A program made the position numbers and the translations under genes. The notes under the pieces were generated by a model. That model ran no database searches, was not told where the DNA came from, and saw only the letters and a program-made list of their open reading frames with translations. Positions 1-64,000 of a DNA stretch of 64,000 nt are shown piece after piece. Origin of the DNA: an uncultured Armatimonadetes bacterium (GTDB lineage: Bacteria > Armatimonadota > Hebobacteria > Hebobacterales > Hebobacteraceae). Location of the stretch: positions 288,001 through 352,000 of the forward strand of contig OY970296.1 of NCBI GenBank assembly GCA_963716175.1, written 5' to 3'. The first letter of the stretch is position 1, and each line of letters opens with the position of its first letter.

Positions 1-1543
1 ACACGGCTTCACCACGAGCTTCCTGCGGCCGCTGAGCATTGCCATCGTCGGTAAGGTGAATGGGCATCCGGACCTCTACAACGCGCCCCTGCAGCCGCTC
101 CTCTTGAGCATCGCGTTCAACCTGGGCACCAGTAGCGACCGAGTGGTGGCAGCACTGGCAACTCTGTTCGGGCTGCTCACGGCCTTCATGGCGTACCTGC
201 TGGGAGCTCGCCTGCTTGACTGGCGAGCAGGAGCGCTGGCCGCGGTGGTAGTGTCTATGAGCGCGGGGCTTCTGCAGTCCAACATCTCGGGGACGAACAC
301 GACTCTGCTCGCGTTCCTGATCGGCCTGCTGTTCTACCTCGTCCTGACCCACCGCGGTACGCTTCGCAGAAGCATGGTGTGCGGCGGCATATCCGGGCTG
401 GCTTGTCTCACCGAGTACGTCGCGCTGATGCTTGCCTTGCCAGTCGCCGGTCTCCTCTTCCTGCCTTCGCGGCCGGCCAGGGCCCGCCATGTCGGGCTCT
501 TCGTGGCCGGCTTGGTGATCGTCGTGCTCCCGTGGCTGATACGCAACCAGATCGTGGCCGGCAGCCCTTTTGCCACCCTCAAGTCATACTCGATCGCGAT
601 GTACGGCGACAGCTATCCCTCGACGAGTCTCTACCGATTGCCAAGCCGCGATGGCATCGCCCCCCTCACATTCGTGTCAGGGCACCCTAGCGAGGTCGCC
701 AAGAAGCTCCTGGTCAACCTCGCTTCCCTCCAATCGTCGCTTCCTGGAACTTACGGGCTGGTCCTTTTCGCGCTGTTCGCCATGTCCCTATTCCTTGACC
801 TGGGCAGCACAGCAGCAAACCGCATGAAATGGGGGGTCGCAATCGGGATCGCCCTGATGGCCGCCGGCGCGGCGATCGGCGAACCGCGTCTCGATCCTAT
901 CTACGCTCTTCTGGGGCCGATAGCAGCATTGGGCACCACAGCCTTCTTCGTCGCTCTGGAGGCCCGCGGGCTCAGTCGCAGCATGGTCTCGGCTGCCACG
1001 GCGGGCGTACTCGCACTCGCGGCCTTGCCTTGGGTGCTGAGCGCACTGCCAACCAGCGCCGACGACCGACCGGAAAGCCGAAGTCTGGACTACCTGTCGC
1101 GATCTCTGCCGCCTGGCGCGGTTGTCCTGACTGACAAGCCCTGGGCAGTCGCCTGGCACTCTGACCGCATCGCGGTTTGGCTCCCGCAAGCTCCTGCTCC
1201 CGACATCCGTCCTGGGAGCAAGCTGCTGCTGCGGGAGGCGGCAGACGCCACTGAAGCTGCTGGCTTCAGAGCGTTGGAGCGAGCCGGGGTCAGGCCCGAT
1301 GCCATCTTCCTGTCGTCGGAGCTGCCGTCGTATCCGGCGTTCGAGGACCTTGGCCGATGGCAGCTACTCCACCGGGTGATTGCCGCACAACTGGAGACTC
1401 CGCAGAGAGGAGAGACGGAGGGCCCGGTGTGGGTGCCGAAAGGATGGACTCTGGCCGCGAGCCTGCCACCGATGGACTTCGTGCTGACGCGATCCCGCCA
1501 GGCCGGACCCGCCGCAGGTATGAGACCGGAGGGCCGCCCGTAG
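1..1543 (+). CDS. GT-C fold membrane glycosyltransferase (ArnT/PMT-like, GT39/GT83), 5'-truncated by window edge
   Basis: The frame is open from base 2 (HGFTTSFLRPL...HPDLYNAPL), so the true start lies upstream. Many TM segments, a PWLIRN..G.PF motif and a soluble C-terminal domain. Confidence 0.75.
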   Translation, partial: HGFTTSFLRPLSIAIVGKVNGHPDLYNAPLQPLLLSIAFNLGTSSDRVVAALATLFGLLTAFMAYLLGARLLDWRAGALAAVVVSMSAGLLQSNISGTNTTLLAFLIGLLFYLVLTHRGTLRRSMVCGGISGLACLTEYVALMLALPVAGLLFLPSRPARARHVGLFVAGLVIVVLPWLIRNQIVAGSPFATLKSYSIAMYGDSYPSTSLYRLPSRDGIAPLTFVSGHPSEVAKKLLVNLASLQSSLPGTYGLVLFALFAMSLFLDLGSTAANRMKWGVAIGIALMAAGAAIGEPRLDPIYALLGPIAALGTTAFFVALEARGLSRSMVSAATAGVLALAALPWVLSALPTSADDRPESRSLDYLSRSLPPGAVVLTDKPWAVAWHSDRIAVWLPQAPAPDIRPGSKLLLREAADATEAAGFRALERAGVRPDAIFLSSELPSYPAFEDLGRWQLLHRVIAAQLETPQRGETEGPVWVPKGWTLAASLPPMDFVLTRSRQAGPAAGMRPEGRP

Positions 1544-1550
1544 CCGCTAG

Positions 1551-1571
1551 CCCGCGCTGGCCCTGCGCGGG
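1551..1571. terminator. Hairpin between convergent genes
   Basis: CCCGCGC-TGGCCCT-GCGCGGG between the stops at 1543 (+) and 1603 (-). No clear U tract. Confidence 0.35.
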
Positions 1572-1602
1572 ACGCAGCTTCGACCGGCACGCGCGACCGG
1601 GG

Positions 1603-3021
1603 CTAGTGTCGCCCGCGCTGGTCAGAGCTGGGAAGGCGCAGCGCGAGCCGGTACTTGGCGACAGTTCGCCTAGCCACCTGGAAGCCCCGCACTTGCAGGA
1701 TGCGACAGATTTGCTGATCCGTCAGCGGCCGCTCCGGGTCCTCCCGGGAAAGCAACTCGGCCACCACGGTCTTGGGCCCTGCAGCAACCAAGAAGAATGC
1801 TCCGAATGACATGAGCTTCCCGCTAGGCAGAAGCACGAACTTGTCGGAGATGGCACGCGACACGGTGGACGGGTGCTTGCCGATCTGCTCCGCGACCTGG
1901 CTTCGCGTGAGGGCTTTCATCTTGCCCTCCGCCTCGGTGTCCAGGAACGGGCGCTGAAACGCGGCCACGTTCTCAGCTATCTGCCGTAGCGTCTGCTCGC
2001 GCAGGGACAGGCACTGGAGCAGCCAGGTGGCGCGGCGGCACTGCTCGAGTGCCAGCTCGTGCTCCGGCGAACCGCTACCGTTTTTCCACGCGAGGCCCTC
2101 CAGCCGCCGATAGGCCTCGCTCACCCGGAGCTCGAAGTCGCAGGGCTGCACCACCTCGACCACATAGTCCGCCAGGTCACGCCGGAAGATCACGTCCGGC
2201 CGCACCACGCTGAGTGGGTTGCTGCGGGGATGGTCATGGCGAGGGTGATACAGCCGGCCTGGATAGGGATGGAGGTTATCCCGGATGAACGCAACGGCCT
2301 CGTCCACGCGTTCCACCGAAGCTCCGAGCGCGCGCGCGGTCTTCTCGTAGGCGTGGTTCGCGAGGTCTCGCCAATGGTGAGACAGTATCGGTTCGACGAG
2401 ATCCGGCACTGGTGACGCAGACGCAAGTTCCCGCACCTGGATCAGCACTGACTCCTGGACCGAGCGAGCGCAGATACCTGGCGGGTCAAGGGACTGCAAC
2501 TGGGAGATGACTGCAGCAACGCGGGCCGTAGTCACCCCCAGCGCTTCGGCCGCTTCCTCCAGACTGCCCTCCAGCAGCCCGTCATCGGTAAGGGTTGCAG
2601 TCAGGTACTGGGCAATGGCGAGGTCGGAGGGCGGAAGCGCTACGCGGGCCTGAAGCCAAACGTACTGCCGCAGGCTGAGCGGGCTGCCGACGTTATCGAG
2701 CGGATCGTAATCATCATCCTCGTGGCTGCCGCGAGACAGCAGTGGGGGAAGTGGGGCATCCTCGTAGTCGCTTGCCCGGGGCGCCTCTCCTCCGGCCCCT
2801 TGCCTACAGAACAAGCAGACACCGTTGGACAGGCCGCGCCCGCAGATCTCGCACACTGAGTCCCAGACTACTTCCAGAGCCGGATTCAGCGTGACCTCTT
2901 CCTCGATCCGGAGCTGGAGTTGCTCGGACGACATCTCGAGTATGGCTCCGGCCGCCAGCAGCCTGGGGCTGATCCGCTGAGTCTGAACGTTTCGAGAATG
3001 CAGTCTCTGGGCAACGCGCAT
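1603..3021 (-). CDS. rpoN: RNA polymerase sigma-54 factor
   Basis: Region I (ILEMSSEQL..RIEEE...NPALE), LQSLDPPGICARS core-binding motif, HPSTVSRA HTH and the RpoN box ARRTVAKYR. Confidence 0.97.
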   Translation of the reverse strand: MRVAQRLHSRNVQTQRISPRLLAAGAILEMSSEQLQLRIEEEVTLNPALEVVWDSVCEICGRGLSNGVCLFCRQGAGGEAPRASDYEDAPLPPLLSRGSHEDDDYDPLDNVGSPLSLRQYVWLQARVALPPSDLAIAQYLTATLTDDGLLEGSLEEAAEALGVTTARVAAVISQLQSLDPPGICARSVQESVLIQVRELASASPVPDLVEPILSHHWRDLANHAYEKTARALGASVERVDEAVAFIRDNLHPYPGRLYHPRHDHPRSNPLSVVRPDVIFRRDLADYVVEVVQPCDFELRVSEAYRRLEGLAWKNGSGSPEHELALEQCRRATWLLQCLSLREQTLRQIAENVAAFQRPFLDTEAEGKMKALTRSQVAEQIGKHPSTVSRAISDKFVLLPSGKLMSFGAFFLVAAGPKTVVAELLSREDPERPLTDQQICRILQVRGFQVARRTVAKYRLALRLPSSDQRGRH

Positions 3022-3029
3022 GATTGGTC

Positions 3030-3854
3030 TCAGAGGCGGTCAGCGGTCTCGCCGCGGGTCTCGTAGCTATCAGCTCCCGCGTCAGATCCTCTCCGTCCGA
3101 CACGCCCGGGGTCTTCAGTCTTGGATTGGACCTGTGCCAGGAGCGCGCGCAGGTACCGACGCGCCTCTGGCGCCAATCGCAGGAAACGGAAACCATAGCA
3201 GTGCCAGAGCGGCCCTCGCTCCCCGACCGGCTGATACCAGACTGGCTGAGCCATGAGGCGGCCCTCCCGGGCGCCACCCTCGGTCGGAACAGACAGGACA
3301 ACAGGGCCCTCGAGCGTCAGACGAGCGCGGAAGGAGGCCCTGAGCCCCCGCTGAGCGATGTCGTCGGTATGCCCGGATATGGCCACGGCAGGAGGATCTA
3401 CGCTACCGGCGGGCCAGGCTCGAATCGGCAGAACAGCGGCGAAGCGCGGCTGCCTGCGCCGCTGCAAGTACTCGACGCGCCGGGGACCAGCCACCATGAT
3501 CTCAATCACGCAGTCCCGGATGGAGAGGCCCGTCACGCGGGAGTGAAACTGGCCCCAGCCGCGAGGCGAGGCGAATCCCACCTCTACCGCAGTATGCAGC
3601 GAGATCGAGTCCGGGTACCAGTCCCGTGCCCAGGCCCATACCAGCAGAGACTCCGAGCTTTGGTCCAGAACTGTTGCCGAGTAGGCGCCGGCACCAGGGC
3701 CGGTCCGGACACGGATTCTCACGCGCTCCCCCCGTTTCAGCCCAACTGGGGACTGGCTTGCGCTCTTCCGGTCCATGCCGGGAAGCGCTGGCTGACGCGG
3801 GGAACTGCTCGACTCTGAAGAAGAAGACCACCCGCTCGACGGACGCTCTGTCAT
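3030..3854 (-). CDS. PilZ-domain (YcgR-like) c-di-GMP receptor
   Basis: RxxxR motif (QRRRQPRF) followed by a D-x-S-x-x-G-like motif (DIAQRG) and C-terminal YGFRF. The ORF-track start at 3992 overlaps a sigma54 promoter, so ATG 3854 or 3776 is more likely. Confidence 0.75.
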   Translation of the reverse strand: MTERPSSGWSSSSESSSSPRQPALPGMDRKSASQSPVGLKRGERVRIRVRTGPGAGAYSATVLDQSSESLLVWAWARDWYPDSISLHTAVEVGFASPRGWGQFHSRVTGLSIRDCVIEIMVAGPRRVEYLQRRRQPRFAAVLPIRAWPAGSVDPPAVAISGHTDDIAQRGLRASFRARLTLEGPVVLSVPTEGGAREGRLMAQPVWYQPVGERGPLWHCYGFRFLRLAPEARRYLRALLAQVQSKTEDPGRVGRRGSDAGADSYETRGETADRL

Positions 3855-3968
3855 TGGCGCGAGCTCCAGGCAGACAAAGCACAGCGGCCTCGGCCTGCAG
3901 TCCCCTCTGTGCATTGTCGGACCGGCTGTGACGCGATCGGATGGTCTGCCAATCCACTGGGCCCGAAA

Positions 3969-3984
3969 CGCAACATCCGTGCCA
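3969..3984 (-). promoter_or_regulatory. Sigma54 -24/-12 promoter for PilZ-rpoN
   Basis: The minus strand reads TGGCACGGATGTTGCG (GG-N10-GC, matching TGGCACG-N4-TTGC). It lies just past the activator stop codon at 4002. Confidence 0.8.
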
Positions 3985-4001
3985 CAAGCCATAGGTGGGT
4001 T

Positions 4002-5447
4002 TCATGGCTTTCGCGCTCGGGAGGTTGTGCCGCGGCGCCACAGATCCCATCTATCGGCGTGATAGCGGACCCACCTGGGTGAGACGCCGAGTAGCTGCGC
4101 CGCCAAAGTGGCATTGCCATTGGTCTTCATCAGCGCCTCGCCCAGGGCGGCCCTCTGCAGCTGTTCGCCTCCCCGGCGAAGGAAAACCGAAGGACCCCAC
4201 GCCGTCACTGGCTGGAACCTGAGCTCAGGTGATCCCAGCCGGACCGCGTCTGGCAGCAGAGAGGGGTCGATCTCTGTTGCTTCGGGTTCGGCCAGCACCA
4301 CCGCCCGCTCGACGTAGTTCTCCAACTCACGGGCGTTGCCCGGCCAAGGGTAGCGCCGCAGCAGTTCGAGCGCCTCCGGAGATACCCTCGCGATCCGCTT
4401 CCCGTTCGCCCGGGCGTAGATTTGGACGAAGTGCGTTGCGAGTGGCTCAATATCCTCGGGACGCTGCCGCAAAGGCAGCAGGCCAATCTCGACCACTTTC
4501 AAGCGGTAGTACAGGTCCTCGCGAAAGGTGCGTTCCCGGACCGCAGTCGCAAGATCACGGTTGGTGGCGGCGATGATCCTGACATCAACGGTCAGGGTAT
4601 CCGTGCCCCCGACACGTTCGAACTGACGCTCCTGGAGAACCCGCAGCAGCTTCACCTGCAGGTCTACGGGCATTTCGGCGATCTCGTCCAAGAACAGCGT
4701 GCCGCCATCGGCGAGCTCGAAACGTCCAGGCTTCTGCCGGTCTGCCCCGGTAAAGGCCCCCTTCTCGTGCCCGAACAGCTCACTCTCCAGCAAGTCCCGG
4801 GAGAGGGCGCCGCACGAGACTGCGACAAATGGGCCTGACCGGCCCTTCATGCTGTGGATGGCACGGGCAAACAGCTCTTTCCCCGTGCCGCTTTCCCCTG
4901 TGAGGAGCACCGTGGCCCGACTCGGTGCCACCCGCCGGACCAGGTCCAGGGCCTGCTGAAGCCAGGGACCCTGGCCCACTATGCCCAGACCATACGCGCC
5001 CGGCGCGGCCGGCTGGCGCCCACGACTAGCGGCCGGCTGGCGCCCACGACTAGCTGGGGAAATGGGGGTTTGGGTGGAAGACGAGCCGAGCGCTTCCGCC
5101 ACAGTCGCCCGCACCGCATCCAAGTCCAGCGGCTTCTGGAAGTAGTGAAACGCTCCCTGCCTGAGGGCTTTCACCGCGGTCTCGATGGTTCCGTACGACG
5201 AAACCAGGATCACGGGGAGAGTCGGCCGCACTTGGTGGGCCGCGTCCAGCAGTTCAAATCCGTTAAGCGAGGGGATGACCAGCTCGGAGATCAGCAGGTC
5301 AACGTTCTCCTCCGTGATGACCTGGCACGCTTCCTCGCCGTCCCTCGCCGCCCGCACGTAGTGCCCGTCCTTCTCCAGCGCCGCGCCCAGTCTCCGGCTG
5401 GAGTCGGCCTCGTCGTCCGCAACCAGAATGTAGGAGCGTGTGCTCAT
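4002..5447 (-). CDS. Sigma54-dependent enhancer-binding activator (REC-AAA+-Fis HTH; NtrC/AtoC family) with atypical receiver
   Basis: Walker A GESGTGKE, GAFTGA loop, LFLDEI, WPGNAREL and C-terminal HTH GNATLAAQLLGVS. The receiver has Glu55 where the phospho-Asp is expected. Confidence 0.95.
   Translation of the reverse strand: MSTRSYILVADDEADSSRRLGAALEKDGHYVRAARDGEEACQVITEENVDLLISELVIPSLNGFELLDAAHQVRPTLPVILVSSYGTIETAVKALRQGAFHYFQKPLDLDAVRATVAEALGSSSTQTPISPASRGRQPAASRGRQPAAPGAYGLGIVGQGPWLQQALDLVRRVAPSRATVLLTGESGTGKELFARAIHSMKGRSGPFVAVSCGALSRDLLESELFGHEKGAFTGADRQKPGRFELADGGTLFLDEIAEMPVDLQVKLLRVLQERQFERVGGTDTLTVDVRIIAATNRDLATAVRERTFREDLYYRLKVVEIGLLPLRQRPEDIEPLATHFVQIYARANGKRIARVSPEALELLRRYPWPGNARELENYVERAVVLAEPEATEIDPSLLPDAVRLGSPELRFQPVTAWGPSVFLRRGGEQLQRAALGEALMKTNGNATLAAQLLGVSPRWVRYHADRWDLWRRGTTSRARKP
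5005..5054. repeat. Perfect 24-bp tandem duplication in the activator linker
   Basis: GCGGCCGGCTGGCGCCCACGACTA x2, encoding ASRGRQPA twice between the REC and AAA+ domains. Confidence 0.95.
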
Positions 5448-5920
5448 TCTTGGGTGCTAGGCTCCTCTCTCGCCGGGCTCAAGGCCTGGGAAGGACCAGT
5501 GCCGCCTGTCCCTGGCCGTGCTCGGTCCAGGCGAGGCGGGCCCGACGCGGACATGTGCGCGCGGGTGACGGAGCAGGCATTGAGGTGTAGGACCGAGACC
5601 GAGGCAAATGCCAGCACAGGGCGAGGTGACGAACAGGGCCGTGGAATGCCCTGTGTGCCCAGCCCTGCCCGTAGAGGATGTCTTCCCGCCCATCAGCCTT
5701 GCTACCGAGTCCACTCCTGCCCGCCGTTCAACAGAATGGGCACGTCGCTTCTGGGTCTGGGATGAAGGGACTGCGACTGCAGGTGAAGTTATCAACCGTA
5801 ATTCGACTGCCGATGAACTGCTTCCTCTTCCCGGCAGCCGAAAGTTACCTACTATTTAGCCGACTCCTTGCCTGCTGCCTGTGAACAAGTCTTGTGCTGT
5901 TCTCTGTACAATTGGCTGGT

Positions 5921-5936
5921 TGGCACTCAGGTTGCC
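5921..5936 (+). promoter_or_regulatory. Sigma54 promoter (distal) upstream of wza
   Basis: TGGCACTCAGGTTGCC, GG-N10-GC, intergenic. Confidence 0.65.
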
Positions 5937-6021
5937 CGAGGACCCTGTCTGTGCGGTTCTGCCAAGCCGAGCAAGTTACTGCGCTCCTCGCCGTGGCCTT
6001 ACGCTGCCGCCATTCCCGTTG

Positions 6022-6037
6022 TGGCACGATCTTTGCT
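6022..6037 (+). promoter_or_regulatory. Sigma54 promoter (proximal) upstream of wza
   Basis: TGGCACGATCTTTGCT, a full consensus match about 50 nt before ATG 6087. Confidence 0.88.
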
Positions 6038-6086
6038 ACCTAGCAGGCCAGGGCAGTTGACTCTGGTAAGCGAGGCTGAGGTGCGT

Positions 6087-7334
6087 ATGGCCACGAAGTC
6101 TGAGCCGCTTTGGGCTCTGGTCGTCGTCTGTGCGATCTGGGCGGTCGTGTCCTGGCCTGCGGCAGCTTTGGGCCAGGATGGTGCAGGGGAGGTAACCCCG
6201 CAGGAGGCCACCCCGGAACACGGTCCGGTCACAGCGCCAGCTACAGTCGCGTCGGAGTACACGATCCAGCCTGGAGACACCCTTCAAGTGACGGTGCTCG
6301 GCATGCCGGATTGCTCGGGCTCGTTTCTGGTGCGTCCAGAAGGCACCATCTTGGTGCAGAACGAGATGCTCGGTTCGGTGGCCGTGGCCGGCTCTACGGT
6401 TGCCGACGCCGGCAAGCTGCTGACCAGCCGCATCGGCGAGTACGTCAAAGACCCCACGGTGATCCTGTCCATAGCTCGTTTCCGGGTAACGGTAGTGGGC
6501 CTGGTGCGCGAGCCTGGGCAGTACGAAGTCGCGTCGGGCGCCCGTCTGTCCGAGGTGGTGGAGAAAGCGGGTGGGGCCACAGACGAGAGCCGGGACCTGA
6601 ACCGGGTTTACGTCACGAAGGCCTCCGGCAGCGAACTGCAGTTCGATCTCAGGGCGTTCAAGCAGCAGGGCGACCAGAGCCAGAACCCGCTGCTGGAGCC
6701 CGGTGACCGCGTCTCGGTAGGCAAACCCGTTACTGGCAGGTCTGAGGAGTTCCGGGTTACAGGTGCAGTGACCAAGCCAGGTGCGTACCCCTTGGGCGGC
6801 GGCGTCACGCGCATCTCAGACGCGGTTTCCAGCGCGGGGCGATGGACGGCGGATGCCAACCCCAGGGCGGCCCGGCTGATCCGGAAAGATGGCACCACAG
6901 TCGTGGTCGACATTACCCAACTGGACAGCCACTCGGGCAGCGAGCAAGACCTGGAACTCCGGGACGGGGACGAACTGCTCGTCCCGCGGAACACCGCCAT
7001 GGTGAACGTGCTTGGCGGAGTGAGAAAGCCGGGCCAGTACTACGTGGCCCCCGGGACTAGCCTGCTGGAGGTGATAACCACGGCTGGAGGACTGGAGGAG
7101 GGGGCAATCTTGAGCCAGTGCGCGGTGATCCGTGGCCAACCCCAGGCCAAGAGAATCCCCGTAGACCTCGAACGGCTGATGAAACAGGGGGACATGTCCC
7201 AGAACCCTCAGGTTCAGGACCGGGACGTGGTCTTTGTACCGGTGCGTGCGCCAGCGCGGGCGGGCACCAGGGGCACGTTTGATGCCATCGCCGACAACAT
7301 ATGGCGCTACCTCTGGGTATTTGGCGTCTTCTAG
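6087..7334 (+). CDS. wza: Polysaccharide export protein (Poly_export plus three SLBB domains)
   Basis: Signal peptide, YTIQPGDTLQVTV Poly_export motif and repeated V.G.V..PG.Y/AGG/NP.L..GD SLBB units. Start moved to ATG 6087 (GAGGTG SD, downstream of the promoters). Confidence 0.85.
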   Translation: MATKSEPLWALVVVCAIWAVVSWPAAALGQDGAGEVTPQEATPEHGPVTAPATVASEYTIQPGDTLQVTVLGMPDCSGSFLVRPEGTILVQNEMLGSVAVAGSTVADAGKLLTSRIGEYVKDPTVILSIARFRVTVVGLVREPGQYEVASGARLSEVVEKAGGATDESRDLNRVYVTKASGSELQFDLRAFKQQGDQSQNPLLEPGDRVSVGKPVTGRSEEFRVTGAVTKPGAYPLGGGVTRISDAVSSAGRWTADANPRAARLIRKDGTTVVVDITQLDSHSGSEQDLELRDGDELLVPRNTAMVNVLGGVRKPGQYYVAPGTSLLEVITTAGGLEEGAILSQCAVIRGQPQAKRIPVDLERLMKQGDMSQNPQVQDRDVVFVPVRAPARAGTRGTFDAIADNIWRYLWVFGVF

Positions 7335-7368
7335 CACTGCAGATTAGGAACGAGAGGGCCCGGAAATC

Positions 7369-7884
7369 ATGACTGCCCGCGAATTCTGGCGTATCTATCG
7401 GGAGATCTGCCGCAGGCGTTGGCTCGGCCTCTCCATTTTCGGTGCGAGCTTCGGCACAGTGCTCCTTGGCTGCATCGTCATGCCCCGGTACTACCGGGCC
7501 TCCGCCTACGTCATGCCCTCGGAAGTGGCCCTCAGCAGGCCCCTCATTCCGGGAGCTGCATCGGTCTCTGGTCAGGCCCCTGAGCGAGCCATTGATGCTC
7601 GCACCAGAGAGGAGCAGATGGCAACCTTGATGGGTCTCGCCGAAACCTCGGAGGTGCGGCAGAGGGCCATCAAGTCGCTAGGCCTGAACGCGACACCAGA
7701 GGAGTTGGCGAGGGCAGTCAACGTCGAACCCGGATCCGGGAGCATCATCAAAATCGAGCGCGGTGTCACGTACGCCGGCCGAGGCAGTGTCGCTGGCCAA
7801 CACCATCGCCCATCAGTTTGCGGCATACTACGAGGATCTCCGGAGCGTTCAGGCCAGGCTGAACCGCGAGTTCCTTCAGGGTGA
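7369..7884 (+). CDS. wzc: Wzc/GumC chain-length regulator, N-terminal fragment (frameshift near 7759)
   Basis: Wzz-like N-terminal TM and P.YYRASA motif. Removing one C at 7759 joins it to the next frame (IKIE-AVSRTPAEAVSLAN). Confidence 0.75.
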   Translation: MTAREFWRIYREICRRRWLGLSIFGASFGTVLLGCIVMPRYYRASAYVMPSEVALSRPLIPGAASVSGQAPERAIDARTREEQMATLMGLAETSEVRQRAIKSLGLNATPEELARAVNVEPGSGSIIKIERGVTYAGRGSVAGQHHRPSVCGILRGSPERSGQAEPRVPSG

Positions 7885-8728
7885 GGTGGCGCAGGCTGAG
7901 GCTGAGAGGCAGCGCGCGAAGTCCAATCTGCAGGCGTTCAAGGGCCGCGCGGGCGAAGCCGCTCTGCCGCCGGGCTCGGATAGGAATCCGTTTCTCTCGC
8001 AATTCTACGCGCTCCGCGCTCAGATTGATGACACCCGATCGCGTCTGGAGTCGGTCGAGGGCCGCCTTCGGGTCGCTCGTGGTGAGTTGGACAGGCAGTC
8101 GCCGACTCGGCAGACCGAGACCAGCACCAGCGATAATCTGGTAACCCAGCAGCTTCAGGACGAGCTCGCGAGGCTGGAGAAGGAGCTGGTCTCCGCCCAG
8201 AGCCGGTATACAGAGAAGCATCCGAAAGTCCGAGATCTGAAGGCCCAGATCGCCGGCATCCGGGGGCGGCTGTCGCGCCAAGACGACAGGATGGTCAGCA
8301 ACCGGACCATCCAGGCCAACCCCGTCTACGAGAAGCTTGGCAATGAGATCGTGGACCTGAGCGGCGAGCGAGCAGCCCTGGCCTCCCAGCTCGGGGCGCT
8401 GACGAAGGCGATGGCGGCCAACGAGGAGCGGGCAGGACGCCTGGCCGATAGCTCGGTGCTGCTGACCGCTAAGACCCGCGAATACGATGATGCCCAGGAC
8501 AGATATCGCGCGTCTGAAGACGATCCTGGACCAGGCCAGGGTGGACGAGAAGGCGAGCGCGAAGGCCGCGCTGATCCAGGTTGTGGACGAAGCGAAATGG
8601 GCCACCGGCGCGGTGATGCAGAGAGGCCCTTCACCGGCCCAACTCCTGCTGGCCGGACTGGCGCTCAGCATCTGCCTAGCGTTGGGCACTATCCTTGGCC
8701 TGGCGTTCGTCGACGACAGGATCCATAG
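7763..8728 (+). CDS. wzc: Wzc periplasmic coiled-coil fragment (second frameshift near 8507)
   Basis: Coiled coil with the SRYTEKHPKV motif typical of GumC/Wzc. Removing one C at 8507 gives DRY-ARLKTILDQA. Confidence 0.75.
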   Translation: MSRTPAEAVSLANTIAHQFAAYYEDLRSVQARLNREFLQGEVAQAEAERQRAKSNLQAFKGRAGEAALPPGSDRNPFLSQFYALRAQIDDTRSRLESVEGRLRVARGELDRQSPTRQTETSTSDNLVTQQLQDELARLEKELVSAQSRYTEKHPKVRDLKAQIAGIRGRLSRQDDRMVSNRTIQANPVYEKLGNEIVDLSGERAALASQLGALTKAMAANEERAGRLADSSVLLTAKTREYDDAQDRYRASEDDPGPGQGGREGEREGRADPGCGRSEMGHRRGDAERPFTGPTPAGRTGAQHLPSVGHYPWPGVRRRQDP

Positions 8729-11552
8729 TCGTCAGGATCTGCTGCGCCAGCTCGAGCTGCCGGTACAGGCTGTGATACCGCGGCTGCAGGCTGGGAATGA
8801 CAGAACGCCGCTGGCACGTATCGCCGAACTGCAGCCGCTATCCCCTTACGCAGAGGCCTACCGCTTCCTGCGAACCGAGGTAATGCACCTCGGCGACGGC
8901 TCGCCACTTCGCACCCTCGTGGTGGCGACGGCACGGCCGGGCCACGGTGGCACCACCACCGCAGTGAACCTGGCCATCACCCTGGCCGAGGCGGGCAACC
9001 GCGTGGTCCTGGTGGACGCCGACTTGCGCAGACCCACTCTGCACAAGTTCTTCGGTCTAAGCAATGAGGCCGGCCTGACCTCTCTGCTGTCCAATGGCGC
9101 CTCAGCGGCCGAGAACGCGCTGCGACGGACATCCATGGAAAGCCTGCTGCTGCTGCCCGCGGGGCCGCCAGCCGGTAACCCGGCCGCCCTCCTCAACTCC
9201 TCCCGGATGCTCACCGTGCTGCAGCACTTGCGGGAGCACTCCGATTACGTGGTGATCGACACCCCTTCGGCCGCGACCTTCGCGGACGCGGCTGTGGTTG
9301 GCCGACTGGTGGACGGCGTGATCATGGTGATCCGCGCCAACGAGTCGGTGCGAGAGGCGGAGTATCAGACGATCCAGCTGTTCAACAAGGTGGGAGCGAA
9401 ACTCGTCGGGCTGGTTCTGAACAGCGCCCTGCCCTCCAGCGTGGACAGCTACTACTTCCACAACCACTACTACCCCACTGCTACCCCGACCCGGGACGAC
9501 CGCACGCGCATCGGCCCCGGCGATAGCGCCGCCGCGCTTCCCAACCCGCAGCCGGAGAAGGCACCGGCATGGCAGTACTCGCGGCCCAAGAGCCGACGCC
9601 CCGAGAGTACGGCGATGGTGGTCAGGATCCCCGATTGGGTCGGCTCACCCGGGGGCTCGCCAGCTGCAGACTCACACGTCGGCGCGCCCAGAGCGCGGCC
9701 GCAGCCCGCTCCCCGCGCAAGCGTGGCAGCCCATCGCGGCCGGCGCATGGCTCGCGCCACGATCGCGAGCGCGGTCGCGCTGGTGGCGCTGGCGGCCCTC
9801 TCGGCCCGCGTTGTGCTTCCCCGCGGCTCCGGGTCAGCGAAGCCGAAAGCCGCGACGGCTCCCGCCGTCCGGCCGGGCACCGCAGCCCTGACAGTGACGG
9901 CAACCGTGAAGGCGCCGGTGGAGGTACGGGTGGATCGGGATGGGACGCTGCTGTACGAGGGCCCTCTGGCGGTCGGGCAGCAGGTGTGGCAGGCCTCTCA
10001 GATGATCACACTCTGGGCGAGCCGCCCGGCGGCTGTCGACCTGGCGGTGAACGGGCGGCCCGTGGGGCCGCTGGGGCGCGACGGCAACCCGCCGCGCTGG
10101 AGGCGGTTCACGGCCAAGGATGGAGCGGCGGAGATGAGCCAATCTCGGGGCGGAGCCGTCGCTGCCGAGGGCAGTGCCAGGCGCAGTCGGGCGGGCAGTG
10201 ATAGTGGCCCGGCCCTGCAGATAGGCCTCAGCTCGGCAAAGCGGCGAATGCTCCGGCGCATCGAGCGCCGTCAGGCGCGGGTGGGGGTGTTCGGGGCCGG
10301 CTATGTGGGAATGGCGGTGGCCCTGGAAGCCGCTCGCGTGGGGTTCACTGTCACCTGCTTCGACATTGACCAGGAGAGAGTGCGAGCGGTGAACGAGGGC
10401 CGGTCGTACCTGGACGATGTTCGGGATGAGGCCCTGCAGCAGTTCCGCCAGGCCGGACGGCTTGAGGCGAAGAGCGAGTTCTCAAGCTTGGCCCGAACCG
10501 AGGTGATGATCATCTGCGTCCCTACTCCGCTGACTCCGTCGAAGGAGCCGGATCTCTCGGCGATAGAGATGTCTGCGGCCGAAGTGAAGCGTCATCTCCG
10601 ACCGGGTCGGCTCGTGGTCTTGGAGAGTACGACCTACCCGGGAACGACCGAGGAGGTGTTGCGTCCCAGGCTCGAGAGCACCGGCCTCAGAGCGGGAAAG
10701 GACTTCTGGCTGGCGTTTTCGCCGGAACGCATTGACCCCGGCAACAAGAGGCACACCTTTCGCACCACCCCCAAGATAGTCGGCGGGGTGGATCCCGATT
10801 CCACGGCGGTGGCTGGGGCGTTCTATGAGACGCTGGTGGATCAGGTGATCCGGGTGTCTTCTGCTGCCACCGCGGAGATGATCAAGATCTACGAGAACGT
10901 GTTTCGCAACATCAACATCGCCTTCGCCAACGAAGTCGCGCAATTGTGCGACCGGATGGGGTTGGACGTCTGGGAGGTGATTGACGGCGCAGCCACCAAA
11001 CCCTTCGGGTTCATGCCGTTCTACCCAGGTCCTGGCCTTGGCGGTCACTGCATCCCCATTGATCCCTACTACCTGTCCTGGAAAGCGCGGCAGCACGATT
11101 TCGAGGTGAAGTTCATCAACGTGGCGGCTGACCTGAACGCAAACATGCCCTACTATGTGCTGTCGCGGGTGACCAGGGCTTTCAACGAGCAGGGCAAAAG
11201 CGTGAAGGGATCGCGCATTCTCGTGCTCGGCGCGGCCTACAAGCCCAACGTCTCCGATACCCGCGAGTCGCCCGCATACAAGCTGATCCCGCTGCTGCAG
11301 AAGGCGGGCGCCAAGGTCACGTATCACGACCCGCATGTCCCGGAGCTGACGGTGGCGAACGGCGCTCCACAGCGCTTGCGCTCGGTGGCGCTGAGCGAGC
11401 AGGCGGTGTCAGGCGCGGACTGTGTGCTGATCCTGACCGATCACCAGTGCTACGACTACCAGATGATCTTGCGCGAAGCACGGCTGATCGTTGATACCCG
11501 AAACGCGCTGGGCCTGAAGAACGGCCACCCGGACAAGGTCGTGCGGCTCTAG
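8487..11552 (+). CDS. Continuous ORF: Wzc second TM + CpsD/CapB kinase-like domain + TM/RodZ C-terminal-like (DUF4115-like) domain + UDP-hexosamine/UDP-sugar 6-dehydrogenase (from ATG 10134)
   Basis: Kinase part: EAYRFLRT, LVDADLRRP, VIDTPS and Tyr cluster YYFHNHYY. Dehydrogenase part: GAGYVG, ICVPTP, LESTTYPGTT, FSPERIDPG, GPGLGGHCIPIDP, AYKPNVSDTRESP. Confidence 0.85.
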   Translation: MMPRTDIARLKTILDQARVDEKASAKAALIQVVDEAKWATGAVMQRGPSPAQLLLAGLALSICLALGTILGLAFVDDRIHSRQDLLRQLELPVQAVIPRLQAGNDRTPLARIAELQPLSPYAEAYRFLRTEVMHLGDGSPLRTLVVATARPGHGGTTTAVNLAITLAEAGNRVVLVDADLRRPTLHKFFGLSNEAGLTSLLSNGASAAENALRRTSMESLLLLPAGPPAGNPAALLNSSRMLTVLQHLREHSDYVVIDTPSAATFADAAVVGRLVDGVIMVIRANESVREAEYQTIQLFNKVGAKLVGLVLNSALPSSVDSYYFHNHYYPTATPTRDDRTRIGPGDSAAALPNPQPEKAPAWQYSRPKSRRPESTAMVVRIPDWVGSPGGSPAADSHVGAPRARPQPAPRASVAAHRGRRMARATIASAVALVALAALSARVVLPRGSGSAKPKAATAPAVRPGTAALTVTATVKAPVEVRVDRDGTLLYEGPLAVGQQVWQASQMITLWASRPAAVDLAVNGRPVGPLGRDGNPPRWRRFTAKDGAAEMSQSRGGAVAAEGSARRSRAGSDSGPALQIGLSSAKRRMLRRIERRQARVGVFGAGYVGMAVALEAARVGFTVTCFDIDQERVRAVNEGRSYLDDVRDEALQQFRQAGRLEAKSEFSSLARTEVMIICVPTPLTPSKEPDLSAIEMSAAEVKRHLRPGRLVVLESTTYPGTTEEVLRPRLESTGLRAGKDFWLAFSPERIDPGNKRHTFRTTPKIVGGVDPDSTAVAGAFYETLVDQVIRVSSAATAEMIKIYENVFRNINIAFANEVAQLCDRMGLDVWEVIDGAATKPFGFMPFYPGPGLGGHCIPIDPYYLSWKARQHDFEVKFINVAADLNANMPYYVLSRVTRAFNEQGKSVKGSRILVLGAAYKPNVSDTRESPAYKLIPLLQKAGAKVTYHDPHVPELTVANGAPQRLRSVALSEQAVSGADCVLILTDHQCYDYQMILREARLIVDTRNALGLKNGHPDKVVRL

Positions 11553-11565
11553 GCGGGGACGGCTG

Positions 11566-12501
11566 ATGCTGAACGCACTGACAATTGACCTCGAGGACTG
11601 GTTCCAGGTCTCAAACCTGGAGCACCTCATCCCATACCAGGAATGGGGTAGCCGGCCGCCGCGGCTGGCCGAGAACACCCGCCGCCTGCTCGAGCTACTG
11701 GCAAAGGCTGACGCCCGGGCCACCTTCTTCGTGCTTGGCTGGAACGCAGCGCGCTTTCCGCAGCTAGTGCGGGAGATCAAAGCAGCCGGACACGAGATCG
11801 GCAGCCATGGGTACGCGCATCGGTTGGTGTACCAGCAAGCACCCGAGCAGTTCGCCTTCGATCTGGCGCTGGCTACGAACGCGATCGGGGAGGCCAGCGG
11901 GGTCCGGCCCTGCTGCTACCGCGCACCTTCGTTCTCTATCACGCCTCGCTCGGCGTGGGCACTGCAAGCGTTGGTGGCGGCGGGCTTCGAGGTGGACTCC
12001 AGCGTCTTCCCAATCTTCCACGAGCGCTACGGGTTCTGCGGAGCGCCGCGGCTTCCGCACCGGATTCGGGTGAACGGCGCCGCCTCGCTCGTGGAAGCCC
12101 CTCCCTCCACGGTGCGACTGGCTGGCCGCAACTTCCCGTTCGCGGGAGGTGCGTACTTCCGCCTTCTGCCGTACTGGGCCGTCAAGCGACTCTGCCAACT
12201 GCTCAATGGTCGCGGCGAGCCGATCATCTTCTATCTACATCCCTGGGAGCTTGACCCGTGCATCCCGCGGTTCCGGCTTTCGCCCTTCCGCTTCCTACGA
12301 AGCTACGCGAACCTACACCAGACGGAGGACCGCTTGACGAGACTGCTCCGGGACTTCAGATTCGGGACCCTGTCGGAGGCGTTGGCGCAGATCCCGGCCC
12401 TGGGCATATGGAATCCAGCAGAGGTGAGCTTCGGGCCTCAGGGCCAAGAGGCCACCGCCCTGGCCGCGGGCGCGCGGTCCAGAGCAAGTGCCGCGAGATA
12501 G
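11566..12501 (+). CDS. Polysaccharide deacetylase (XrtA/PEP-CTERM-locus type with DUF3473-like C-terminus)
   Basis: NALTIDLEDWFQ, ATFFVLGW, GHEIGSHGYAH, YRAPSFSI, GGAYFRLLPY, FYLHPWELD. Confidence 0.9.
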   Translation: MLNALTIDLEDWFQVSNLEHLIPYQEWGSRPPRLAENTRRLLELLAKADARATFFVLGWNAARFPQLVREIKAAGHEIGSHGYAHRLVYQQAPEQFAFDLALATNAIGEASGVRPCCYRAPSFSITPRSAWALQALVAAGFEVDSSVFPIFHERYGFCGAPRLPHRIRVNGAASLVEAPPSTVRLAGRNFPFAGGAYFRLLPYWAVKRLCQLLNGRGEPIIFYLHPWELDPCIPRFRLSPFRFLRSYANLHQTEDRLTRLLRDFRFGTLSEALAQIPALGIWNPAEVSFGPQGQEATALAAGARSRASAAR

Positions 12502-12519
12502 CGCGATAGGGGTGCAGTC

Positions 12520-13566
12520 ATGGCAGGGATAAGTGAGCGCATACATCCGCAGCCGACGGCCGGCGATGCTGCGCGTCGGAGGAAGAAGACCCGGACCCGG
12601 GAAGGGCGCCCCCGGCACGTGATCATTGTTGGGGCCGGCGCTGGCGGCCAGGAGATCGCGCGGGAACTGGCGCGTGCGAACGGCAAGTTCGAGGTGGTGG
12701 GGTTTGTGGACGACAACGACGGCCACGCGGGCGCGGACCAAATCCCCATCCTGGGGGGGTTCAACGAAGTCTTGGATGTAGCGGAGTCTTACCAGGCAGA
12801 CGAAGTGATCGTCGCTTACATGCCCAACTGGCAAGAGGAACTGGTGAAGCGGGCCGCCCGGAGTCCGGCTCTGGGTGCGCTGCAGATCAAAGTGCTGCCT
12901 GGCTTCTACGACGCGGCTGTGAGCGCCTGTCAGATCGAGCGGATTGAGGACATCCCGCTGGTGAGGCTAACTGGGGCTGAGCCCACACGCCTGTTCATGG
13001 CGGCAAAGCGCGCCTTCGACATCTTCTTCAGCCTAGTCATGCTGCTGGTCTCTCTGCCTGTGATGGCAATCGCGATGCTCGCCATCAAGCTCACCTCCCG
13101 CGGGCCAGCGTTCTATCTCCAGGAGCGGATCGGACGAGGAGGGAAGCCGTTCCGCATCCGCAAGCTGCGGACCATGGTTGTGGATGCCGAACGTGATACT
13201 GGGCCCGTTCTGGCGCACGAGTACGACGAGCGCGTTACGCCCGTTGGGCGCTTCCTGCGGCAGACGCGCATAGACGAGATTCCCCAGTTCTGGAACGTGC
13301 TGGTGGGCGAGATGAGCGTGGTGGGTCCCCGCCCGGAGCGGCCGGAATTCGGGCTCGAGTTTGCGGCCTCCATCCCCGCCTATCACGAGCGCCACAAGGT
13401 CCGCCCCGGGATCACAGGGCTGGCGCAGGTGTACGGCGACTATCTGACCAGCGTCTATCACAAGCTGCGCTATGACTGGCTCTACATCCGGCGCCTGTCG
13501 CTTCTCCTCGACTTGCGGATCCTGCTGTTGACCGCTGGGACAGTGCTCAGCCGGAAGGGCACGTAG
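12520..13566 (+). CDS. Priming polyprenyl-phosphate sugar phosphotransferase (WcaJ/WbaP family, lacking the N-terminal TM bundle)
   Basis: CoA-binding-like IVGAG/VVGFVDD, then KRAFDI, KLRTM, RIDEIPQFWNVL.GEMSVVGPRPERP, RPGITGLAQV. Confidence 0.92.
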   Translation: MAGISERIHPQPTAGDAARRRKKTRTREGRPRHVIIVGAGAGGQEIARELARANGKFEVVGFVDDNDGHAGADQIPILGGFNEVLDVAESYQADEVIVAYMPNWQEELVKRAARSPALGALQIKVLPGFYDAAVSACQIERIEDIPLVRLTGAEPTRLFMAAKRAFDIFFSLVMLLVSLPVMAIAMLAIKLTSRGPAFYLQERIGRGGKPFRIRKLRTMVVDAERDTGPVLAHEYDERVTPVGRFLRQTRIDEIPQFWNVLVGEMSVVGPRPERPEFGLEFAASIPAYHERHKVRPGITGLAQVYGDYLTSVYHKLRYDWLYIRRLSLLLDLRILLLTAGTVLSRKGT

Positions 13567-14499
13567 ATGTATCTGGTGACAGGAGGCGCAGGCTTCATCG
13601 GCTCGCACATCGTGGACGCGCTGCTGGCGGCCGGCCACCCGGTGCGGGTGCTCGACAACTTCGCCACAGGGCGGCGCGAGAACCTCGCTCCTGTCATGGA
13701 CCGGATAGAGCTGATCGAGGGGGACATCCGGGACGAGGCCGCGGTGGGTCGGGCCATGCAACGGGTGGAGTGCGTGTTCCACCAAGCGGCGCTGCCATCT
13801 GTGCCTCGGTCCATGAGCGACCCCAAGACGACCCATGAGGTGAACGCCACTGGAACGCTGAACGTGCTGATCGCGGCCCGGGACGCCGGGGTGAAGCGCG
13901 TGGTCTATGCTTCTTCCTCCTCGGTCTATGGTGACGCACCAGAGCTGCCCAAACGGGAGGATATGACACCCCGCCCCAGATCTCCGTACGCCGTGAGCAA
14001 GCTCGCCGGGGAACAGTACTGTCGGGCCTTCTGCTATGGCTATGGGCTGGAGACTGTCTGCTTGCGGTACTTCAACGTGTTTGGGCCGCGCCAGGCCCCG
14101 GACTCGCAGTACGCGGCGGCGATACCACTCTTCATCGCCTCTCTCCTGAACGGCAATCATGTCCGGATCTACGGCGACGGGCGTCAGACCAGGGACTTCA
14201 CCTTCGTCGCCAACGTGGTTCAGGCCAACCTGCTGGCGGCGACAGCGCCCAAGGCAGCAGGCGCGGTCTGCAATATCGCCGGCGGGGCACAGACCAGCCT
14301 ACTCGCACTGCTCTCAGCACTGGAGGAGCTCACCGGGAAGCAGGCCGATCCCGTGCATGAGCCCCCGCGGCCGGGGGATGTCCGCGACTCCCTGGCCGAT
14401 CTGCAGGCAGCGAAGCAGATACTGGGCTACCAGGTAACGACGCCTCTCTTGGACGGGCTGCGGGAGACAGTGCGGTGGTTTCAGTCAGCAGTTTGCTGA
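13567..14499 (+). CDS. NAD-dependent epimerase/dehydratase (UDP-Glc/GlcNAc 4-epimerase, WbpP-like)
   Basis: TGGAGFIGS, HQAALPSVPRS, SSSSVYG, YAVSK, RYFNVFGPRQ. Confidence 0.93.
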   Translation: MYLVTGGAGFIGSHIVDALLAAGHPVRVLDNFATGRRENLAPVMDRIELIEGDIRDEAAVGRAMQRVECVFHQAALPSVPRSMSDPKTTHEVNATGTLNVLIAARDAGVKRVVYASSSSVYGDAPELPKREDMTPRPRSPYAVSKLAGEQYCRAFCYGYGLETVCLRYFNVFGPRQAPDSQYAAAIPLFIASLLNGNHVRIYGDGRQTRDFTFVANVVQANLLAATAPKAAGAVCNIAGGAQTSLLALLSALEELTGKQADPVHEPPRPGDVRDSLADLQAAKQILGYQVTTPLLDGLRETVRWFQSAVC

Positions 14500-15689
14500 G
14501 GGCCATCGCCAGCATTCCCGGTCGGGTATTGGGTAGCGCCGAGTCCCGCGGGCGCAACACGGAACCTGAGAGATCCGATCTGGTCTACCTGAACCGGCTC
14601 CCGCGCAGGTTCATGACCGACATCCCCGCCCAACGCAGCGACGGCACCTGGGCGCAGCACACGACCATGATACCTCCTCCGGCAGCACTCTATCGGCTCT
14701 CGCGCCGGGTGCAGGGGACTTGCTGGGGCCGCGCGGTTGGCGCAGTCTTGGCGATCGCCTGGGGTCTCCGCTTGCTCCGGGTACGTCGCCGCTTCCCTGC
14801 CGCCATAACCAGCGGGGCCGGGGCCGGGGTGGTGTTCGGGATGCTGCAAGCTGTGGTCGGGCTTGGTCGCATTCCCCATGTCATGATGGACTGCCTGTGG
14901 TACCGCGAGCGAGGGCTGCCCCGGCGGCTCCTCGCCCGCATCAAGTTCGCTTCACTGGCTCGGTCGGTCTCGTGCTTTGTGGTGTGGGCGTCGGGCGAGG
15001 TAGATGACTATGCCGGGGAACTCGGGGTGCCGCGGCATAAACTGGTCTTTGTCCCTTACCACCATACCCTGGAGGGGTATGCCTTCACCATCGAAGATGG
15101 CGGGTACGTGTTTGCCGGAGGCGATGGAGATCGCGACTACGCCACCCTGGTCGAGGCCGTGCGCGGCCTGCAAGTGCCAGTGCTGATAGGCACCCGCCTG
15201 CCATCCTGGCATGGCCGCAGCGATTTGCCCCCCAACATCACGGTCCGGAGCTTCGATGCTGCGGGATTCCGTCAGGCCATGGCGGGAGCGCGGGTGGTGG
15301 TTGTTCCGATGCAAGGCGGGCTGCTGCATGCCGGAGGCCAGCAGACCTACCTGAACGCGATGCGCATGGGGAAGCCTGTGATAGTCTGCGACGATCGCGG
15401 CGCACGCGATTACATAGACGATGGCGTCACTGGTCTGATCGTGCCACCAGGTCGGCCTCAGGAGCTGCGCCAGGCCATGCTGAAGCTGCTGGGCGATGGT
15501 TCACTGCGAGCAGAGCTAGGGCGCCGGGCATCGTTCAGCATTGATCAGAGACGCCTCAGCACTGAAGACAGCGTGCGGCGGGTGATTGGCCTTGCCAGGC
15601 GGCTCCTCCAGTCACCGCGTCGAGCTGGTGCTGGGAAAGTGAGCATGGTCTCAGGAGACGGCCCGGCTGGGACTATCGCTGGGCCCTGA
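14475..15689 (+). CDS. GT-B glycosyltransferase (GT4-like)
   Basis: RDYATLVEA, VVVPM..AGGQQTYLNAM.MGKPVI, DGVTGLIVPP. Start uncertain (14475, 14493 or later). Confidence 0.8.
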   Translation: MVSVSSLLRAIASIPGRVLGSAESRGRNTEPERSDLVYLNRLPRRFMTDIPAQRSDGTWAQHTTMIPPPAALYRLSRRVQGTCWGRAVGAVLAIAWGLRLLRVRRRFPAAITSGAGAGVVFGMLQAVVGLGRIPHVMMDCLWYRERGLPRRLLARIKFASLARSVSCFVVWASGEVDDYAGELGVPRHKLVFVPYHHTLEGYAFTIEDGGYVFAGGDGDRDYATLVEAVRGLQVPVLIGTRLPSWHGRSDLPPNITVRSFDAAGFRQAMAGARVVVVPMQGGLLHAGGQQTYLNAMRMGKPVIVCDDRGARDYIDDGVTGLIVPPGRPQELRQAMLKLLGDGSLRAELGRRASFSIDQRRLSTEDSVRRVIGLARRLLQSPRRAGAGKVSMVSGDGPAGTIAGP

Positions 15690-15713
15690 CGCCTCTGGCC
15701 TAGGTGGCAAGCT

Positions 15714-17069
15714 ATGGACTGGATGGCACTGCTTTCACGACACTGCATCGCTCCCTTGGCGGCGCGCAAGGACGGGAGCGCGCATCTCCGGGCGGCGAGG
15801 GAGTACGAGGAGACGCAGCGCTGGCCTCCAGAGCGGTTGTACAGCTATCGCTGGAGGCGGCTTCAGGAGATGCTGGCTTTCGCCTACGCCAATTCCACCT
15901 TTTACCAGCGCCGGTTCAGGCTAGCCGGCTTGCGGCCCGAGGAGGTGCGCCGCCCGGAAGACCTGGCCGCTCTGCCCCGGCTCACCAAACGTGATCTCCA
16001 GGAATACCGCGATCAGATCATGGTGCCGGCCGCGGCTGGGCGCGCACATGTGGAGAAGCGAACCTCGGGATCTACCGGGACGCCGCTGCGAGTGCTGGTG
16101 GACAAGGCCGGGATGGAGCGCAAGCTGGCCAGCACCATCCGACACAACCGCTGGGCCGGCTATGACATCGGCGATGCCGTGGGCCTGATCTGGGGGGATA
16201 TCGAGTCGCCGCGGAGGTTGCGCAGCCGTCTCCGGCGTCTTCTGCTTGACCGCTACCAGGTATTGGATTCCCAGCGAATCAGCGTCCAGGCGATGGAAAG
16301 GTTCGCCGAGGCCCTGCGGCGGAGGCGCATCCGCTGCCTTGTGGGCCAGGCCCAGCCTCTCTACCTCTTCGCCGAGTTCGTCCGGGAAAGGGGGATGCGA
16401 GACCTGCCCGTCCGCAGCGTCATCCCTACCGGAATGATGCTCTACGAGAAACAGCGCAGGTTGATCGAGGAGGCCTTGTGCTGCGAGGTGTTCAACCGTT
16501 ATGGGGCGGAAGAGACCAGCATCATCAGCAGCGAGTGTGAGGCCCACCGTGGGCTGCACATCAATGCCGAAGGCCTGTGGCTGGAGATCGTAAGGGGCGA
16601 GACGGAGGCCGCGCCTGGTGAGGAAGGCGAACTGCTGGTCACGGATCTCGTGAACCGTGCGATGCCGCTGCTGCGCTACGAGATCGGGGACGTGGTAGTG
16701 CCGAGTGCGGAGGCCTGCCCCTGCGGGCGGACGCTGCCCCTGCTCGAACGGGTCTCGGGGAGAGTGGCCGATTGCATCACGTCGCCGGACGGCTTTGTGG
16801 TCTCCGGCATCGCCATCACCGATCACGTAACCGCCATACCAGGTGTCGGGCAGATGCAGGTCGTGCAGGACCTCCCTGACCACCTCTGGTTCAGGATCGT
16901 CATGACCGCGGAGTGGGGGCCGGGGAGTGCTCGCCTCTTGGGCCAGTTGGTGGGCCGCATCTTCGGGCCGCGCATGCGCTTTGATTGCGAATTCGTCCCA
17001 GAAGTAGCGCCTGACCTCGCCGGCAAGTGGCGCTTCTCAATCTCGCGGGTCAAGGCGAGGCTGGGGTAG
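15714..17069 (+). CDS. CapK / phenylacetate-CoA ligase-like adenylating enzyme
   Basis: TSGSTGTP P-loop, NRYGAEE, TDLVNRAMPLLRYEIGD, CPCGR, GRVAD. Confidence 0.88.
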   Translation: MDWMALLSRHCIAPLAARKDGSAHLRAAREYEETQRWPPERLYSYRWRRLQEMLAFAYANSTFYQRRFRLAGLRPEEVRRPEDLAALPRLTKRDLQEYRDQIMVPAAAGRAHVEKRTSGSTGTPLRVLVDKAGMERKLASTIRHNRWAGYDIGDAVGLIWGDIESPRRLRSRLRRLLLDRYQVLDSQRISVQAMERFAEALRRRRIRCLVGQAQPLYLFAEFVRERGMRDLPVRSVIPTGMMLYEKQRRLIEEALCCEVFNRYGAEETSIISSECEAHRGLHINAEGLWLEIVRGETEAAPGEEGELLVTDLVNRAMPLLRYEIGDVVVPSAEACPCGRTLPLLERVSGRVADCITSPDGFVVSGIAITDHVTAIPGVGQMQVVQDLPDHLWFRIVMTAEWGPGSARLLGQLVGRIFGPRMRFDCEFVPEVAPDLAGKWRFSISRVKARLG

Positions 17070-17122
17070 CCAACGGCTCCACGATAGGCGGCAGCTCAGG
17101 GCCCGGGCACGGAGACACGGAG

Positions 17123-17165
17123 AGACCTGGGTCCCCGTCATGCGTGATGACTGGGACCCAGGTCT
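17123..17165. terminator. Long hairpin between convergent genes (probable bidirectional terminator)
   Basis: AGACCTGGGTCCC-C-GTCAT-GCGTG-ATGAC-T-GGGACCCAGGTCT, a 13+5 bp stem. Confidence 0.65.
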
Positions 17166-17210
17166 TGCGCTCCGCCGAACGCCCGCCCTCCCCCCGGACG
17201 GCGCGTCAGG

Positions 17211-19190
17211 CTACTTCACCCTGACCTGGAAGACAATAGTGCCACCAGCGCCGGGCGCCAGGCTGCCGACCGGAACGCTGATCTGACCGTTGGCATACGG
17301 GTCCGGGGTAACTACCGCGCCATTCAGGGAGGTAGTCCCCGGGACATAGCTGCAGGCGGGCGGAATCGGGTCCACGATGGTCACCGAGTTGATCGTCGTC
17401 GCGCCGTTGTTGACGTAGTCTATGGTGTAAGTGACTATGCTTCCGGGAACTGCTTCGCTGGTGTCTACCGACAGATGCAGCGCGAGCGGCGACCCTCCTC
17501 CCCCTCCCGGAACGAGCGTGACTGCCAGGCTCTTGCTGGCGTCCATGGTCACCTGCTGGGCGTAGGTCTGATAGCCGTCCTTTGAGACCATGATGGTATG
17601 GGGAGTGTAGTCATCATAGGTCGAGCTAGGCGGATAGGTCATACCATGCCTGAAGTACTCACTAAGCTCCAGCCTGGCCTTCCCTTGTGCGTCCGTGACC
17701 CCTACCATGTTCTCGACGCCGCCTAAGCCCGCGGCGGCCACCGCTGCACCTGCCACAGGGTTGCCCAGGCCATCGGCCACGGTGAGGTCGAGGTACCACT
17801 TCATGTAGAGGCTGTAAGCGGCCCCGGGGCTGCTCCCGCTGAGGAGCACGTCATAGGCATTGGCGCCGTTCTCGGTCTTGGTGTCGAGGAAGATCGTTCC
17901 CCGGGTTCCGTAGGTCCAGAAGCCGATGGTGATGGCATGATAGCTGATCGGGCTGGCGCCCTTGACCAGATCGTTGGAGACGAAGCGAATGCCGTCCTGG
18001 CCCACACCGTCGGAGGTGCTGATCCTGATGTTGGTGTTGTTGCTGGTGACCTTGTTGCCGAAGACCGTCGTGCCGGTGTTCGAGGAGTAGACTCCTGCCA
18101 CCTTGATGCCGGTGGCGGGCTTGTCGGCAGCAGTGGTCACAGCGGTGATGGTGTTGTTGTAGTACTGGTTGTTGACGTTAGGATGGCTGTCGTAGATCCC
18201 GATGCCGGTGGCCTCCACCAGCCCGCTCCCGGCGGTCGAGGTGATAGTATTGTCGTGCACCTTCAGATTGCCGGGGGTAGCTGCCTCAGGATAGGTTCTG
18301 AACTTCATCCCCCAGGCGGTGTAGCCGTATCCGTACTCCGGCTTCGGGCCCATTCGCACATCAACGGTGTTGGAGTAGACCTCGACGTTCTGATAGTTGT
18401 AATCCACCATTATCCCGAGGCCATCGGTGGTATGCACGTAGTTCTCGTGGATCCGGGCGCCGTTCGGGCTGTAGCAGATGATCCCAAACCCGTTCGTGTC
18501 TACTGCCCTGTGGCTGACGTCATTCCTGTAGACATCCACGTTGGTGCTGCTATTGCCTATCGCGATTCCACCCTGCCCGCCCACGATGGTGTTATCATTC
18601 ACTGCCAGGTTGCTGCCGGCCAGGCGGATCGCATAGCCGTCATAGCTGGTCCGGCTCGTGATCGCCTGCACGCTGCTATTGATCGTGTTGTGATGGGCGC
18701 TGAAACCATAGAGCCCGCGCGCCTCTATGCCAATGCAGTCCCTCCCACTGACCGTGATGTTGAGGTAGCTAACCTCAACATTGCGGGGGTTGGTGTAGTA
18801 GACATAGACCCCGTGGCTGGAACGCGTAGCACCGGCCCCTTGCACGATCTTGCCATTCGTGATCTTGGCACCCCGATCATCCAGGTTCACCCACTGGCTG
18901 CCGGACCCAATGGTGACGCCGTAAACGCCTGACCCCGATGGCTGGGCATTGTAGGTGACGGTGTGACCGCCCAGGTCCAGTGTGATCCCGCTGGCTGCAA
19001 TCACGAAGGCCGTCCCCGGAGCGGAGACGTCCTGGCTCAAGACATAGGTGGCACCGGCCTGAGTGAGCGTGCCGGGCGCGCTGATCGGGATTGTGGCGGC
19101 ATGAGCAAGGGTTGGGATCAAGGCCCCCAGCACCACCGCCATGGCCAGCACTAGCCATGTCCCCTCCCCCCATAGGCGCGAACGCACCAT
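17211..19190 (-). CDS. Secreted right-handed beta-helix protein with Ig-like and C-terminal DUF11-like domains
   Basis: Signal peptide ending AHA, ITLDLGGHT start motif, repeated Asn/Gly-rich V..N.I strands and terminal VTYTIDYVN...DPIP...YVPGT. AGGAGG SD before ATG 19190. Confidence 0.75.
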   Translation of the reverse strand: MVRSRLWGEGTWLVLAMAVVLGALIPTLAHAATIPISAPGTLTQAGATYVLSQDVSAPGTAFVIAASGITLDLGGHTVTYNAQPSGSGVYGVTIGSGSQWVNLDDRGAKITNGKIVQGAGATRSSHGVYVYYTNPRNVEVSYLNITVSGRDCIGIEARGLYGFSAHHNTINSSVQAITSRTSYDGYAIRLAGSNLAVNDNTIVGGQGGIAIGNSSTNVDVYRNDVSHRAVDTNGFGIICYSPNGARIHENYVHTTDGLGIMVDYNYQNVEVYSNTVDVRMGPKPEYGYGYTAWGMKFRTYPEAATPGNLKVHDNTITSTAGSGLVEATGIGIYDSHPNVNNQYYNNTITAVTTAADKPATGIKVAGVYSSNTGTTVFGNKVTSNNTNIRISTSDGVGQDGIRFVSNDLVKGASPISYHAITIGFWTYGTRGTIFLDTKTENGANAYDVLLSGSSPGAAYSLYMKWYLDLTVADGLGNPVAGAAVAAAGLGGVENMVGVTDAQGKARLELSEYFRHGMTYPPSSTYDDYTPHTIMVSKDGYQTYAQQVTMDASKSLAVTLVPGGGGGSPLALHLSVDTSEAVPGSIVTYTIDYVNNGATTINSVTIVDPIPPACSYVPGTTSLNGAVVTPDPYANGQISVPVGSLAPGAGGTIVFQVRVK

Positions 19191-19259
19191 CCCTGTCCTC
19201 CTCTCCCGCACTACTTCCCTACTCTATACCCAATATTCCACATCTTCATCTGTCGTGGC

Positions 19260-19275
19260 TGGCACGGTTATTGCT
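19260..19275 (+). promoter_or_regulatory. Sigma54 promoter for second EPS sub-operon
   Basis: TGGCACGGTTATTGCT, a full consensus match in the divergent intergenic region. Confidence 0.88.
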
Positions 19276-19459
19276 TGCCGCGCGCGAGGATGAAGCTCGC
19301 GCTCTGGGCCGCAGCATGCCATCTGAGGGCCCATTCTACAGCTCAGGTTGACCCATTGCCCAGACAGGGAGACCTTCACCATGCTTGTCCGTTTCCCTCT
19401 GTTCGAGCTGCCTGCCCTTAGCATCCAACAGAAGCCTGTGTGGCCTGGATAGACCAAAG

Positions 19460-21556
19460 ATGGCGTCTGGTACGACAAGAGCCTCAGGCGGGCCGCCGGC
19501 TAGCCGGCGAGTGCTGCACGTCATCCAGAGCTCTGGGCTGGGCGGAAGCGAATCCCTGTTTGCCCTGCTGACCCGCCGGCTTCGCGCCCGGGGGTGGCCG
19601 GTGGTGTGTGCTCTCGCCGAACCTGGATGGCTCGCTGACAACCTTCGGGAGGCTGGCGTGCCGGTCGAGATTCTGCCAGGGCTGGGACGCGGTAGAGGCC
19701 TGGAGATCGCCAGCGTCCTGTCCCTGCGCCAAGTGATACTGAGGTGGGATGTAGGAGTAGTGCACTCCTTCTCTTTTCCAGCGCATTTCTACGCGGCTCT
19801 CGCGGCCCGACTCACAGGCCGGCCCTCCATCGTGAACGTGCGCAACAGCCATCACGATCTGGTGGGGAAGCTGCGCCGGTTCCTGTGGCGCTGGCTGATC
19901 TCTCGTCTCGCCACCAGCATGGTGGCGGTCAGCGAAAGCGTCGCAGCGGAGATGACGGAGATCACCGGCCGCCGGGATATCGTCTGCATACCAAACGGTG
20001 TGGATCTGACTGCGCCCAACGGAAGCCATACCCGATGGTCGGTCAGAGCCGAGCTGGGCGTCCCGCGCGACGCCCTGGTGGTCGGCACTGTCGGCAACCT
20101 GCGGCCCATCAAAGGCCACCGGTACTTGCTGCAGGCAGCGCTCGCGGTCACCCGTGAGCTGCCCTCAGCGCGCTTCCTCCTGATAGGGGCGGAGGAGCCG
20201 GATACGGGCCACACGCTTCGCGAGTACTGCCACGACGCAGGCCTGGAGCAGCACGTGATCTTCCTGGGCAGACGCCGCGACGTGCCGAGACTGCTGCCAG
20301 CCATGGACATCTTCTGCCTGCCGTCGCTGTCGGAGGGGATGTCGCGTTCGCTGCTGGAGGCGATGGCCGCCGGCCTGCCGGTGGCAGCGACCGCGGTGGG
20401 AGGCAACAGAGAGGTGGTCTTGGACGGTGAGACCGGGTACCTCGTCCCGCCCGAAGATCCTCAGGCACTGGCTCGCGCGCTGCTATCCCTGGCCCGCGAC
20501 TCAGAGCGCCGCAGGGAGATGGGAGAGGCCGCGCGCCTACGAGTCCGCCGCCACTTCGATGTCACCGCGATGCTGGAGCGCTATGCCAACCTCTATCACA
20601 GTCTGCTCGGCAGCAGGCCGGCGCAGGAGGCAGTAGGGCCGGGCGGGGAGCCGGGCCACAGCCCCGCGGCCGTGCTCGCCGTGATCGTGAGCTACAACTC
20701 CATCCGATGTCTGCCGGCCTGTCTGGGTTCACTCCAGCAGCAGAACCCGCTGCCTGCCCGCGTGATGGTGGTGGACAACGCCTCCTCAGACGGAAGCGCG
20801 ACCGCTGCCGAGGCAGCTTTCCCGCAAGCCGAGGTGGTCCGCAAGAGCAGAAACATAGGCTATGGGGCGGCCGCCAACCAGGGGATCGGGGCCGCCATGG
20901 AGTCCGGGCTGCCCTACGTCCTGGTCCTGAACCCGGACGTGGTCCTGGAACCCGGGGCGGTGGTGGAGCTGGTGGCCGCGCTGGAGGCGTGCCCCTCGGC
21001 CGCGGCCGCCGGCCCGAAGCTACTGGAAAGCAAGCACGCTTCCTCGACACTCCCGGTCAGCGAGGACGAGGCGAGCAGGCCCGCCGTGCGGCCCGTAACC
21101 TGGCTGCATGGCTGCGTCCTGCTGCTGCGAGTGGAGGCGCTGCGGCAGGTGGGAGTCTTCTGCCCGAGCTTCTTCCTGTACGGCGAGGAGACCGATCTGC
21201 ATGATCGGCTCCAGCGAGCCGGTTGGAGCCTGCTGGAGGTACCCTCGGCCAGAGCACACCACGTGGGAGGGGCCAGCAGCAAGTGTTGGCTCGGTGGGGC
21301 GAGGGTGGCCTACTACCAGGTGCGGAACGCGTTTCTGTTCACAAAGCGGAACCGCTGGCACGAAGGGAGCTTGCGGCGCCTGCAGTCGATCTGCGGCATC
21401 CTTCGCTGGCACGTTACGCCTCGCCGCCTCCTTCATCCGACTCGGTTTGTGGCCCTCGCGCTGGGCTTCATCGCCGGGCTCTACCTGCTGGCGCGCGCCG
21501 AGTCCCTGGCCCCGCCCGGAGGAAAGTGCGGGGCCGCGCGCGTCCCGACTGGCTGA
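19460..21556 (+). CDS. Fused GT4 + GT2 glycosyltransferase
   Basis: N-half: VLHVI..GG.E, KGHRYLL, PSLSEGMSRSLLEAMAAG. C-half: VSYN, VVDNASSDG, N.GYGAAANQG, LNPD, FFLYGEETD. Confidence 0.85.
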   Translation: MASGTTRASGGPPASRRVLHVIQSSGLGGSESLFALLTRRLRARGWPVVCALAEPGWLADNLREAGVPVEILPGLGRGRGLEIASVLSLRQVILRWDVGVVHSFSFPAHFYAALAARLTGRPSIVNVRNSHHDLVGKLRRFLWRWLISRLATSMVAVSESVAAEMTEITGRRDIVCIPNGVDLTAPNGSHTRWSVRAELGVPRDALVVGTVGNLRPIKGHRYLLQAALAVTRELPSARFLLIGAEEPDTGHTLREYCHDAGLEQHVIFLGRRRDVPRLLPAMDIFCLPSLSEGMSRSLLEAMAAGLPVAATAVGGNREVVLDGETGYLVPPEDPQALARALLSLARDSERRREMGEAARLRVRRHFDVTAMLERYANLYHSLLGSRPAQEAVGPGGEPGHSPAAVLAVIVSYNSIRCLPACLGSLQQQNPLPARVMVVDNASSDGSATAAEAAFPQAEVVRKSRNIGYGAAANQGIGAAMESGLPYVLVLNPDVVLEPGAVVELVAALEACPSAAAAGPKLLESKHASSTLPVSEDEASRPAVRPVTWLHGCVLLLRVEALRQVGVFCPSFFLYGEETDLHDRLQRAGWSLLEVPSARAHHVGGASSKCWLGGARVAYYQVRNAFLFTKRNRWHEGSLRRLQSICGILRWHVTPRRLLHPTRFVALALGFIAGLYLLARAESLAPPGGKCGAARVPTG

Positions 21557-21571
21557 GACTGAGGTTCGACC

Positions 21572-23015
21572 ATGGAATCACTGCCAAGCCAAACTGACAG
21601 CCCGGTGGCGATCGGCGCACTTTCGCCGGAGAGGAGCCGCGCTCTGCTCCGGGTCGCCGCGCCTATCGGGCTCGGGATAACCTTCGGCGTCATTCTCCTG
21701 CTGGCGGACTGGCGCGCGGTAACGGTGGTCCTCCTGGCCCTGGCCCTTTGTGGGATGGCTTTTCGCTATCCCTTTGCTGGCGTGCTAGTCTACCTCACTG
21801 TTGCCATCACCAGCCCAGAGGAAATGGGGCTCAGCCCGGTCGTCTTCCGGCTCCAGCTAGTGTTTGCCCTGGTCTGTCTGGCGGCCGTCACACTACCCGG
21901 GCTGCTGGCGGGCCAGCGCCAGAAATGGCACTGGTCCGGAACGGATAGGGCCCTCGCTGCTCTGTTCACGGCGGCCTGCCTTTCTGTTCCATTGGCTGCC
22001 TCCAGGCTATTTGCGCTCACCGCCTGCTGGGAGATAGCGAAGGTTCTCTTCGCCTATTGGCTGGTGCGGCAGACAGCCACCTCGTACCGGCGGGTGCGCG
22101 CCATCGTGTGGACCATACTGGGCGGTACTTCGTTCATTGGGCTGCTCTCCCTCTGGGGGTGGTCCATGGGCAAGGTGTTCGTGGGGGAGGCTGGGGTCGT
22201 CAGGCTGCAGGGGCTGACCCCCTCGGCTGGCAACCCCAATACCCTCGCCAATACGCTGATAGCCAGCTTCCCGCTGATGGTGCTGCTTGCGGCGGCCGAG
22301 CCCAGACGGCGCGTGAAGCTCATCCTGCTGGCAACGGCCGGGGCTACTCTGCTGGCCGCTGTGCTCACCGGCGCGCGCGCGGCGATGGTGAGTCTAGTGC
22401 TGGTCGTGTTCCTGCTGGTGCTGGCATCCAGGAGGAAGGCCGTCGCCGTGGTCGTGCTGACCGGCCTGCTTGGCGTGTTGTGGTTCAAGCTTCCGCCCGA
22501 TCTGAGGGAGCGCTACCTGACCCTGAGGACCTACCGGAACGAAGTCACCTACCAGATGCGGGCAGAGAACGTTGCCTCCGGTTTCCGGATGCTGCTCGAC
22601 CATCCGCTCACCGGCGTAGGCCTCTCCTGCTTCGCCACGGCGCGGGTCGAGCAGTACAACAAGAGCTGGGTCAGCCCCCACGATGTGTACGCCCAGGTGG
22701 CCTCGGGAGATGGGCCTGTTCGGCGTCATTGCCTTCGCGTTCTTCCTGTGGTCGGTTGTGAGGACCTGCCGGGCTGCTCGCAAGCTGTTGCCCCGCGCTG
22801 AACTCGATGCCGCGGACCGGCGCTGGCTTGACCGGCTCTGCACTGCCATCATGATCATGCTGGCGGCCCTCATGGTCCAGGGCCTGGCCGGACAGAATCT
22901 TGGCCGCTGGCACTGGTACCTGGGGGCGGCCCTGGCAACGAACTGCCTTCAGATCGTCTCTGGCCTCGTCAGGACCCCGTCTGCCGAGATGGCCAGAGCC
23001 AGCGGGCAGGACTGA
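21572..23015 (+). CDS. O-antigen ligase/Wzy-like polymerase (frameshift at GGG 22705-22707)
   Basis: Multi-TM protein with NPNTLA, TGARA, HPLTGVG and PHDVYAQVAS-EMGLFG. The last motif is restored by deleting one G, which joins ORFs 21572-22801 and 22683-23015. Confidence 0.8.
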
Positions 23016-23028
23016 GGGAGGCCGGTCG

Positions 23029-24216
23029 GTGGCGGCATTGGCCACAACTATCCTGTACCTGCTCGCTGCCGGCCTGCTGCTGGCGGTCCTGCATCTGTGG
23101 GCGCTGGCCCTGGTGGGACTGCTGCCGACAAAGAGAAGGACGACGCCGGGCACATGCGAGCCGAAGTTCATCATCGTGGTGCCCGCGCACAACGAGGAGA
23201 AGGATTTGCCAGGGCTGCTGGCGAGCCTGAGCCGCCTCGATTACCCGCTCGATCGCTACCAAGTCTGGGTTGTCGCGGACAACTGCACTGACAGCACCGT
23301 GCTGATCGCGCACGAGGCCGGCGCCTACTGCATCGAGCGCGCGGATCCAGCTCGCCTGGGCAAGGGCTATGCGCTCCAGGCGGCCTTCACCCACGCAATC
23401 GCCTGCGACGCGGACGCGGTGGCGGTAATCGACGCAGACACCACGGCTTCCCCCAGCCTGCTGAGGGAGTTCGCTCGCCGCATGAAGGCGGGGCCGGCAG
23501 CGCTCCAGGCCTCCTACCGGATGTCCGCAAAACCAGGCCCGTGGTCAGTCTGGCTGTCCGTCGAGAACCTGCTGGAAGAGCGCCTCTTCTACGGAGCGAG
23601 AGAGCGCCTGGGCTGCCCCACCTTGCTGCGAGGCAACGGCATGTGCTTCTCTCTGGAGGCGCTGCGGCTGGTGCCCTTCCGCTGTTTCTCGATCACAGAG
23701 GACGTCGAGTACACGGTGGAACTGCTGAGAGCCGGCGTGCAGCCCCGCTTCGTGCCGGAGGCATCTGTGCTCTCGGAGTCTCCAGCCACCTTGGGCCAGA
23801 TCGCCCAACAGCGCGGGCGCTGGAGCGCCGGGCATTTCCAGCTTGCCTTGCGCGAGGCCCCCGGACTCCTCTTCCTCGGGCTGACCCGCAGGGATTTGGG
23901 CATCTGCGAGTTCGCGGCGGCAATGCTCATCACCAGCAAGAGCGCCCTGGCCGGGCTCGCCGGCATCGGACTGGCCGGCGCCGGCCTCCTCCACTGGGGC
24001 CTTGGCCTGAGTCCAGGTCCGTTCTGGTGTTTTGCCACGGTCCTGGCGTTGATCTCGGCCTACTTCCTGACTGGGCTGGTGCTCTATCGTCCCTCAGCGC
24101 GTCAGGCGCTGGGACTGGCAGGCCTCCCCCTGCTGCTGGCATACCGGCTAGCGATACATGCGCGGGCCGCGCTCTCTTATCGCAGCGCCGGCTGGGTGAG
24201 GACTGCCCGAAGCTAG
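23029..24216 (+). CDS. GT2 glycosyltransferase (CesA-like, membrane-anchored)
   Basis: VPAHNEE, ADNCTD, GKGYAL, DAD, TED, QRGRW. GGAGG SD before GTG 23029. Confidence 0.88.
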   Translation: MAALATTILYLLAAGLLLAVLHLWALALVGLLPTKRRTTPGTCEPKFIIVVPAHNEEKDLPGLLASLSRLDYPLDRYQVWVVADNCTDSTVLIAHEAGAYCIERADPARLGKGYALQAAFTHAIACDADAVAVIDADTTASPSLLREFARRMKAGPAALQASYRMSAKPGPWSVWLSVENLLEERLFYGARERLGCPTLLRGNGMCFSLEALRLVPFRCFSITEDVEYTVELLRAGVQPRFVPEASVLSESPATLGQIAQQRGRWSAGHFQLALREAPGLLFLGLTRRDLGICEFAAAMLITSKSALAGLAGIGLAGAGLLHWGLGLSPGPFWCFATVLALISAYFLTGLVLYRPSARQALGLAGLPLLLAYRLAIHARAALSYRSAGWVRTARS

Positions 24217-24245
24217 TGTAGCGCGCGAGCAGAGGTCATTCATTG

Positions 24246-25484
24246 ATGCCGACCACGGTTCTGCACCTGATCGCCAGCAACTTCCTCGGCGGACCCGAGC
24301 GACAGATCCTTGGGCATGCCGACGCGGTCTCCCCCGCGCGGATACGCTGCCTCGTTGGTGGTTTCGTGGATGCGGGCCGCCCAAACGAACTGCTTGCGCA
24401 GGCGTCCGCGCGAGGTCACCGCACCTTCGCACTGGAAGCTCGCCGTCCCTGGTCCGCGGGGCAGGTAACGGACTTACAGCGGTATCTCCAGGACCAGCGG
24501 GTCCAGATCCTCTGCGCGCATGGCTACCGTGCGATTGCCGTTGGCCTGATCGCAGGCAGGCGAGCCGGCATCCCGGTATTGGCGTTCCCCAGAGGGTGGA
24601 CCGCGGAGAATCTGAAGGTCCGCCTCTTCCAGCTCATAATGGGCTATCTCCTGCGTTACGCGGATGCCGTGGTAGCGGTCTCTGAGGCGCAGGCCAGATA
24701 CATCGAGTCGAGGTTCGGCGTGCGCCCCGCCAGAGTCTTTGCAGTCCACAACGCCGTTGACGCCGAGGCTTTCCCCAACGAACGGCACGGCAGCGATGAC
24801 CTCCGTGCGGAGTTCGGGATACCGCCTGGCGCGCCGGTAGTCGTGTCCGCCGGACGATTGAGCCCGGAGAAGGGACATCGCCATCTGGTCGCTGCCGCGA
24901 GCGAAGCGCTCGCAGTCTGTCCAGACGCAAGGTTCCTGCTGGTGGGTGAAGGGCCGGAGCGCGCGAGGCTCGAGAGTGAGGTATCCCGGCTCGGCTTGGG
25001 ACGCCGCGTGCTGCTTGTGGGATTCCGGAAGGACGTCGCCCGCTTCTTGCTCGCCGCCGACCTGGTTGTGCTGCCTTCCCTGACGGAGGGGCTGCCCAAT
25101 GTTCTGCTCGAGGCGGCGGCCGCAGGTCGAGCACGCGTGGCGACGGCGGTGGGAGGGGTTCCGGAGGTGATAGAGCACGGTGTGTCAGGGCTGTTGGTGG
25201 CACCAGCCGACCCGGCCGCGCTCGCCAACGCCATCGCTGCTTGCCTCAGAGACAGCGGGCTGCGCCGGAAGCTCGGAGAAGCGGCGCGGATAGCGGCACG
25301 AGAGCGCTTCCGGTTCGATCATCAAGCGGGCTGCCTGGAGGCGATTTACGCGCAGCTCCTGCATCCGCTGTCTTGCTGGCAGTCAGTGGGGCCGTTCGAG
25401 GTGGATGGGTCCTCCTCATCTCTGTCGCTGCCCGATGTCTCAAGCTCCTCAGCCCGTGGAGGCGACGGTGCGAGCGGCCACTAA
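24246..25484 (+). CDS. GT4 glycosyltransferase
   Basis: GGPERQ, GRLSPEKG, PSLTEGLPNVLLEA, VGGVPEVI. Confidence 0.9.
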   Translation: MPTTVLHLIASNFLGGPERQILGHADAVSPARIRCLVGGFVDAGRPNELLAQASARGHRTFALEARRPWSAGQVTDLQRYLQDQRVQILCAHGYRAIAVGLIAGRRAGIPVLAFPRGWTAENLKVRLFQLIMGYLLRYADAVVAVSEAQARYIESRFGVRPARVFAVHNAVDAEAFPNERHGSDDLRAEFGIPPGAPVVVSAGRLSPEKGHRHLVAAASEALAVCPDARFLLVGEGPERARLESEVSRLGLGRRVLLVGFRKDVARFLLAADLVVLPSLTEGLPNVLLEAAAAGRARVATAVGGVPEVIEHGVSGLLVAPADPAALANAIAACLRDSGLRRKLGEAARIAARERFRFDHQAGCLEAIYAQLLHPLSCWQSVGPFEVDGSSSSLSLPDVSSSSARGGDGASGH

Positions 25485-27105
25485 GCTCGACTGGTGGGAT
25501 GGGCTATGCGTCGCGGCATTGGCGGCGTTCGGGACGCTGTATGCGCTCCGGTTTCTCAGCCCGGTGTTCCACCCTCATCCGAGCGAAGACGCGGCCATCC
25601 TGATGCGCTATTCGCAGCATCTCGCCCAGGGTCACGGCATCGTCTGGAATATCGGTGACAAGCCTGTGGACGGGGCCACGGACTTCCTTTTCATGGTCTT
25701 GATAGCAGGGCTGGCCAGGCTCGGCGTAGCCGTCGAGAGCGGGGTTCGCCTGGCGACGCTGCTGTCGCACCTGGCAACCATCGTGCTCGTGTATCTTGCC
25801 ACCCGGAAGCTGCACGGCGCCAGCCGCTTCGCCGGCCTGGTCACGGCCGGCTACCTGGCCATAGGCCCAGCGCCACGCTACATCGGGTCGGGCTTCGGCA
25901 CGCCGTTCTTCGCGTTGTCCGTGTGTTCCACTTGGTGGCTGGCCAACTCGCTGGCCGGTGGAAGCGCCTCATTGGGCAGATCGCTGGCGTTCGCTTCCTC
26001 CGGACTGGTCATGGGCCTGATCAGGCCGGAAGGCGCGCTGCTGGCCATACTGATGCTGCTGGCCGTGATCTATCTCAGGGGGCTGAACCGGTCTCGACTC
26101 GCTCTGCTCTGTTTCGTCGGCACCTTCGCACTCGCGGGAGGGGCCTATTTCCTGTGGCGGTGGCACTATTTCGGGTATCCTCTGCCAAACCCTTACTACA
26201 AGAAAGGAGGAGGCCACCTCTATCCCGAGGGCCTGATGGATGCCGTCAGCAACACTATCCAGATGAGTCTGCCTTTTTCCCTGGCCTACTTGCTGGGCCT
26301 GCGCTCGCGTGAGCTGACGAAGCGGACGATCTTCTCGCTGATACCAGTGGTCGGCTTCACCGGGCTGTGGCTGTTGCTGTCCAACGAGATGAACTACCTC
26401 GGGCGCTTCCAGTATCCGATCGTGCCCGTCATCCTGATGTCGTGGCCCTCCCTGGTCCAGGGCCTCGGCTCGGAGTGGCGGCTGCCTCGGCTGCAAGAGC
26501 TGGCCCCTCGCAGCCGAGCAGTGGCGGCGCTACTGGTGGCGGTGATGTTGGCGGGCATCGGGCTGTACCAGAAGAGACGCTATGGCGGAGTCATCTATTT
26601 CTACGATGGGAGATGCGATGTCGCGCACATGCTGAGCGACTATGCCAGCAAGCAGTACACGATGGCCACAACGGAAGCCGGGCTTCTGCCCTTCTACTCC
26701 GGATGGCGTGACCTGGACACCTGGGGACTGAACGACCCGTGGATTGCCCGCAACGGCGGAGTGACCGAGGCCTATCTGGAGAGCCGTAAGCCCGAGGTCA
26801 TCATGTTCCACGCCCCCTTCTCTCCGCTGGTGCCTCCCAACGGCAGCAGCGCCTGGTTCCACATGGTGATGGTGCTGCATCGCTTCGCCCAGAAGCACGG
26901 ATACCGTCTCGCGGCAGCGTTCGGCGAGACGCCTTTCAGAACGCACTATTACTACGTCCGCCCCGACTTCCCCGAGAGCGAGGCGATCGTGAGCAGGATT
27001 CGGACGATGGACTACACCTGGTACGCCAACGGCAAGCAGGCGATCAACTACGCCACCGTCACTCCTGCTGCCGGCCGCAAGGTTATGGAAGCAGCCAGGC
27101 CGTGA
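25435..27105 (+). CDS. Polytopic GT-C-like membrane glycosyltransferase (arabinofuranosyltransferase-like)
   Basis: EDAAILMRY..LAQGHGIVWN.G..PVDGAT, RPEG, W.YFGYPLPN.YY.K, AGLLPFYS..DTWGLND. Start uncertain. Confidence 0.65.
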   Translation: MSQAPQPVEATVRAATKLDWWDGLCVAALAAFGTLYALRFLSPVFHPHPSEDAAILMRYSQHLAQGHGIVWNIGDKPVDGATDFLFMVLIAGLARLGVAVESGVRLATLLSHLATIVLVYLATRKLHGASRFAGLVTAGYLAIGPAPRYIGSGFGTPFFALSVCSTWWLANSLAGGSASLGRSLAFASSGLVMGLIRPEGALLAILMLLAVIYLRGLNRSRLALLCFVGTFALAGGAYFLWRWHYFGYPLPNPYYKKGGGHLYPEGLMDAVSNTIQMSLPFSLAYLLGLRSRELTKRTIFSLIPVVGFTGLWLLLSNEMNYLGRFQYPIVPVILMSWPSLVQGLGSEWRLPRLQELAPRSRAVAALLVAVMLAGIGLYQKRRYGGVIYFYDGRCDVAHMLSDYASKQYTMATTEAGLLPFYSGWRDLDTWGLNDPWIARNGGVTEAYLESRKPEVIMFHAPFSPLVPPNGSSAWFHMVMVLHRFAQKHGYRLAAAFGETPFRTHYYYVRPDFPESEAIVSRIRTMDYTWYANGKQAINYATVTPAAGRKVMEAARP

Positions 27106-28874
27106 GCGCGCATGCACCCGACAACCCGCCCCCGGGCCGGCCCACCTTCTCGCTCGTTGTGCCAATGCGCAACGAGCAGGGCTACGTTGAGGAGACCCTG
27201 CGCTCGCTCTTGGCCCAGCAGTATCCTCGGGACGCTGTCGAGATCTTGGTCGTGGACGGCTGCTCGGACGATTCCAGCCGCGCTGTCGTGGCCCGCATGG
27301 CGCATGAGCATGCGAATCTCTGCCTGCTCACTAACCCGGGGCGCTTGCCGGCTGCTGGCCGCAATGTCGGCATCCGAGCCGCCCGCGGCCGGTTCATCGG
27401 CATCGTGGACTGCCACTCCTTCGTGCGGCCTGACTTTCTCGCCACGGCCGAGCGGTTGTTTGAGGAGACCGGCGCGCACTGCCTAGGCCGGCCCGTGGAG
27501 CTGTTCATTCGGACTGATTCCTATCTCCAGCGCGTTATCGGGGCGGCGCGGACATCATGGTTGGGCCACAACCTGGTCTCGCCCCGCTACAGCTTGGCCC
27601 GCGGTGCTATCAGCCCGCTCAGCGTTGGCATCCTCTACTGCAAGGAGGTGTTCGATCGAGTCGGCCTCTTCAACGAGGAGTTCGGCGCCTGCGAGGATGT
27701 CGAGTTCAACTTCCGCCTGAGCCAGGCGGGTGTGAGCACATGGACCGACCCGGCGCTGCAGGTCTACTATCACCCCCGCGGGTCGCTGGGGGCGCTGTTC
27801 AGGCAGATGAGGCGCTACGGGTACTGGCGCTACCGGCTGCTGCGGGGGCAGCAGAGGGCTTTCCACATGTCACAGGCAGCCCCCGCGGCCGCCCTGGCGC
27901 TGGCGGCGTTGACCATGCTTCCTGCCGCCTTGGGGGTACTGCCGCCAGCAGTGCCGGGAGCCCTGGTCGCGGGCTATGCTGCCCTAGTGGCTCTGGCCTC
28001 GGTGCGCGCGAGTCTGGCCCGAGGGCTGAGATACCTGCCGCTGCTCCCGCTGGCCTACGCTACCATTCATCTTGGCGCCGCGGTTGGCTTCTGGTCGGGT
28101 GTCTTCTCGGAAATGGGTCACAGCATCAGGCAGGTCCTGGTGAGGGCGGCGCGCTGGCGCGGCAGCGCTGGTGGACCATCGTGGGAGGAGACGTATGCCT
28201 CGCAGCGGCGCGCCAACAGCGGCTTCCTGGCGAGAGGCCTGAGGATGCGAACGGCCGCGGCAATCCAAGCGCTGAGCCTGTGCGTCTCTCCTCGCCAGCA
28301 GTTCTCGCTCCTCGATGTAGGAAGCGCGGGCGGTGAAATGCTGCCATCTCTGCGACAGGCATTCCCAGGGATCATCCCTATCGGCCTCGACCGTTCCCGC
28401 GATCTCCTGACCTCAAGAGTGGCGCCTGACCTGGCGGTCCAAGCCGATGCCATCATGTTACCTTTCAGAACCCACTCCTTCGATGCCTGCCTGCTGGCGT
28501 CCGTCCTCAAGCATGTCAGCAGGGCGGATCAGGCTCTGGCTGAGATCGCGCGAGTGGTGAGGCCGGGTGGCGCGGTGGTGATCATAGACCCGAGCGCCCT
28601 GGCCATCAGAGTCGGGTGTCTGACGGGCTATCTGCACCGTTCCTCGATCGCCCACCGGTTCACTCTCCGCGACCTGCGCCGGATGCTCGCCGGCGCTGAC
28701 CTGGAGACCGTCGCCACGCGTTTCCTGGTTGTGCACACGCGGTGGCCATGGCTCGACTCAGCACTGAACCGAGCGGTCAAGGCGCTGGGGCTCTTTCTGT
28801 TCATCCCGACCTGGGTCGTCCTAGTGTGTAGGCCAAGAGCGGGCGCTCTGGAGGGCCGCCTGGCAGAGCGCTGA
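27102..28874 (+). CDS. Fused GT2 (ExoA-like) glycosyltransferase + class I SAM methyltransferase
   Basis: VPMRNE, VDGCSDD, VDCH, EDVEFN, QMRRYG. Then LLDVGSAGG, ADAIMLPF..SFD, EIARVVRPGG. Confidence 0.82.
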   Translation: MSAHAPDNPPPGRPTFSLVVPMRNEQGYVEETLRSLLAQQYPRDAVEILVVDGCSDDSSRAVVARMAHEHANLCLLTNPGRLPAAGRNVGIRAARGRFIGIVDCHSFVRPDFLATAERLFEETGAHCLGRPVELFIRTDSYLQRVIGAARTSWLGHNLVSPRYSLARGAISPLSVGILYCKEVFDRVGLFNEEFGACEDVEFNFRLSQAGVSTWTDPALQVYYHPRGSLGALFRQMRRYGYWRYRLLRGQQRAFHMSQAAPAAALALAALTMLPAALGVLPPAVPGALVAGYAALVALASVRASLARGLRYLPLLPLAYATIHLGAAVGFWSGVFSEMGHSIRQVLVRAARWRGSAGGPSWEETYASQRRANSGFLARGLRMRTAAAIQALSLCVSPRQQFSLLDVGSAGGEMLPSLRQAFPGIIPIGLDRSRDLLTSRVAPDLAVQADAIMLPFRTHSFDACLLASVLKHVSRADQALAEIARVVRPGGAVVIIDPSALAIRVGCLTGYLHRSSIAHRFTLRDLRRMLAGADLETVATRFLVVHTRWPWLDSALNRAVKALGLFLFIPTWVVLVCRPRAGALEGRLAER

Positions 28875-28902
28875 GCCTGGCCAGGCGGCGCCGAGGGGTC
28901 AT

Positions 28903-28918
28903 TGGCACGGTTCTTGCA
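28903..28918 (+). promoter_or_regulatory. Sigma54 promoter upstream of flippase
   Basis: TGGCACGGTTCTTGCA, a full consensus match 29 nt after the upstream stop. The predicted +1 (~28929) coincides with an in-frame ATG. Confidence 0.85.
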
Positions 28919-28928
28919 TAGGTCCAAG

Positions 28929-31187
28929 ATGCGCCCGCCGGGGGGCTTTGTCCACGGAGGGCCTGGGGTGCTGGGGTCAGAGCGTGGCGCGCATCATCCG
29001 ATTCGAGAGCAGCAGACAGTGCGAGCGCAGGACCAGACGGCGCAGCCGACAGCCACCGTTCCGGCCGCTCCCAAGGCTGAGCCGAATCAGCCGCTAGGAG
29101 CCCTCTGGGAGGATATCAGGTCGCTCGGGAAGCAGTCGCTGATCTACGGCGCCGGGCTGTGGGCGACGAGCGCCGCGGGGTTCGTGCTAGTCCCACTCTA
29201 CGTCCGCCGTCTCTCGCCTCACGACTACGGCCTGCTCGAGATCCTGAACCGGACCTCAAGCATCCTTTCCACCTTTGCTCTCGCCGGGATGGTGCTGGCA
29301 GTCCTCCGGTTCTACTACCTCTACGATCGGCCAGAAGAGCGGCGCCGCGTGATCAGCAGCGCCCTGGCGTTTTCCTTCCTTACTTCGTGCTTGATCCAGA
29401 GCGCCATCGTGGTGTTCTCCCACGATCTCAGCCGCCTGCTGCTGGGCTCGCCTGACTACGCCGCGCTGTGCGTGCTTGCCGGCTTCATCACGATTGCGGA
29501 CATGCTCTCTCTTCTCCCTGGCACGCTGCTGCGAGTCCGGGAGCAAGTGCTGCTGTACACCGTTTTCTCGGTCGCCAAGTTCGCTCTCGCCATCACGCTC
29601 AACATCTGGTTTGTCGTCGGGCTGGGCCGCGGGCTACCCGGAGTCATGGAGGCCAACTTGGCAGCCAGCGCCGCGGTCGGGCTGGCGGTTGCGGTCTACT
29701 GCCTGCGCGCGGTCGGGCTCCGAGTATCAGGCACGATGCTGAGAGCCATGCTGGCTTTCGGCCTGCCGGTTGCTGCGGCAGGGATCCCAGGCATTATCAC
29801 CGAGAACCTCGATCGCTACCTGCTGCTCCATATGAGATCAGCCGCGGAGGTCGGCATCTACGCCCTGTCGGTCAGATTCGGGACGCTGCTATCCCTCCTT
29901 TTGTTTCAGCCCTTCGGCTTCATCTACTCGCAGTTCATGTTCAAGGTGGCAGATCGCCCGGACGCCAGCCGGATCTACGGCAAGGTGACTACCGTGGTCA
30001 CGGCGCTCGGGGTGTGGCTGACGGTGGCGCTTGCGACCTTCGCTCCCGACATCGTCTCCCTGGTCTCGCCGGGTAAGGCCTACGCCCTGTCCGGCGTGGT
30101 CGCTCCCGTCCTTCTCATAGGCTATCTCTTCTATGGGGTAAGCCCTCTGCTCGAGGTGGGGATCTACCTGCAAAGGAAGACTCTCTGGAAGCCAGCAATA
30201 GTTGCCGTCCAGGCGGTGGCATGCACCGTTCTCTTGTGGCAGTTCGTCCCCCGCTGGGGCGCAACCGGAGCAGCATGGGCACTGGTCGGCTCCGAGGCCG
30301 TTCTCTGCCTCTGCCTTTACCTGGTGGCACGGCGGCTGTTCCGGATCTCCTACGAATGGCCTCGCCTGGCCGCGCTGCTCGCGGTGCTGGTGGCAGCCAT
30401 TGCGCTTGGCGCCAGGCTCGCCGGATCTCCCTCCCACCTTGGTTTCGTGAGCAGGCTGGGCTTGGTCGCTGGAGTGGCCCTCCTGGTGGGAGCCACTGCC
30501 GTGTTGAGACCCAGGGCAGGGATAGGTACGGCGCGCCTGTCCTCCTTTGCCTCGTGCCTGCCTAACCTGATCCCTAGCGGCGCCCGGCGTGCCGCCCGAC
30601 TTGCCGCAGAGCCGTTGATACGAGGCGCCTGGCATCTGGACCCAGGGGTGCTGATAGTACGATATCACTCCATTTCGGATCCGTCGGACCCCGGCAACCC
30701 CATCTCGCCTGGCATCTGCACCAGCCCTGCAGATTTCTATGAGCAGATGGCACTGCTCGCGGCCCAGGCGACGCCAGTCTCTCTTGACACGGTGCTCGAC
30801 GCGTTCGACCGAGGAGTCAGGCTGCCTGCGCGTCCCGTGGTGGTGACCTTCGATGACGGTTACGCGGACAACTGCGAGATCGCTCTGCCGATTCTTCGGG
30901 ACCGTGGAATCCCCGCGGCTTTCTTGATCACGACCGGATGGACAGGTACGGATATCGAGCCCTGGTTCATCGCTATCAGGTCAGCTTTCTCGGCAACCCG
31001 CCGGCGGTCGTGGGCACCAGCGCCCTCAGACCGCGAGTACCCGCTTGACTGCGAAGACGGTCGGCGCGCCGCGCGGCGCGCCGCCGCACGCATCCTCGCG
31101 CGGCTAAGTCTCGCCGAGCAGGAAACGTGGCTGGGACAGCTTCGCCGCGAACTGGAGATCGACGCGCCGGCCAGGGGGCCCCCCTGA
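28929..31187 (+). CDS. wzx: Wzx flippase fused to the N-terminal part of a polysaccharide deacetylase
   Basis: KQSLIYG, PLYVRRLSP.DYG, DRYLL, EVGIYALS and 12-14 TMs. Then YHSI, VVVTFDDGYADN, PAAFLITTG. Start is 28929 or 29019. Confidence 0.8.
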   Translation: MRPPGGFVHGGPGVLGSERGAHHPIREQQTVRAQDQTAQPTATVPAAPKAEPNQPLGALWEDIRSLGKQSLIYGAGLWATSAAGFVLVPLYVRRLSPHDYGLLEILNRTSSILSTFALAGMVLAVLRFYYLYDRPEERRRVISSALAFSFLTSCLIQSAIVVFSHDLSRLLLGSPDYAALCVLAGFITIADMLSLLPGTLLRVREQVLLYTVFSVAKFALAITLNIWFVVGLGRGLPGVMEANLAASAAVGLAVAVYCLRAVGLRVSGTMLRAMLAFGLPVAAAGIPGIITENLDRYLLLHMRSAAEVGIYALSVRFGTLLSLLLFQPFGFIYSQFMFKVADRPDASRIYGKVTTVVTALGVWLTVALATFAPDIVSLVSPGKAYALSGVVAPVLLIGYLFYGVSPLLEVGIYLQRKTLWKPAIVAVQAVACTVLLWQFVPRWGATGAAWALVGSEAVLCLCLYLVARRLFRISYEWPRLAALLAVLVAAIALGARLAGSPSHLGFVSRLGLVAGVALLVGATAVLRPRAGIGTARLSSFASCLPNLIPSGARRAARLAAEPLIRGAWHLDPGVLIVRYHSISDPSDPGNPISPGICTSPADFYEQMALLAAQATPVSLDTVLDAFDRGVRLPARPVVVTFDDGYADNCEIALPILRDRGIPAAFLITTGWTGTDIEPWFIAIRSAFSATRRRSWAPAPSDREYPLDCEDGRRAARRAAARILARLSLAEQETWLGQLRRELEIDAPARGPP

Positions 31188-31573
31188 TGATGTCGTGGGA
31201 GCAAGTGGCCAAGGTCAGAGATGCGGGGATGACGATCGGAGCGCACAGCGTGAGCCATCCGAACCTGGCCTGGCTGCCGCCCGCGGCCCAAGAGGCTCAG
31301 ATGCGCGAGTCGAAGCTGGCGCTGAGCTCTCATCTCGGCATCCCAGTGCGACACTTCTCGTACCCCAGCCCGATAGATCCACCTTGTCTCAACCGCGACA
31401 GCATGGCAGCCGCGCGGCAGGTGGGCTTCGCCGCGGCGCTGAGCACGTTCGCGGGAATGGCCCGGCCAGGTTCCAATCGTTTCGCCCTGCCGAGGATGAA
31501 CCAGCCCGCCATGGCGGCGCGGACAGCGGGCTTCTCTGCTTGCTTCCTGCGTGCAGCTCTGAAGATGCCTTAG
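31127..31573 (+). CDS. Polysaccharide deacetylase C-terminal part (frameshift at G5C6 tract 31174-31184)
   Basis: MMSWEQV..GMTIGAHSVSHPNL, FSYP, F.LPR complete the NodB domain begun in the previous frame. Confidence 0.8.
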   Translation: MAGTASPRTGDRRAGQGAPLMMSWEQVAKVRDAGMTIGAHSVSHPNLAWLPPAAQEAQMRESKLALSSHLGIPVRHFSYPSPIDPPCLNRDSMAAARQVGFAAALSTFAGMARPGSNRFALPRMNQPAMAARTAGFSACFLRAALKMP

Positions 31574-31611
31574 AGACTGAAGAAGCCTACCGGGCCAGGA
31601 GGATGAAGGCT

Positions 31612-31626
31612 TGGCACCTAGTTCGC
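31612..31626 (+). promoter_or_regulatory. Probable sigma54 promoter upstream of GNAT-radical SAM gene
   Basis: TGGCACCTAGTTCGC (GG-N10-GC; TCGC instead of TTGC), intergenic, about 30 nt before ATG 31659. Confidence 0.55.
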
Positions 31627-31658
31627 CCGCGCCCACCGTGGGGGCAGGGCCATCGTCA

Positions 31659-34019
31659 ATGACAGCGCAGATCGAGCTGGTGCGCAGCTCGGACGGCCTG
31701 GCCTCGCTCCAGCCGGAGTGGGACGAACTCGCGTCGCGTAGCCCCGCCTATCCGTTCACGAGCCACGTCTGGCAGGGGACCTGGTGGCAGGCGTTCGGCA
31801 GGCCACCCCGGAGCCTTTACACTCTGGTGCTGAGGCGAGGTGGCCGGGTCCTTGGCATATTCCCGCTCATGCTGACCAGAGGCCGCCTGCGGGGGATTCC
31901 CCTGCGCATGCTGACATTTGCTCAGAGCGCCCAGGCACCCCGTGCCGATGTTCTCCTGCGGGAAGACGACCCCCAGGTGCTGACGGAGCTACTCGAGTAC
32001 CTCAGCGCCGCGCCCGGCTGGGATTGCCTGGTGCTGCGGAAGATCCCCGCCAGCTCCCCCTCTCTGACCATGCTTCAGTCCAGCCTTCGGGATCAGGGCT
32101 ACTGCTACCACCTCCATCAGAGCCTTCGTTGCCCCTATGTGCGCATAGACGGGGACTGGGAGGGTTTCCTGCAGTCCCGATCCGTGAAATTCCGCAAGAG
32201 CTGTCGCAACAAGCTGAACCGCGTCCAGCGCAGCCATCGCATGGAGGTAGAGCACATCTGCGACTGGGCTCGCTTCACGTCGGTCTATGATGAGATCTGT
32301 GAAGTCTCGTCCCGCAGCCGGCTGGTCGCTCGCCAGGCCGCCCTGGCGAGTCGGCCTGAGCGGGTTGGGTTCTACCGCCGCCTCGCCCAGCAAGCGGCCT
32401 CTCGCGGCTGGCTCAGCGTCTGGACTCTGCGCTTCGACGGTCGCATGGTTGCCTACGAGTACCACCTCGCCGTCAATGGAGTGAACCACGGGCTGCTGGC
32501 CGCATTCGACGACGACTTCGAGGCGCTGTCTCCAGGTTCTGTGCTCGACTATCACGTAGTGCGACAGCTTTTCCTCGATGGGCGCGCGGGATACGATCAA
32601 GGCGGCTGGGAGGCTTTCTACAAACGAAGATGGACAGACCAGGCCCTGGAGCATGTGGACCTGATCGCGTTCCCACGGCGCTGCCGGGCGGCGTTGGCCA
32701 ACCGGTGGGAGTACGGCATCGTGACCTGGCTGAGGGAGCGTCGCAACCAGCTGAGGCCCTCCTCGGGGTCGGATCATGCAGCTCGGTGGCTGGCCATCCG
32801 GGAGAGCATATCCTGGGAGCCCTCTGAGGCCCCTCACCTGGAGCACGAGGATGAAGAAGGCGCGTGGGGCCCTGATCTGAACCCGTTCCACCTGGCCCGG
32901 GATGGATGGCAGATGCTGCGCCGCGATCTGGCGCGGGACCTGAACTACTACCGTGTGCGGCCGACGAACCTGCTTCCCTTCCTGACTTACCGCTGCAGCT
33001 CGAGATGTCGCACCTGCAGCATGTGGCAGCGGCGGAGCGTGCTCCCAGAGCTCAGCCTCGCTCAGTGGCAGACGTTCCTCACCTCCCTTGCAGAGATACA
33101 GCCCAGATCACTGCGCCATGTAGAGTTCTTCGGGGGCGACGTGCTTCTGAGGCCCGATGTCTTGATGCCCCTGATCGAGCAGGCATCCGCCATCGGCCTG
33201 GACACCGCCGTCCCCCTCAATGGCATCCTTCTGGACGAGCGCATGGCCGCCCAGCTTGTGGCCAGTGGGGTCCATACCGTCTACCTCAGCGTGGATGGAG
33301 TGGGCGAAGTGCATGACCGCGTCCGCGGCGTGCCTGGCAACTTCGCGCTTCTTAGGCGCGGCCTGGCAGCATTGCGCGCGGCCCGCGGAGATCGCCGTTC
33401 CCCAGAGATCGTCGCCATCTGCACCGTCTCGCGCCTCAACGCGGACAGCTTCGAGCAGGTGCTTCCCTTCGCGGCCGAAGCGGGATGCGACAGACTTCAC
33501 TTTGAGTACGCGGGAGAATTCCCGGCCGAGGCCTGTGCGCGCTCGGTGCTCGACGGGCACCGGCCGGCCCCCTACTTCTCGAGTTCCAACGGCTCGGTGC
33601 TGGTGGAGGCGGCACAGGCCTATCGCATCAAGCGCGAGCTCTCGCTGATCCGGTCATCTCCTGCTCCCGGCAAGCTGTATGTCGCCACCACCAACATAGA
33701 CGTGCTTACTACGGAGCAGATGGTGCTGGGCCGCTTCGACGTACGCCAGTGCTATGTGGCCCGACTGATCGTCACCGTTGACCCCTTCGGGGGCGTGCTG
33801 GCCTGCCCGTTCTTCGACACCTACCTCCTGGGCAACATCCTCGAGCGACCACTCTCCGAGATCTGGAACGGACCGACGCACCGGCGGTTCCTGCAGGCAC
33901 AGCGGCGGGGGGAATTCCCCATCTGCCGCCACTGCATCATGAGCGTGGAGCGGAATCCCACCTTCGGGCAGAGAGTCGTGAAGCGATACCTGGCATGGCG
34001 GAAACTGGCGCGCAGTTGA
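31659..34019 (+). CDS. Fused CelD/BcsL-type GNAT acyltransferase + radical SAM/SPASM protein
   Basis: N-half: EWDEL..PF.SH.W..WW, LSPGSVL, YKRRWT. C-half: CSSRCRTC (CxxxCxxC), GGDVLLR, SVDG..HDRVRG and SPASM C..ACPF..LGNI..IWNG..CRHC. Confidence 0.85.
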   Translation: MTAQIELVRSSDGLASLQPEWDELASRSPAYPFTSHVWQGTWWQAFGRPPRSLYTLVLRRGGRVLGIFPLMLTRGRLRGIPLRMLTFAQSAQAPRADVLLREDDPQVLTELLEYLSAAPGWDCLVLRKIPASSPSLTMLQSSLRDQGYCYHLHQSLRCPYVRIDGDWEGFLQSRSVKFRKSCRNKLNRVQRSHRMEVEHICDWARFTSVYDEICEVSSRSRLVARQAALASRPERVGFYRRLAQQAASRGWLSVWTLRFDGRMVAYEYHLAVNGVNHGLLAAFDDDFEALSPGSVLDYHVVRQLFLDGRAGYDQGGWEAFYKRRWTDQALEHVDLIAFPRRCRAALANRWEYGIVTWLRERRNQLRPSSGSDHAARWLAIRESISWEPSEAPHLEHEDEEGAWGPDLNPFHLARDGWQMLRRDLARDLNYYRVRPTNLLPFLTYRCSSRCRTCSMWQRRSVLPELSLAQWQTFLTSLAEIQPRSLRHVEFFGGDVLLRPDVLMPLIEQASAIGLDTAVPLNGILLDERMAAQLVASGVHTVYLSVDGVGEVHDRVRGVPGNFALLRRGLAALRAARGDRRSPEIVAICTVSRLNADSFEQVLPFAAEAGCDRLHFEYAGEFPAEACARSVLDGHRPAPYFSSSNGSVLVEAAQAYRIKRELSLIRSSPAPGKLYVATTNIDVLTTEQMVLGRFDVRQCYVARLIVTVDPFGGVLACPFFDTYLLGNILERPLSEIWNGPTHRRFLQAQRRGEFPICRHCIMSVERNPTFGQRVVKRYLAWRKLARS

Positions 34020-34690
34020 GCGGCCGGCCCCCGATCACGCGAATCAGGCGGGTGTGGCAGGAGGGAGGTCTGCCCGCTATCTACGGGTGCATTGCCGAAC
34101 GGGTGCTGCGGCACAATTCGGCAATTTGGCACGAGCGCCAGCTGGTCGGCGAGCTGCCCGCAGCGAAGGCGAAGCTGCCCGTGAGCATCATCCGCGACGA
34201 CCTTCGAGGGACGCTGGAATGGCTGTACCGCAGACCGCACGATCCGCGTGAACTTGGTCTGGCTCTTGCTGAGGGCCATCTGTCTCCCCGCGCCGAACTC
34301 AACGGCGCCTTGGTCGCCTATGTCAAGGCTGGCTGGGGTGCGGTCTGGGTCTCGGACTACCAGGGCTTTGTCAGTTTCCCACCCGAGGCCGCCTTCATCT
34401 ACGATACCTATGTAGAGCCAGCTCTCCGGCGCCAGGGAATCGGAAAAGCGATGGTCGCGGCCGTCATGAAGGAGCTGCAAGCGCGTGGGTTCGCGCGCGT
34501 GTTCTGCCACATCCCAGAATGGAATCGCGCCTCGCGCCATCTCTACGAGTCCGTCGGGTTCGTAGCACGAAGGAAGATCGTGTTCGCGCGGATTCTCGGG
34601 CTGCCTATCCTGTGGCCCCATCCGCGGATGCTGTGGCGGCACCCGCCTTCGTCTACGGAGCATCCGACATCAGGTCACAGCCGATCATGA
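33995..34690 (+). CDS. GNAT family N-acetyltransferase
   Basis: IYDTYVEPALRRQGIG acetyl-CoA motif and N.ASRHLYESVGF. Confidence 0.85.
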   Translation: MAETGAQLSGRPPITRIRRVWQEGGLPAIYGCIAERVLRHNSAIWHERQLVGELPAAKAKLPVSIIRDDLRGTLEWLYRRPHDPRELGLALAEGHLSPRAELNGALVAYVKAGWGAVWVSDYQGFVSFPPEAAFIYDTYVEPALRRQGIGKAMVAAVMKELQARGFARVFCHIPEWNRASRHLYESVGFVARRKIVFARILGLPILWPHPRMLWRHPPSSTEHPTSGHSRS

Positions 34691-34742
34691 GCGACAGGGT
34701 CCAGCAGAAGGCAGATGCGAGCCATTACAGGATTGCAGTGCC

Positions 34743-35867
34743 GTGACATACCGGCTCCTCGACTGGCTGGCTTGCCCTAGGAACTCCTGCTTCCCCCTCA
34801 AGATCACCGCCGCGATCGAGAGGCAGCTTCCCGCCTGTTCAGCCGGGAGAAGCCCCATCCGATGCGATGCCTACTGCGGCCGGCGACAAGCGCCAGTGGA
34901 TGATATCCCCGCGGAAGAATGCCTGGCCTGCGCAACTGTAGAGGTGGTGGAGGGTGAGATTCGGTGCGAGTGCTGCGGCGCGATCTCCACCTTGACTGAC
35001 GGCATCCCGGACATGCTGCCTCCAGAGCTGGCCGCGGCAGCTAGACTGGGAGCAGCCGCATCTGCGCCGCGCGGCCTCAGGGACAAGGCCAGCGAGATGG
35101 CGGCAAGAGACCAGCAGGCGGCAAGCTACAATAGCAGGCGCAACCCATTCGATAGGGAAGCCGAACTGGGAGTGCTCCTGAGGTCACTCGATGTCCGGCC
35201 CAGAGACCGGATCCTCGACGGCGGGGCGGGAACCGGGTTTGTCACCCTTGCCTGCGTAGCGCGAAATGTAGAGCTGGCAGCGGTAGACTTCTCCCGGGAA
35301 TCGCTGAAGATGCTGCGGAGCGCCATCCCGTTGCCGCTACTCTCTCAGACCCATCTCGTGCAAGCGGACCTCACTAGGCTGCCCTTTCGCGACGGTATCT
35401 TCGACAAGGCGGTGCAGGCCCAGGTGCTGGAGCATCTGCCCACAGCAGAAGACCGAGATGCCGCCGTGTCTGAGACCAAGCGGGTGCTTACGCGGGGCGG
35501 CCGGTTCGTGCTCTCCGCCTACAACTTCTCCCTATGGAAGAAGCGGTCGGCCGCCAGGGGCGAAGTGCACTTCGCTCAGCGAGAAGGTTACCATGGCGGG
35601 CGGATCTACTACCGGAACTTCGAAGCCGCGGAGCTCCGCGCTCTGCTGTCGCAGCACTTCCAGGTCAGGAGCATCCGCGGTGTCATCAATGAGCTCCCGG
35701 AGGATCTTCAATACCGGCTGAGACCATTCGGGCTCTTGGTGGAAAGGGGATTGCAGATGACGGCGCTGTCTGTCCACCTGGGCCGTCTGCTCGTTGCCAG
35801 CTGTCGTCGCGAGGGCCAGCCGCCCACCCCAAATCAGGGCTCAAGCAGTCCTCGGCCGGCAGCGTGA
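34743..35867 (+). CDS. Class I SAM methyltransferase with N-terminal Trm112-like zinc domain
   Basis: LLDWLACP...EGEIRC..C...DGIPDML; ILDGGAGTG, VDFS, ADLTRLPF, VLEHLP. Confidence 0.85.
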   Translation: MTYRLLDWLACPRNSCFPLKITAAIERQLPACSAGRSPIRCDAYCGRRQAPVDDIPAEECLACATVEVVEGEIRCECCGAISTLTDGIPDMLPPELAAAARLGAAASAPRGLRDKASEMAARDQQAASYNSRRNPFDREAELGVLLRSLDVRPRDRILDGGAGTGFVTLACVARNVELAAVDFSRESLKMLRSAIPLPLLSQTHLVQADLTRLPFRDGIFDKAVQAQVLEHLPTAEDRDAAVSETKRVLTRGGRFVLSAYNFSLWKKRSAARGEVHFAQREGYHGGRIYYRNFEAAELRALLSQHFQVRSIRGVINELPEDLQYRLRPFGLLVERGLQMTALSVHLGRLLVASCRREGQPPTPNQGSSSPRPAA

Positions 35868-35898
35868 TCTGCTGACTGGCCCAGCGCAGCCTGCCCAC

Positions 35899-37119
35899 CT
35901 AGTCCACAGGCCCAAAGCTAGAGCGCAGTATCCGCAGCAGCTCCCTTACAGCCTTCCGCCTGAGGACAGAACGCGGGACGCATCTCGCCAGCCGACTTGC
36001 GACCGAACGGCGCAGTCGCCCGTGCTCGGTTGCGGGGCCTGATGTGTCGCGGTAGCGATCTTCGGCTGTCCGCCGAGCAAGAGTAGCAGGCGAGACTCGC
36101 TGTGCCGCGCTCTGTTGCAGCAGCCGCGTCACCATCCCACCGAACTCCTCTATGCACAGTTGGCGCACTCGGGGCAATGTCACAGCGAGATGCCCCAAGC
36201 GCGTCCCGATGACCCCACCCGAGTTGCAGATGAAGTCCGGTAGCACCGGGATTCCTCTCGCCATAAGGGCAGCCTCGGCAGCATCAGCGCAGGGCGCGTT
36301 GGCAGCCGGGACCACAGCCCTAGCCCTAAGAGCCTTTGCCGTCGCCTCGTTCACCGAGCCCACCCGCGCGGCGGGCACGAGAATATCGAATGAGGCCTGG
36401 AACAGATGCTCCTTGGGGACGCACTCCCAGTCGCCGGGCTGATTCACGAACGCGTCTCCATGCCGGCTCCTCGCTGCCAGCAGCGCCTCCAGATCGAGAC
36501 CTGTTTCCTTGACGACCGCGCCTCGCACGGTAGAGGCGGCGGTGATCCGGCCGCCCCAGGCGCCTAGCTCACGCGCCAGGTGGATGCCAACCCGGCCCAT
36601 GCCCTCGATGCCCACCGCGCAAGCCTCTGGGCCGAGGTCCAGCCACGCTGCGGCCGCTTTGACCGCTCCGAACACGGTCAGCGCCGTATAGTAGGAGCTA
36701 TCCGCGATGCCAGCGAACGGCACACCGGCTCCCTGGTAGATCGCCTCAATATCGCCGGGGCCGCAGTTGAGGTCGGTCCAGGGGTAGTAGATGCCGGCTC
36801 TCAGCAGGGGCGCGCAGTGCCTGCCAAAGGAGGCGAATATGGCTCTGCGCTGCTCCTGCGACACTTCCTCAGGCAGGACAACTCCCGCCTTTGCCCCACC
36901 TGATCGGCACTGCCAGAATGCGTACTTATACGTCATCACGCGGGCAAGCTGCTCCACCTCCGCGACAGTCACATCGGCGGCCGCCCGCACGCCACCCGTT
37001 GCGCTGCCGCGCCATACCGAGTGGACTACGACGAAACCGCGCATCCCCGTGTCGGCATCAGCGCACTGGACGGTGAGAAGTGGGTCTGGCGGAATCACCC
37101 CGTCCGCTCCTCTTGGCAA
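35899..37119 (-). CDS. Glu/Leu/Phe/Val dehydrogenase family protein (divergent)
   Basis: GGVR, LARVMTYK, GGAKAG, EGMGRVG, DILVPAA, PDFICNSGGV. TTG start is uncertain. Confidence 0.85.
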   Translation of the reverse strand: MPRGADGVIPPDPLLTVQCADADTGMRGFVVVHSVWRGSATGGVRAAADVTVAEVEQLARVMTYKYAFWQCRSGGAKAGVVLPEEVSQEQRRAIFASFGRHCAPLLRAGIYYPWTDLNCGPGDIEAIYQGAGVPFAGIADSSYYTALTVFGAVKAAAAWLDLGPEACAVGIEGMGRVGIHLARELGAWGGRITAASTVRGAVVKETGLDLEALLAARSRHGDAFVNQPGDWECVPKEHLFQASFDILVPAARVGSVNEATAKALRARAVVPAANAPCADAAEAALMARGIPVLPDFICNSGGVIGTRLGHLAVTLPRVRQLCIEEFGGMVTRLLQQSAAQRVSPATLARRTAEDRYRDTSGPATEHGRLRRSVASRLARCVPRSVLRRKAVRELLRILRSSFGPVD

Positions 37120-37204
37120 GTCCTCACGTTAGCAGTACCACCTGCGACTCCGGAATCGAACGACTCAAGGTAACCCGGCTCACCGAACTGGCCCTTCGCC
37201 TTCT

Positions 37205-37233
37205 GTGATACCATCCGGGCCCTGCTGGGTCAA
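37205..37233 (-). promoter_or_regulatory. Sigma70-type promoter for the dehydrogenase
   Basis: Minus strand reads TTGACC-17nt-TATCAC with a TG extension. Confidence 0.55.
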
Positions 37234-37445
37234 GGGGACTACGCGATGCGCGCGAGGAGGGCCAGCTCCGCTCATCATGCCGATGCTAGGCAGCAGCCCG
37301 GTGCGGATCGAAGCGCGGTCAGCCACTTTCCGCCCAGACCAGCTCAAAACGCGTGGGCCAGACGCAGCCATCCTTCGCAGCCGAGGCGGCTCCAGTAGCC
37401 TTGGGCAAGGCGGCTACCTACCCCTCCTGCCACACCGGCCCCTGG

Positions 37446-38774
37446 CTACATAGACAGGTGGAAGGTGCGGGACAGGTACACCGCGAGCTGGTCTCGAGTG
37501 CAGGTATTCGCGGGGTAGTAGAGACCATCGGGATAGCCCGAGGTCACGCCCTTGGCCGCCACGTACTCCACGTGTTTGTAGCACCACGACCAGGTGTTGG
37601 TCGGCGTCACGTCTGCAAAGGTCGGGGTCTCGGGCGGGGTGTAGGTATTGAGCCCTTGTTCTCCCAACGGGCTGGCAAGGCATCGGGCCAAGAATACGGC
37701 CATCTGGGCTCGATTCACCAGCGTAGTGGGATGGAACTTGCCGTCAGGATATCCGAGGATGATGCCGTACCCGTACTCGTACTCCACGTATTTGAAGGCC
37801 CAGTAGTCACTGGGCACGTCCGGGAAAGTCGCCCCACCAGATGCCTCCGGCACGTTCCGCTCGCCGTCTGCGATAGCGCGGGCGAGGTACACGGCTATCT
37901 GGTCGCGGGTAATGCCCTCCAGAGGCCGGTAGCTGCCCTCCGGGTATCCGAGCACCAGATCCGCCTTCAGGCAGCCCATGATCCCACCATAGGCCCAATA
38001 ATCCCGGGGCACGTCCGTGAATCCCGAGACCACGTAGCGCGGCTCGGTCTTGCTCCCGGTTCCCGCCGTGTTGCTGGCCCATAAGGTCACGGTGTACGCA
38101 CCCGGTCGGGTGTAGACATGGCCGGGATTCTGCTCTAGGCTTGTGCCTCCATCCCCGAAGTTCCACTCCCAAGAGGTCGGATTGCCGCTGCTCAGGTCAG
38201 TGAACGCGACTGTGAGCGGAGTCTGGCCGTCCGTGGGGTCCGCGCCAAAGGCGGCGTTCGGAGGTGATTCGGACACCGTGATGCACGCATCCCGCCAGAT
38301 GGTGGCGGCCCCTGCCCCATTGTGAACGGTAAGCCCTACCGGGTAGGTGCCGCCCCGGGTGTAGACGTGGCTCGGGTTCTGCTCTACGCTCGTCTGCCCG
38401 TCCCCGAAGTCCCACAGCCAAGCTACCGGGCTGCCGTTGGATAGATCGGTGAAGTTGACTGTCAGCGGCACCATCCCGCTCGTCGGAGAGGCTGCGAAGT
38501 TAACCGTGAACGAGGACACCTGAAACTCCACCAGGTTCGACACCACGAGGTTGCCATCAGCGATAGCAACCGCCTGGTTGGTTATCACAGTGCCTGCGGG
38601 CGTGGACGCTGCCACTGGGGCAAGAGCAAGAAACACCAGCAGCAGCCCAAACACTGCAGCGGCAAGGCGAGAGCCCAGCCGCATCCCACGTGTTCGATTC
38701 TCCCCTGTCGCCCGACACAGCAACACCGGCACAGCCTGTGTCGCTTTCCGCATCAGCTTACCCCGCATTCCCAT
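37446..38774 (-). CDS. Secreted surface protein: 2 PKD + 3 SLH domains
   Basis: Signal peptide, two F.A.PT.G..PLTV.FTD.S..W.W.FGDG..QNP.HVY units and three F.DV...WA..GYPDG.Y.P...TR.Q.AV units. Start may be a later Met. Confidence 0.9.
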   Translation of the reverse strand: MGMRGKLMRKATQAVPVLLCRATGENRTRGMRLGSRLAAAVFGLLLVFLALAPVAASTPAGTVITNQAVAIADGNLVVSNLVEFQVSSFTVNFAASPTSGMVPLTVNFTDLSNGSPVAWLWDFGDGQTSVEQNPSHVYTRGGTYPVGLTVHNGAGAATIWRDACITVSESPPNAAFGADPTDGQTPLTVAFTDLSSGNPTSWEWNFGDGGTSLEQNPGHVYTRPGAYTVTLWASNTAGTGSKTEPRYVVSGFTDVPRDYWAYGGIMGCLKADLVLGYPEGSYRPLEGITRDQIAVYLARAIADGERNVPEASGGATFPDVPSDYWAFKYVEYEYGYGIILGYPDGKFHPTTLVNRAQMAVFLARCLASPLGEQGLNTYTPPETPTFADVTPTNTWSWCYKHVEYVAAKGVTSGYPDGLYYPANTCTRDQLAVYLSRTFHLSM

Positions 38775-38934
38775 CGCGCCCCCGAGCGAAAGCCGCGACC
38801 CGCTGCCCTTCGGCTCGCCGCCACCGCGACAAGAGCGACATCACACTGGCTCAGCAGCAAGGCGGCGAGTGCGCCGCACCTCCGCGTCTGCACCCGACCC
38901 TATCGCGCACGCCGTCCGCCCCGAGCCACTTTGC

Positions 38935-38963
38935 AGTCTAGGCGCTGCTTCCAGAGTCGTCAA
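38935..38963 (-). promoter_or_regulatory. Sigma70-type promoter (proximal) for PKD-SLH gene
   Basis: Minus strand reads TTGACG-17nt-TAGACT. Confidence 0.6.
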
Positions 38964-39093
38964 CAGATAGGAGGTCGCACGCCTACCAGACAGGCCGTGG
39001 CTCGGTCACGCTCCGTAACCGCAAATCCCGGCTCGCGCACGCAGGTAGCACCACGGATCCGGCTCCCGTCCCCGGCCGGCGACCACTACCTCA

Positions 39094-39122
39094 TGTATAC
39101 CACGCTGGCACCGGCAGGTCAA
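39094..39122 (-). promoter_or_regulatory. Sigma70-type promoter (distal) for PKD-SLH gene
   Basis: Minus strand reads TTGACC-17nt-TATACA with a TG extension. Confidence 0.5.
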
Positions 39123-39211
39123 ACGTGGGTCGCCTCTAGCTGCGACCCGGAGGGCTGGACTCCTCGGGATTACGCCAGTCTGCGGCCACTCCCACGTGTG
39201 GCGGCGAAACT

Positions 39212-39243
39212 GCGGAGGCGCAGCAGAGCCGCTGCGCCTCCGC
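39212..39243 (-). terminator. Intrinsic terminator after large PKD-SLH gene
   Basis: 13-bp stem GCGGAGGCGCAGC/GCTGCGCCTCCGC followed by AGTTT on the minus strand. Confidence 0.7.
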
Positions 39244-39270
39244 GCTAACGCCCGTTGCCTTCGAATCGCT

Positions 39271-41982
39271 CTACAGCGGCAGCTGAAACGCTCTAACCAG
39301 ATAGACTGCCACCTGATCGCGGCTCAGGGTATCCCCCGGGTGGTATCGTCCATCCGCATAGCCGAATGCGACGCGCTGCGACACCAGATACTCCACGTGT
39401 TTGTAGCACCAGGACCACCAGTTGGTCAGCGTCACATCGCGGAAGGTCGGCCTCGCCGGCGGCACGTAGCTCTTCAGCCCCTCCTCACCGGTCGGACTGA
39501 CGAGAGACCGAGCGAAGAACACCGCCGCTTCCCCACGGTTGACCTGCCCGTTCGGCCGGTACGTGCGGTTGGGGTAGCCCAGTATGATGTTGGCGCCCTT
39601 GATGTACTCGATGTACCGGTAGGCCCAGTAATCGGGCGATACGTCGGAGAACGATGGCCGACTGGGGCCGGCTGGCACGTTGGCATCGCCACCTGTCAGA
39701 GCCCGGGCGAGATAGACGGCCATCTGGTCGCGAGTCACCTTCCAGGTAGGGCGGAATCTGCCATCGAGATATCCCGCGATGATGCCCGCTCTCACACAGG
39801 CCAGGATCTCCCTGTAGGCCCAGTAGCTGGGTGGCGTATCGGAGAATGCCACCACCACAAAGGCGACCTTCGTCTGGGTTACGGATCCGGTCTCGGTGGT
39901 CACCGTAAGGGAAACTGTGTAACCCCCTCCGGTCCGGTAGACGTGGACTGGGTTCTCCTCCTCGCTGGTCTGGCCATCCCCAAACTCCCAGTGCCACGAT
40001 GCCGACGGCGCGGCGGAACTCATCCCCATCGCAGAGGCGGGACTGGCGACAGTGGATTCGTCCGTGAAGGTCACTGTCAGCGGGGGTGATCCGCTGGTCG
40101 GACTCGCCGTGAAATCCACGATCGGAGCCGGAGCCGCCGATACGCTGATGCATCCAGCCCAAGTGAGCGTGTCGGAGCCGCTTGCATTGGAGGCGGTCAG
40201 GCTCACCGTGTAGGTCCCCGCGCTGGCGTAGACATGGCTCGGGTTCTGTGCCGTCGAAGTGGCCCCATCGCCGAAGTCCCACCGCCACGACGTGGGCTGG
40301 CCTGCGGACTGGTCTGTGAAGCTCACCGTCAGCGGCGGCACCCCACTCGCGGGAGAAGCGCTGAACCCAGCCACTGGAGCGGCCACGGAGACCGAAATGT
40401 AGCTGGCCTTGGTCGCGGTGTTCGACCCGCCGGCATTGGAGGCGGTCAGGCTCACCGTGTAGGTCCCCGCGCTGGCGTAGACATGGCTCGGGTTCTGTGC
40501 CGTGGAAGTAGCGCCATCGCCAAAGTCCCATCGCCACGCACTGGGCTGGCCTGTGGACTGGTCTGTGAAGCTCACTGTCAGCGGTGGCACCCCACTCGTG
40601 GGAGACGCGCTGAACCCAGCCACCGGAGCGGCCACGGAGACCGAAATGTAGCTGGCCTTGGTCGCGGTGTTCGACCCGCCGGCATTGGAGGCGGTCAGGC
40701 TCACCGTGTAGGTCCCCGCGCCGGCGTAGACGTGGCTCGGGTTCTGTGCCGTGGAAGTAGCGCCATCGCCAAAGTCCCATCGCCACGCACTGGGCTGGCC
40801 TGTGGACTGGTCTGTGAAGCTCACCGTCAGCGGCGCCACCCCACTCGTGGGAGACGCGCTGAACCCAGCCACCGGAGCGGCCACGGAGACCGAAATGTAG
40901 CCGGCCTTGGTCGCGGTGTTCGACCCGCCGGCATTGGAGGCGGTCAGGCTCACCGTGTAGGTCCCCGCGCTGGCGTAGACATGGCTCGGGTTCTGTGCCG
41001 TGGAAGTAGCGCCATCGCCAAAGTCCCATCGCCACGCACTGGGCTGGCCTGTGGACTGGTCTGTGAAGCTCACTGTCAGCGGTGGCACCCCACTCGTGGG
41101 AGACGCGCTGAACCCAGCCACCGGAGCGGCCACGGAGACCGAAATGTAGCTGGCCTTGGTCGCGGTGTTCGACCCGCCGGCATTGGAGGCGGTCAGGCTC
41201 ACCGTGTAGGTCCCCGCGCCGGCGTAGACGTGGCTCGGGTTCTGTGCCGTGGAAGTAGCGCCATCGCCAAAGTCCCATCGCCACGCACTGGGCTGGCCTG
41301 TGGACTGGTCTGTGAAGCTCACCGTCAGCGGCGCCACCCCACTCGTGGGAGACGCGCTGAACCCAGCCACCGGAGGCGATACTGCAACTGTCTGGTAACT
41401 GGCGCTAGCCGACAGTGCAGGGTCGAAGCCTGAGGTGACAGTCAGAGTCTCGGCATCAGCACCCGCGGCTCCCGCGGGGATGATCACGGCCACCAGACAC
41501 GCTAGCTGCGTCCCGGCCGGCAATGAACCCGTGTCTGTGATCACCGTCATCTCGCTTGGCTCATGCAGGCCGTCTGCATTGTCATCGCGATAGACGGTGA
41601 CAGAGAACCCACCCGCGGAGACCGCTCTCAGCTGGAAGGTGTCTGTGCCATTGCCCGTGTTGGTGACCCTGGTGGCGTAGTAGACGGCCTGTCCCGGGGC
41701 GCCCGTGGCTGTCGCGACCGCTGGTGCCACATCAACCCCTGCCACCTGTGCGACTGTGAACTGCACCGGATTCGACGAGACCGTGCCACCCCCATAGCTA
41801 CCGCTAGCAGCATTAATCACGACCGTATCTGCTGGAGTGGCGGCGAGAACCGGGGCTGTTGATGAGAGCAGTAGAACTAAGAGAAGCGCCGCCCAGAAGC
41901 TGGCACGACGCAGCCTGCGATTAGTAGTTGCACTCCCGGTCTGCCGCCTTGGTCCGAGATACGCCCACCCTGTTCCTCCCAT
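39271..41982 (-). CDS. Secreted surface protein: Ig-like N-domain + 6 PKD + 3 SLH domains
   Basis: Signal peptide, VTNTGNGTDTF Ig-like domain, six WDFGDG-type PKD units and three SLH motifs. Confidence 0.92.
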   Translation of the reverse strand: MGGTGWAYLGPRRQTGSATTNRRLRRASFWAALLLVLLLSSTAPVLAATPADTVVINAASGSYGGGTVSSNPVQFTVAQVAGVDVAPAVATATGAPGQAVYYATRVTNTGNGTDTFQLRAVSAGGFSVTVYRDDNADGLHEPSEMTVITDTGSLPAGTQLACLVAVIIPAGAAGADAETLTVTSGFDPALSASASYQTVAVSPPVAGFSASPTSGVAPLTVSFTDQSTGQPSAWRWDFGDGATSTAQNPSHVYAGAGTYTVSLTASNAGGSNTATKASYISVSVAAPVAGFSASPTSGVPPLTVSFTDQSTGQPSAWRWDFGDGATSTAQNPSHVYASAGTYTVSLTASNAGGSNTATKAGYISVSVAAPVAGFSASPTSGVAPLTVSFTDQSTGQPSAWRWDFGDGATSTAQNPSHVYAGAGTYTVSLTASNAGGSNTATKASYISVSVAAPVAGFSASPTSGVPPLTVSFTDQSTGQPSAWRWDFGDGATSTAQNPSHVYASAGTYTVSLTASNAGGSNTATKASYISVSVAAPVAGFSASPASGVPPLTVSFTDQSAGQPTSWRWDFGDGATSTAQNPSHVYASAGTYTVSLTASNASGSDTLTWAGCISVSAAPAPIVDFTASPTSGSPPLTVTFTDESTVASPASAMGMSSAAPSASWHWEFGDGQTSEEENPVHVYRTGGGYTVSLTVTTETGSVTQTKVAFVVVAFSDTPPSYWAYREILACVRAGIIAGYLDGRFRPTWKVTRDQMAVYLARALTGGDANVPAGPSRPSFSDVSPDYWAYRYIEYIKGANIILGYPNRTYRPNGQVNRGEAAVFFARSLVSPTGEEGLKSYVPPARPTFRDVTLTNWWSWCYKHVEYLVSQRVAFGYADGRYHPGDTLSRDQVAVYLVRAFQLPL
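40131..41375. repeat. Five tandem 249-bp near-identical PKD-coding repeats
   Basis: The anchor ACCGGAGCGG recurs at 40622, 40871 and 41120 (period 249). Units 1-4 are almost identical; unit 5 diverges at its 3' end. Confidence 0.95.
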
Positions 41983-42429
41983 GTCCGCGCCCTACCTTTC
42001 CAACCGCGTTCGAGCGCAACGGCGGACTGGAGGCCATGCGCCCAGCCGCAACCCCTGAACGACGGACACACTCCCCCAGCGACGGGCGAGAGTTCCGGTG
42101 ACCGTGGGCGGTCCCCGGGCTCGTCCCTTCGAACCCCAGCCGACGTTCGGCTGGGCTATTGGGCCGCCGAGTGCTCCCAGGGTTTATTCCACAGTAGCGA
42201 GGCCTGCCTGAGCACCCATGCAGATCCAGGCAGGGAGCCCCTGCGATCTCCCGTAAGCGTCGCGCACTGCGGGAACCGCGCCGAGGCGGCGGCTCTGCCG
42301 CTCTGCTAGCGTTGCGTGGGCGTGTACACAGCAGCGAGCGGGGGGATCGCGGGGCTAGTGGGGTAGGCGCACCAGGAACAGCTCAGACCACTCTGGCACG
42401 CTGGCCAACGCGCATCTTCAGCTTCTAAT

Positions 42430-42525
42430 GGCGTTCGCACAAAGAAGTAATGTGCGAACGCCGCTCTGGGCCCGTCTGAGCAGTTGCCTGAGCTTCGCCC
42501 CCTTACTTCCTTGAGCGAAGCTCAG
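42430..42525. repeat. Pair of related palindromes in inverted orientation
   Basis: GGCGTTCGCACA-AAGAAGTAA-TGTGCGAACGCC (42430-42462) and CTGAGCTTCGC-CCCCTTACTTCCTTGA-GCGAAGCTCAG (42488-42525). Confidence 0.85.
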
Positions 42526-42802
42526 TAGGATAGCGGCGTAGCTACAGTGCAGCATGAGATGAAGCAGCATTCCTGCTCCTGACCGGCGGAGTGCGCAACG
42601 GACAAACGGGCCGGGGAGACAGCAGACGGTCAGGAATGGGGTGCGCGAGACGGTGACCTACGGCTACAACCATGTGGGTCTGATCAGCAGGTTGGCTGCT
42701 CGGGACAGGAGCAGATGGTTCACCTGCATTCCTGGCCGGCTCGAAACACAGCCTGGGCAAGCCTACGGCGTTTTCAGGGCGACCCGACCGCGGCAGACGT
42801 CT

Positions 42803-45094
42803 TCACTCGAACTCCAGCCGCACTGGCTGGTTGCAGTCCACCTCTAACGTTGCCAGCGCGCCTCGTCGCGCCACCGGGACCGATCGCTCGCCCTGCCAGG
42901 ATCCTCTGATCTTCCGGTCGCCAACGTGCACGCTAACTCGAGATCTGACGCCGGGCGCACTTTGCACAGTGAAGGAGAGCGTCTGGCCCTGATAGCTTTC
43001 CCCCGCGAACCCGTCCGAGAGCGTCGCCCACAGCACTTGCGGTCGGCCCCTCGCCGAGGTCAGGAATAGCCAGGCCGGCTCATGGGGCCGCTGGCTGAGG
43101 TCGAAGTGATGCAGCCGCCTGCCCTCGACAGGCTGGTCGCTCGCTAGTTCGTCCCTGTCCGGCCGGTAGACCAAGTACCTCTTCTCTGCCCGCAGTCCAA
43201 GTTGCCGCGGGTTAGTGATCTCCAGACGCCCTCTCGTTACCTGCGCGGCAAGATTCGCGACCACGATCAGAGTACCCTTCTCGTTACGACACCAGTAGGC
43301 GTACCAGTCGCGGACCGGCCAGCGAAGGCCTACCTCCCGCTGCCAGGCCCCCGGGAAACGAGCCCGAGAGAGGCCGAAGAAGCGCAGCAAATCCGCGTAC
43401 TGCATGAGCAGGCCGTCGGGCCGGGGACCATAGGGCACCGGGCCTCCCCCTCTCGGACCCTTCCCGTGGGCAATCACCATGGGGCTCTGGCAGCGCAGCC
43501 AGAAGCTGACCGAGCGCAGGCTCAGTTCGCGGATCGGACTCGTGAGCAGGAGCGCGTTGCACCCCAAGCGACGAGAGTTCAGATGGCCCCGCACCAGTTC
43601 AGCTGGCGTCTCCTCGATATTCGCCCATTCCCCAGGCAATCGTATGTCCACTAGGTTGTTAATGAGCGCGCCTGCAAACAGGTTGGTGTTGGACAGGATG
43701 AACTTCCCCGCGCCCCTCGCCTTGACGGCCTTGTACGCATGCCAGGCCATCTCCCTCAGCCCCGGCAGAGTGAACCGCGGGTACTTGAGGCCGCAGCCAT
43801 GCCGGGTGTTCCGACAGGCCATCTTCCCCACCCAGAAATCAATGTAGAGGCCATCGAAATCGAACCGCTCCAGGACGGTGTCCATCTCCCGCTTCCAGTG
43901 CTCTCTCCACCCCGCCGCCCCATAGCACATCAGGTTCGTGAGATGGCGGTACTCGGCCGCCGGCTCGATCTGCCAATCCTGCCCATGGGCTTGAAAGGCC
44001 GGGAGCGGGTGGTCCATGTCTGTGAACGTGAGGTAGGGGATGACCCGAATGCCATGCCGGTGACAGGCCGCGATCACCCGGCGCATCTCCCTGGGCTTGT
44101 CCGGGTGGGAGTAGTCGCCCGAGCGCCAGTGGGCGCAGCCGATGAGGAGGTTGATCCCACGGCGCGCCAGACCCGCGATCTCTTCATCTGTCGGGTAGAC
44201 GAACGAGGGATCTATCTGGTGCGGGCCCATCCAGTGTACCCGCAGATCGGCCAGGGCAGGATCGTAACGTTTCGCTGGAACCGGTGCCAGGTAGAACCGG
44301 CTGGTACGCCGCCAGCGCCTGTGCAGCGGCGTATAGAGGTTGCGCAGCGAGTAATAGGTCCATCGCACCAAACCGCCCTCGGCTTCGAGCACGAAGTTCT
44401 GGCCCGGCGTGCCCAGGGGATCTGCTGCCGGCTCGGAGTCGGTCCACCCGTGCGACAGGTTCTCCCCATCGTCCACGGTCAGGTCCAGCCCCGACTGATC
44501 GTTCCCTAGCTGAACCCAGGGCAGGAACCGTGCGCCGTGCAGTTCCTGCTTCCCTTTTCTCGCGGCAGGCAGTATCCGCGTGGCCCACCCGCCGGTGCTC
44601 TCGGCGTTGGCCAGGTCCTCGATATGCGAGTAGAAGCTGACCAGCTCGCGCCTCAACGCAGCCGCCGAGAACACCAGCCAGCGCAGCCCGCCCCGCCCCG
44701 TGCCCCGGTTCTCCACCTCAACTCGCATGACGCCATCGCAGTCAATGATGTATGTCAGATGGTAAGCAAGTGGAAAGGCGCTCCCCTCGGAGAGATACCT
44801 CCCGCTCGCCTGAAGCACGATCTGCTCCGGACTGCGCTTTACCACCCGCAACTGTGCCTGCGTTTCGCGCGCCGCCTCCCATCTCCGCCGCCGCGGGTCT
44901 ACCTCCGGCGACACCCAAAGATCGGGCAGGGGCCTGCGCCCGGCCAACCACTCCTGCCCCAGCACCCGCACGGACTTGAGCAGCCCATTGCTCCGGGCAA
45001 ACAGGTAGCGGAAAGTCGTACCCGACACCGCGATGCCGTCTCGCGTCTCCGAGATGCTGAGAGGAAGGAAGGTATGAGCGATCAGGTCGGCCAT
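42803..45094 (-). CDS. Putative glycoside hydrolase (beta-sandwich + TIM barrel; DUF6067/DUF6259-like)
   Basis: CHRHGIRVIPY, FDFDGLYIDF, C.NTRHGCG and LPGE resemble GH36/GH123-like barrels. AAGGAG SD. Family not resolved. Confidence 0.55.
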   Translation of the reverse strand: MADLIAHTFLPLSISETRDGIAVSGTTFRYLFARSNGLLKSVRVLGQEWLAGRRPLPDLWVSPEVDPRRRRWEAARETQAQLRVVKRSPEQIVLQASGRYLSEGSAFPLAYHLTYIIDCDGVMRVEVENRGTGRGGLRWLVFSAAALRRELVSFYSHIEDLANAESTGGWATRILPAARKGKQELHGARFLPWVQLGNDQSGLDLTVDDGENLSHGWTDSEPAADPLGTPGQNFVLEAEGGLVRWTYYSLRNLYTPLHRRWRRTSRFYLAPVPAKRYDPALADLRVHWMGPHQIDPSFVYPTDEEIAGLARRGINLLIGCAHWRSGDYSHPDKPREMRRVIAACHRHGIRVIPYLTFTDMDHPLPAFQAHGQDWQIEPAAEYRHLTNLMCYGAAGWREHWKREMDTVLERFDFDGLYIDFWVGKMACRNTRHGCGLKYPRFTLPGLREMAWHAYKAVKARGAGKFILSNTNLFAGALINNLVDIRLPGEWANIEETPAELVRGHLNSRRLGCNALLLTSPIRELSLRSVSFWLRCQSPMVIAHGKGPRGGGPVPYGPRPDGLLMQYADLLRFFGLSRARFPGAWQREVGLRWPVRDWYAYWCRNEKGTLIVVANLAAQVTRGRLEITNPRQLGLRAEKRYLVYRPDRDELASDQPVEGRRLHHFDLSQRPHEPAWLFLTSARGRPQVLWATLSDGFAGESYQGQTLSFTVQSAPGVRSRVSVHVGDRKIRGSWQGERSVPVARRGALATLEVDCNQPVRLEFE

Positions 45095-45474
45095 CGCGTT
45101 CTCCTTACCAGGTGAGCTTGCTGATCACAGCCCGCGGCCTACTTGGGCATATCTGTCAGCCAATCCTTCAGGCGCTACTCGCTGGGCGCGATCTCTGATC
45201 CCGGCCGAGCCCCACTGCCCTCAGACTGGAGCAAAGGGTCTGGCTCCATCGCCCAGGCAGGCCTGACGTGACTCCCTTGAGCAGTGTGGGCTACGCTCGT
45301 CGCGTGGGAGCGATATGCCACGCGGCGTTATGCACGCAAAGCATTCAGCGAAGAGGGGATTTCCTCGGACCGCGGAACCGAGGGCGCGAGGAGCGCAGCG
45401 CAACATCCGGTCGCCGCGCCAAGTATTCCCGAGTCTATGCCAACGGGCTCCTCGAGCGGGGGAAAGGAGAGGCC

Positions 45475-46497
45475 GTGAGCAAGCCGGAGTGCTACCGCAC
45501 CACCTACGAGGATATTGGCGAGATGCTCTCCCGCGTGCGCAGGGGCGAGGTGAGGCAGATAGGCCAGTCGGCGGGCGGCCGCGCCCTCTGGGCCGTCTGC
45601 TACGGAGAGAAAGAGCCCATCGCCCATTCCGCGAACCTCTCCTCGGCCCTCGCCGCGGGCAAGCCCGAGGCTTTCTTCGGCGCGAGAAGGCGCGAGAGGC
45701 AGGTCCTCGTGATCACCGCGGCCGTGCACGGCGGCGAGATGGAGGGGATCGCGGCCACCCTGAACTTGGTGGAGGTGCTGGAGACTGGCCGCGACCTGAA
45801 GGGCGAGAAGTGGCCAGGGCTGGCCGCAGCCGATGAGCTGCGGCTGGTCATCGTGCCCTGCCTGAACCCCGACGGCAGAGCCCGGGTGCCGGCCGATGAT
45901 CCTACCATCTGGACGGAAGATGAGGTCGAGAAGTACCGCCACGGCCTGAACGCCGATGGCAGCCGGATCGGCTGGCCGGAATGCAAAGTGCCGCACCCGC
46001 GCGATCCGGCCGCGGACGGGTTCCTGGGAGCCTACTTCAACGACGCCGGGGTCAACCCGCTGCACGGCGTCTTCCTCCCGACCGAAGTGGCGCCCGAGAC
46101 CCATGCCGCCATGGCGTTAGCTGTGGACGAGAAGCCGGACTGCGTACTCGACCTGCACTCGTGCGGCGCCGGTCCGTTTTTCATCGTTGGTGACGAGGCC
46201 CTGCCGGAGAGATTCGCGCGCCGGCAGTTCTACCTGGATGGCTTCTTCAGGCAGCTCCTGCGGGAGCGACTGGGCATCCACCGCAGCTGGACCACAGAGG
46301 GGCGCGAGGGCGCGCTGACCCTGGACGGCGCCTATTATCACCTGTGCCACGCCCTACCCCTGGTCTTCGAGAGCGCTGACGGCACCGACGCCGATCGCCC
46401 CTTCACCCACGAGCAGATCGTGGACATGCAGCTCGTCGCGGTCGAAACTCTGCTGACGGTTGGCGCGCGAGAGGGGTTCAAACCCCATGAACCCTGA
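45475..46497 (+). CDS. M14 zinc carboxypeptidase/deacylase family protein
   Basis: IGQSAGGR, HGGE, NPDG, LDLHS. GGAGAGG SD before GTG 45475. Confidence 0.8.
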   Translation: MSKPECYRTTYEDIGEMLSRVRRGEVRQIGQSAGGRALWAVCYGEKEPIAHSANLSSALAAGKPEAFFGARRRERQVLVITAAVHGGEMEGIAATLNLVEVLETGRDLKGEKWPGLAAADELRLVIVPCLNPDGRARVPADDPTIWTEDEVEKYRHGLNADGSRIGWPECKVPHPRDPAADGFLGAYFNDAGVNPLHGVFLPTEVAPETHAAMALAVDEKPDCVLDLHSCGAGPFFIVGDEALPERFARRQFYLDGFFRQLLRERLGIHRSWTTEGREGALTLDGAYYHLCHALPLVFESADGTDADRPFTHEQIVDMQLVAVETLLTVGAREGFKPHEP

Positions 46498-46532
46498 GCC
46501 AGAGCGAAAGCGAGAAAGGACGGGACACTGGC

Positions 46533-47570
46533 ATGCTGAATCGCCGATGGTGGAGGCTGGCCGCGGCAAGCGCGGTGGTGGTTGGCTACGCCACCGTCTG
46601 GTGCAATCGGCCTGCGAGGGCTGAGATGCAATCCCCCACACTCCCCCAGGGCTGCGGCCTCTCGGCCCGCTATCCCGGCGATGCGGGCATTGCCCGAGAT
46701 CCGGCCGTACTGCTGGCAGAGGATTTCGAGAAAGGTGACCTGGAGGCGCTCGCGAAGCGGTGGGAGAGTGTGAGCAACGAGGGGGGAAAGGTGCTCGCCC
46801 TCAGCCGCGATGTGCCTCCGGCGAGCGCGGGCGAGCACTCACTCCAGATGACGGCCACCCTTGGCGAGAACACCGGCGGCCATCTCTACACCAAGCTTCC
46901 GCGGGGCGTGGATCAGGTGTTCGCTCGCTTCTACGTGAAGTTCCCTCAGAACGCGCAGTACCTCCATCACTTCGTCCACCTGGGTGGCTACAATCCCTCC
47001 ACCCGCTGGCCGCAGGGAGGCGCCGGGGAACGGCCGCGGGGCGATGACCGCGTGACGGTCGGCATCGAGCCGGCCGGAGACTACGGCCACCACGCCCCTC
47101 CTGGAGTCTGGAACTTCTACTGCTACTGGCCGGAGATGAAGATATCGGCCGATGGGCGCTACTGGGGCAACGGCCTGCGGCCTGCCGAGGATGCTCAGGC
47201 GCCGCGAGATCGCTGGCAATGCGTTGAGGTGATGATGAAGCTCAACTCAGCGCCCGATGCCCACGATGGAGAGCTAGCGCTGTGGGTGGATGGCGAACTC
47301 AAGGGCCACTTCGCCAAAGGCGCGCGGCGCGGCGACTGGTCGGGAATGGGCTTCCAGCTCGTGGACGCCGGCGGCACGCCATTCGAGGGGTTTCGCTGGC
47401 GCACCAGCGACGATCTCAAGATCAACTTCTTCTGGCTCTTGCACTACGTGACAGAGGGCTCCTATCGCATGAACCAGGTGGGCAGGCCCAGCCGCCTCAA
47501 CCAGGTCTGGTTCGACGATATCGTGGTGGCCGCGGAGTACATCGGTCCGATCAAGCCGCAGCGCCAGTGA
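46533..47570 (+). CDS. Secreted beta-jelly-roll protein (polysaccharide lyase/ConA-like)
   Basis: Signal peptide, EDFE, FARFYVKF, W.CVEVM.KLN..DGELALWVDG, WFDDIVVA.EYIGP. Confidence 0.6.
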   Translation: MLNRRWWRLAAASAVVVGYATVWCNRPARAEMQSPTLPQGCGLSARYPGDAGIARDPAVLLAEDFEKGDLEALAKRWESVSNEGGKVLALSRDVPPASAGEHSLQMTATLGENTGGHLYTKLPRGVDQVFARFYVKFPQNAQYLHHFVHLGGYNPSTRWPQGGAGERPRGDDRVTVGIEPAGDYGHHAPPGVWNFYCYWPEMKISADGRYWGNGLRPAEDAQAPRDRWQCVEVMMKLNSAPDAHDGELALWVDGELKGHFAKGARRGDWSGMGFQLVDAGGTPFEGFRWRTSDDLKINFFWLLHYVTEGSYRMNQVGRPSRLNQVWFDDIVVAAEYIGPIKPQRQ

Positions 47571-47652
47571 GCGGGAATTCGGCCGCTGTGGGGTGAGGCG
47601 CCGGGGCCAGTTAGATCTCAGGGAATGCTCAGGGTTACGGAGTGGCAGGTAC

Positions 47653-48651
47653 ATGAGAGAGATACGAGTCGCAAGCATCCAGCCAATCGGGCAGCCGAAG
47701 ATGAACGTCTTCGGGGGCGAACGTGACCGCGATCTTGGTCGCCAGAAGATCGAGGAGAACCTGGACATGGCCTGCCGACTGCTGGCGCAAGTCGGCGAGG
47801 CGGGCTGCGATATCGTCGCCTATCCCGAGGATGTCCAGGGCATCGCTCACTACGGCTACTACTACGCCGAGCCGGATCTCTTTGCCGATTATGTTGAGCG
47901 CATCCCCGGACCAGCTACCAACCGCATCTCGGAGGTGGCGAGGAAGTATCGCATGCACGTGGTGTTCGGCACCTATGAGCGGATCGGTGACGCCATCTAC
48001 AACACCGCGGTGCTGATGGGGCGCGACGGGGAGATCATCGGTAGGTACCATAAGGTGCAACTGCCGGATGTCGAGCGCTGGAGCGTGACGCCCGGCCACT
48101 CCTTCCCGGTCTTCGAGACGGAGTTTGGGACGGTGGGGATGATGATCTGCTACGACATCAACTTCCCCGAAGTCCCGCGCTGTCTCGCCCTCAACGGCGC
48201 GGAGCTGCTGTTCTGCCCGACGATGGGCTATAGCATGCCGGGCCAGTGCGAGGAGAACGGGCTGATGCGGGTGCGCATGCGGGCAATTGACAACTTCGTG
48301 CCGGTTGTAGTGGCCACCTGTGAGAGAGATTCGGTGATCGTGGACAGCGACGGTACCGTGCTTGCCATGGCGCGGCCCGGGAAAGAGGACATCATCTTCG
48401 CGACCATTGACCTGGATGCCACGCCAATGGACCACAGCCAGTGGGAGCTCATCACGGGCGTTGCCGACCTCAAGGCGCGCCTCTTCCAAGAGAGACGTCC
48501 GGAGGTCTTCGCGCCCATCGCCGACCCGCGTCCGCCAGCCCTGGGGCGGTACCAGGACAAGCCGCTGAAGTCAACGCCGGACCAACGCCAACAGGTCTTC
48601 GCTGAACTATATCGCCGCTGGTCCGGCCGGGAGTGGCAGCGCCCGGTGTAG
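47653..48651 (+). CDS. Carbon-nitrogen hydrolase (nitrilase superfamily)
   Basis: Glu-Lys-Cys triad: YPED, YHKVQL, ICYDINFPE. Confidence 0.9.
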   Translation: MREIRVASIQPIGQPKMNVFGGERDRDLGRQKIEENLDMACRLLAQVGEAGCDIVAYPEDVQGIAHYGYYYAEPDLFADYVERIPGPATNRISEVARKYRMHVVFGTYERIGDAIYNTAVLMGRDGEIIGRYHKVQLPDVERWSVTPGHSFPVFETEFGTVGMMICYDINFPEVPRCLALNGAELLFCPTMGYSMPGQCEENGLMRVRMRAIDNFVPVVVATCERDSVIVDSDGTVLAMARPGKEDIIFATIDLDATPMDHSQWELITGVADLKARLFQERRPEVFAPIADPRPPALGRYQDKPLKSTPDQRQQVFAELYRRWSGREWQRPV

Positions 48652-48694
48652 CTGCCCGCTAGCCTTCCGGTAGGTTGCGGATCTGCAATACTGG

Positions 48695-50689
48695 TCAGAC
48701 TGCTGGCACGGCCGCGCGATACAAGGCCCACATCACACCGTTGATCAGGTCACCACTCACCAAGCCGACGGCCAGCGGAACTGTCTGGCGGTACAGGCGA
48801 AGGCCGCCATAGCGAGTCGCCAGCGTTTTCGCCAGCCAGCCGACGAGGAACGGCATGTAGAACCACTGCATTCCCCAGGAGTGGGCCGCCAGGAATCCCA
48901 CCGGGTGCAGGGGCCACCACCAGAAGCGCAGCCGCAGAAGGCCCAGCGAGATGGCGATGGCGGCACCCGCCGCCATGCCGGCCAGGCCTCTGGCATCGAG
49001 CTGGGAGGGCGTGCTGATGGCGGCGAAGATGTGCCCGGCCCCCCACGCTATCTGCGACCCAAGCCAACTGGTGTCTGCCGCGCGTAGACCGTAGAAGCCG
49101 TAATGGTAGATGCCCGTCAGTGTGACATACACACCAAGGACCATTGACAGCACCAGCCCGGCGGCCATGGCCAAGGTCAGCCGCCTGGTGGGAATCCGGG
49201 CGGAGTCTGCGATCTTCATCCCTTCGAGAACATTGCCGCTGATCACCTGCGCGGTCGAGCCAGCTCCCGGAAAGTATGTCCATCTCAGCGACATGATGGC
49301 GATGACCTCTTGGGGTCGGAAGATGGCGTTCCCAGTCGCGTCGAGCATGTCGTCTATGAAGAGCGGAAACAGCAGCAAGCCCAAGCCAGTCTCCGCCCGC
49401 AGCCAGGTCCACATCAGGTAGAACATGAGGATGAGCGTCACCAGCATCGTGCCCACCCAAAGGCGCGCACCGATCATGGCGCAGAAGTAGACCATCCACG
49501 CGCAGGAGAGAGCGAGCGCGATGAGAGACCAACGATAGGGCAAGGGCTCGTCTGCATCTTCCAAGCCGCTTGCGCGACTGAACGCGATGCGCAGCGCCCG
49601 CCCCAGGTGCCGGCGCGCCCGCCAGGCCGCCCATAGGGAGAGGGCGAAGATCGCGCCGAATCCCTGGAAGGCGAAGGCCGGGAAGGTGGTGTCGCCCAGC
49701 CATCCTTCCGGGCTGCGCGGGGGCGCGCCCGCGGCGATGGCGATGAAGGCCAGCGCGATCCGCAGGAACCAGAAGACCCAGCAAGAGAAGGATAGCTCCT
49801 TCGGGATGAGATAGGCTACCGCGATCAACCATGGCCAGAGCACCAGATCCATTTCTCCGAAAGCTGCCATAGGTCCAGTTGTCTGCGGGGTTATCAACGC
49901 CACCGGCCCGAGCGGGATGGCGGGCAAGGACGGAAGGCAGCTTGCCAGGCGGTTCCAGGATCTGACCCCAAACGAGATGAGAAAGCCGAGCCAGAACACG
50001 CGGGAGGTGGTTAGCAACCCGCGGCGTTCCTCGCCTGAACCACCTTCAGTCACCAGCTCCAGAGGAATCTGTGCAAGGGGAAAGCTCAAGCGCTCGTAGG
50101 TGATCCACTGCCGCTGGATGATCAGCGCGAGGCAGCTCGACGCCACCGCCAGCGCCAGCAAGAATGAGCACCAGGCCGCTAGCGGTGCCAGCCACAGCGA
50201 CCACGGGACTGAGGCATGCCCTACGAAGAAGCTCTCCACCGCATCCCGCTCGGTGGGGCTCAACCACGTCGGCACCAGGTTCAGGAACGTGCCTGCCCAC
50301 TCCGGGTGAACGCTGGCCGCGTACTGGATGTAGATCGCATGCGGCAGCATGTATGCAAGTATCCCGTAGGAGACCATCGGCGCGCCAGCCAACACGATGA
50401 TGAAGATGGCGAGGAGCTCACGGCGACTGAGCCTGAGCCAGCGGCCGATGGGAAGCCAACTGGCGATGGCGGTCAGGAAGAAGAGCACCGCGAAGGGAGC
50501 CGGCGCGGGGACCCCTGCGTTGAAGTCCTCGGCCGAGCTGTGGAGGAGGTCGGTGTAGAAGCCACCGTAGGCCAGCAGAACGAGGGCGAGGGAGGAGAGC
50601 GCCACCACGCGCCAGTTCGCGTCTCCCGGTCCGGCCAACCGCAGCTCCGCTTGCGCGGGTATGCTGCGGCCTTTCAGAACTGCTCCCAA
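48695..50689 (-). CDS. Polytopic membrane protein, DUF6785/DUF6784 (OPT-like putative transporter)
   Basis: RQW..ERLSFPLA..P, RAETG, LR.RFWWWPLHPVG, W..K....YGG..LY...P...GL..GD. Confidence 0.75.
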   Translation of the reverse strand: MGAVLKGRSIPAQAELRLAGPGDANWRVVALSSLALVLLAYGGFYTDLLHSSAEDFNAGVPAPAPFAVLFFLTAIASWLPIGRWLRLSRRELLAIFIIVLAGAPMVSYGILAYMLPHAIYIQYAASVHPEWAGTFLNLVPTWLSPTERDAVESFFVGHASVPWSLWLAPLAAWCSFLLALAVASSCLALIIQRQWITYERLSFPLAQIPLELVTEGGSGEERRGLLTTSRVFWLGFLISFGVRSWNRLASCLPSLPAIPLGPVALITPQTTGPMAAFGEMDLVLWPWLIAVAYLIPKELSFSCWVFWFLRIALAFIAIAAGAPPRSPEGWLGDTTFPAFAFQGFGAIFALSLWAAWRARRHLGRALRIAFSRASGLEDADEPLPYRWSLIALALSCAWMVYFCAMIGARLWVGTMLVTLILMFYLMWTWLRAETGLGLLLFPLFIDDMLDATGNAIFRPQEVIAIMSLRWTYFPGAGSTAQVISGNVLEGMKIADSARIPTRRLTLAMAAGLVLSMVLGVYVTLTGIYHYGFYGLRAADTSWLGSQIAWGAGHIFAAISTPSQLDARGLAGMAAGAAIAISLGLLRLRFWWWPLHPVGFLAAHSWGMQWFYMPFLVGWLAKTLATRYGGLRLYRQTVPLAVGLVSGDLINGVMWALYRAAVPAV

Positions 50690-51168
50690 TGCAGCGCCTC
50701 GCCCACGGAGCGCTTCTGCTTGCGGCCCGGACGATCGGCCGGGTAGCCCAGAGGTAGCAGGCTGACCAGGTGGTGGCCATCCGGAGCTCCCAGCATCTCC
50801 CGGACCTTATCCGCATAGCCCTTCTTGTCGCCCGCCACCCAGCAGGCTCCCAGCCCCAGCGCGGCCGCTGCGATCAGGATGTTCTCAGTGGCCGCACAAC
50901 CGTCTTCCAGGTAGTACTTGGTGTCCTTGCAGAACACCGCGATACAGGCGGGAGCGTCGGCGATGAACTTGCCATAGTCGGTGGTATCAGCGATGCCCTT
51001 CTTCATGCCCTGGTTCGTTATCACCACGAACTCCCAAGGCTCCTTTCCCATCGCGGTAGGAGCCAGCCGGCCGCAGTCCACCAGCTGCTCGAGCAGCTCA
51101 CGGTCCACCGGGTCGGGACGATACCTGCGCACACTTCTGCGCTGCCTGATCGCCTCTAGCGCGTCCAT
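50674..51168 (-). CDS. Nitroreductase family protein
   Basis: RRSVRRY, APTA...PWEF, ATENILIAA.ALGLGACW, LGYP. Confidence 0.92.
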   Translation of the reverse strand: MDALEAIRQRRSVRRYRPDPVDRELLEQLVDCGRLAPTAMGKEPWEFVVITNQGMKKGIADTTDYGKFIADAPACIAVFCKDTKYYLEDGCAATENILIAAAALGLGACWVAGDKKGYADKVREMLGAPDGHHLVSLLPLGYPADRPGRKQKRSVGEALHWEQF

Positions 51169-51183
51169 CGCACCCTCCGCAGC

Positions 51184-52509
51184 TCACCGCGCGTCGTCGC
51201 GGTGCTCCTTGATGAAGCGAGCACGCATGTCGCCAAGCCACGGCTCCACATAGCGCCGGTTGAGGTCTATCTCGGCGACGGCTATCGCGCCCTTGCTCTC
51301 GTTCTCTTTGGAGGCTGCGGCCAGCACCTTCCCTTCCGGGTCTATGATCCAGCTCGGCACATCATAGCCGCAGCTCACGAGGAAGACGTGATTCTCGATG
51401 GCCCGAGCCTTCATCAGCGTCTCATTCCCGCCCCAGATCGGGAGGAAGATGACCTCCGCGCCCTTCAGGGCCATGCGCTGGGCCGGCTCGACGTACTGCA
51501 CATCCCAGCAGATCATCATGCCCACTTTGCCGAAGTCGGTCTCGAAGACTGCGCAGTCCTCACCAGGTGTGACTCCGCCCTCGATCTCCTCCCGCGGGAC
51601 GTAGAACTTGCGATACTTCCCCACCAGCCGGCCTTGCCGGTCAAGCAGGATAGCTGTGTTGTAGACTCCCTTTCCATCGCGCTCGTTGTAGCAGGCCACC
51701 AGGTAGCAGTTGTGCCTTCTCGCCAGCTCGCCTAGGCGCTGCGAGGTGGGCCCAGGGATGGGCTCCGCCACCGCGGCATAGGTCAGCTCCGTGCCCACCA
51801 TCGTCATGCCTTCTGGCAGGCAGATGATGTCCGGCTTGCGCTGGGCGGCCTTGTCTATCCAGGTGCAGAACTCCTCGACGTTCTCCTGCGCGGACTTGCT
51901 CCCCTCCGGGCGGTGGTAGATAGTCGCCACCCTCACCTGGCGGGGCCCGGGCGGATCAACCTGGCCCAGGCTCACATCATCCCACCAGACTGTGCCGCCA
52001 GGGCTCCACCCAAAGAGCAAGTCGAGCCGGACGCCAGTTGCCTCTTCCGGTGCCGGGGCCAGCGCCCACACATGCTTCCAGCTATCCCCGGCGTCTTCGA
52101 TGTGATAGACATAGTCTGGCTGTCCGGCCCGCTCGCCGTTCTGCTTCTGCCAGTCCAGCCGGGCCACTACCGTCCGGCGTTCCTCGGTCGCCTCTCTGGC
52201 GCGGTAGTAAGCGTCGAATCGGTACCAGGCGCCTGCTGCGATGCCGCCAACCGTAACCCGCCACCCGCCATACTCGATAGCCTCCCCACACTCGATTCGC
52301 AGCGACCCGTCGCGCCCGCCGCGAGAGACCTGGGCATCCACGGTGCAGTTGGGGCGGATTTCTTCGCGCGCGGCGTATGGCTGCCATGGGCATCCCGCTT
52401 CCGAGAATGCCTTGTGACTGAGCAAGACCTTCCTCACGTCATCCCCCGATGCTCGCACACCGAGTGCAAACATGACCCATACTAGCAGCAGACAGACTTG
52501 GCGTCTCAT
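51184..52509 (-). CDS. Secreted carbon-nitrogen hydrolase with N-terminal CBM-like domain
   Basis: Signal peptide, GTVWWDDVSL CBM4/9-like end and triad LPEG, YRK, ICWD. Confidence 0.85.
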   Translation of the reverse strand: MRRQVCLLLVWVMFALGVRASGDDVRKVLLSHKAFSEAGCPWQPYAAREEIRPNCTVDAQVSRGGRDGSLRIECGEAIEYGGWRVTVGGIAAGAWYRFDAYYRAREATEERRTVVARLDWQKQNGERAGQPDYVYHIEDAGDSWKHVWALAPAPEEATGVRLDLLFGWSPGGTVWWDDVSLGQVDPPGPRQVRVATIYHRPEGSKSAQENVEEFCTWIDKAAQRKPDIICLPEGMTMVGTELTYAAVAEPIPGPTSQRLGELARRHNCYLVACYNERDGKGVYNTAILLDRQGRLVGKYRKFYVPREEIEGGVTPGEDCAVFETDFGKVGMMICWDVQYVEPAQRMALKGAEVIFLPIWGGNETLMKARAIENHVFLVSCGYDVPSWIIDPEGKVLAAASKENESKGAIAVAEIDLNRRYVEPWLGDMRARFIKEHRDDAR

Positions 52510-52804
52510 TGCAGATCACCTGCCACAGATCATCGTGCTGTCCAGGAGTTCCTCTGGTTCCCAGCGCCCTGCCACTGGCTACGGCCGTTCAGGGACTGTC
52601 GGCCCGCCGGGCGGGAGCTTCGAGCTTGCTCCCGCTGGCTCCTTCACATATCATCTGTATCCACCGCGCGGTGCCGTGGGACGATCAGCGCGGAAGCGGC
52701 GCCCGAAGGCGCCGCACTCCGGCTTCAGATGGTACAGGAGCAGGTCCGGCGGCCCGGCCCTAGATTGCCCTCAGGCCGGCGTCAGCCGGCCCTGACAAGG
52801 GCAC

Positions 52805-52832
52805 GTTGTACCAGCAGGCGCGGCCAGGTCAA
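52805..52832 (-). promoter_or_regulatory. Possible sigma70 promoter for the hydrolase-nitroreductase-transporter operon
   Basis: Minus strand reads TTGACC-16nt-TACAAC with a TG extension. Confidence 0.35.
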
Positions 52833-52914
52833 GAGCTGGCCGGAGTGGGCGTGGGGCCGGGACTGACCACCCCTCTGCCCTACGCGATTCGATGAGGGCA
52901 CCTTCGCTCAGGTC

Positions 52915-52923
52915 TGCTATAAT
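52915..52923 (+). promoter_or_regulatory. Extended -10 promoter for prepilin gene 1
   Basis: TGCTATAAT, a perfect TGn-TATAAT in a GC-rich context, about 95 nt before the start. Confidence 0.6.
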
Positions 52924-53018
52924 GGCGCTGATGCCCAGCGGGAAGGAGGAGTGCAGGATCTTCCGGGGAAGTGCCGGGAGCGCAGTTGTGAATATCGAGT
53001 CGAGGAGGCGGATTGGTC

Positions 53019-54071
53019 ATGAGGAGAACCCGACGCTGCGGATTCACGCTGATCGAGCTGCTGGTAGTGATCGCGATTATTGCGATTCTGGCCGCAATGC
53101 TGTTCCCGGTGTTCGCGCGGGCGCGGGAGTCGGCCCGCAAGATTCAGTGCCTGTCGAATGTGAAGAACATCGCGATGGCCTTCCAGATGTACCTGGCGGA
53201 CTACGATAGGCTTCCGCCGAGGGACCATACGCAGAAGTTCCAGCAGTGGCTCGCCACTGGGGCCGCCAACTTCTGTGAGGACTGCGACCAGGGGGGATCG
53301 TATAGCTGCTGGATCCCGACTCGGTCCAATCCCTATCTGCGATGGCCTGTGCTCTTGGACGAGTACGTGAGGAACCGGGACGTATGGAGGTGCCCCAGCG
53401 CCCGCTTTGTGAACGGCGCCACCTGGATCGTCCCGGGGCCGGATTTTGTCGGGAGTATGATGCGCCACGAAGGAGAATCCTGGGGCGCGGTGGGCGGCGA
53501 TGACTTCTTCGGCGGCGGTCCGTGCGAGATGGCCTGGCCCACGGGATGGGGAGGCAGTGTCACCGATTCCTTCGTGCAGGGAGAAGCCAGAGTGACGGCC
53601 GGTTCCGTGTCGAAGGCCGAGAGGGGCTTCGAGCAGAACGTCGGCACCACCGAAACCACCAACCAGGAGTTGAAGTTGGCTCAGATTGATGACCCCTCCT
53701 GGTTCGTCATGTGTGGGGACGCGGGTGGCTCCTCCGACCCGGGCAACATCGCTAATCCCGCAACCCTGGCCTGGCCGGAGATCTGTATGGTGGGCGGTGG
53801 TGAGGGCTGCGGCAATGACTGGGAGAATGACTCCAGTTCCACCTGGGGATTGGATTATCGCCTCCAGCTCACCTGGTGGTCCGACCCGAACCTGAGGAAG
53901 CAGTACACCCGTCACCTCGGCGGCAGCAACATCGGCTTTGCTGACGGCCACGCAGCCTGGATGTCCGCGGACCAGATATGGCACGACTCCCCGGGCGGCA
54001 ATTCCTACACGGGGATATACGAGCCTAACCGGGGCCACCTGCGCGGCATGGGTTGCCTGTGCGAGTACTGA
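53019..54071 (+). CDS. Prepilin-type N-methylation / DUF1559-like / H-X9-DG protein, paralog 1
   Basis: G^[24 protein letters not shown] and [14 protein letters not shown]. Confidence 0.92.
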
Positions 54072-54109
54072 GTTCCGGCGGTACTCAGGCAATAGCACCT
54101 TGAGCGACG

Positions 54110-54140
54110 GCGGAGCCCGCCTCAGGCGGGCTCCGCTTCT
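54110..54140 (+). terminator. Hairpin after prepilin gene 1
   Basis: GCGGAGCCCGCC-TCA-GGCGGGCTCCGC-TTCT. Confidence 0.7.
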
Positions 54141-54601
54141 ACCGTCAGACCATCCCGCTGGCCATTGGCTGTGTGGTAGGCGATCTCCTGAACAGCGGCC
54201 TCTGGGCGTTCACCGCGGTCGCCACGCGAGGGAGGGTGTGAGCGTCCGGGTCCCGCAATCGTGCCGCCGGGAGGGGCACACGCGCCATCGCCATACCCCG
54301 CGCCTGATCTGCCGACGACTCCGCCGCGGATTCGCCGACGCCATCCCCCACCCCAGCCGCACCCCCCTGGTGGCTCTGTGCCGGCTGCCAGGCCCTTCTT
54401 CCCTCGAAGGCGTCTCGCTGTTGACAGGAGGACTGCGCGGGGAGCAGAGGGAATCACCCAAAGAGGGTGGGCAATCCAGAAGGTAGGCTGCGCGGGGGAG
54501 CCAAGTAAAGAGCAACGCGTTGGGGGGAAGGAGGTGATGTGGAACTGCCCTGGTGCGTGCTGGAATCGCGAGCCTCATTCAGCTTCCTTGGGAGGTAAGT
54601 G

Positions 54602-55624
54602 ATGATGGCAGGGCGCAAGGGTTTCACCCTCATCGAGTTGTTGGTGGTGATCGCGATCATCGCGATCCTGGCTGCCATGCTGTTCCCCGTCTTTGCGCGT
54701 GCGCGCGAGTCAGCGCGCAAGATCCAATGCCTCTCCAATGTGAAGAACATCGCCACCGCAGTCCAGATGTACTTCGCAGACTACGACAAGCTGGTGCCGG
54801 AGGAGCACCGCCAGGAGGTGCTCGACGGCATCCAGGAGCATTGCGGCGGCGAGGGTTGGAACGGCATCCAGACCCAGGCCAACCCTTACCTGCGCTGGCC
54901 GGTGGTCTTCGATGAGTACGTGAAGAACCGGGATGTCTGGCGCTGCCCGAGCGCAACGATCTCCAAGAAGTTCGGGATCGTGAACCCTCGGGGAGGCGAC
55001 TGGTGGGCAGTTGTGAAGGCGAATCAGGACGCCTGGGGCTGCTATGCCATGGGCCCGTGCGACAGCCCGTTTCCAGCAGGCTGGGGCGGAACCGTGACGG
55101 ACTCCTTCGCTCAGCAGATGTGCGCGGTGGAGACCAACGCGGCCACCATCGCGGAGGGCGCGTTCGTCCAGACCGTCGCCACCATTGACTGGTACGAGTT
55201 GAAAAGCAGCGAGATCGGCGATGCCGCCAAGTTCGTGGTCTGCGGCGATGGCGGCATGCAGAACGCCATCTGGTCGGCGCAACTGCTCGCCTACCCGGAG
55301 ATCTGCAAGCTCGCCTGCCCCGCCTGCTGGTATCCGGACTGCGCGGGCTCCTGCGTCAACTGGGAGAACTGCTCCTGGAGTCAGAGCTGCGGCGCGGGCG
55401 ACATCAGGTTCCTCACTGATCTTGAGTACCGCAAGAAGAACGCCCGGCCGAGGCATCTGGGCGGCAGCAACATCGGCTTCGCCGACGGACACGCTGCGTG
55501 GATGCCATCCGAGTCCATTCTCAACAATAGCGTTGACTGGGGCGGCTATCGGGGCGATGATCCAAACCGGGACTATGCGATCACCGGCGGCGTCGGCTAC
55601 TGCGGCCGGCCGACGCTGAAGTAG
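54602..55624 (+). CDS. Prepilin-type N-methylation / DUF1559-like / H-X9-DG protein, paralog 2
   Basis: Same N-terminal motif and [22 protein letters not shown]. Confidence 0.92.
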
Positions 55625-55648
55625 CCACCCCCTCTCACGGAACGACAG

Positions 55649-55675
55649 GCGGAGCGCCCCCAGTGGGCGCTCCGC
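55649..55675 (+). terminator. Hairpin after prepilin gene 2
   Basis: GCGGAGCGCCC-CCAGT-GGGCGCTCCGC. Confidence 0.65.
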
Positions 55676-55957
55676 TCCCTCATCTGGTCGCCGCCCGGCC
55701 CCAGGAGACCCACCTTCTCGGCCGGCGCGTACGGCCATTTCCGCCTTCTCCAGGGATTAGCGCGCCCGCGGCGTACACCAGCAGGGGGAATGGACTTATG
55801 AGCGGCAGCGAACTCGACCCGGACAATGGCGCGGCTCCCGCGCCAGCCGCGCCACAACAGGCGCAGGCCGGCCAAGGACCTGATCTCGCGCTCCCGCGGC
55901 ATGCGGCTCCACCGCCGCGGCATTCCCCTGGCGGTAGGGGCGATCCTGGGAGACATA

Positions 55958-55979
55958 GTAGCGCAGGCTCCCAGCCTGC
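55958..55979 (+). repeat. GTAG-family REP-like palindrome
   Basis: GTAG-C-GCAGGCT-CCC-AGCCTGC. Single copy in the window. Confidence 0.45.
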
Positions 55980-56071
55980 CCCTAATGTGGTGACCATGGT
56001 CTGGGCCCCGACCGGCCTGGCAATGGGACATAGCATGTGTTCAGCTTTCTGGAGCTGAGGAGGACGCTGGG

Positions 56072-56125
56072 ATGAAGACGGACGCGATGGTGCTCGTCAA
56101 ACCCGGCCTGGTGGAAGTGACACAT
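56072..56125 (+). pseudogene. Possible 5' remnant of a zinc-binding (MDR) dehydrogenase
   Basis: GAGGAGG SD followed by MKTDAMVLVKPGLVEV, after which the similarity is lost. Confidence 0.3.
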
Positions 56126-56285
56126 TCTGACTGGCCGTCGGACACGAGTGCACCGCCCGTCATCACCCTGTCGCGGATTCGGAAACACACGCTGGGAGGA
56201 GATCCCGACTGCTTCCGACTCCGCCAACGGGCGGTCCGACGACCCCGATGGGCGCAGGGTAGTGGTCTAGCTGGGGAGGAGCGGA

Positions 56286-59200
56286 ATGGATAGGCGTCCG
56301 GCAGGCAACATGTCGCGGCGGGATTTCCTGCGCCAGGTTGTGGCGGGGGCAGCGGCCGCGGCAGGATCGGGAGCCACGTGGGCTGCCGACGGAGCGGGAG
56401 CGCGATCAGGACCACCTGTTTCCCAAGACCAGTCAGCAGTGCCACTGCCCGAGGGAGTGAAGGCGGTGTGGGACCTGAGCAAGGCGTATCAGGAGGCGAC
56501 GCCCACACGGGCTCGCATCTGCATCAATGGCCTCTGGCAGTGGCAGCCGGCCGCGGAGAGCGCAGACCAAGTCCCCGCCAGCAGCTGGGGCTACTTCAAG
56601 GTTCCCGGGTGCTGGCCCGGGATCGCCGACTACATGCAGGTGGAGTGCCAGACGGTCTATGCGCACCCGGACTGGCAGGACAAGGACCTGCGCGAGATTT
56701 CGGCGGCCTGGTACCAGCGGGAGATCACGATCCCGAGCGACTGGGGCGGGCGCCGCGTTACGCTGTACGCGGAGTACCTGAACTCCTATGCGGTGGTCTA
56801 CGTTGACGGGACCAGGGCAGGCGAGATCCGGTTCCCGGCGGGTGAAGTTGACCTCACCTCAGTCTGCCAGCCGGGCCGCAAGTATGTTCTCAGCATGCTC
56901 GTTCTCGCGCTGCCACTCAAAGGAGTCATGCTCTCCTACAGTGACACGGCGTCGGCGAGGCAAGTGCAGGGCTCAGTCGAGCGGCGTGGGCTGTGTGGAG
57001 ACGTCTACCTGGTCAGCACGCCGGCAGGCGCGCTCATCACAGAGGTGAAGCTTGACACATCAGTGCGCCGCTGGGAGATCACCATCGGGGCTGGGCTAGA
57101 CGGCTTGGCGGCAGACACAGCATACGTCCTGCGCGCTCAGATCACGGAGGATGGCCGCCAGGCGCGCGAGTTCACCAGCAGACGATTCGGCGCCAGCGAC
57201 CTCAAGGACGGACACATCACTTTTGCTGAGAACTACAAGCCGGATAAGCTCTGGGATACCCACACTCCTGAGAACGCCTACCAGCTCAGCCTCGCGCTCC
57301 TCGATGCCGAGGGCAGGACTCTGGACACTGCCCTGCCGGTGCGCTTCGGGTTCCGCGAGTTCTGGATCAATGGCCGGGACTTCTACCTGAATGGCACGCG
57401 CATCTTCCTCTCCGCCGTCCCGTTGGAGAATGCCGCGGTGGGGGCGATGGCGGCCAGCTATCAGGGCGCCCGTGAGAGCATGGAGCGGCTCAAGACGTTC
57501 GGGACCAACTTTGTCTACACGCACAACTACGGCTGCGAGCCGGGGTCGCACCTCAGCTTCGCGGAGATCCTGAGGGCCGCAGACGACGTAGGGATGCTGG
57601 TGGCCTTCTCCCAGCCTCACTTCGGCCACTATGACTGGGAGGCGTCGGACGCAGACCAGAGCAACGGCTACGCGCGCCACGCGGAATTCTACGTGCGCGT
57701 GGCGCAGAACCACCCCTCGGTGGTGGCATACGCCATGAGCCACAACGCGACCGGCTACAACGAGGACATGAACCCGGACATGATAGATGGAGTCCAGGAT
57801 GCCAGGGAAGAGTGGGGGCGCAGGAACTCCCTGCTCGCCCTGCGGGCCGAAGCCATCGTGAAGGGAATGGACCCCAGCCGGATTGTGTATCACCACTCGT
57901 CGGGCAACCTCGGCTCGATGCACACGATGAACTTCTACCCGAACTTCGTTCCCATCCAGGAGCTGTCCGACTGGTACGAGCACTGGGCCCGCCTCGGCGT
58001 GAAGCCGGCCTTCATGTGCGAGTACGGCGCGCCGTTCACCTGGGACTGGGCGATGTACCGTGGGTGGTACCGGGGCGAGCGAACTTTCGGGAGTGCCGAA
58101 GTGCCGTGGGAGTTCTGTCTTGCCGAGTGGGATGCGCAGTTCCTGGGCGACCGGGCCTTCCGGATGACCGAGATGGAGAAGACGAACCTGCGCTGGGAGG
58201 CCAAGCAGTTCCGGGAGGGTAAGCTCTGGCACCGGTGGGACTACCCCTACGAACTGGGATCAGCGCTCTTCGACGACCGGCATGTGGTGAGTGCCAGCTA
58301 CATCACGGACAACTGGCGCGCCTACCGCACCTGGGGGGTGTCGGCGAGCTCGCCCTGGGAGTACCAGCCCTTCTGGAGGCTGCGGGAGGGCGTTGACCGG
58401 AGCCGAAGGGAACTCGCGGTGGACTGGGAGCACCTGCAGCATCCGGGCTTCAGCGCGGACTACATTGACCGGCAGTTCGAGGTCATAGACCAGGCCTTCG
58501 ATCGGTCAGACTGGATCCCGGCGGCCGACGCGGAGGCCTTGATCCGCAACAACATGCCGCTGCTGGCTTACCTCGCAGGCAAGCAGGCCCGCTTCACGAG
58601 CAAGGACCACGACTTCTGGCCAGGCGAAGGGGCCGAGAAGCAGCTCATTATCATCAACAACTCACGCCAGACGGTGACCTGCGACTGGGAGTGGTCACTT
58701 GGCCTGCCGCAGCCCGCCGTCGGCCGTGGGAAGGTCACCGTACCGACCGGGGAGCAGAAACGCCTCCCCATCCGGGTACAGCTGCCGGCTGCGCTGCCGA
58801 CCGGCACATACCAGCTCACCGCCACCGCCAAGTTCGGCAACGGCGGCATTCAGGCGGATGCCTTCGCCATCCACGTCATGCCGCGCGTCGGAGGCGTGAG
58901 GCTGCAGTGCCAGACCGCACTCTTCGATCCCAGAGGTGAGACCGAGAAGCTGTTGGGAGGCATGGGCGTGCGGTGCCAGCCAGTGGCTGCCGGCGCCGAT
59001 CTTTCGCCATATGACGTGCTCGTGATCGGCAAGGGAGCGCTGGCAGCAGATGGGCCCGGGCCAGACCTCAGTCGGGTGCGTCAGGGGCTCAAGGTGATCG
59101 TATTCGAGCAGACGTCGGAGGGCCTTGAGAAACGGCTCGGCTTCCGGGTGACGGAGTACGGGCTGAGACAGGTCTTCGCGCGCGTGCCAGACCATCCTGC

Positions 59201-60266
59201 CCTGTCGGGGATCGCGGCCGAGAACCTGTGCGACTGGTGCGGCGAGGCAACCCTCGTGCTGCCGCGCCTGAACTATGAGACGAACCCCGACGTGTTCAAC
59301 GGCGCGCCTACGGTGAAATGGTGCGGGATTGAGGTGACGCGGGCGTGGCGCTGTGGATGCAGGGGCAATGTCGCTTCGGTCCTCATCGAGAAGCCCGCGC
59401 GAGGCAACTTCCTCCCGCTGGTTGACGGCGGGTTCGGCTTGCAGTACAGCCCGCTGTTGGAGTACCGCGAAGGCAAAGGGATGATCCTCTTCTGTCAGAT
59501 GGATGTGACGGGGCGCACCGAAAGCGATCCCGCGGCCGAGACGCTAACCCGGAACCTCCTCCAGTATGCAGCCGCCTGGAAGCCCTCCCCGAATCGGAAC
59601 GCGCTCTACGTCGGCGCCCCCGCCGGGCAGGAATACTTCGAGGCCGCCGGCATTCCCCTCAGCTCCTACAAGAGGGCCGAACTGTCAGCGGACCAGGTGC
59701 TGATCGTGGGGCCAGGTGGCGAGCCGCAGCTCGCAAGGGAGGCGGATCAGATCCGCTCCTGGCTCAAGTCCGGCGGGCACCTCTTGGCAATCGGACTCGA
59801 TGAAGCTGGCGCGAATGCCTTCCTCCCTTCACGAGTCAGCATGAAGAGAGAGGAGCATATCTGCGCCTGGTTCGAGCCCTTCGGCATCGGCTCTCCGTTC
59901 GTGGGCGTGGCACCGGCGGATGTCGTGAACCGCGACCCGCGAGAGCTTCCCCTAGTGTCGGCGGGTGCTTCGGTGGTGGGTGACGGCGTCCTCGCCAAGG
60001 TCGAGGGCGCCAACGTAGTCTTCTGCCAACTCGTGCCCTGGGAGTTCGCGCCTCAGAAGCAGATGAACCTCAAGCGCACCTACCGCCGGGCGAGCTTCCT
60101 GGTAGCGCGCTTGCTGGGCAACATGGGGGTGGCCGGCACTACTCCCCTTCTCGGTCGCTTCCGCGAACCGCTGACCGCATCCGACCCGGGCAAACGCTGG
60201 CTGGAGGGCCTCTACCTCGACCAGCCCGAGGAATGGGACGACCCGTATCGGTTCTTCCGCTGGTAG
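56286..60266 (+). CDS. Tat-exported GH2-like glycoside hydrolase (1326 aa)
   Basis: SRRDFL twin-arginine signal, INGLWQW, AWYQREITIP..W.G.R, RFGFREF.I.G.DFYLNG, NHPSVV, CEYGA. Confidence 0.85.
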   Translation: MDRRPAGNMSRRDFLRQVVAGAAAAAGSGATWAADGAGARSGPPVSQDQSAVPLPEGVKAVWDLSKAYQEATPTRARICINGLWQWQPAAESADQVPASSWGYFKVPGCWPGIADYMQVECQTVYAHPDWQDKDLREISAAWYQREITIPSDWGGRRVTLYAEYLNSYAVVYVDGTRAGEIRFPAGEVDLTSVCQPGRKYVLSMLVLALPLKGVMLSYSDTASARQVQGSVERRGLCGDVYLVSTPAGALITEVKLDTSVRRWEITIGAGLDGLAADTAYVLRAQITEDGRQAREFTSRRFGASDLKDGHITFAENYKPDKLWDTHTPENAYQLSLALLDAEGRTLDTALPVRFGFREFWINGRDFYLNGTRIFLSAVPLENAAVGAMAASYQGARESMERLKTFGTNFVYTHNYGCEPGSHLSFAEILRAADDVGMLVAFSQPHFGHYDWEASDADQSNGYARHAEFYVRVAQNHPSVVAYAMSHNATGYNEDMNPDMIDGVQDAREEWGRRNSLLALRAEAIVKGMDPSRIVYHHSSGNLGSMHTMNFYPNFVPIQELSDWYEHWARLGVKPAFMCEYGAPFTWDWAMYRGWYRGERTFGSAEVPWEFCLAEWDAQFLGDRAFRMTEMEKTNLRWEAKQFREGKLWHRWDYPYELGSALFDDRHVVSASYITDNWRAYRTWGVSASSPWEYQPFWRLREGVDRSRRELAVDWEHLQHPGFSADYIDRQFEVIDQAFDRSDWIPAADAEALIRNNMPLLAYLAGKQARFTSKDHDFWPGEGAEKQLIIINNSRQTVTCDWEWSLGLPQPAVGRGKVTVPTGEQKRLPIRVQLPAALPTGTYQLTATAKFGNGGIQADAFAIHVMPRVGGVRLQCQTALFDPRGETEKLLGGMGVRCQPVAAGADLSPYDVLVIGKGALAADGPGPDLSRVRQGLKVIVFEQTSEGLEKRLGFRVTEYGLRQVFARVPDHPALSGIAAENLCDWCGEATLVLPRLNYETNPDVFNGAPTVKWCGIEVTRAWRCGCRGNVASVLIEKPARGNFLPLVDGGFGLQYSPLLEYREGKGMILFCQMDVTGRTESDPAAETLTRNLLQYAAAWKPSPNRNALYVGAPAGQEYFEAAGIPLSSYKRAELSADQVLIVGPGGEPQLAREADQIRSWLKSGGHLLAIGLDEAGANAFLPSRVSMKREEHICAWFEPFGIGSPFVGVAPADVVNRDPRELPLVSAGASVVGDGVLAKVEGANVVFCQLVPWEFAPQKQMNLKRTYRRASFLVARLLGNMGVAGTTPLLGRFREPLTASDPGKRWLEGLYLDQPEEWDDPYRFFRW

Positions 60267-60437
60267 CGGGTGGCGTCGCCACGGGGTGCAACATGCTGGC
60301 GATCCCGGCCTCGGGTCTGTGTCCTGCCCAATGCGTCCCGCCGGCCGCAGATCCACGAACGCCGCTCGCGTTCTGCTCACAATAGCGTCGCGTGGCGGTA
60401 TCTCCACAACACCCAGAGGGCGAAGCGGCACATCGGA

Positions 60438-60471
60438 GCAAACGAACGGAGCGCCCGAGGGCGCTCCGTTC
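60438..60471 (-). terminator. Hairpin between convergent GH2 and prepilin gene 3
   Basis: GAACGGAGCGCC-CGAG-GGCGCTCCGTTC (60444-60471) followed by GTTT on the minus strand. Confidence 0.7.
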
Positions 60472-60568
60472 ACTCACCTTCATCTAAGACGGACATCTCC
60501 TGCGCAAAGGCCGGAGGCCCTGAGTGGCCCCGCAGCGCCCAGCATGCTTCGCTGTCGTACGCTGCCTG

Positions 60569-61567
60569 CTACCAGTGCTCCCCAGGTATATAGTCAGGCA
60601 CGTGCTGGGCGCCCATGGGTGGGAGTTGGCTGGGGTCGGCGTTGGCCGCGGCGAGTATCGCGTTCGCGTTCCACCAGGCGGCGTGGCCGTCAACGAACCC
60701 GAGGTTGTTGCCGCCCATGTGCCGCGTGTACTTGCTGCGCCACGAGGGGTCGCCCCAGAACTTGTCTATGTCGTGCTTGTCTACACCGCAGACTATAGTC
60801 TCGGAACAGTTCACCCAGTCTCCGCCGCAGTTGTCGGGACGCTCTACAACGCTGCCCCAGGTAATGCGACAGGCCTCCGGATAGGCAACCTGCTCGATGC
60901 GATCGAAGTACCTGTGCAAGCCCCGCTCGGCCACGATCAGGGTCTTGGCCGGATCATCAACTTGGGAGAGCTTCTTCTCCACTTCGCCGTAGACCGCGTG
61001 CGTGTCGCCGTAGTCCATCTCGACCGCGCCCTGCTCCGGGGTCGCGCCGTCGGGAGGGCAGCCGTCCACCAAAGCCATGTTGTCGGTAACGGTGCCGCCC
61101 CAGCCCGAGGGCCAACTCTCAGCGCAGACGCAGGTGGGCCAGTTGTCCTTCAGCTCCTGGAACCAGTTCGCTTGTCCGTACACCCGCTCTGCACAGGCTA
61201 CGCTGCGCGCGCTCGGACATCTCCAAACGTCGCGGTTCTTCACGTACTCGTCCAGGATGACCGGCCATCTCAGATAGGGATTCGCCCCAGTCGGGTAAGT
61301 GCAGCAGCCAGGGGTCACATCGCAGCCGTTGTCGGCGAAGAACTGCACCACAGCCGGGTCATGTTCCCTCGGCGGGTACCTGTCATAGTCCACGAAATAC
61401 ATCTGAAATGCCATGGCGATGTTCTTGACATTCGACAGGCATTGGATCTTGCGGGCCGATTCCCGCGCCCGTGCGAACACCGGGAACAGCATTGCGGCGA
61501 GGATCGCGATGATCGCGATCACCACCAGCAGCTCGATCAGAGTGAAACCTCTATTCTTTCGAACCAT
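60569..61567 (-). CDS. Prepilin-type N-methylation / DUF1559-like / H-X9-DG protein, paralog 3
   Basis: Same N-terminal motif and RHMGGNNLGFVDGH. GAGGAGG SD. Confidence 0.92.
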   Translation of the reverse strand: MVRKNRGFTLIELLVVIAIIAILAAMLFPVFARARESARKIQCLSNVKNIAMAFQMYFVDYDRYPPREHDPAVVQFFADNGCDVTPGCCTYPTGANPYLRWPVILDEYVKNRDVWRCPSARSVACAERVYGQANWFQELKDNWPTCVCAESWPSGWGGTVTDNMALVDGCPPDGATPEQGAVEMDYGDTHAVYGEVEKKLSQVDDPAKTLIVAERGLHRYFDRIEQVAYPEACRITWGSVVERPDNCGGDWVNCSETIVCGVDKHDIDKFWGDPSWRSKYTRHMGGNNLGFVDGHAAWWNANAILAAANADPSQLPPMGAQHVPDYIPGEHW

Positions 61568-61895
61568 CTAAGCTATGCCTCCTCGCGGATGATCCACGGT
61601 ATGCCGCTCCAGAGACCCCGCCGCCTTCTGCCGTCACCTCCTTTCGTGCACCGCGCATCAGCTCCAGGGCCACCAGAACCGATCCCCTTCGACGGCGCCA
61701 TCGCAGCGGAGAGTTGAACTCGACTGAGAAAAACCGAGCCGGCCTATCTGCTCGATCGGAGCGCGATCTCGGCACAACACCAAACGCACGCGAGCCCGCC
61801 GCGTGCCTCGGAAGAGGATACCATCGCGAGAGGCCAACGTCAACGGCCAAGTCTACGCGGGGCCTGCGCTCAGACTGCGAAGGACACGGCAGGCA

Positions 61896-63704
61896 TCACC
61901 TCGCCTGGGCAGCGCCGATCCTCGCATGTGCCCGCGTCAGCGCCTCCACCAGGTAATCCCAGGGCTGCCCGCCAGCGCGGACGAGGCCCCGGTTGGCTTG
62001 TCGGCGCTCGTCGTCAATGTCGCTCCAGATGAACCAGTGCGCCCCCACCACGAACGGCATGTTGTAGAAGTCGAGCGTCACGCGCGCCGCTTGGCGGGCC
62101 CGCTCCGACTGGTTCCCGACCACCTCGTTCCATGACCAGTCGAGCTTCTCGGGGTTATCGTAGAGGCCCGAGTCCAGGGCTGGAATAGACCACTCGCCCA
62201 CGATAATCGGGCGCCCGGTCTTCTCATGCACGGTGCGGTAGATCAGCTTCTCCACATCGCTGAGGCCGGCGCGCTGATTGGCGGGGTAGAGATTCACCGC
62301 GATCGCGTCGTACCGCGAGTAGAGATCGAGGTGATCCATCCAGGCACCAATGTCGTCAAGCATGAAACGGTTAGAGATCACCAGGTGGTCGGGATCCTCT
62401 CCCCGGATAACCCGAAGCGTGATGTCAATATACCGCGTCACGATCTCGCGCTCGAAAACTCTGAAGTCTTCATACATCCGCCCTGTCCGCTTTGTCGGCT
62501 CCGGCCTGCCTGCAATCAAGGCATCGAAAGAGGCGAACCCGGTTCCCCACGCCTCGTTCACAGCGGCAGCGTCGCTGTACCTACCCTCGAGGAATCCGCG
62601 GAACGCGTGCGAGCAGTGTTCCGAGTAGACATGCCGGTACAGCTCAGTGTGGCATACTTCGTTATCGGCGAAGTAGCCAATGAACCACGATCTGCCTCGT
62701 ACTATGTTGGCAATCTCGCGCACTCGCCCTCGGTACACTTCCTCAAAACGTGGATCGAACGGGTCGGGAAAGGCGTGCCCCTCCCCGGTAGTGTCATTGC
62801 CTGCGTCCACCAGCGCGTCGCATTGCCCCGACCAACTACCGGTCTCCAGCGTGGCAAAGATCGCGAAGGGCTTCTCTCCGCCGGCGGCCAGCGCATCATT
62901 GATCGGCCCCCAGCGGCGGATGTTCGTCCAACCGGCAAGGGAGTTGAACCCCGCCGATCGCAGGAAGGCCGCCGCCTCGCGTCCTCGCGTCATCCAGTCA
63001 GTCTCGCGGAATAGCCAGGGCCCGTCAGTCCCTATCGAGTAGAAGCCTTCGCCCTCCGGCGTGATCAACCACCACACGCCACCTCTCTCCTCCAGATGGT
63101 AAAAGCCTGTCTTCTGGCAACGGTCGGGCGGGGCTGGCCGCGTCACCGGGCCTGGATCAGCAGGCAGCTCCAGCTCCGGGGCGCGAGGAGACATGGTCAA
63201 CCCCGTGAACAAGGCCTTCCCTTCTGTCTTCCCCGCCAGCCCCAGGCCAGGAGACACTGAATCGGCGCCGGTCGGCGCGGATCGAAATGCAAACTCGAAA
63301 GGCGTCCAGTCCTTCGCGGGTGCGAGGCCCAGATACTTGGTGGCGATCCGCCGCTTGCCTGCGCGGAACTCGATGTACACGGTAGCACCATAGATGGGCA
63401 GATCTTCCGTGCGGTAATAGCCCCGCAGCACACCAGTAGTGAATGGCAGGGGCTCGGCGTACTGGAATCGGGTGCTGTAGCGGCCGCGCCGCCAAGGGCC
63501 CACCACCAGGCATGGGCCTCGGTTCGCATCGCGCTCGATCGCGAGCGTTGCCGCTTCGTCTGCTGTCACGCCTGCTGGAGGGAAGACCTTTTTCTGCCAC
63601 CCGCTGTCTGAGATCGGCAGCCGCATATCACTCTCCGCCGAAGCCAGAGCGAGAACTACGCATGACGAACCGAGAATGACAGCCAGTAGCCACGGTCCCG
63701 GCAT
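61896..63704 (-). CDS. Secreted GH50 (beta-agarase-like, clan GH-A) glycoside hydrolase with N-terminal CBM-like domain
   Basis: WWLITPEG..FYSIG, FPDPFDP, IGYFADNE, TGRPIIVGEW, VVGAHWF.W.D. The substrate cannot be determined from sequence. Confidence 0.75.
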   Translation of the reverse strand: MPGPWLLAVILGSSCVVLALASAESDMRLPISDSGWQKKVFPPAGVTADEAATLAIERDANRGPCLVVGPWRRGRYSTRFQYAEPLPFTTGVLRGYYRTEDLPIYGATVYIEFRAGKRRIATKYLGLAPAKDWTPFEFAFRSAPTGADSVSPGLGLAGKTEGKALFTGLTMSPRAPELELPADPGPVTRPAPPDRCQKTGFYHLEERGGVWWLITPEGEGFYSIGTDGPWLFRETDWMTRGREAAAFLRSAGFNSLAGWTNIRRWGPINDALAAGGEKPFAIFATLETGSWSGQCDALVDAGNDTTGEGHAFPDPFDPRFEEVYRGRVREIANIVRGRSWFIGYFADNEVCHTELYRHVYSEHCSHAFRGFLEGRYSDAAAVNEAWGTGFASFDALIAGRPEPTKRTGRMYEDFRVFEREIVTRYIDITLRVIRGEDPDHLVISNRFMLDDIGAWMDHLDLYSRYDAIAVNLYPANQRAGLSDVEKLIYRTVHEKTGRPIIVGEWSIPALDSGLYDNPEKLDWSWNEVVGNQSERARQAARVTLDFYNMPFVVGAHWFIWSDIDDERRQANRGLVRAGGQPWDYLVEALTRAHARIGAAQAR

Positions 63705-63940
63705 TTCCGCCTCCGAGCCATCCGCTCCGAGGTATCCCTCGGAGTCACTCTGCCAACCTTTGCCCCGACGGCAACCCTACTCCTTCCCGCACCAGCATCA
63801 CGTCGGCGGCTCCGCTCCGCATGTTCATCCCTTCTTCATGCAATGCACCGCCCGGACGCGGACCCGAGCCCGGCGAATCCGGCCGAGGTCCAGGTGACGA
63901 TGCCATTTGCCAAGCACCGGCCCCAGTGGCACAGCCCCCG

Positions 63941-64000
63941 TCAGGCGGCCAACTCCTTCAGCAGTTGCACCGCGGCTTCCAGCATCTTCGTGCCCGTCCC
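63941..64000 (-). CDS. 3' end of a gene continuing beyond the window
   Basis: Minus frame reads GTGTKMLEAAVQLLKELAA-stop with typical high-GC codon usage. Confidence 0.6.
   Translation of the reverse strand, partial: GTGTKMLEAAVQLLKELAA

Follow-up and report, generated by a model that had tools for sequence, protein, structure and literature searches.

A PEP-CTERM/exosortase exopolysaccharide locus that holds, and is probably switched on by, the entire sigma-54 system of a wetland bacterium

The window is a stretch of 64,000 nucleotides from the single-contig, 4.56-Mb genome of a wetland bacterium, its first base being genome position 288001. Most of a ~38.7-kb PEP-CTERM/exosortase exopolysaccharide locus, which spans genome 285136-323867 (window -2864 to 35867), falls within it. 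This locus holds the genome's entire sigma-54 system and is probably switched on by it. The features are collected in Table 1, and the comparisons below draw on 30 relatives, making 31 genomes with the one under study.

Layout of the locus

Table 1. Sites and genes of the locus (window coordinates unless marked as genome)
Feature	Sequence	Position	Strand	Remarks
Putative sigma-54 promoter, PilZ-rpoN pair	TGGCACGGATGTTGC	3970-3984	(-)	exact TGGCAC-N5-TTGC; 17 nt past activator stop codon
Putative upstream, weaker sigma-54 site before wza	TGGCACTCAGGTTGC	5921-5935	(+)	exact; 152 nt 5' of wza ATG
Putative main sigma-54 promoter, wza operon	TGGCACGATCTTTGC	6022-6036	(+)	exact; 51 nt 5' of ATG 6087
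Putative sigma-54 promoter, glycosyltransferase/Wzy operon	TGGCACGGTTATTGC	19260-19274	(+)	exact; ~110 nt before GT4-GT2 gene
Putative sigma-54 promoter, wzx	TGGCACGGTTCTTGC	28903-28917	(+)	exact; 29 nt past preceding gene's stop
Weak sigma-54-like site, FemAB-like/radical-SAM operon	TGGCACCTAGTTCGC	31612-31626	(+)	one mismatch; -12 element TTCGC
PEP-CTERM gene, sole one in genome		genome 285136-285771		left of window; sigma-54-like site upstream
Fused exosortase-EpsI gene		genome 286134-287753		left of window; exosortase and EpsI domains; sigma-54-like site upstream
PMT/ArnT-like membrane glycosyltransferase		2..1543	(+)	Pfam PMT_2; last gene of exosortase-EpsI operon
rpoN		1603..3021	(-)	Sigma54_AID, CBD and DBD domains; CxxC-X8-CxxC insertion after region I
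PilZ-domain gene (PilZN-like + PilZ)		3030..3992	(-)	PilZ domain E 3.6e-10
NtrC-type sigma-54 activator (receiver + AAA+ + HTH_8)		4002..5447	(-)	domain searches
Wza-type polysaccharide export protein		6087..7334	(+)	Poly_export, SLBB; TIGR03027 135.6, below cut-off 180
Wzc-like chain-length determinant and tyrosine autokinase, RodZ_C-like tail		7369..10277	(+)	domain searches
NDP-sugar dehydrogenase		10278..11552	(+)	TIGR03026 443.9, above cut-off
XrtA-system polysaccharide deacetylase, priming sugar transferase, epimerase, GT4, PaaK-like CoA ligase		11566..17069	(+)	remaining wza operon
Beta-helix/DUF11 protein		17211..19211	(-)	domain search
GT4-GT2 fusion, Wzy-like polymerase/ligase, GT2, GT4, no-family protein, GT2-methyltransferase		19385..28874	(+)	domain searches
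Wzx-type flippase fused to polysaccharide deacetylase domain		28929..31187	(+)	Polysacc_synt, Polysacc_deac_1; in-frame ATG 28929
FemAB-like acyltransferase fused to radical SAM/SPASM; GNAT; methyltransferase		31611..35867	(+)	domain searches

The exosortase-EpsI and PEP-CTERM genes lie 0.25-2.9 kb to the left of the window, adjoining the polysaccharide cluster and each behind a sigma-54-like site, which makes the locus a form of the PEP-CTERM system. The earlier note had reported no exosortase or PEP-CTERM gene, which is a window-edge effect, and had contrasted the cluster with PEP-CTERM/XrtA systems, a contrast that falls away now that the locus itself belongs among them. Exosortase, PEP-CTERM and DUF3485 each occur once in the genome. 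The exosortase and PMT-like genes share a strand and stand in this order, which recurs in relatives G003, G020, G018 and G015. The site ahead of the exosortase gene reads TGGCCC instead of TGGCAC, while that ahead of the PEP-CTERM gene would give a putative leader of ~330 nt, compared with a maximum of 221 nt in Haft 2006. The PEP-CTERM proteins of this genome and of G015 are homologous (E = 2e-19).

Domain searches confirm the rpoN, PilZ and NtrC-type activator genes and the Wza/Wzc/Wzx/Wzy polysaccharide cluster claimed earlier. Specifically, the deacetylase of the wza operon scores 318.1 with TIGR03006 (cut-off 276.2) and the priming transferase 368.6 with TIGR03025 (cut-off 295.55); the TIGR03097, TIGR03088 and EpsU matches among the genes at 19385..28874 all fall below their cut-offs. 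Single extra bases at 7756, 8507 and 10130 split the wzc gene of the window over three frames. G003 (940 aa) and G015 (714 aa) have it as one uninterrupted ORF, and metagenome contigs carry one base fewer at 7756 and 8507 in four of four runs and at 10130 in all three covering runs. An apparent fusion of the kinase with the dehydrogenase was rejected as an assembly artefact, given the indel at 10130 and the separate dehydrogenase ORF in G015. The FemAB-like/radical SAM, GNAT and methyltransferase products are probably polymer-decorating enzymes. The SLH proteins at 37-42 kb, previously set alongside the cluster, are without a sigma-54 site, and nothing links them to it. Gene calls based on codon usage serve as a crude map, the PilZ gene and the broken wzc having been missed by the caller.

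The regulators and the role of the PilZ protein

The rpoN gene adjoins the genome's only strong activator gene and its only PilZ gene. With one PF04552 match in 4.56 Mb, it is the sole sigma-54 gene, so that the earlier description of a cluster carrying its own sigma factor, which implies an extra copy, does not hold. The note named as adverse to its reading of a dedicated switch a sole rpoN whose linkage to the cluster is not conserved. This rpoN is indeed the only one, but the linkage to activator, PilZ and Wza-Wzc genes is conserved in rpoN-bearing relatives, and the objection fails. Cysteines C57, C60, C69 and C72 of the RpoN insertion are invariant (alignment A1). The activator keeps its GAFTGA, Walker A and Walker B motifs (alignment A2) and gives the only strong PF00158 match (239.7 bits), with three weak ones of 23-33 bits elsewhere in the genome. 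The phospho-acceptor aspartate of the G020 and G018 activators is a glutamate here and a serine in G003. In G020, G018 and G015 a kinase gene lies immediately 5' of the activator gene, a position where neither this genome nor G003 has one.

The PilZ gene accounts for the one PF07238 match in the genome, beside 8 GGDEF matches. Because the putative promoter overlaps the first codons of the listed ORF, that ORF is over-extended, and the true start is probably ATG 3854 or 3776. The protein is without a receiver domain, whereas its relatives encode REC + PilZNR + PilZ (alignment A3). The second PilZ motif has the consensus (D/N)xSxxG; here it reads D-x-A-x-x-G, a departure that leaves c-di-GMP binding not assured.

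It is quite conceivable, if somewhat improbable, that the PilZ protein has no transcriptional role and activates the polymerising or export machinery post-translationally, being merely co-expressed with rpoN. The classical c-di-GMP output consists of PilZ modules carried by or adjoining polysaccharide synthases, such as cellulose or alginate synthases, which favours this reading, and no result of the analysis shows PilZ contacting sigma-54 or the activator. Against it, each of the five main loci has the gene between activator and rpoN rather than with the synthesis genes, and in G020 and G018 its product carries a receiver and its gene follows a kinase-activator pair, which suggests that the PilZ protein belongs to the signalling branch. 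A precedent also points that way: a receiver protein from the Xanthomonas rpoN2-vemR-fleQ operon is reported to bind RpoN2 (PMC6637908).

Promoter sites, conservation and reach of the regulon

The six TGGCAC -24/-12 motifs are real and non-random. All lie where the earlier note had placed them, before correctly oriented genes, five being exact and that at 31612 a weaker variant, and they stand at the front of every plus-strand sub-operon as well as of the PilZ-rpoN pair. The beta-helix/DUF11 gene, which has no minus-strand site, is the sole in-cluster gene without a sigma-54 site before it. The absence of intergenic motifs past 36 kb also stands, the sole TGGCAC-N6-TGC match there, 56636(-), lying antisense within a gene. 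Five exact TGGCAC-N5-TTGC matches occur in the window, compared with a mean of 0.18 and a maximum of 2 in 100 dinucleotide shuffles, none of which reaches five. For site 31612, the main argument is its placement in a 423-nt gap ahead of the FemAB-like/radical-SAM gene. A search upstream of the promoters for a common enhancer motif found none.

The genome-wide scan for enrichment proposed earlier bears the clustering out: 5 of 14 exact sites fall within 1603-35867, a stretch making up 0.75% of the genome (binomial P = 4.5e-8). As controls, the reversed pattern has 5 sites genome-wide, and changing the spacer to 2-4 or 6-9 yields 2-11, compared with 14. A weight matrix trained solely on 13 sites from four related genomes, with the sites of this genome excluded, ranks 28903 first genome-wide (28.3 bits), 6022 fourth, 19260 seventh and 3970 fifteenth; sites 5921 and 31612 are weak, at below 12.2 bits. 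G020 likewise has two tandem sites ahead of wza.

Conservation follows the same lines. Four of the 30 relatives (G003, G020, G018 and G015) carry rpoN, exosortase matches of at least 128 bits occur in exactly these four, and each rpoN copy is accompanied by a single strong activator, with one more on a 2251-bp contig of G010. The TIGR03006 deacetylase is above cut-off only in the genome under study, G003, G018 and G020 among the 31. All four rpoN-bearing relatives keep activator, PilZ and rpoN in this order, with a site between the first two genes; Wza, Wzc, deacetylase and transferase genes adjoin the regulators in G003, G020 and G015; and the exosortase gene has a site ahead of it in five of five genomes, even in G020 and G018, where that gene is located elsewhere. 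The promoter positions, too, are conserved in related genomes having rpoN, as the earlier note's reading demanded. Of 80 rpoN loci from other phyla, none lies within 10 kb of a relative of exosortase, Wza, Wzc or PilZ.

It is unlikely that rpoN is an ordinary general sigma factor, its position beside the locus being a habit of the lineage and its wider regulon missed by the patterns. The gene is common in the phylum (213 of 301 sampled genomes), and the class RpoNs are sister to the main phylum group (support 94) rather than of an imported type. In G020, which has 17 exact sites (control 6), 10 of the 17 fall beyond its two loci, most of them ahead of genes for secreted proteins, and the regulon is therefore not locus-confined in every group member. 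Here, the spacer-5 excess (14 vs 2-11) would accommodate about three sites beyond the locus, and three or four of the non-locus sites at genome 1502185, 2860942, 3233238 and 3879541, in or near gene starts, could be candidate promoters. However, a sigma-54 promoter requires an activator, of which this genome has one strong match; of its 16 matrix matches of at least 15 bits, 6 are in the locus and the other 10 all lie inside called genes; and rpoN, activator, high-scoring exosortase and TIGR03006 deacetylase are co-present or co-absent across the 31 genomes.

A horizontally moving cassette made of the locus and its sigma-54 module, which would explain its presence in 5 of 31 class genomes, is quite unlikely. 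The spread is patchy (1 of 14 genomes in the window's own family), every part required for expression would move jointly, and G243, a genome with several rpoN copies from a distant family of the phylum, has a similar activator-rpoN pair next to XrtA-type deacetylase, Wza and kinase genes. Yet this EPS-linked rpoN copy falls outside the class clade, in which the six class RpoNs unite (support 100) and the same-family pairs, G003 with the genome under study and G020 with G018, group together. Moreover, locus GC is 65.05%, against 66.2 +/- 1.1% for same-size windows, the tetranucleotide distance is at the 71st percentile, the flanking genes give no integrase match (Pfam), and the window and left flank give no tRNA match (Rfam).

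That the motifs are chance matches or another factor's binding sites is hardly credible: the one-mismatch pattern is at chance in the window and uninformative (29 matches vs 27 expected), but the exact pattern is ~28-fold above expectation. Every site is intergenic and in the right orientation, equivalents stand at the corresponding gene junctions of four other genomes, whose RpoN is 42-61% identical to that found here, and the sites top the genome-wide scan by the independently trained matrix.

Proposed mechanism and relation to known systems

In the proposed mechanism, in which promoter activity is inferred from the sites, the activator, bound near the locus, would spend ATP on opening the sigma-54 holoenzyme at each of seven or eight -24/-12 promoters. 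These would drive the PEP-CTERM cargo gene, exosortase-EpsI-PMT, wza-wzc export and priming, glycosyltransferase/Wzy, wzx and PilZ-rpoN, and probably the decoration operon as well. Because rpoN lies behind its own promoter and directly 3' of the activator, without room for a terminator, basal read-through may give a little sigma-54, and activation would then amplify the supply; such positive feedback on rpoN would make the locus an all-or-none matrix switch. More distant relatives have a GAF-PAS histidine kinase before the activator and a receiver on the PilZ protein. Here, with the kinase gone, glutamate at the phospho-acceptor position and the PilZ receiver lost, the phosphorylation input has, judging from sequence, probably been lost. 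The remaining signal would most likely be c-di-GMP, the presumed ligand of the PilZ protein, and c-di-GMP gating of the switch is plausible.

Sigma-54 control of PEP-CTERM genes is already known (Haft 2006). PMC1569441 describes a sigma-54 motif upstream of PEP-CTERM genes together with PrsK/PrsR/PrsT, and PMC9850573 an Aquincola pepA start mapped at a -24/-12, RpoN1-dependent promoter. Compared with the proteobacterial PrsK/PrsR scheme, the present locus is non-PrsK/PrsR, its putative promoters serve rpoN itself as well as the biosynthesis operons, the kinase has been lost and the receiver aspartate replaced. The locus is accordingly a compact version of a control scheme known from Proteobacteria.

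The exopolysaccharide locus, its sorting genes and its predicted sigma-54 promoters

Pfam and NCBIfam searches confirm the identities that the earlier note had assigned to rpoN, the PilZ gene, the activator and the exopolysaccharide (EPS) cluster, and all six sigma-54 sites that it claimed are found where it had placed them. Its remark that no exosortase or PEP-CTERM gene is in view does not carry over to the genome, in which one of each lies 0.25–2.9 kb to the left of window base 1. Specifically, a whole-genome search returns exactly one exosortase, one EpsI/DUF3485 and one PEP-CTERM match, all left of that base, and the locus belongs with the PEP-CTERM/exosortase loci that Haft et al. 2006 described. 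The exosortase gene, positioned 0.25–1.9 kb left of the window, scores 230.6 bits against PF09721 and passes the general model TIGR02602 (172, cut-off 105.55), while an EpsI domain is fused to it (DUF3485, 122.8 bits; TIGR02914, 85 against a cut-off of 42.8). Its score against the XrtA model TIGR03109 falls just below the cut-off (198.2 against 208), those for XrtD (275.1 against 400) and XrtW (244.9 against 425) are also below, and on these scores the subtype would lie near XrtA/XrtD/XrtW. The PEP-CTERM protein is the sole PF07589 match of the genome (27.9 bits, cut-off 20.7); its signal consists of VPEPTS, a hydrophobic stretch and then RRRH, and the protein is homologous to one encoded in the corresponding locus of G015, a related genome of the same class. 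Downstream of the exosortase gene, the first gene of the window encodes a PMT-like glycosyltransferase.

The PEP-CTERM and exosortase genes diverge, and the region between them contains two outward-facing sigma-54-like sites located 86 bp apart, TGGCATGTTTCTTGC and TGGCCCGATTCTTGC, which take ranks 5 and 2 in a genome-wide matrix scan. The first of the two precedes the PEP-CTERM gene and scores 20.2 bits. Back-to-back sites are likewise present in G015. From its predicted site, the PEP-CTERM gene would have a leader of about 330 nt, in which no riboswitch is found, since an Rfam scan of the window and 20 kb to its left gives no matches. With the exosortase and PEP-CTERM genes and this pair of sites added at the left, the locus spans genome 285136–323867 and holds seven or eight sites.

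Among the EPS genes, the deacetylase passes TIGR03006 (XrtA system; 318.1 against a cut-off of 276.2). The models for the export protein, the chain-length determinant and the kinase, together with TIGR03013, TIGR03088 and TIGR03097, also find matches, all of them below cut-off. The Wzc-like gene occupies three frames in the window and is apparently fused to the dehydrogenase. Metagenome contigs from four independent runs carry one base fewer at 7756 and 8507 (four of four) and at 10130 (all three covering runs), and the gene is a single ORF in G015 and in G003, another relative of the class; the extra bases are therefore attributed to assembly insertions and not to biology. Like errors elsewhere may explain why this one-contig genome scores 90.85% complete.

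Several further genes of the window are listed in the table. A FemAB-like acyltransferase and a radical SAM/SPASM domain share one ORF, and a PaaK/F390-synthetase-like CoA ligase is also encoded; the fusion and the ligase may point to a polymer with unusual acyl or peptide decorations. The glycosyltransferase operon includes a 566-aa ORF that scores well for coding potential and matches no Pfam or NCBIfam family. In addition, two SLH and PKD-repeat proteins and three DUF1559 proteins with N-terminal methylation (pilin-like) motifs are encoded in the window. No sigma-54 site is found at any of the SLH/PKD or DUF1559 genes, so that these proteins are apparently outside the circuit.

Features of the locus and related sites; positions are those of the window unless marked as genome or as a stretch of a relative
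Feature	Position	Strand	Remark
PEP-CTERM match (PF07589)	genome 285148-285225		left of window
Outward-facing pair of sigma-54-like sites	genome 285998-286113 (window -2002 to -1887)		between PEP-CTERM and exosortase genes
Exosortase match (PF09721)	genome 286230-286982		left of window
rpoN	1603-3021	-	Pfam/NCBIfam
CxxC-X8-CxxC insertion of RpoN	2809-2856		residues 56-71
PilZ-domain gene	3030-3992	-	ORF over-extended: promoter overlaps first codons
Activator, receiver-AAA+-HTH	4002-5447	-	Pfam/NCBIfam
Strict site TGGCAC-N5-TTGC	3970-3984	-	exact match
Strict sites TGGCAC-N5-TTGC	5921, 6022, 19260, 28903	+	exact matches
Sixth site	31612		-12 element TTCGC
EPS genes		+	Wza, Wzc-like chain-length/kinase, NDP-sugar dehydrogenase, XrtA-system deacetylase, priming transferase, epimerase
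Further EPS genes		+	glycosyltransferases, Wzy-like, Wzx-deacetylase fusion, FemAB-like/radical-SAM fusion, GNAT, methyltransferases
PaaK/F390-synthetase-like CoA ligase	15714-17069
566-aa ORF	25405-27105		glycosyltransferase operon
FemAB-like/radical SAM fusion	31611-34019		one ORF
SLH/PKD-repeat and DUF1559 genes	37446-41982 and 53013-61567		two SLH + PKD, three DUF1559
Sigma-54-like sites outside the locus	genome 1502185, 2860942, 3233238, 3879541, 2466076		genes behind: HD-CE-like + ParA-like; small HTH; unknown beside DUF2961; LarA + ferredoxin; unknown
Repeated 21-nt weak matrix match	genome 1734007, 2001745, 2808928, 1067338, 1070849		five copies
Back-to-back sites in G015	L014 (stretch of this relative) 11966, 12007	-, +
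Second activator-rpoN pair in G003	L016 (stretch on contig C202) 1-2386

The strict pattern matches five times in the window, against an average of 0.18 and a maximum of 2 in dinucleotide-preserving shuffles. With one mismatch allowed, the 29 matches are at chance level (27 expected), and weight is therefore given to the strict form alone. The window covers bases 288001–352000 of one 4.56-Mb contig. Across the genome the strict pattern matches 14 times, with 5 of these inside the 34 kb delimited by the earlier note, a stretch that amounts to 0.75% of the genome (binomial P = 4.5e-8). Control patterns give 5 genome-wide matches for reversed words and 2–11 for spacers of 2–4 or 6–9. Each of the six sites is located in the gap ahead of a same-strand gene. 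With GG and GC elements 10 apart, an intergenic and gene-facing position and an activator encoded in the genome, the sites are predicted sigma-54 promoters.

For a genome-wide ranking, a weight matrix was trained on 13 sites adjoining rpoN in four related genomes, a choice made to avoid circularity. On the studied genome this matrix yields 16 matches of at least 15 bits, six of them in the locus at ranks 1, 2, 4, 5, 7 and 15. The remaining 10 lie inside genes of a codon-usage gene map, which is crude and misses the PilZ gene. Of the six sites of the earlier note, those at 5921 and 31612 are the weak members, neither reaching 12.2 bits with this matrix. The genes behind five sigma-54-like sites outside the locus have no theme in common, and three or four outside sites may be candidate promoters. 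Separately, a 21-nt weak matrix match recurs in five copies, each time 106 nt from a gene start and antisense to the gene, and its probable source is a repeated element, for instance an insertion sequence. The enhancer search gives no convincing common motif, either among 8-mers shared by the 245-nt stretches ahead of eight promoters or in an alignment of five orthologous exosortase promoters. A sigma-70 promoter and terminator scan of 1400–6200 is uninformative, with no promoter-like and two terminator-like sites against 2.4 expected.

A single-copy sigma-54 system: rpoN, activator and PilZ protein

The description of the locus as carrying its own sigma factor is right insofar as rpoN lies inside it, but the gene is not an extra copy, the genome containing one rpoN in total. 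The genome encodes one strong sigma-54 activator (239.7 bits), the three others (23–33 bits) being generic AAA+ proteins, together with one PilZ domain and eight GGDEF matches. With one rpoN, one strong activator and one PilZ, the locus therefore holds the whole sigma-54 system of the organism and its only recognisable PilZ receptor. The site ahead of the PilZ-rpoN pair begins 17 nt past the activator stop codon, a distance that leaves no room for a terminator. Because terminator space is missing here, read-through from the activator gene could supply basal sigma-54, which activation would then amplify. Predicted sigma-54 promoters ahead of rpoN are reported in several classes (PMC12316311); in that paper, the terms exosortase, exopolysaccharide, Chloroflexota and Armatimonadota have zero occurrences each.

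In the activator, the PF00158 domain (236.5 bits) is accompanied by AAA_lid_14 and HTH_8 (Pfam). The segments EKGAFTGA, GESGTGKE and LFLDEI are invariant in the activator alignment, leaving GAFTGA and Walker A and B intact. One column of the receiver alignment varies, reading DLLITD in the relatives G020 and G018, DLLISE in the studied genome (G000) and DLLIAS in G003. From the receiver fold, we take the aspartate of G020 and G018, at the end of strand 3, to be the phospho-acceptor; this position holds glutamate in G000 and serine in G003. A histidine kinase directly precedes the activator in G020, G018 and G015 (GAF-PAS in the first two, PAS-type in the third), and the best NCBIfam matches of the G020 kinase are AtoS and ZraS, not PrsK. 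No kinase is found next to the activator in G000 or G003. Moreover, the PilZ protein comprises a receiver, PilZN and PilZ in G020 and G018, and is devoid of the receiver in G000. We read the absence of the kinase, the replacement of the aspartate and the absence of the PilZ receiver as an apparent loss of phosphorylation input. Among proteins of the NtrC type, exchange of the acceptor residue for glutamate is classically activating.

The c-di-GMP consensus of PilZ domains comprises RxxxR and (D/N)xSxxG. The G000 protein has RRRQPR, and its second motif reads DIAQRG, with alanine replacing serine; the second motif of the G015 protein is canonical (NLSNSG). With RxxxR kept but alanine at the serine position, the G000 protein would be a likely but putative binder of c-di-GMP. 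A more far-reaching model, which we consider unlikely, would make the locus a "regulon cassette" that is sufficient in itself and inherited as one piece: through direct binding of the PilZ protein to sigma-54 or the activator, c-di-GMP would gate a sigma factor encoded behind its own promoter to give a bistable, kinase-free matrix switch, and lineages of the class would keep or lose sigma-54 with the locus.

Co-occurrence, gene order and origin in related genomes

The gene rpoN is present in 4 of 30 relatives, namely G003 (two copies), G015, G018 and G020, and is commoner in the phylum sample (213 of 301 genomes). A high-scoring exosortase (128–220 bits) is found in the same four relatives and in no others among the 30, and five other relatives have a different, low-scoring exosortase without rpoN. 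There is one strong activator for every rpoN copy, and the relative G010 has a further one on a 2251-bp contig, where its surroundings are unassembled. The TIGR03006 deacetylase scores over its cut-off only in G000, G003, G018 and G020; the G015 contig stops short of that position.

The activator-PilZ-rpoN order seen in the window is kept in all four relatives, with a sigma-54 site between the activator and PilZ genes. G003 and G020 have a Wza-Wzc-deacetylase-transferase block next to these genes, and the G015 contig carries Wza, Wzc and the dehydrogenase before it ends. The same stretch of G015 also contains the exosortase, EpsI, the kinase, a PMT-like gene and the homologous PEP-CTERM protein, with sites before four of these. 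A site stands ahead of the exosortase gene in five of five genomes, including G020, in which this gene and rpoN are megabases apart, and G018, in which they are on different contigs. A control set of 80 rpoN loci from other phyla shows, within 10 kb, no relatives of the exosortase, Wza, Wzc or PilZ, and 9 of its loci have an activator. Among 12 further rpoN loci of the same phylum, a single one, from a genome of a distant family with several rpoN copies (G243), shows an activator-rpoN pair beside a deacetylase, Wza and a kinase.

A second activator-rpoN pair occurs in G003 on contig C202, with no PilZ gene between its members. An rpoN with an adjacent activator is common among second rpoN copies of the phylum (8 of 14 further loci).

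The tight confinement of the sites in G000 is not general, because 10 of the 17 exact sites in G020 (control 6) lie outside its two loci. These outside sites are mostly ahead of genes for secreted or surface proteins. The products include DUF1573 Ig-like, LVIVD-repeat, PD40 propeller and CarboxypepD_reg proteins, as well as a phosphodiesterase/sulfatase-like enzyme, signal peptidase II, a LuxR-type response regulator and a solute-binding protein. The pattern points to a broader sigma-54 regulon of the cell surface in G020.

The six RpoNs of the class group in a single clade (support 100) in a 69-sequence RpoN tree, and the sister of this clade (support 94) is the main group of the phylum. Named Chloroflexota RpoNs share a well-supported clade with the phylum of the window. 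A single-protein scan of named genomes gives no match, and a profile scan yields only RpoNs at 35% identity or less. Of the Atlas look-ups, that of RpoN points to Chloroflexota clusters and that of RecA is uninformative, and comparison with named loci shows no kinship. The DUF1559 pilin-like genes would fit the Armatimonadota assignment of the earlier note. The composition of the locus is the genome's own, with a GC content of 65.05% against 66.2 ± 1.1% and an unremarkable tetranucleotide distance. For this small sample, the RpoN clade and the native composition lead us to prefer inheritance, with the whole system lost repeatedly, to recent transfer.

Between region I and the core-binding domain, the RpoN of the window contains a zinc-ribbon-like insertion, CxxC-X8-CxxC. 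Insertions of the form CxxC-X8-10-CxxC occur in 31 of the 69 RpoNs, all 31 in the clade with the phylum of the window and the named Chloroflexota, and in 0 of 28 members of the proteobacterial-type clade. In H. pylori, FlgZ, a separate zinc-ribbon protein, stabilises RpoN (PMC3372290). A literature search found no description of the CxxC-X8-10-CxxC insertion of RpoN.

Significance and comparison with known systems

Most work on sigma-54 treats it as a multi-purpose factor with many activators. The present genome would offer a natural minimal case, with one sigma-54, one activator, one PilZ and one locus with seven or eight predicted promoters. If these promoters work as read, sigma-54/exosortase control extends beyond the proteobacterial PrsK/PrsR systems to EPS synthesis and export operons and to the sorting enzyme, and a lineage can retain sigma-54 solely for a matrix locus, the 5 of 31 class genomes with rpoN being the same 5 that have a high-scoring exosortase. 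Under the same condition, the joint disappearance of kinase, receiver aspartate and PilZ receiver would illustrate concretely how such a circuit is rewired. A system this small would be a test bed for c-di-GMP/sigma-54 coupling.

In Proteobacteria, a sigma-54 motif before PEP-CTERM genes is associated with the regulators PrsK, PrsR and PrsT (Haft et al. 2006, PMC1569441). The start site of Aquincola pepA has been mapped and is RpoN1-dependent, and the EPS genes of that organism are reported to be independent of RpoN1 (PMC9850573). Sigma-54 has also been linked to exopolysaccharide genes in general (Francke 2011, PMC3162934). The present locus resembles PrsK-PrsR-PrsT systems in its exosortase with EpsI, its PEP-CTERM cargo, its large Wza/Wzc/glycosyltransferase locus with an XrtA-system deacetylase, its NtrC-type receiver-AAA+-HTH activator and the predicted -24/-12 promoter before the PEP-CTERM gene, as well as in its sediment or wetland habitat (nine DNA runs with at least half of the sampled words). 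Among the sequencing runs listed for window 1500–8000, none is an RNA run. In contrast to PrsR, the activator scores 359.2 bits against a TIGR02915 cut-off of 502.6, and the AtoC and NtrC models score higher. The best matches in the genome to PrsK (101.7, cut-off 300) and PrsT (106.6, cut-off 312.2) are generic kinase and TPR parts only. Unlike in Prs systems, no kinase is adjacent and the receiver aspartate is replaced; the predicted promoters also head biosynthesis and export operons and the exosortase, beyond cargo genes; and a single PEP-CTERM gene is accompanied by rpoN and PilZ in the locus, with rpoN behind a locus promoter. As judged from profile scores and gene content, the locus is not a strict member of the PrsK/PrsR/PrsT regulatory family.

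Narrow-regulon systems with one sigma-54 and one activator include Borrelia Rrp2-RpoN-RpoS, Chlamydia CtcC-sigma-54 and Lactobacillus plantarum ManR-sigma-54, which target a second sigma factor, developmental genes or a sugar transporter. In the present genome, by contrast, the regulators lie physically inside their predicted target, a locus for matrix production and protein sorting.

The Xanthomonas rpoN2-vemR-fleQ cluster carries a small signalling gene, co-transcribed, between the sigma-54 gene and the activator, and VemR is reported to bind RpoN2 (PMC6637908, PMC12271599). A small signalling gene likewise lies between the activator and rpoN in the present locus. Whereas VemR is a bare receiver and acts on flagellar genes, the middle gene here encodes PilZN-PilZ, a receiver being present in the more distant relatives only. 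Unlike rpoN2, the rpoN of this genome is the sole copy, with no paralogue, and the output is polysaccharide and exosortase.

FleQ, VpsR and Nla24 are c-di-GMP-binding sigma-54 activators of polysaccharide genes. Similarly, BerB with RpoN in Burkholderia is a c-di-GMP-binding sigma-54 activator that controls polysaccharide genes (PMC5552954). The present locus resembles these four in the candidate joining of c-di-GMP, a sigma-54-type activator and matrix genes in one circuit. In those systems the activator itself binds c-di-GMP, whereas the candidate receptor here is a separate PilZ protein.

Set against these systems, sigma-54 control of PEP-CTERM genes is already established by prediction and experiment. 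New here are a non-PrsR activator without a kinase, predicted promoters on synthesis, export and sorting operons and on rpoN, the location inside the locus of the sole rpoN, sole activator and sole PilZ gene of the genome, and the all-or-none distribution of the whole system among 31 genomes of the class.
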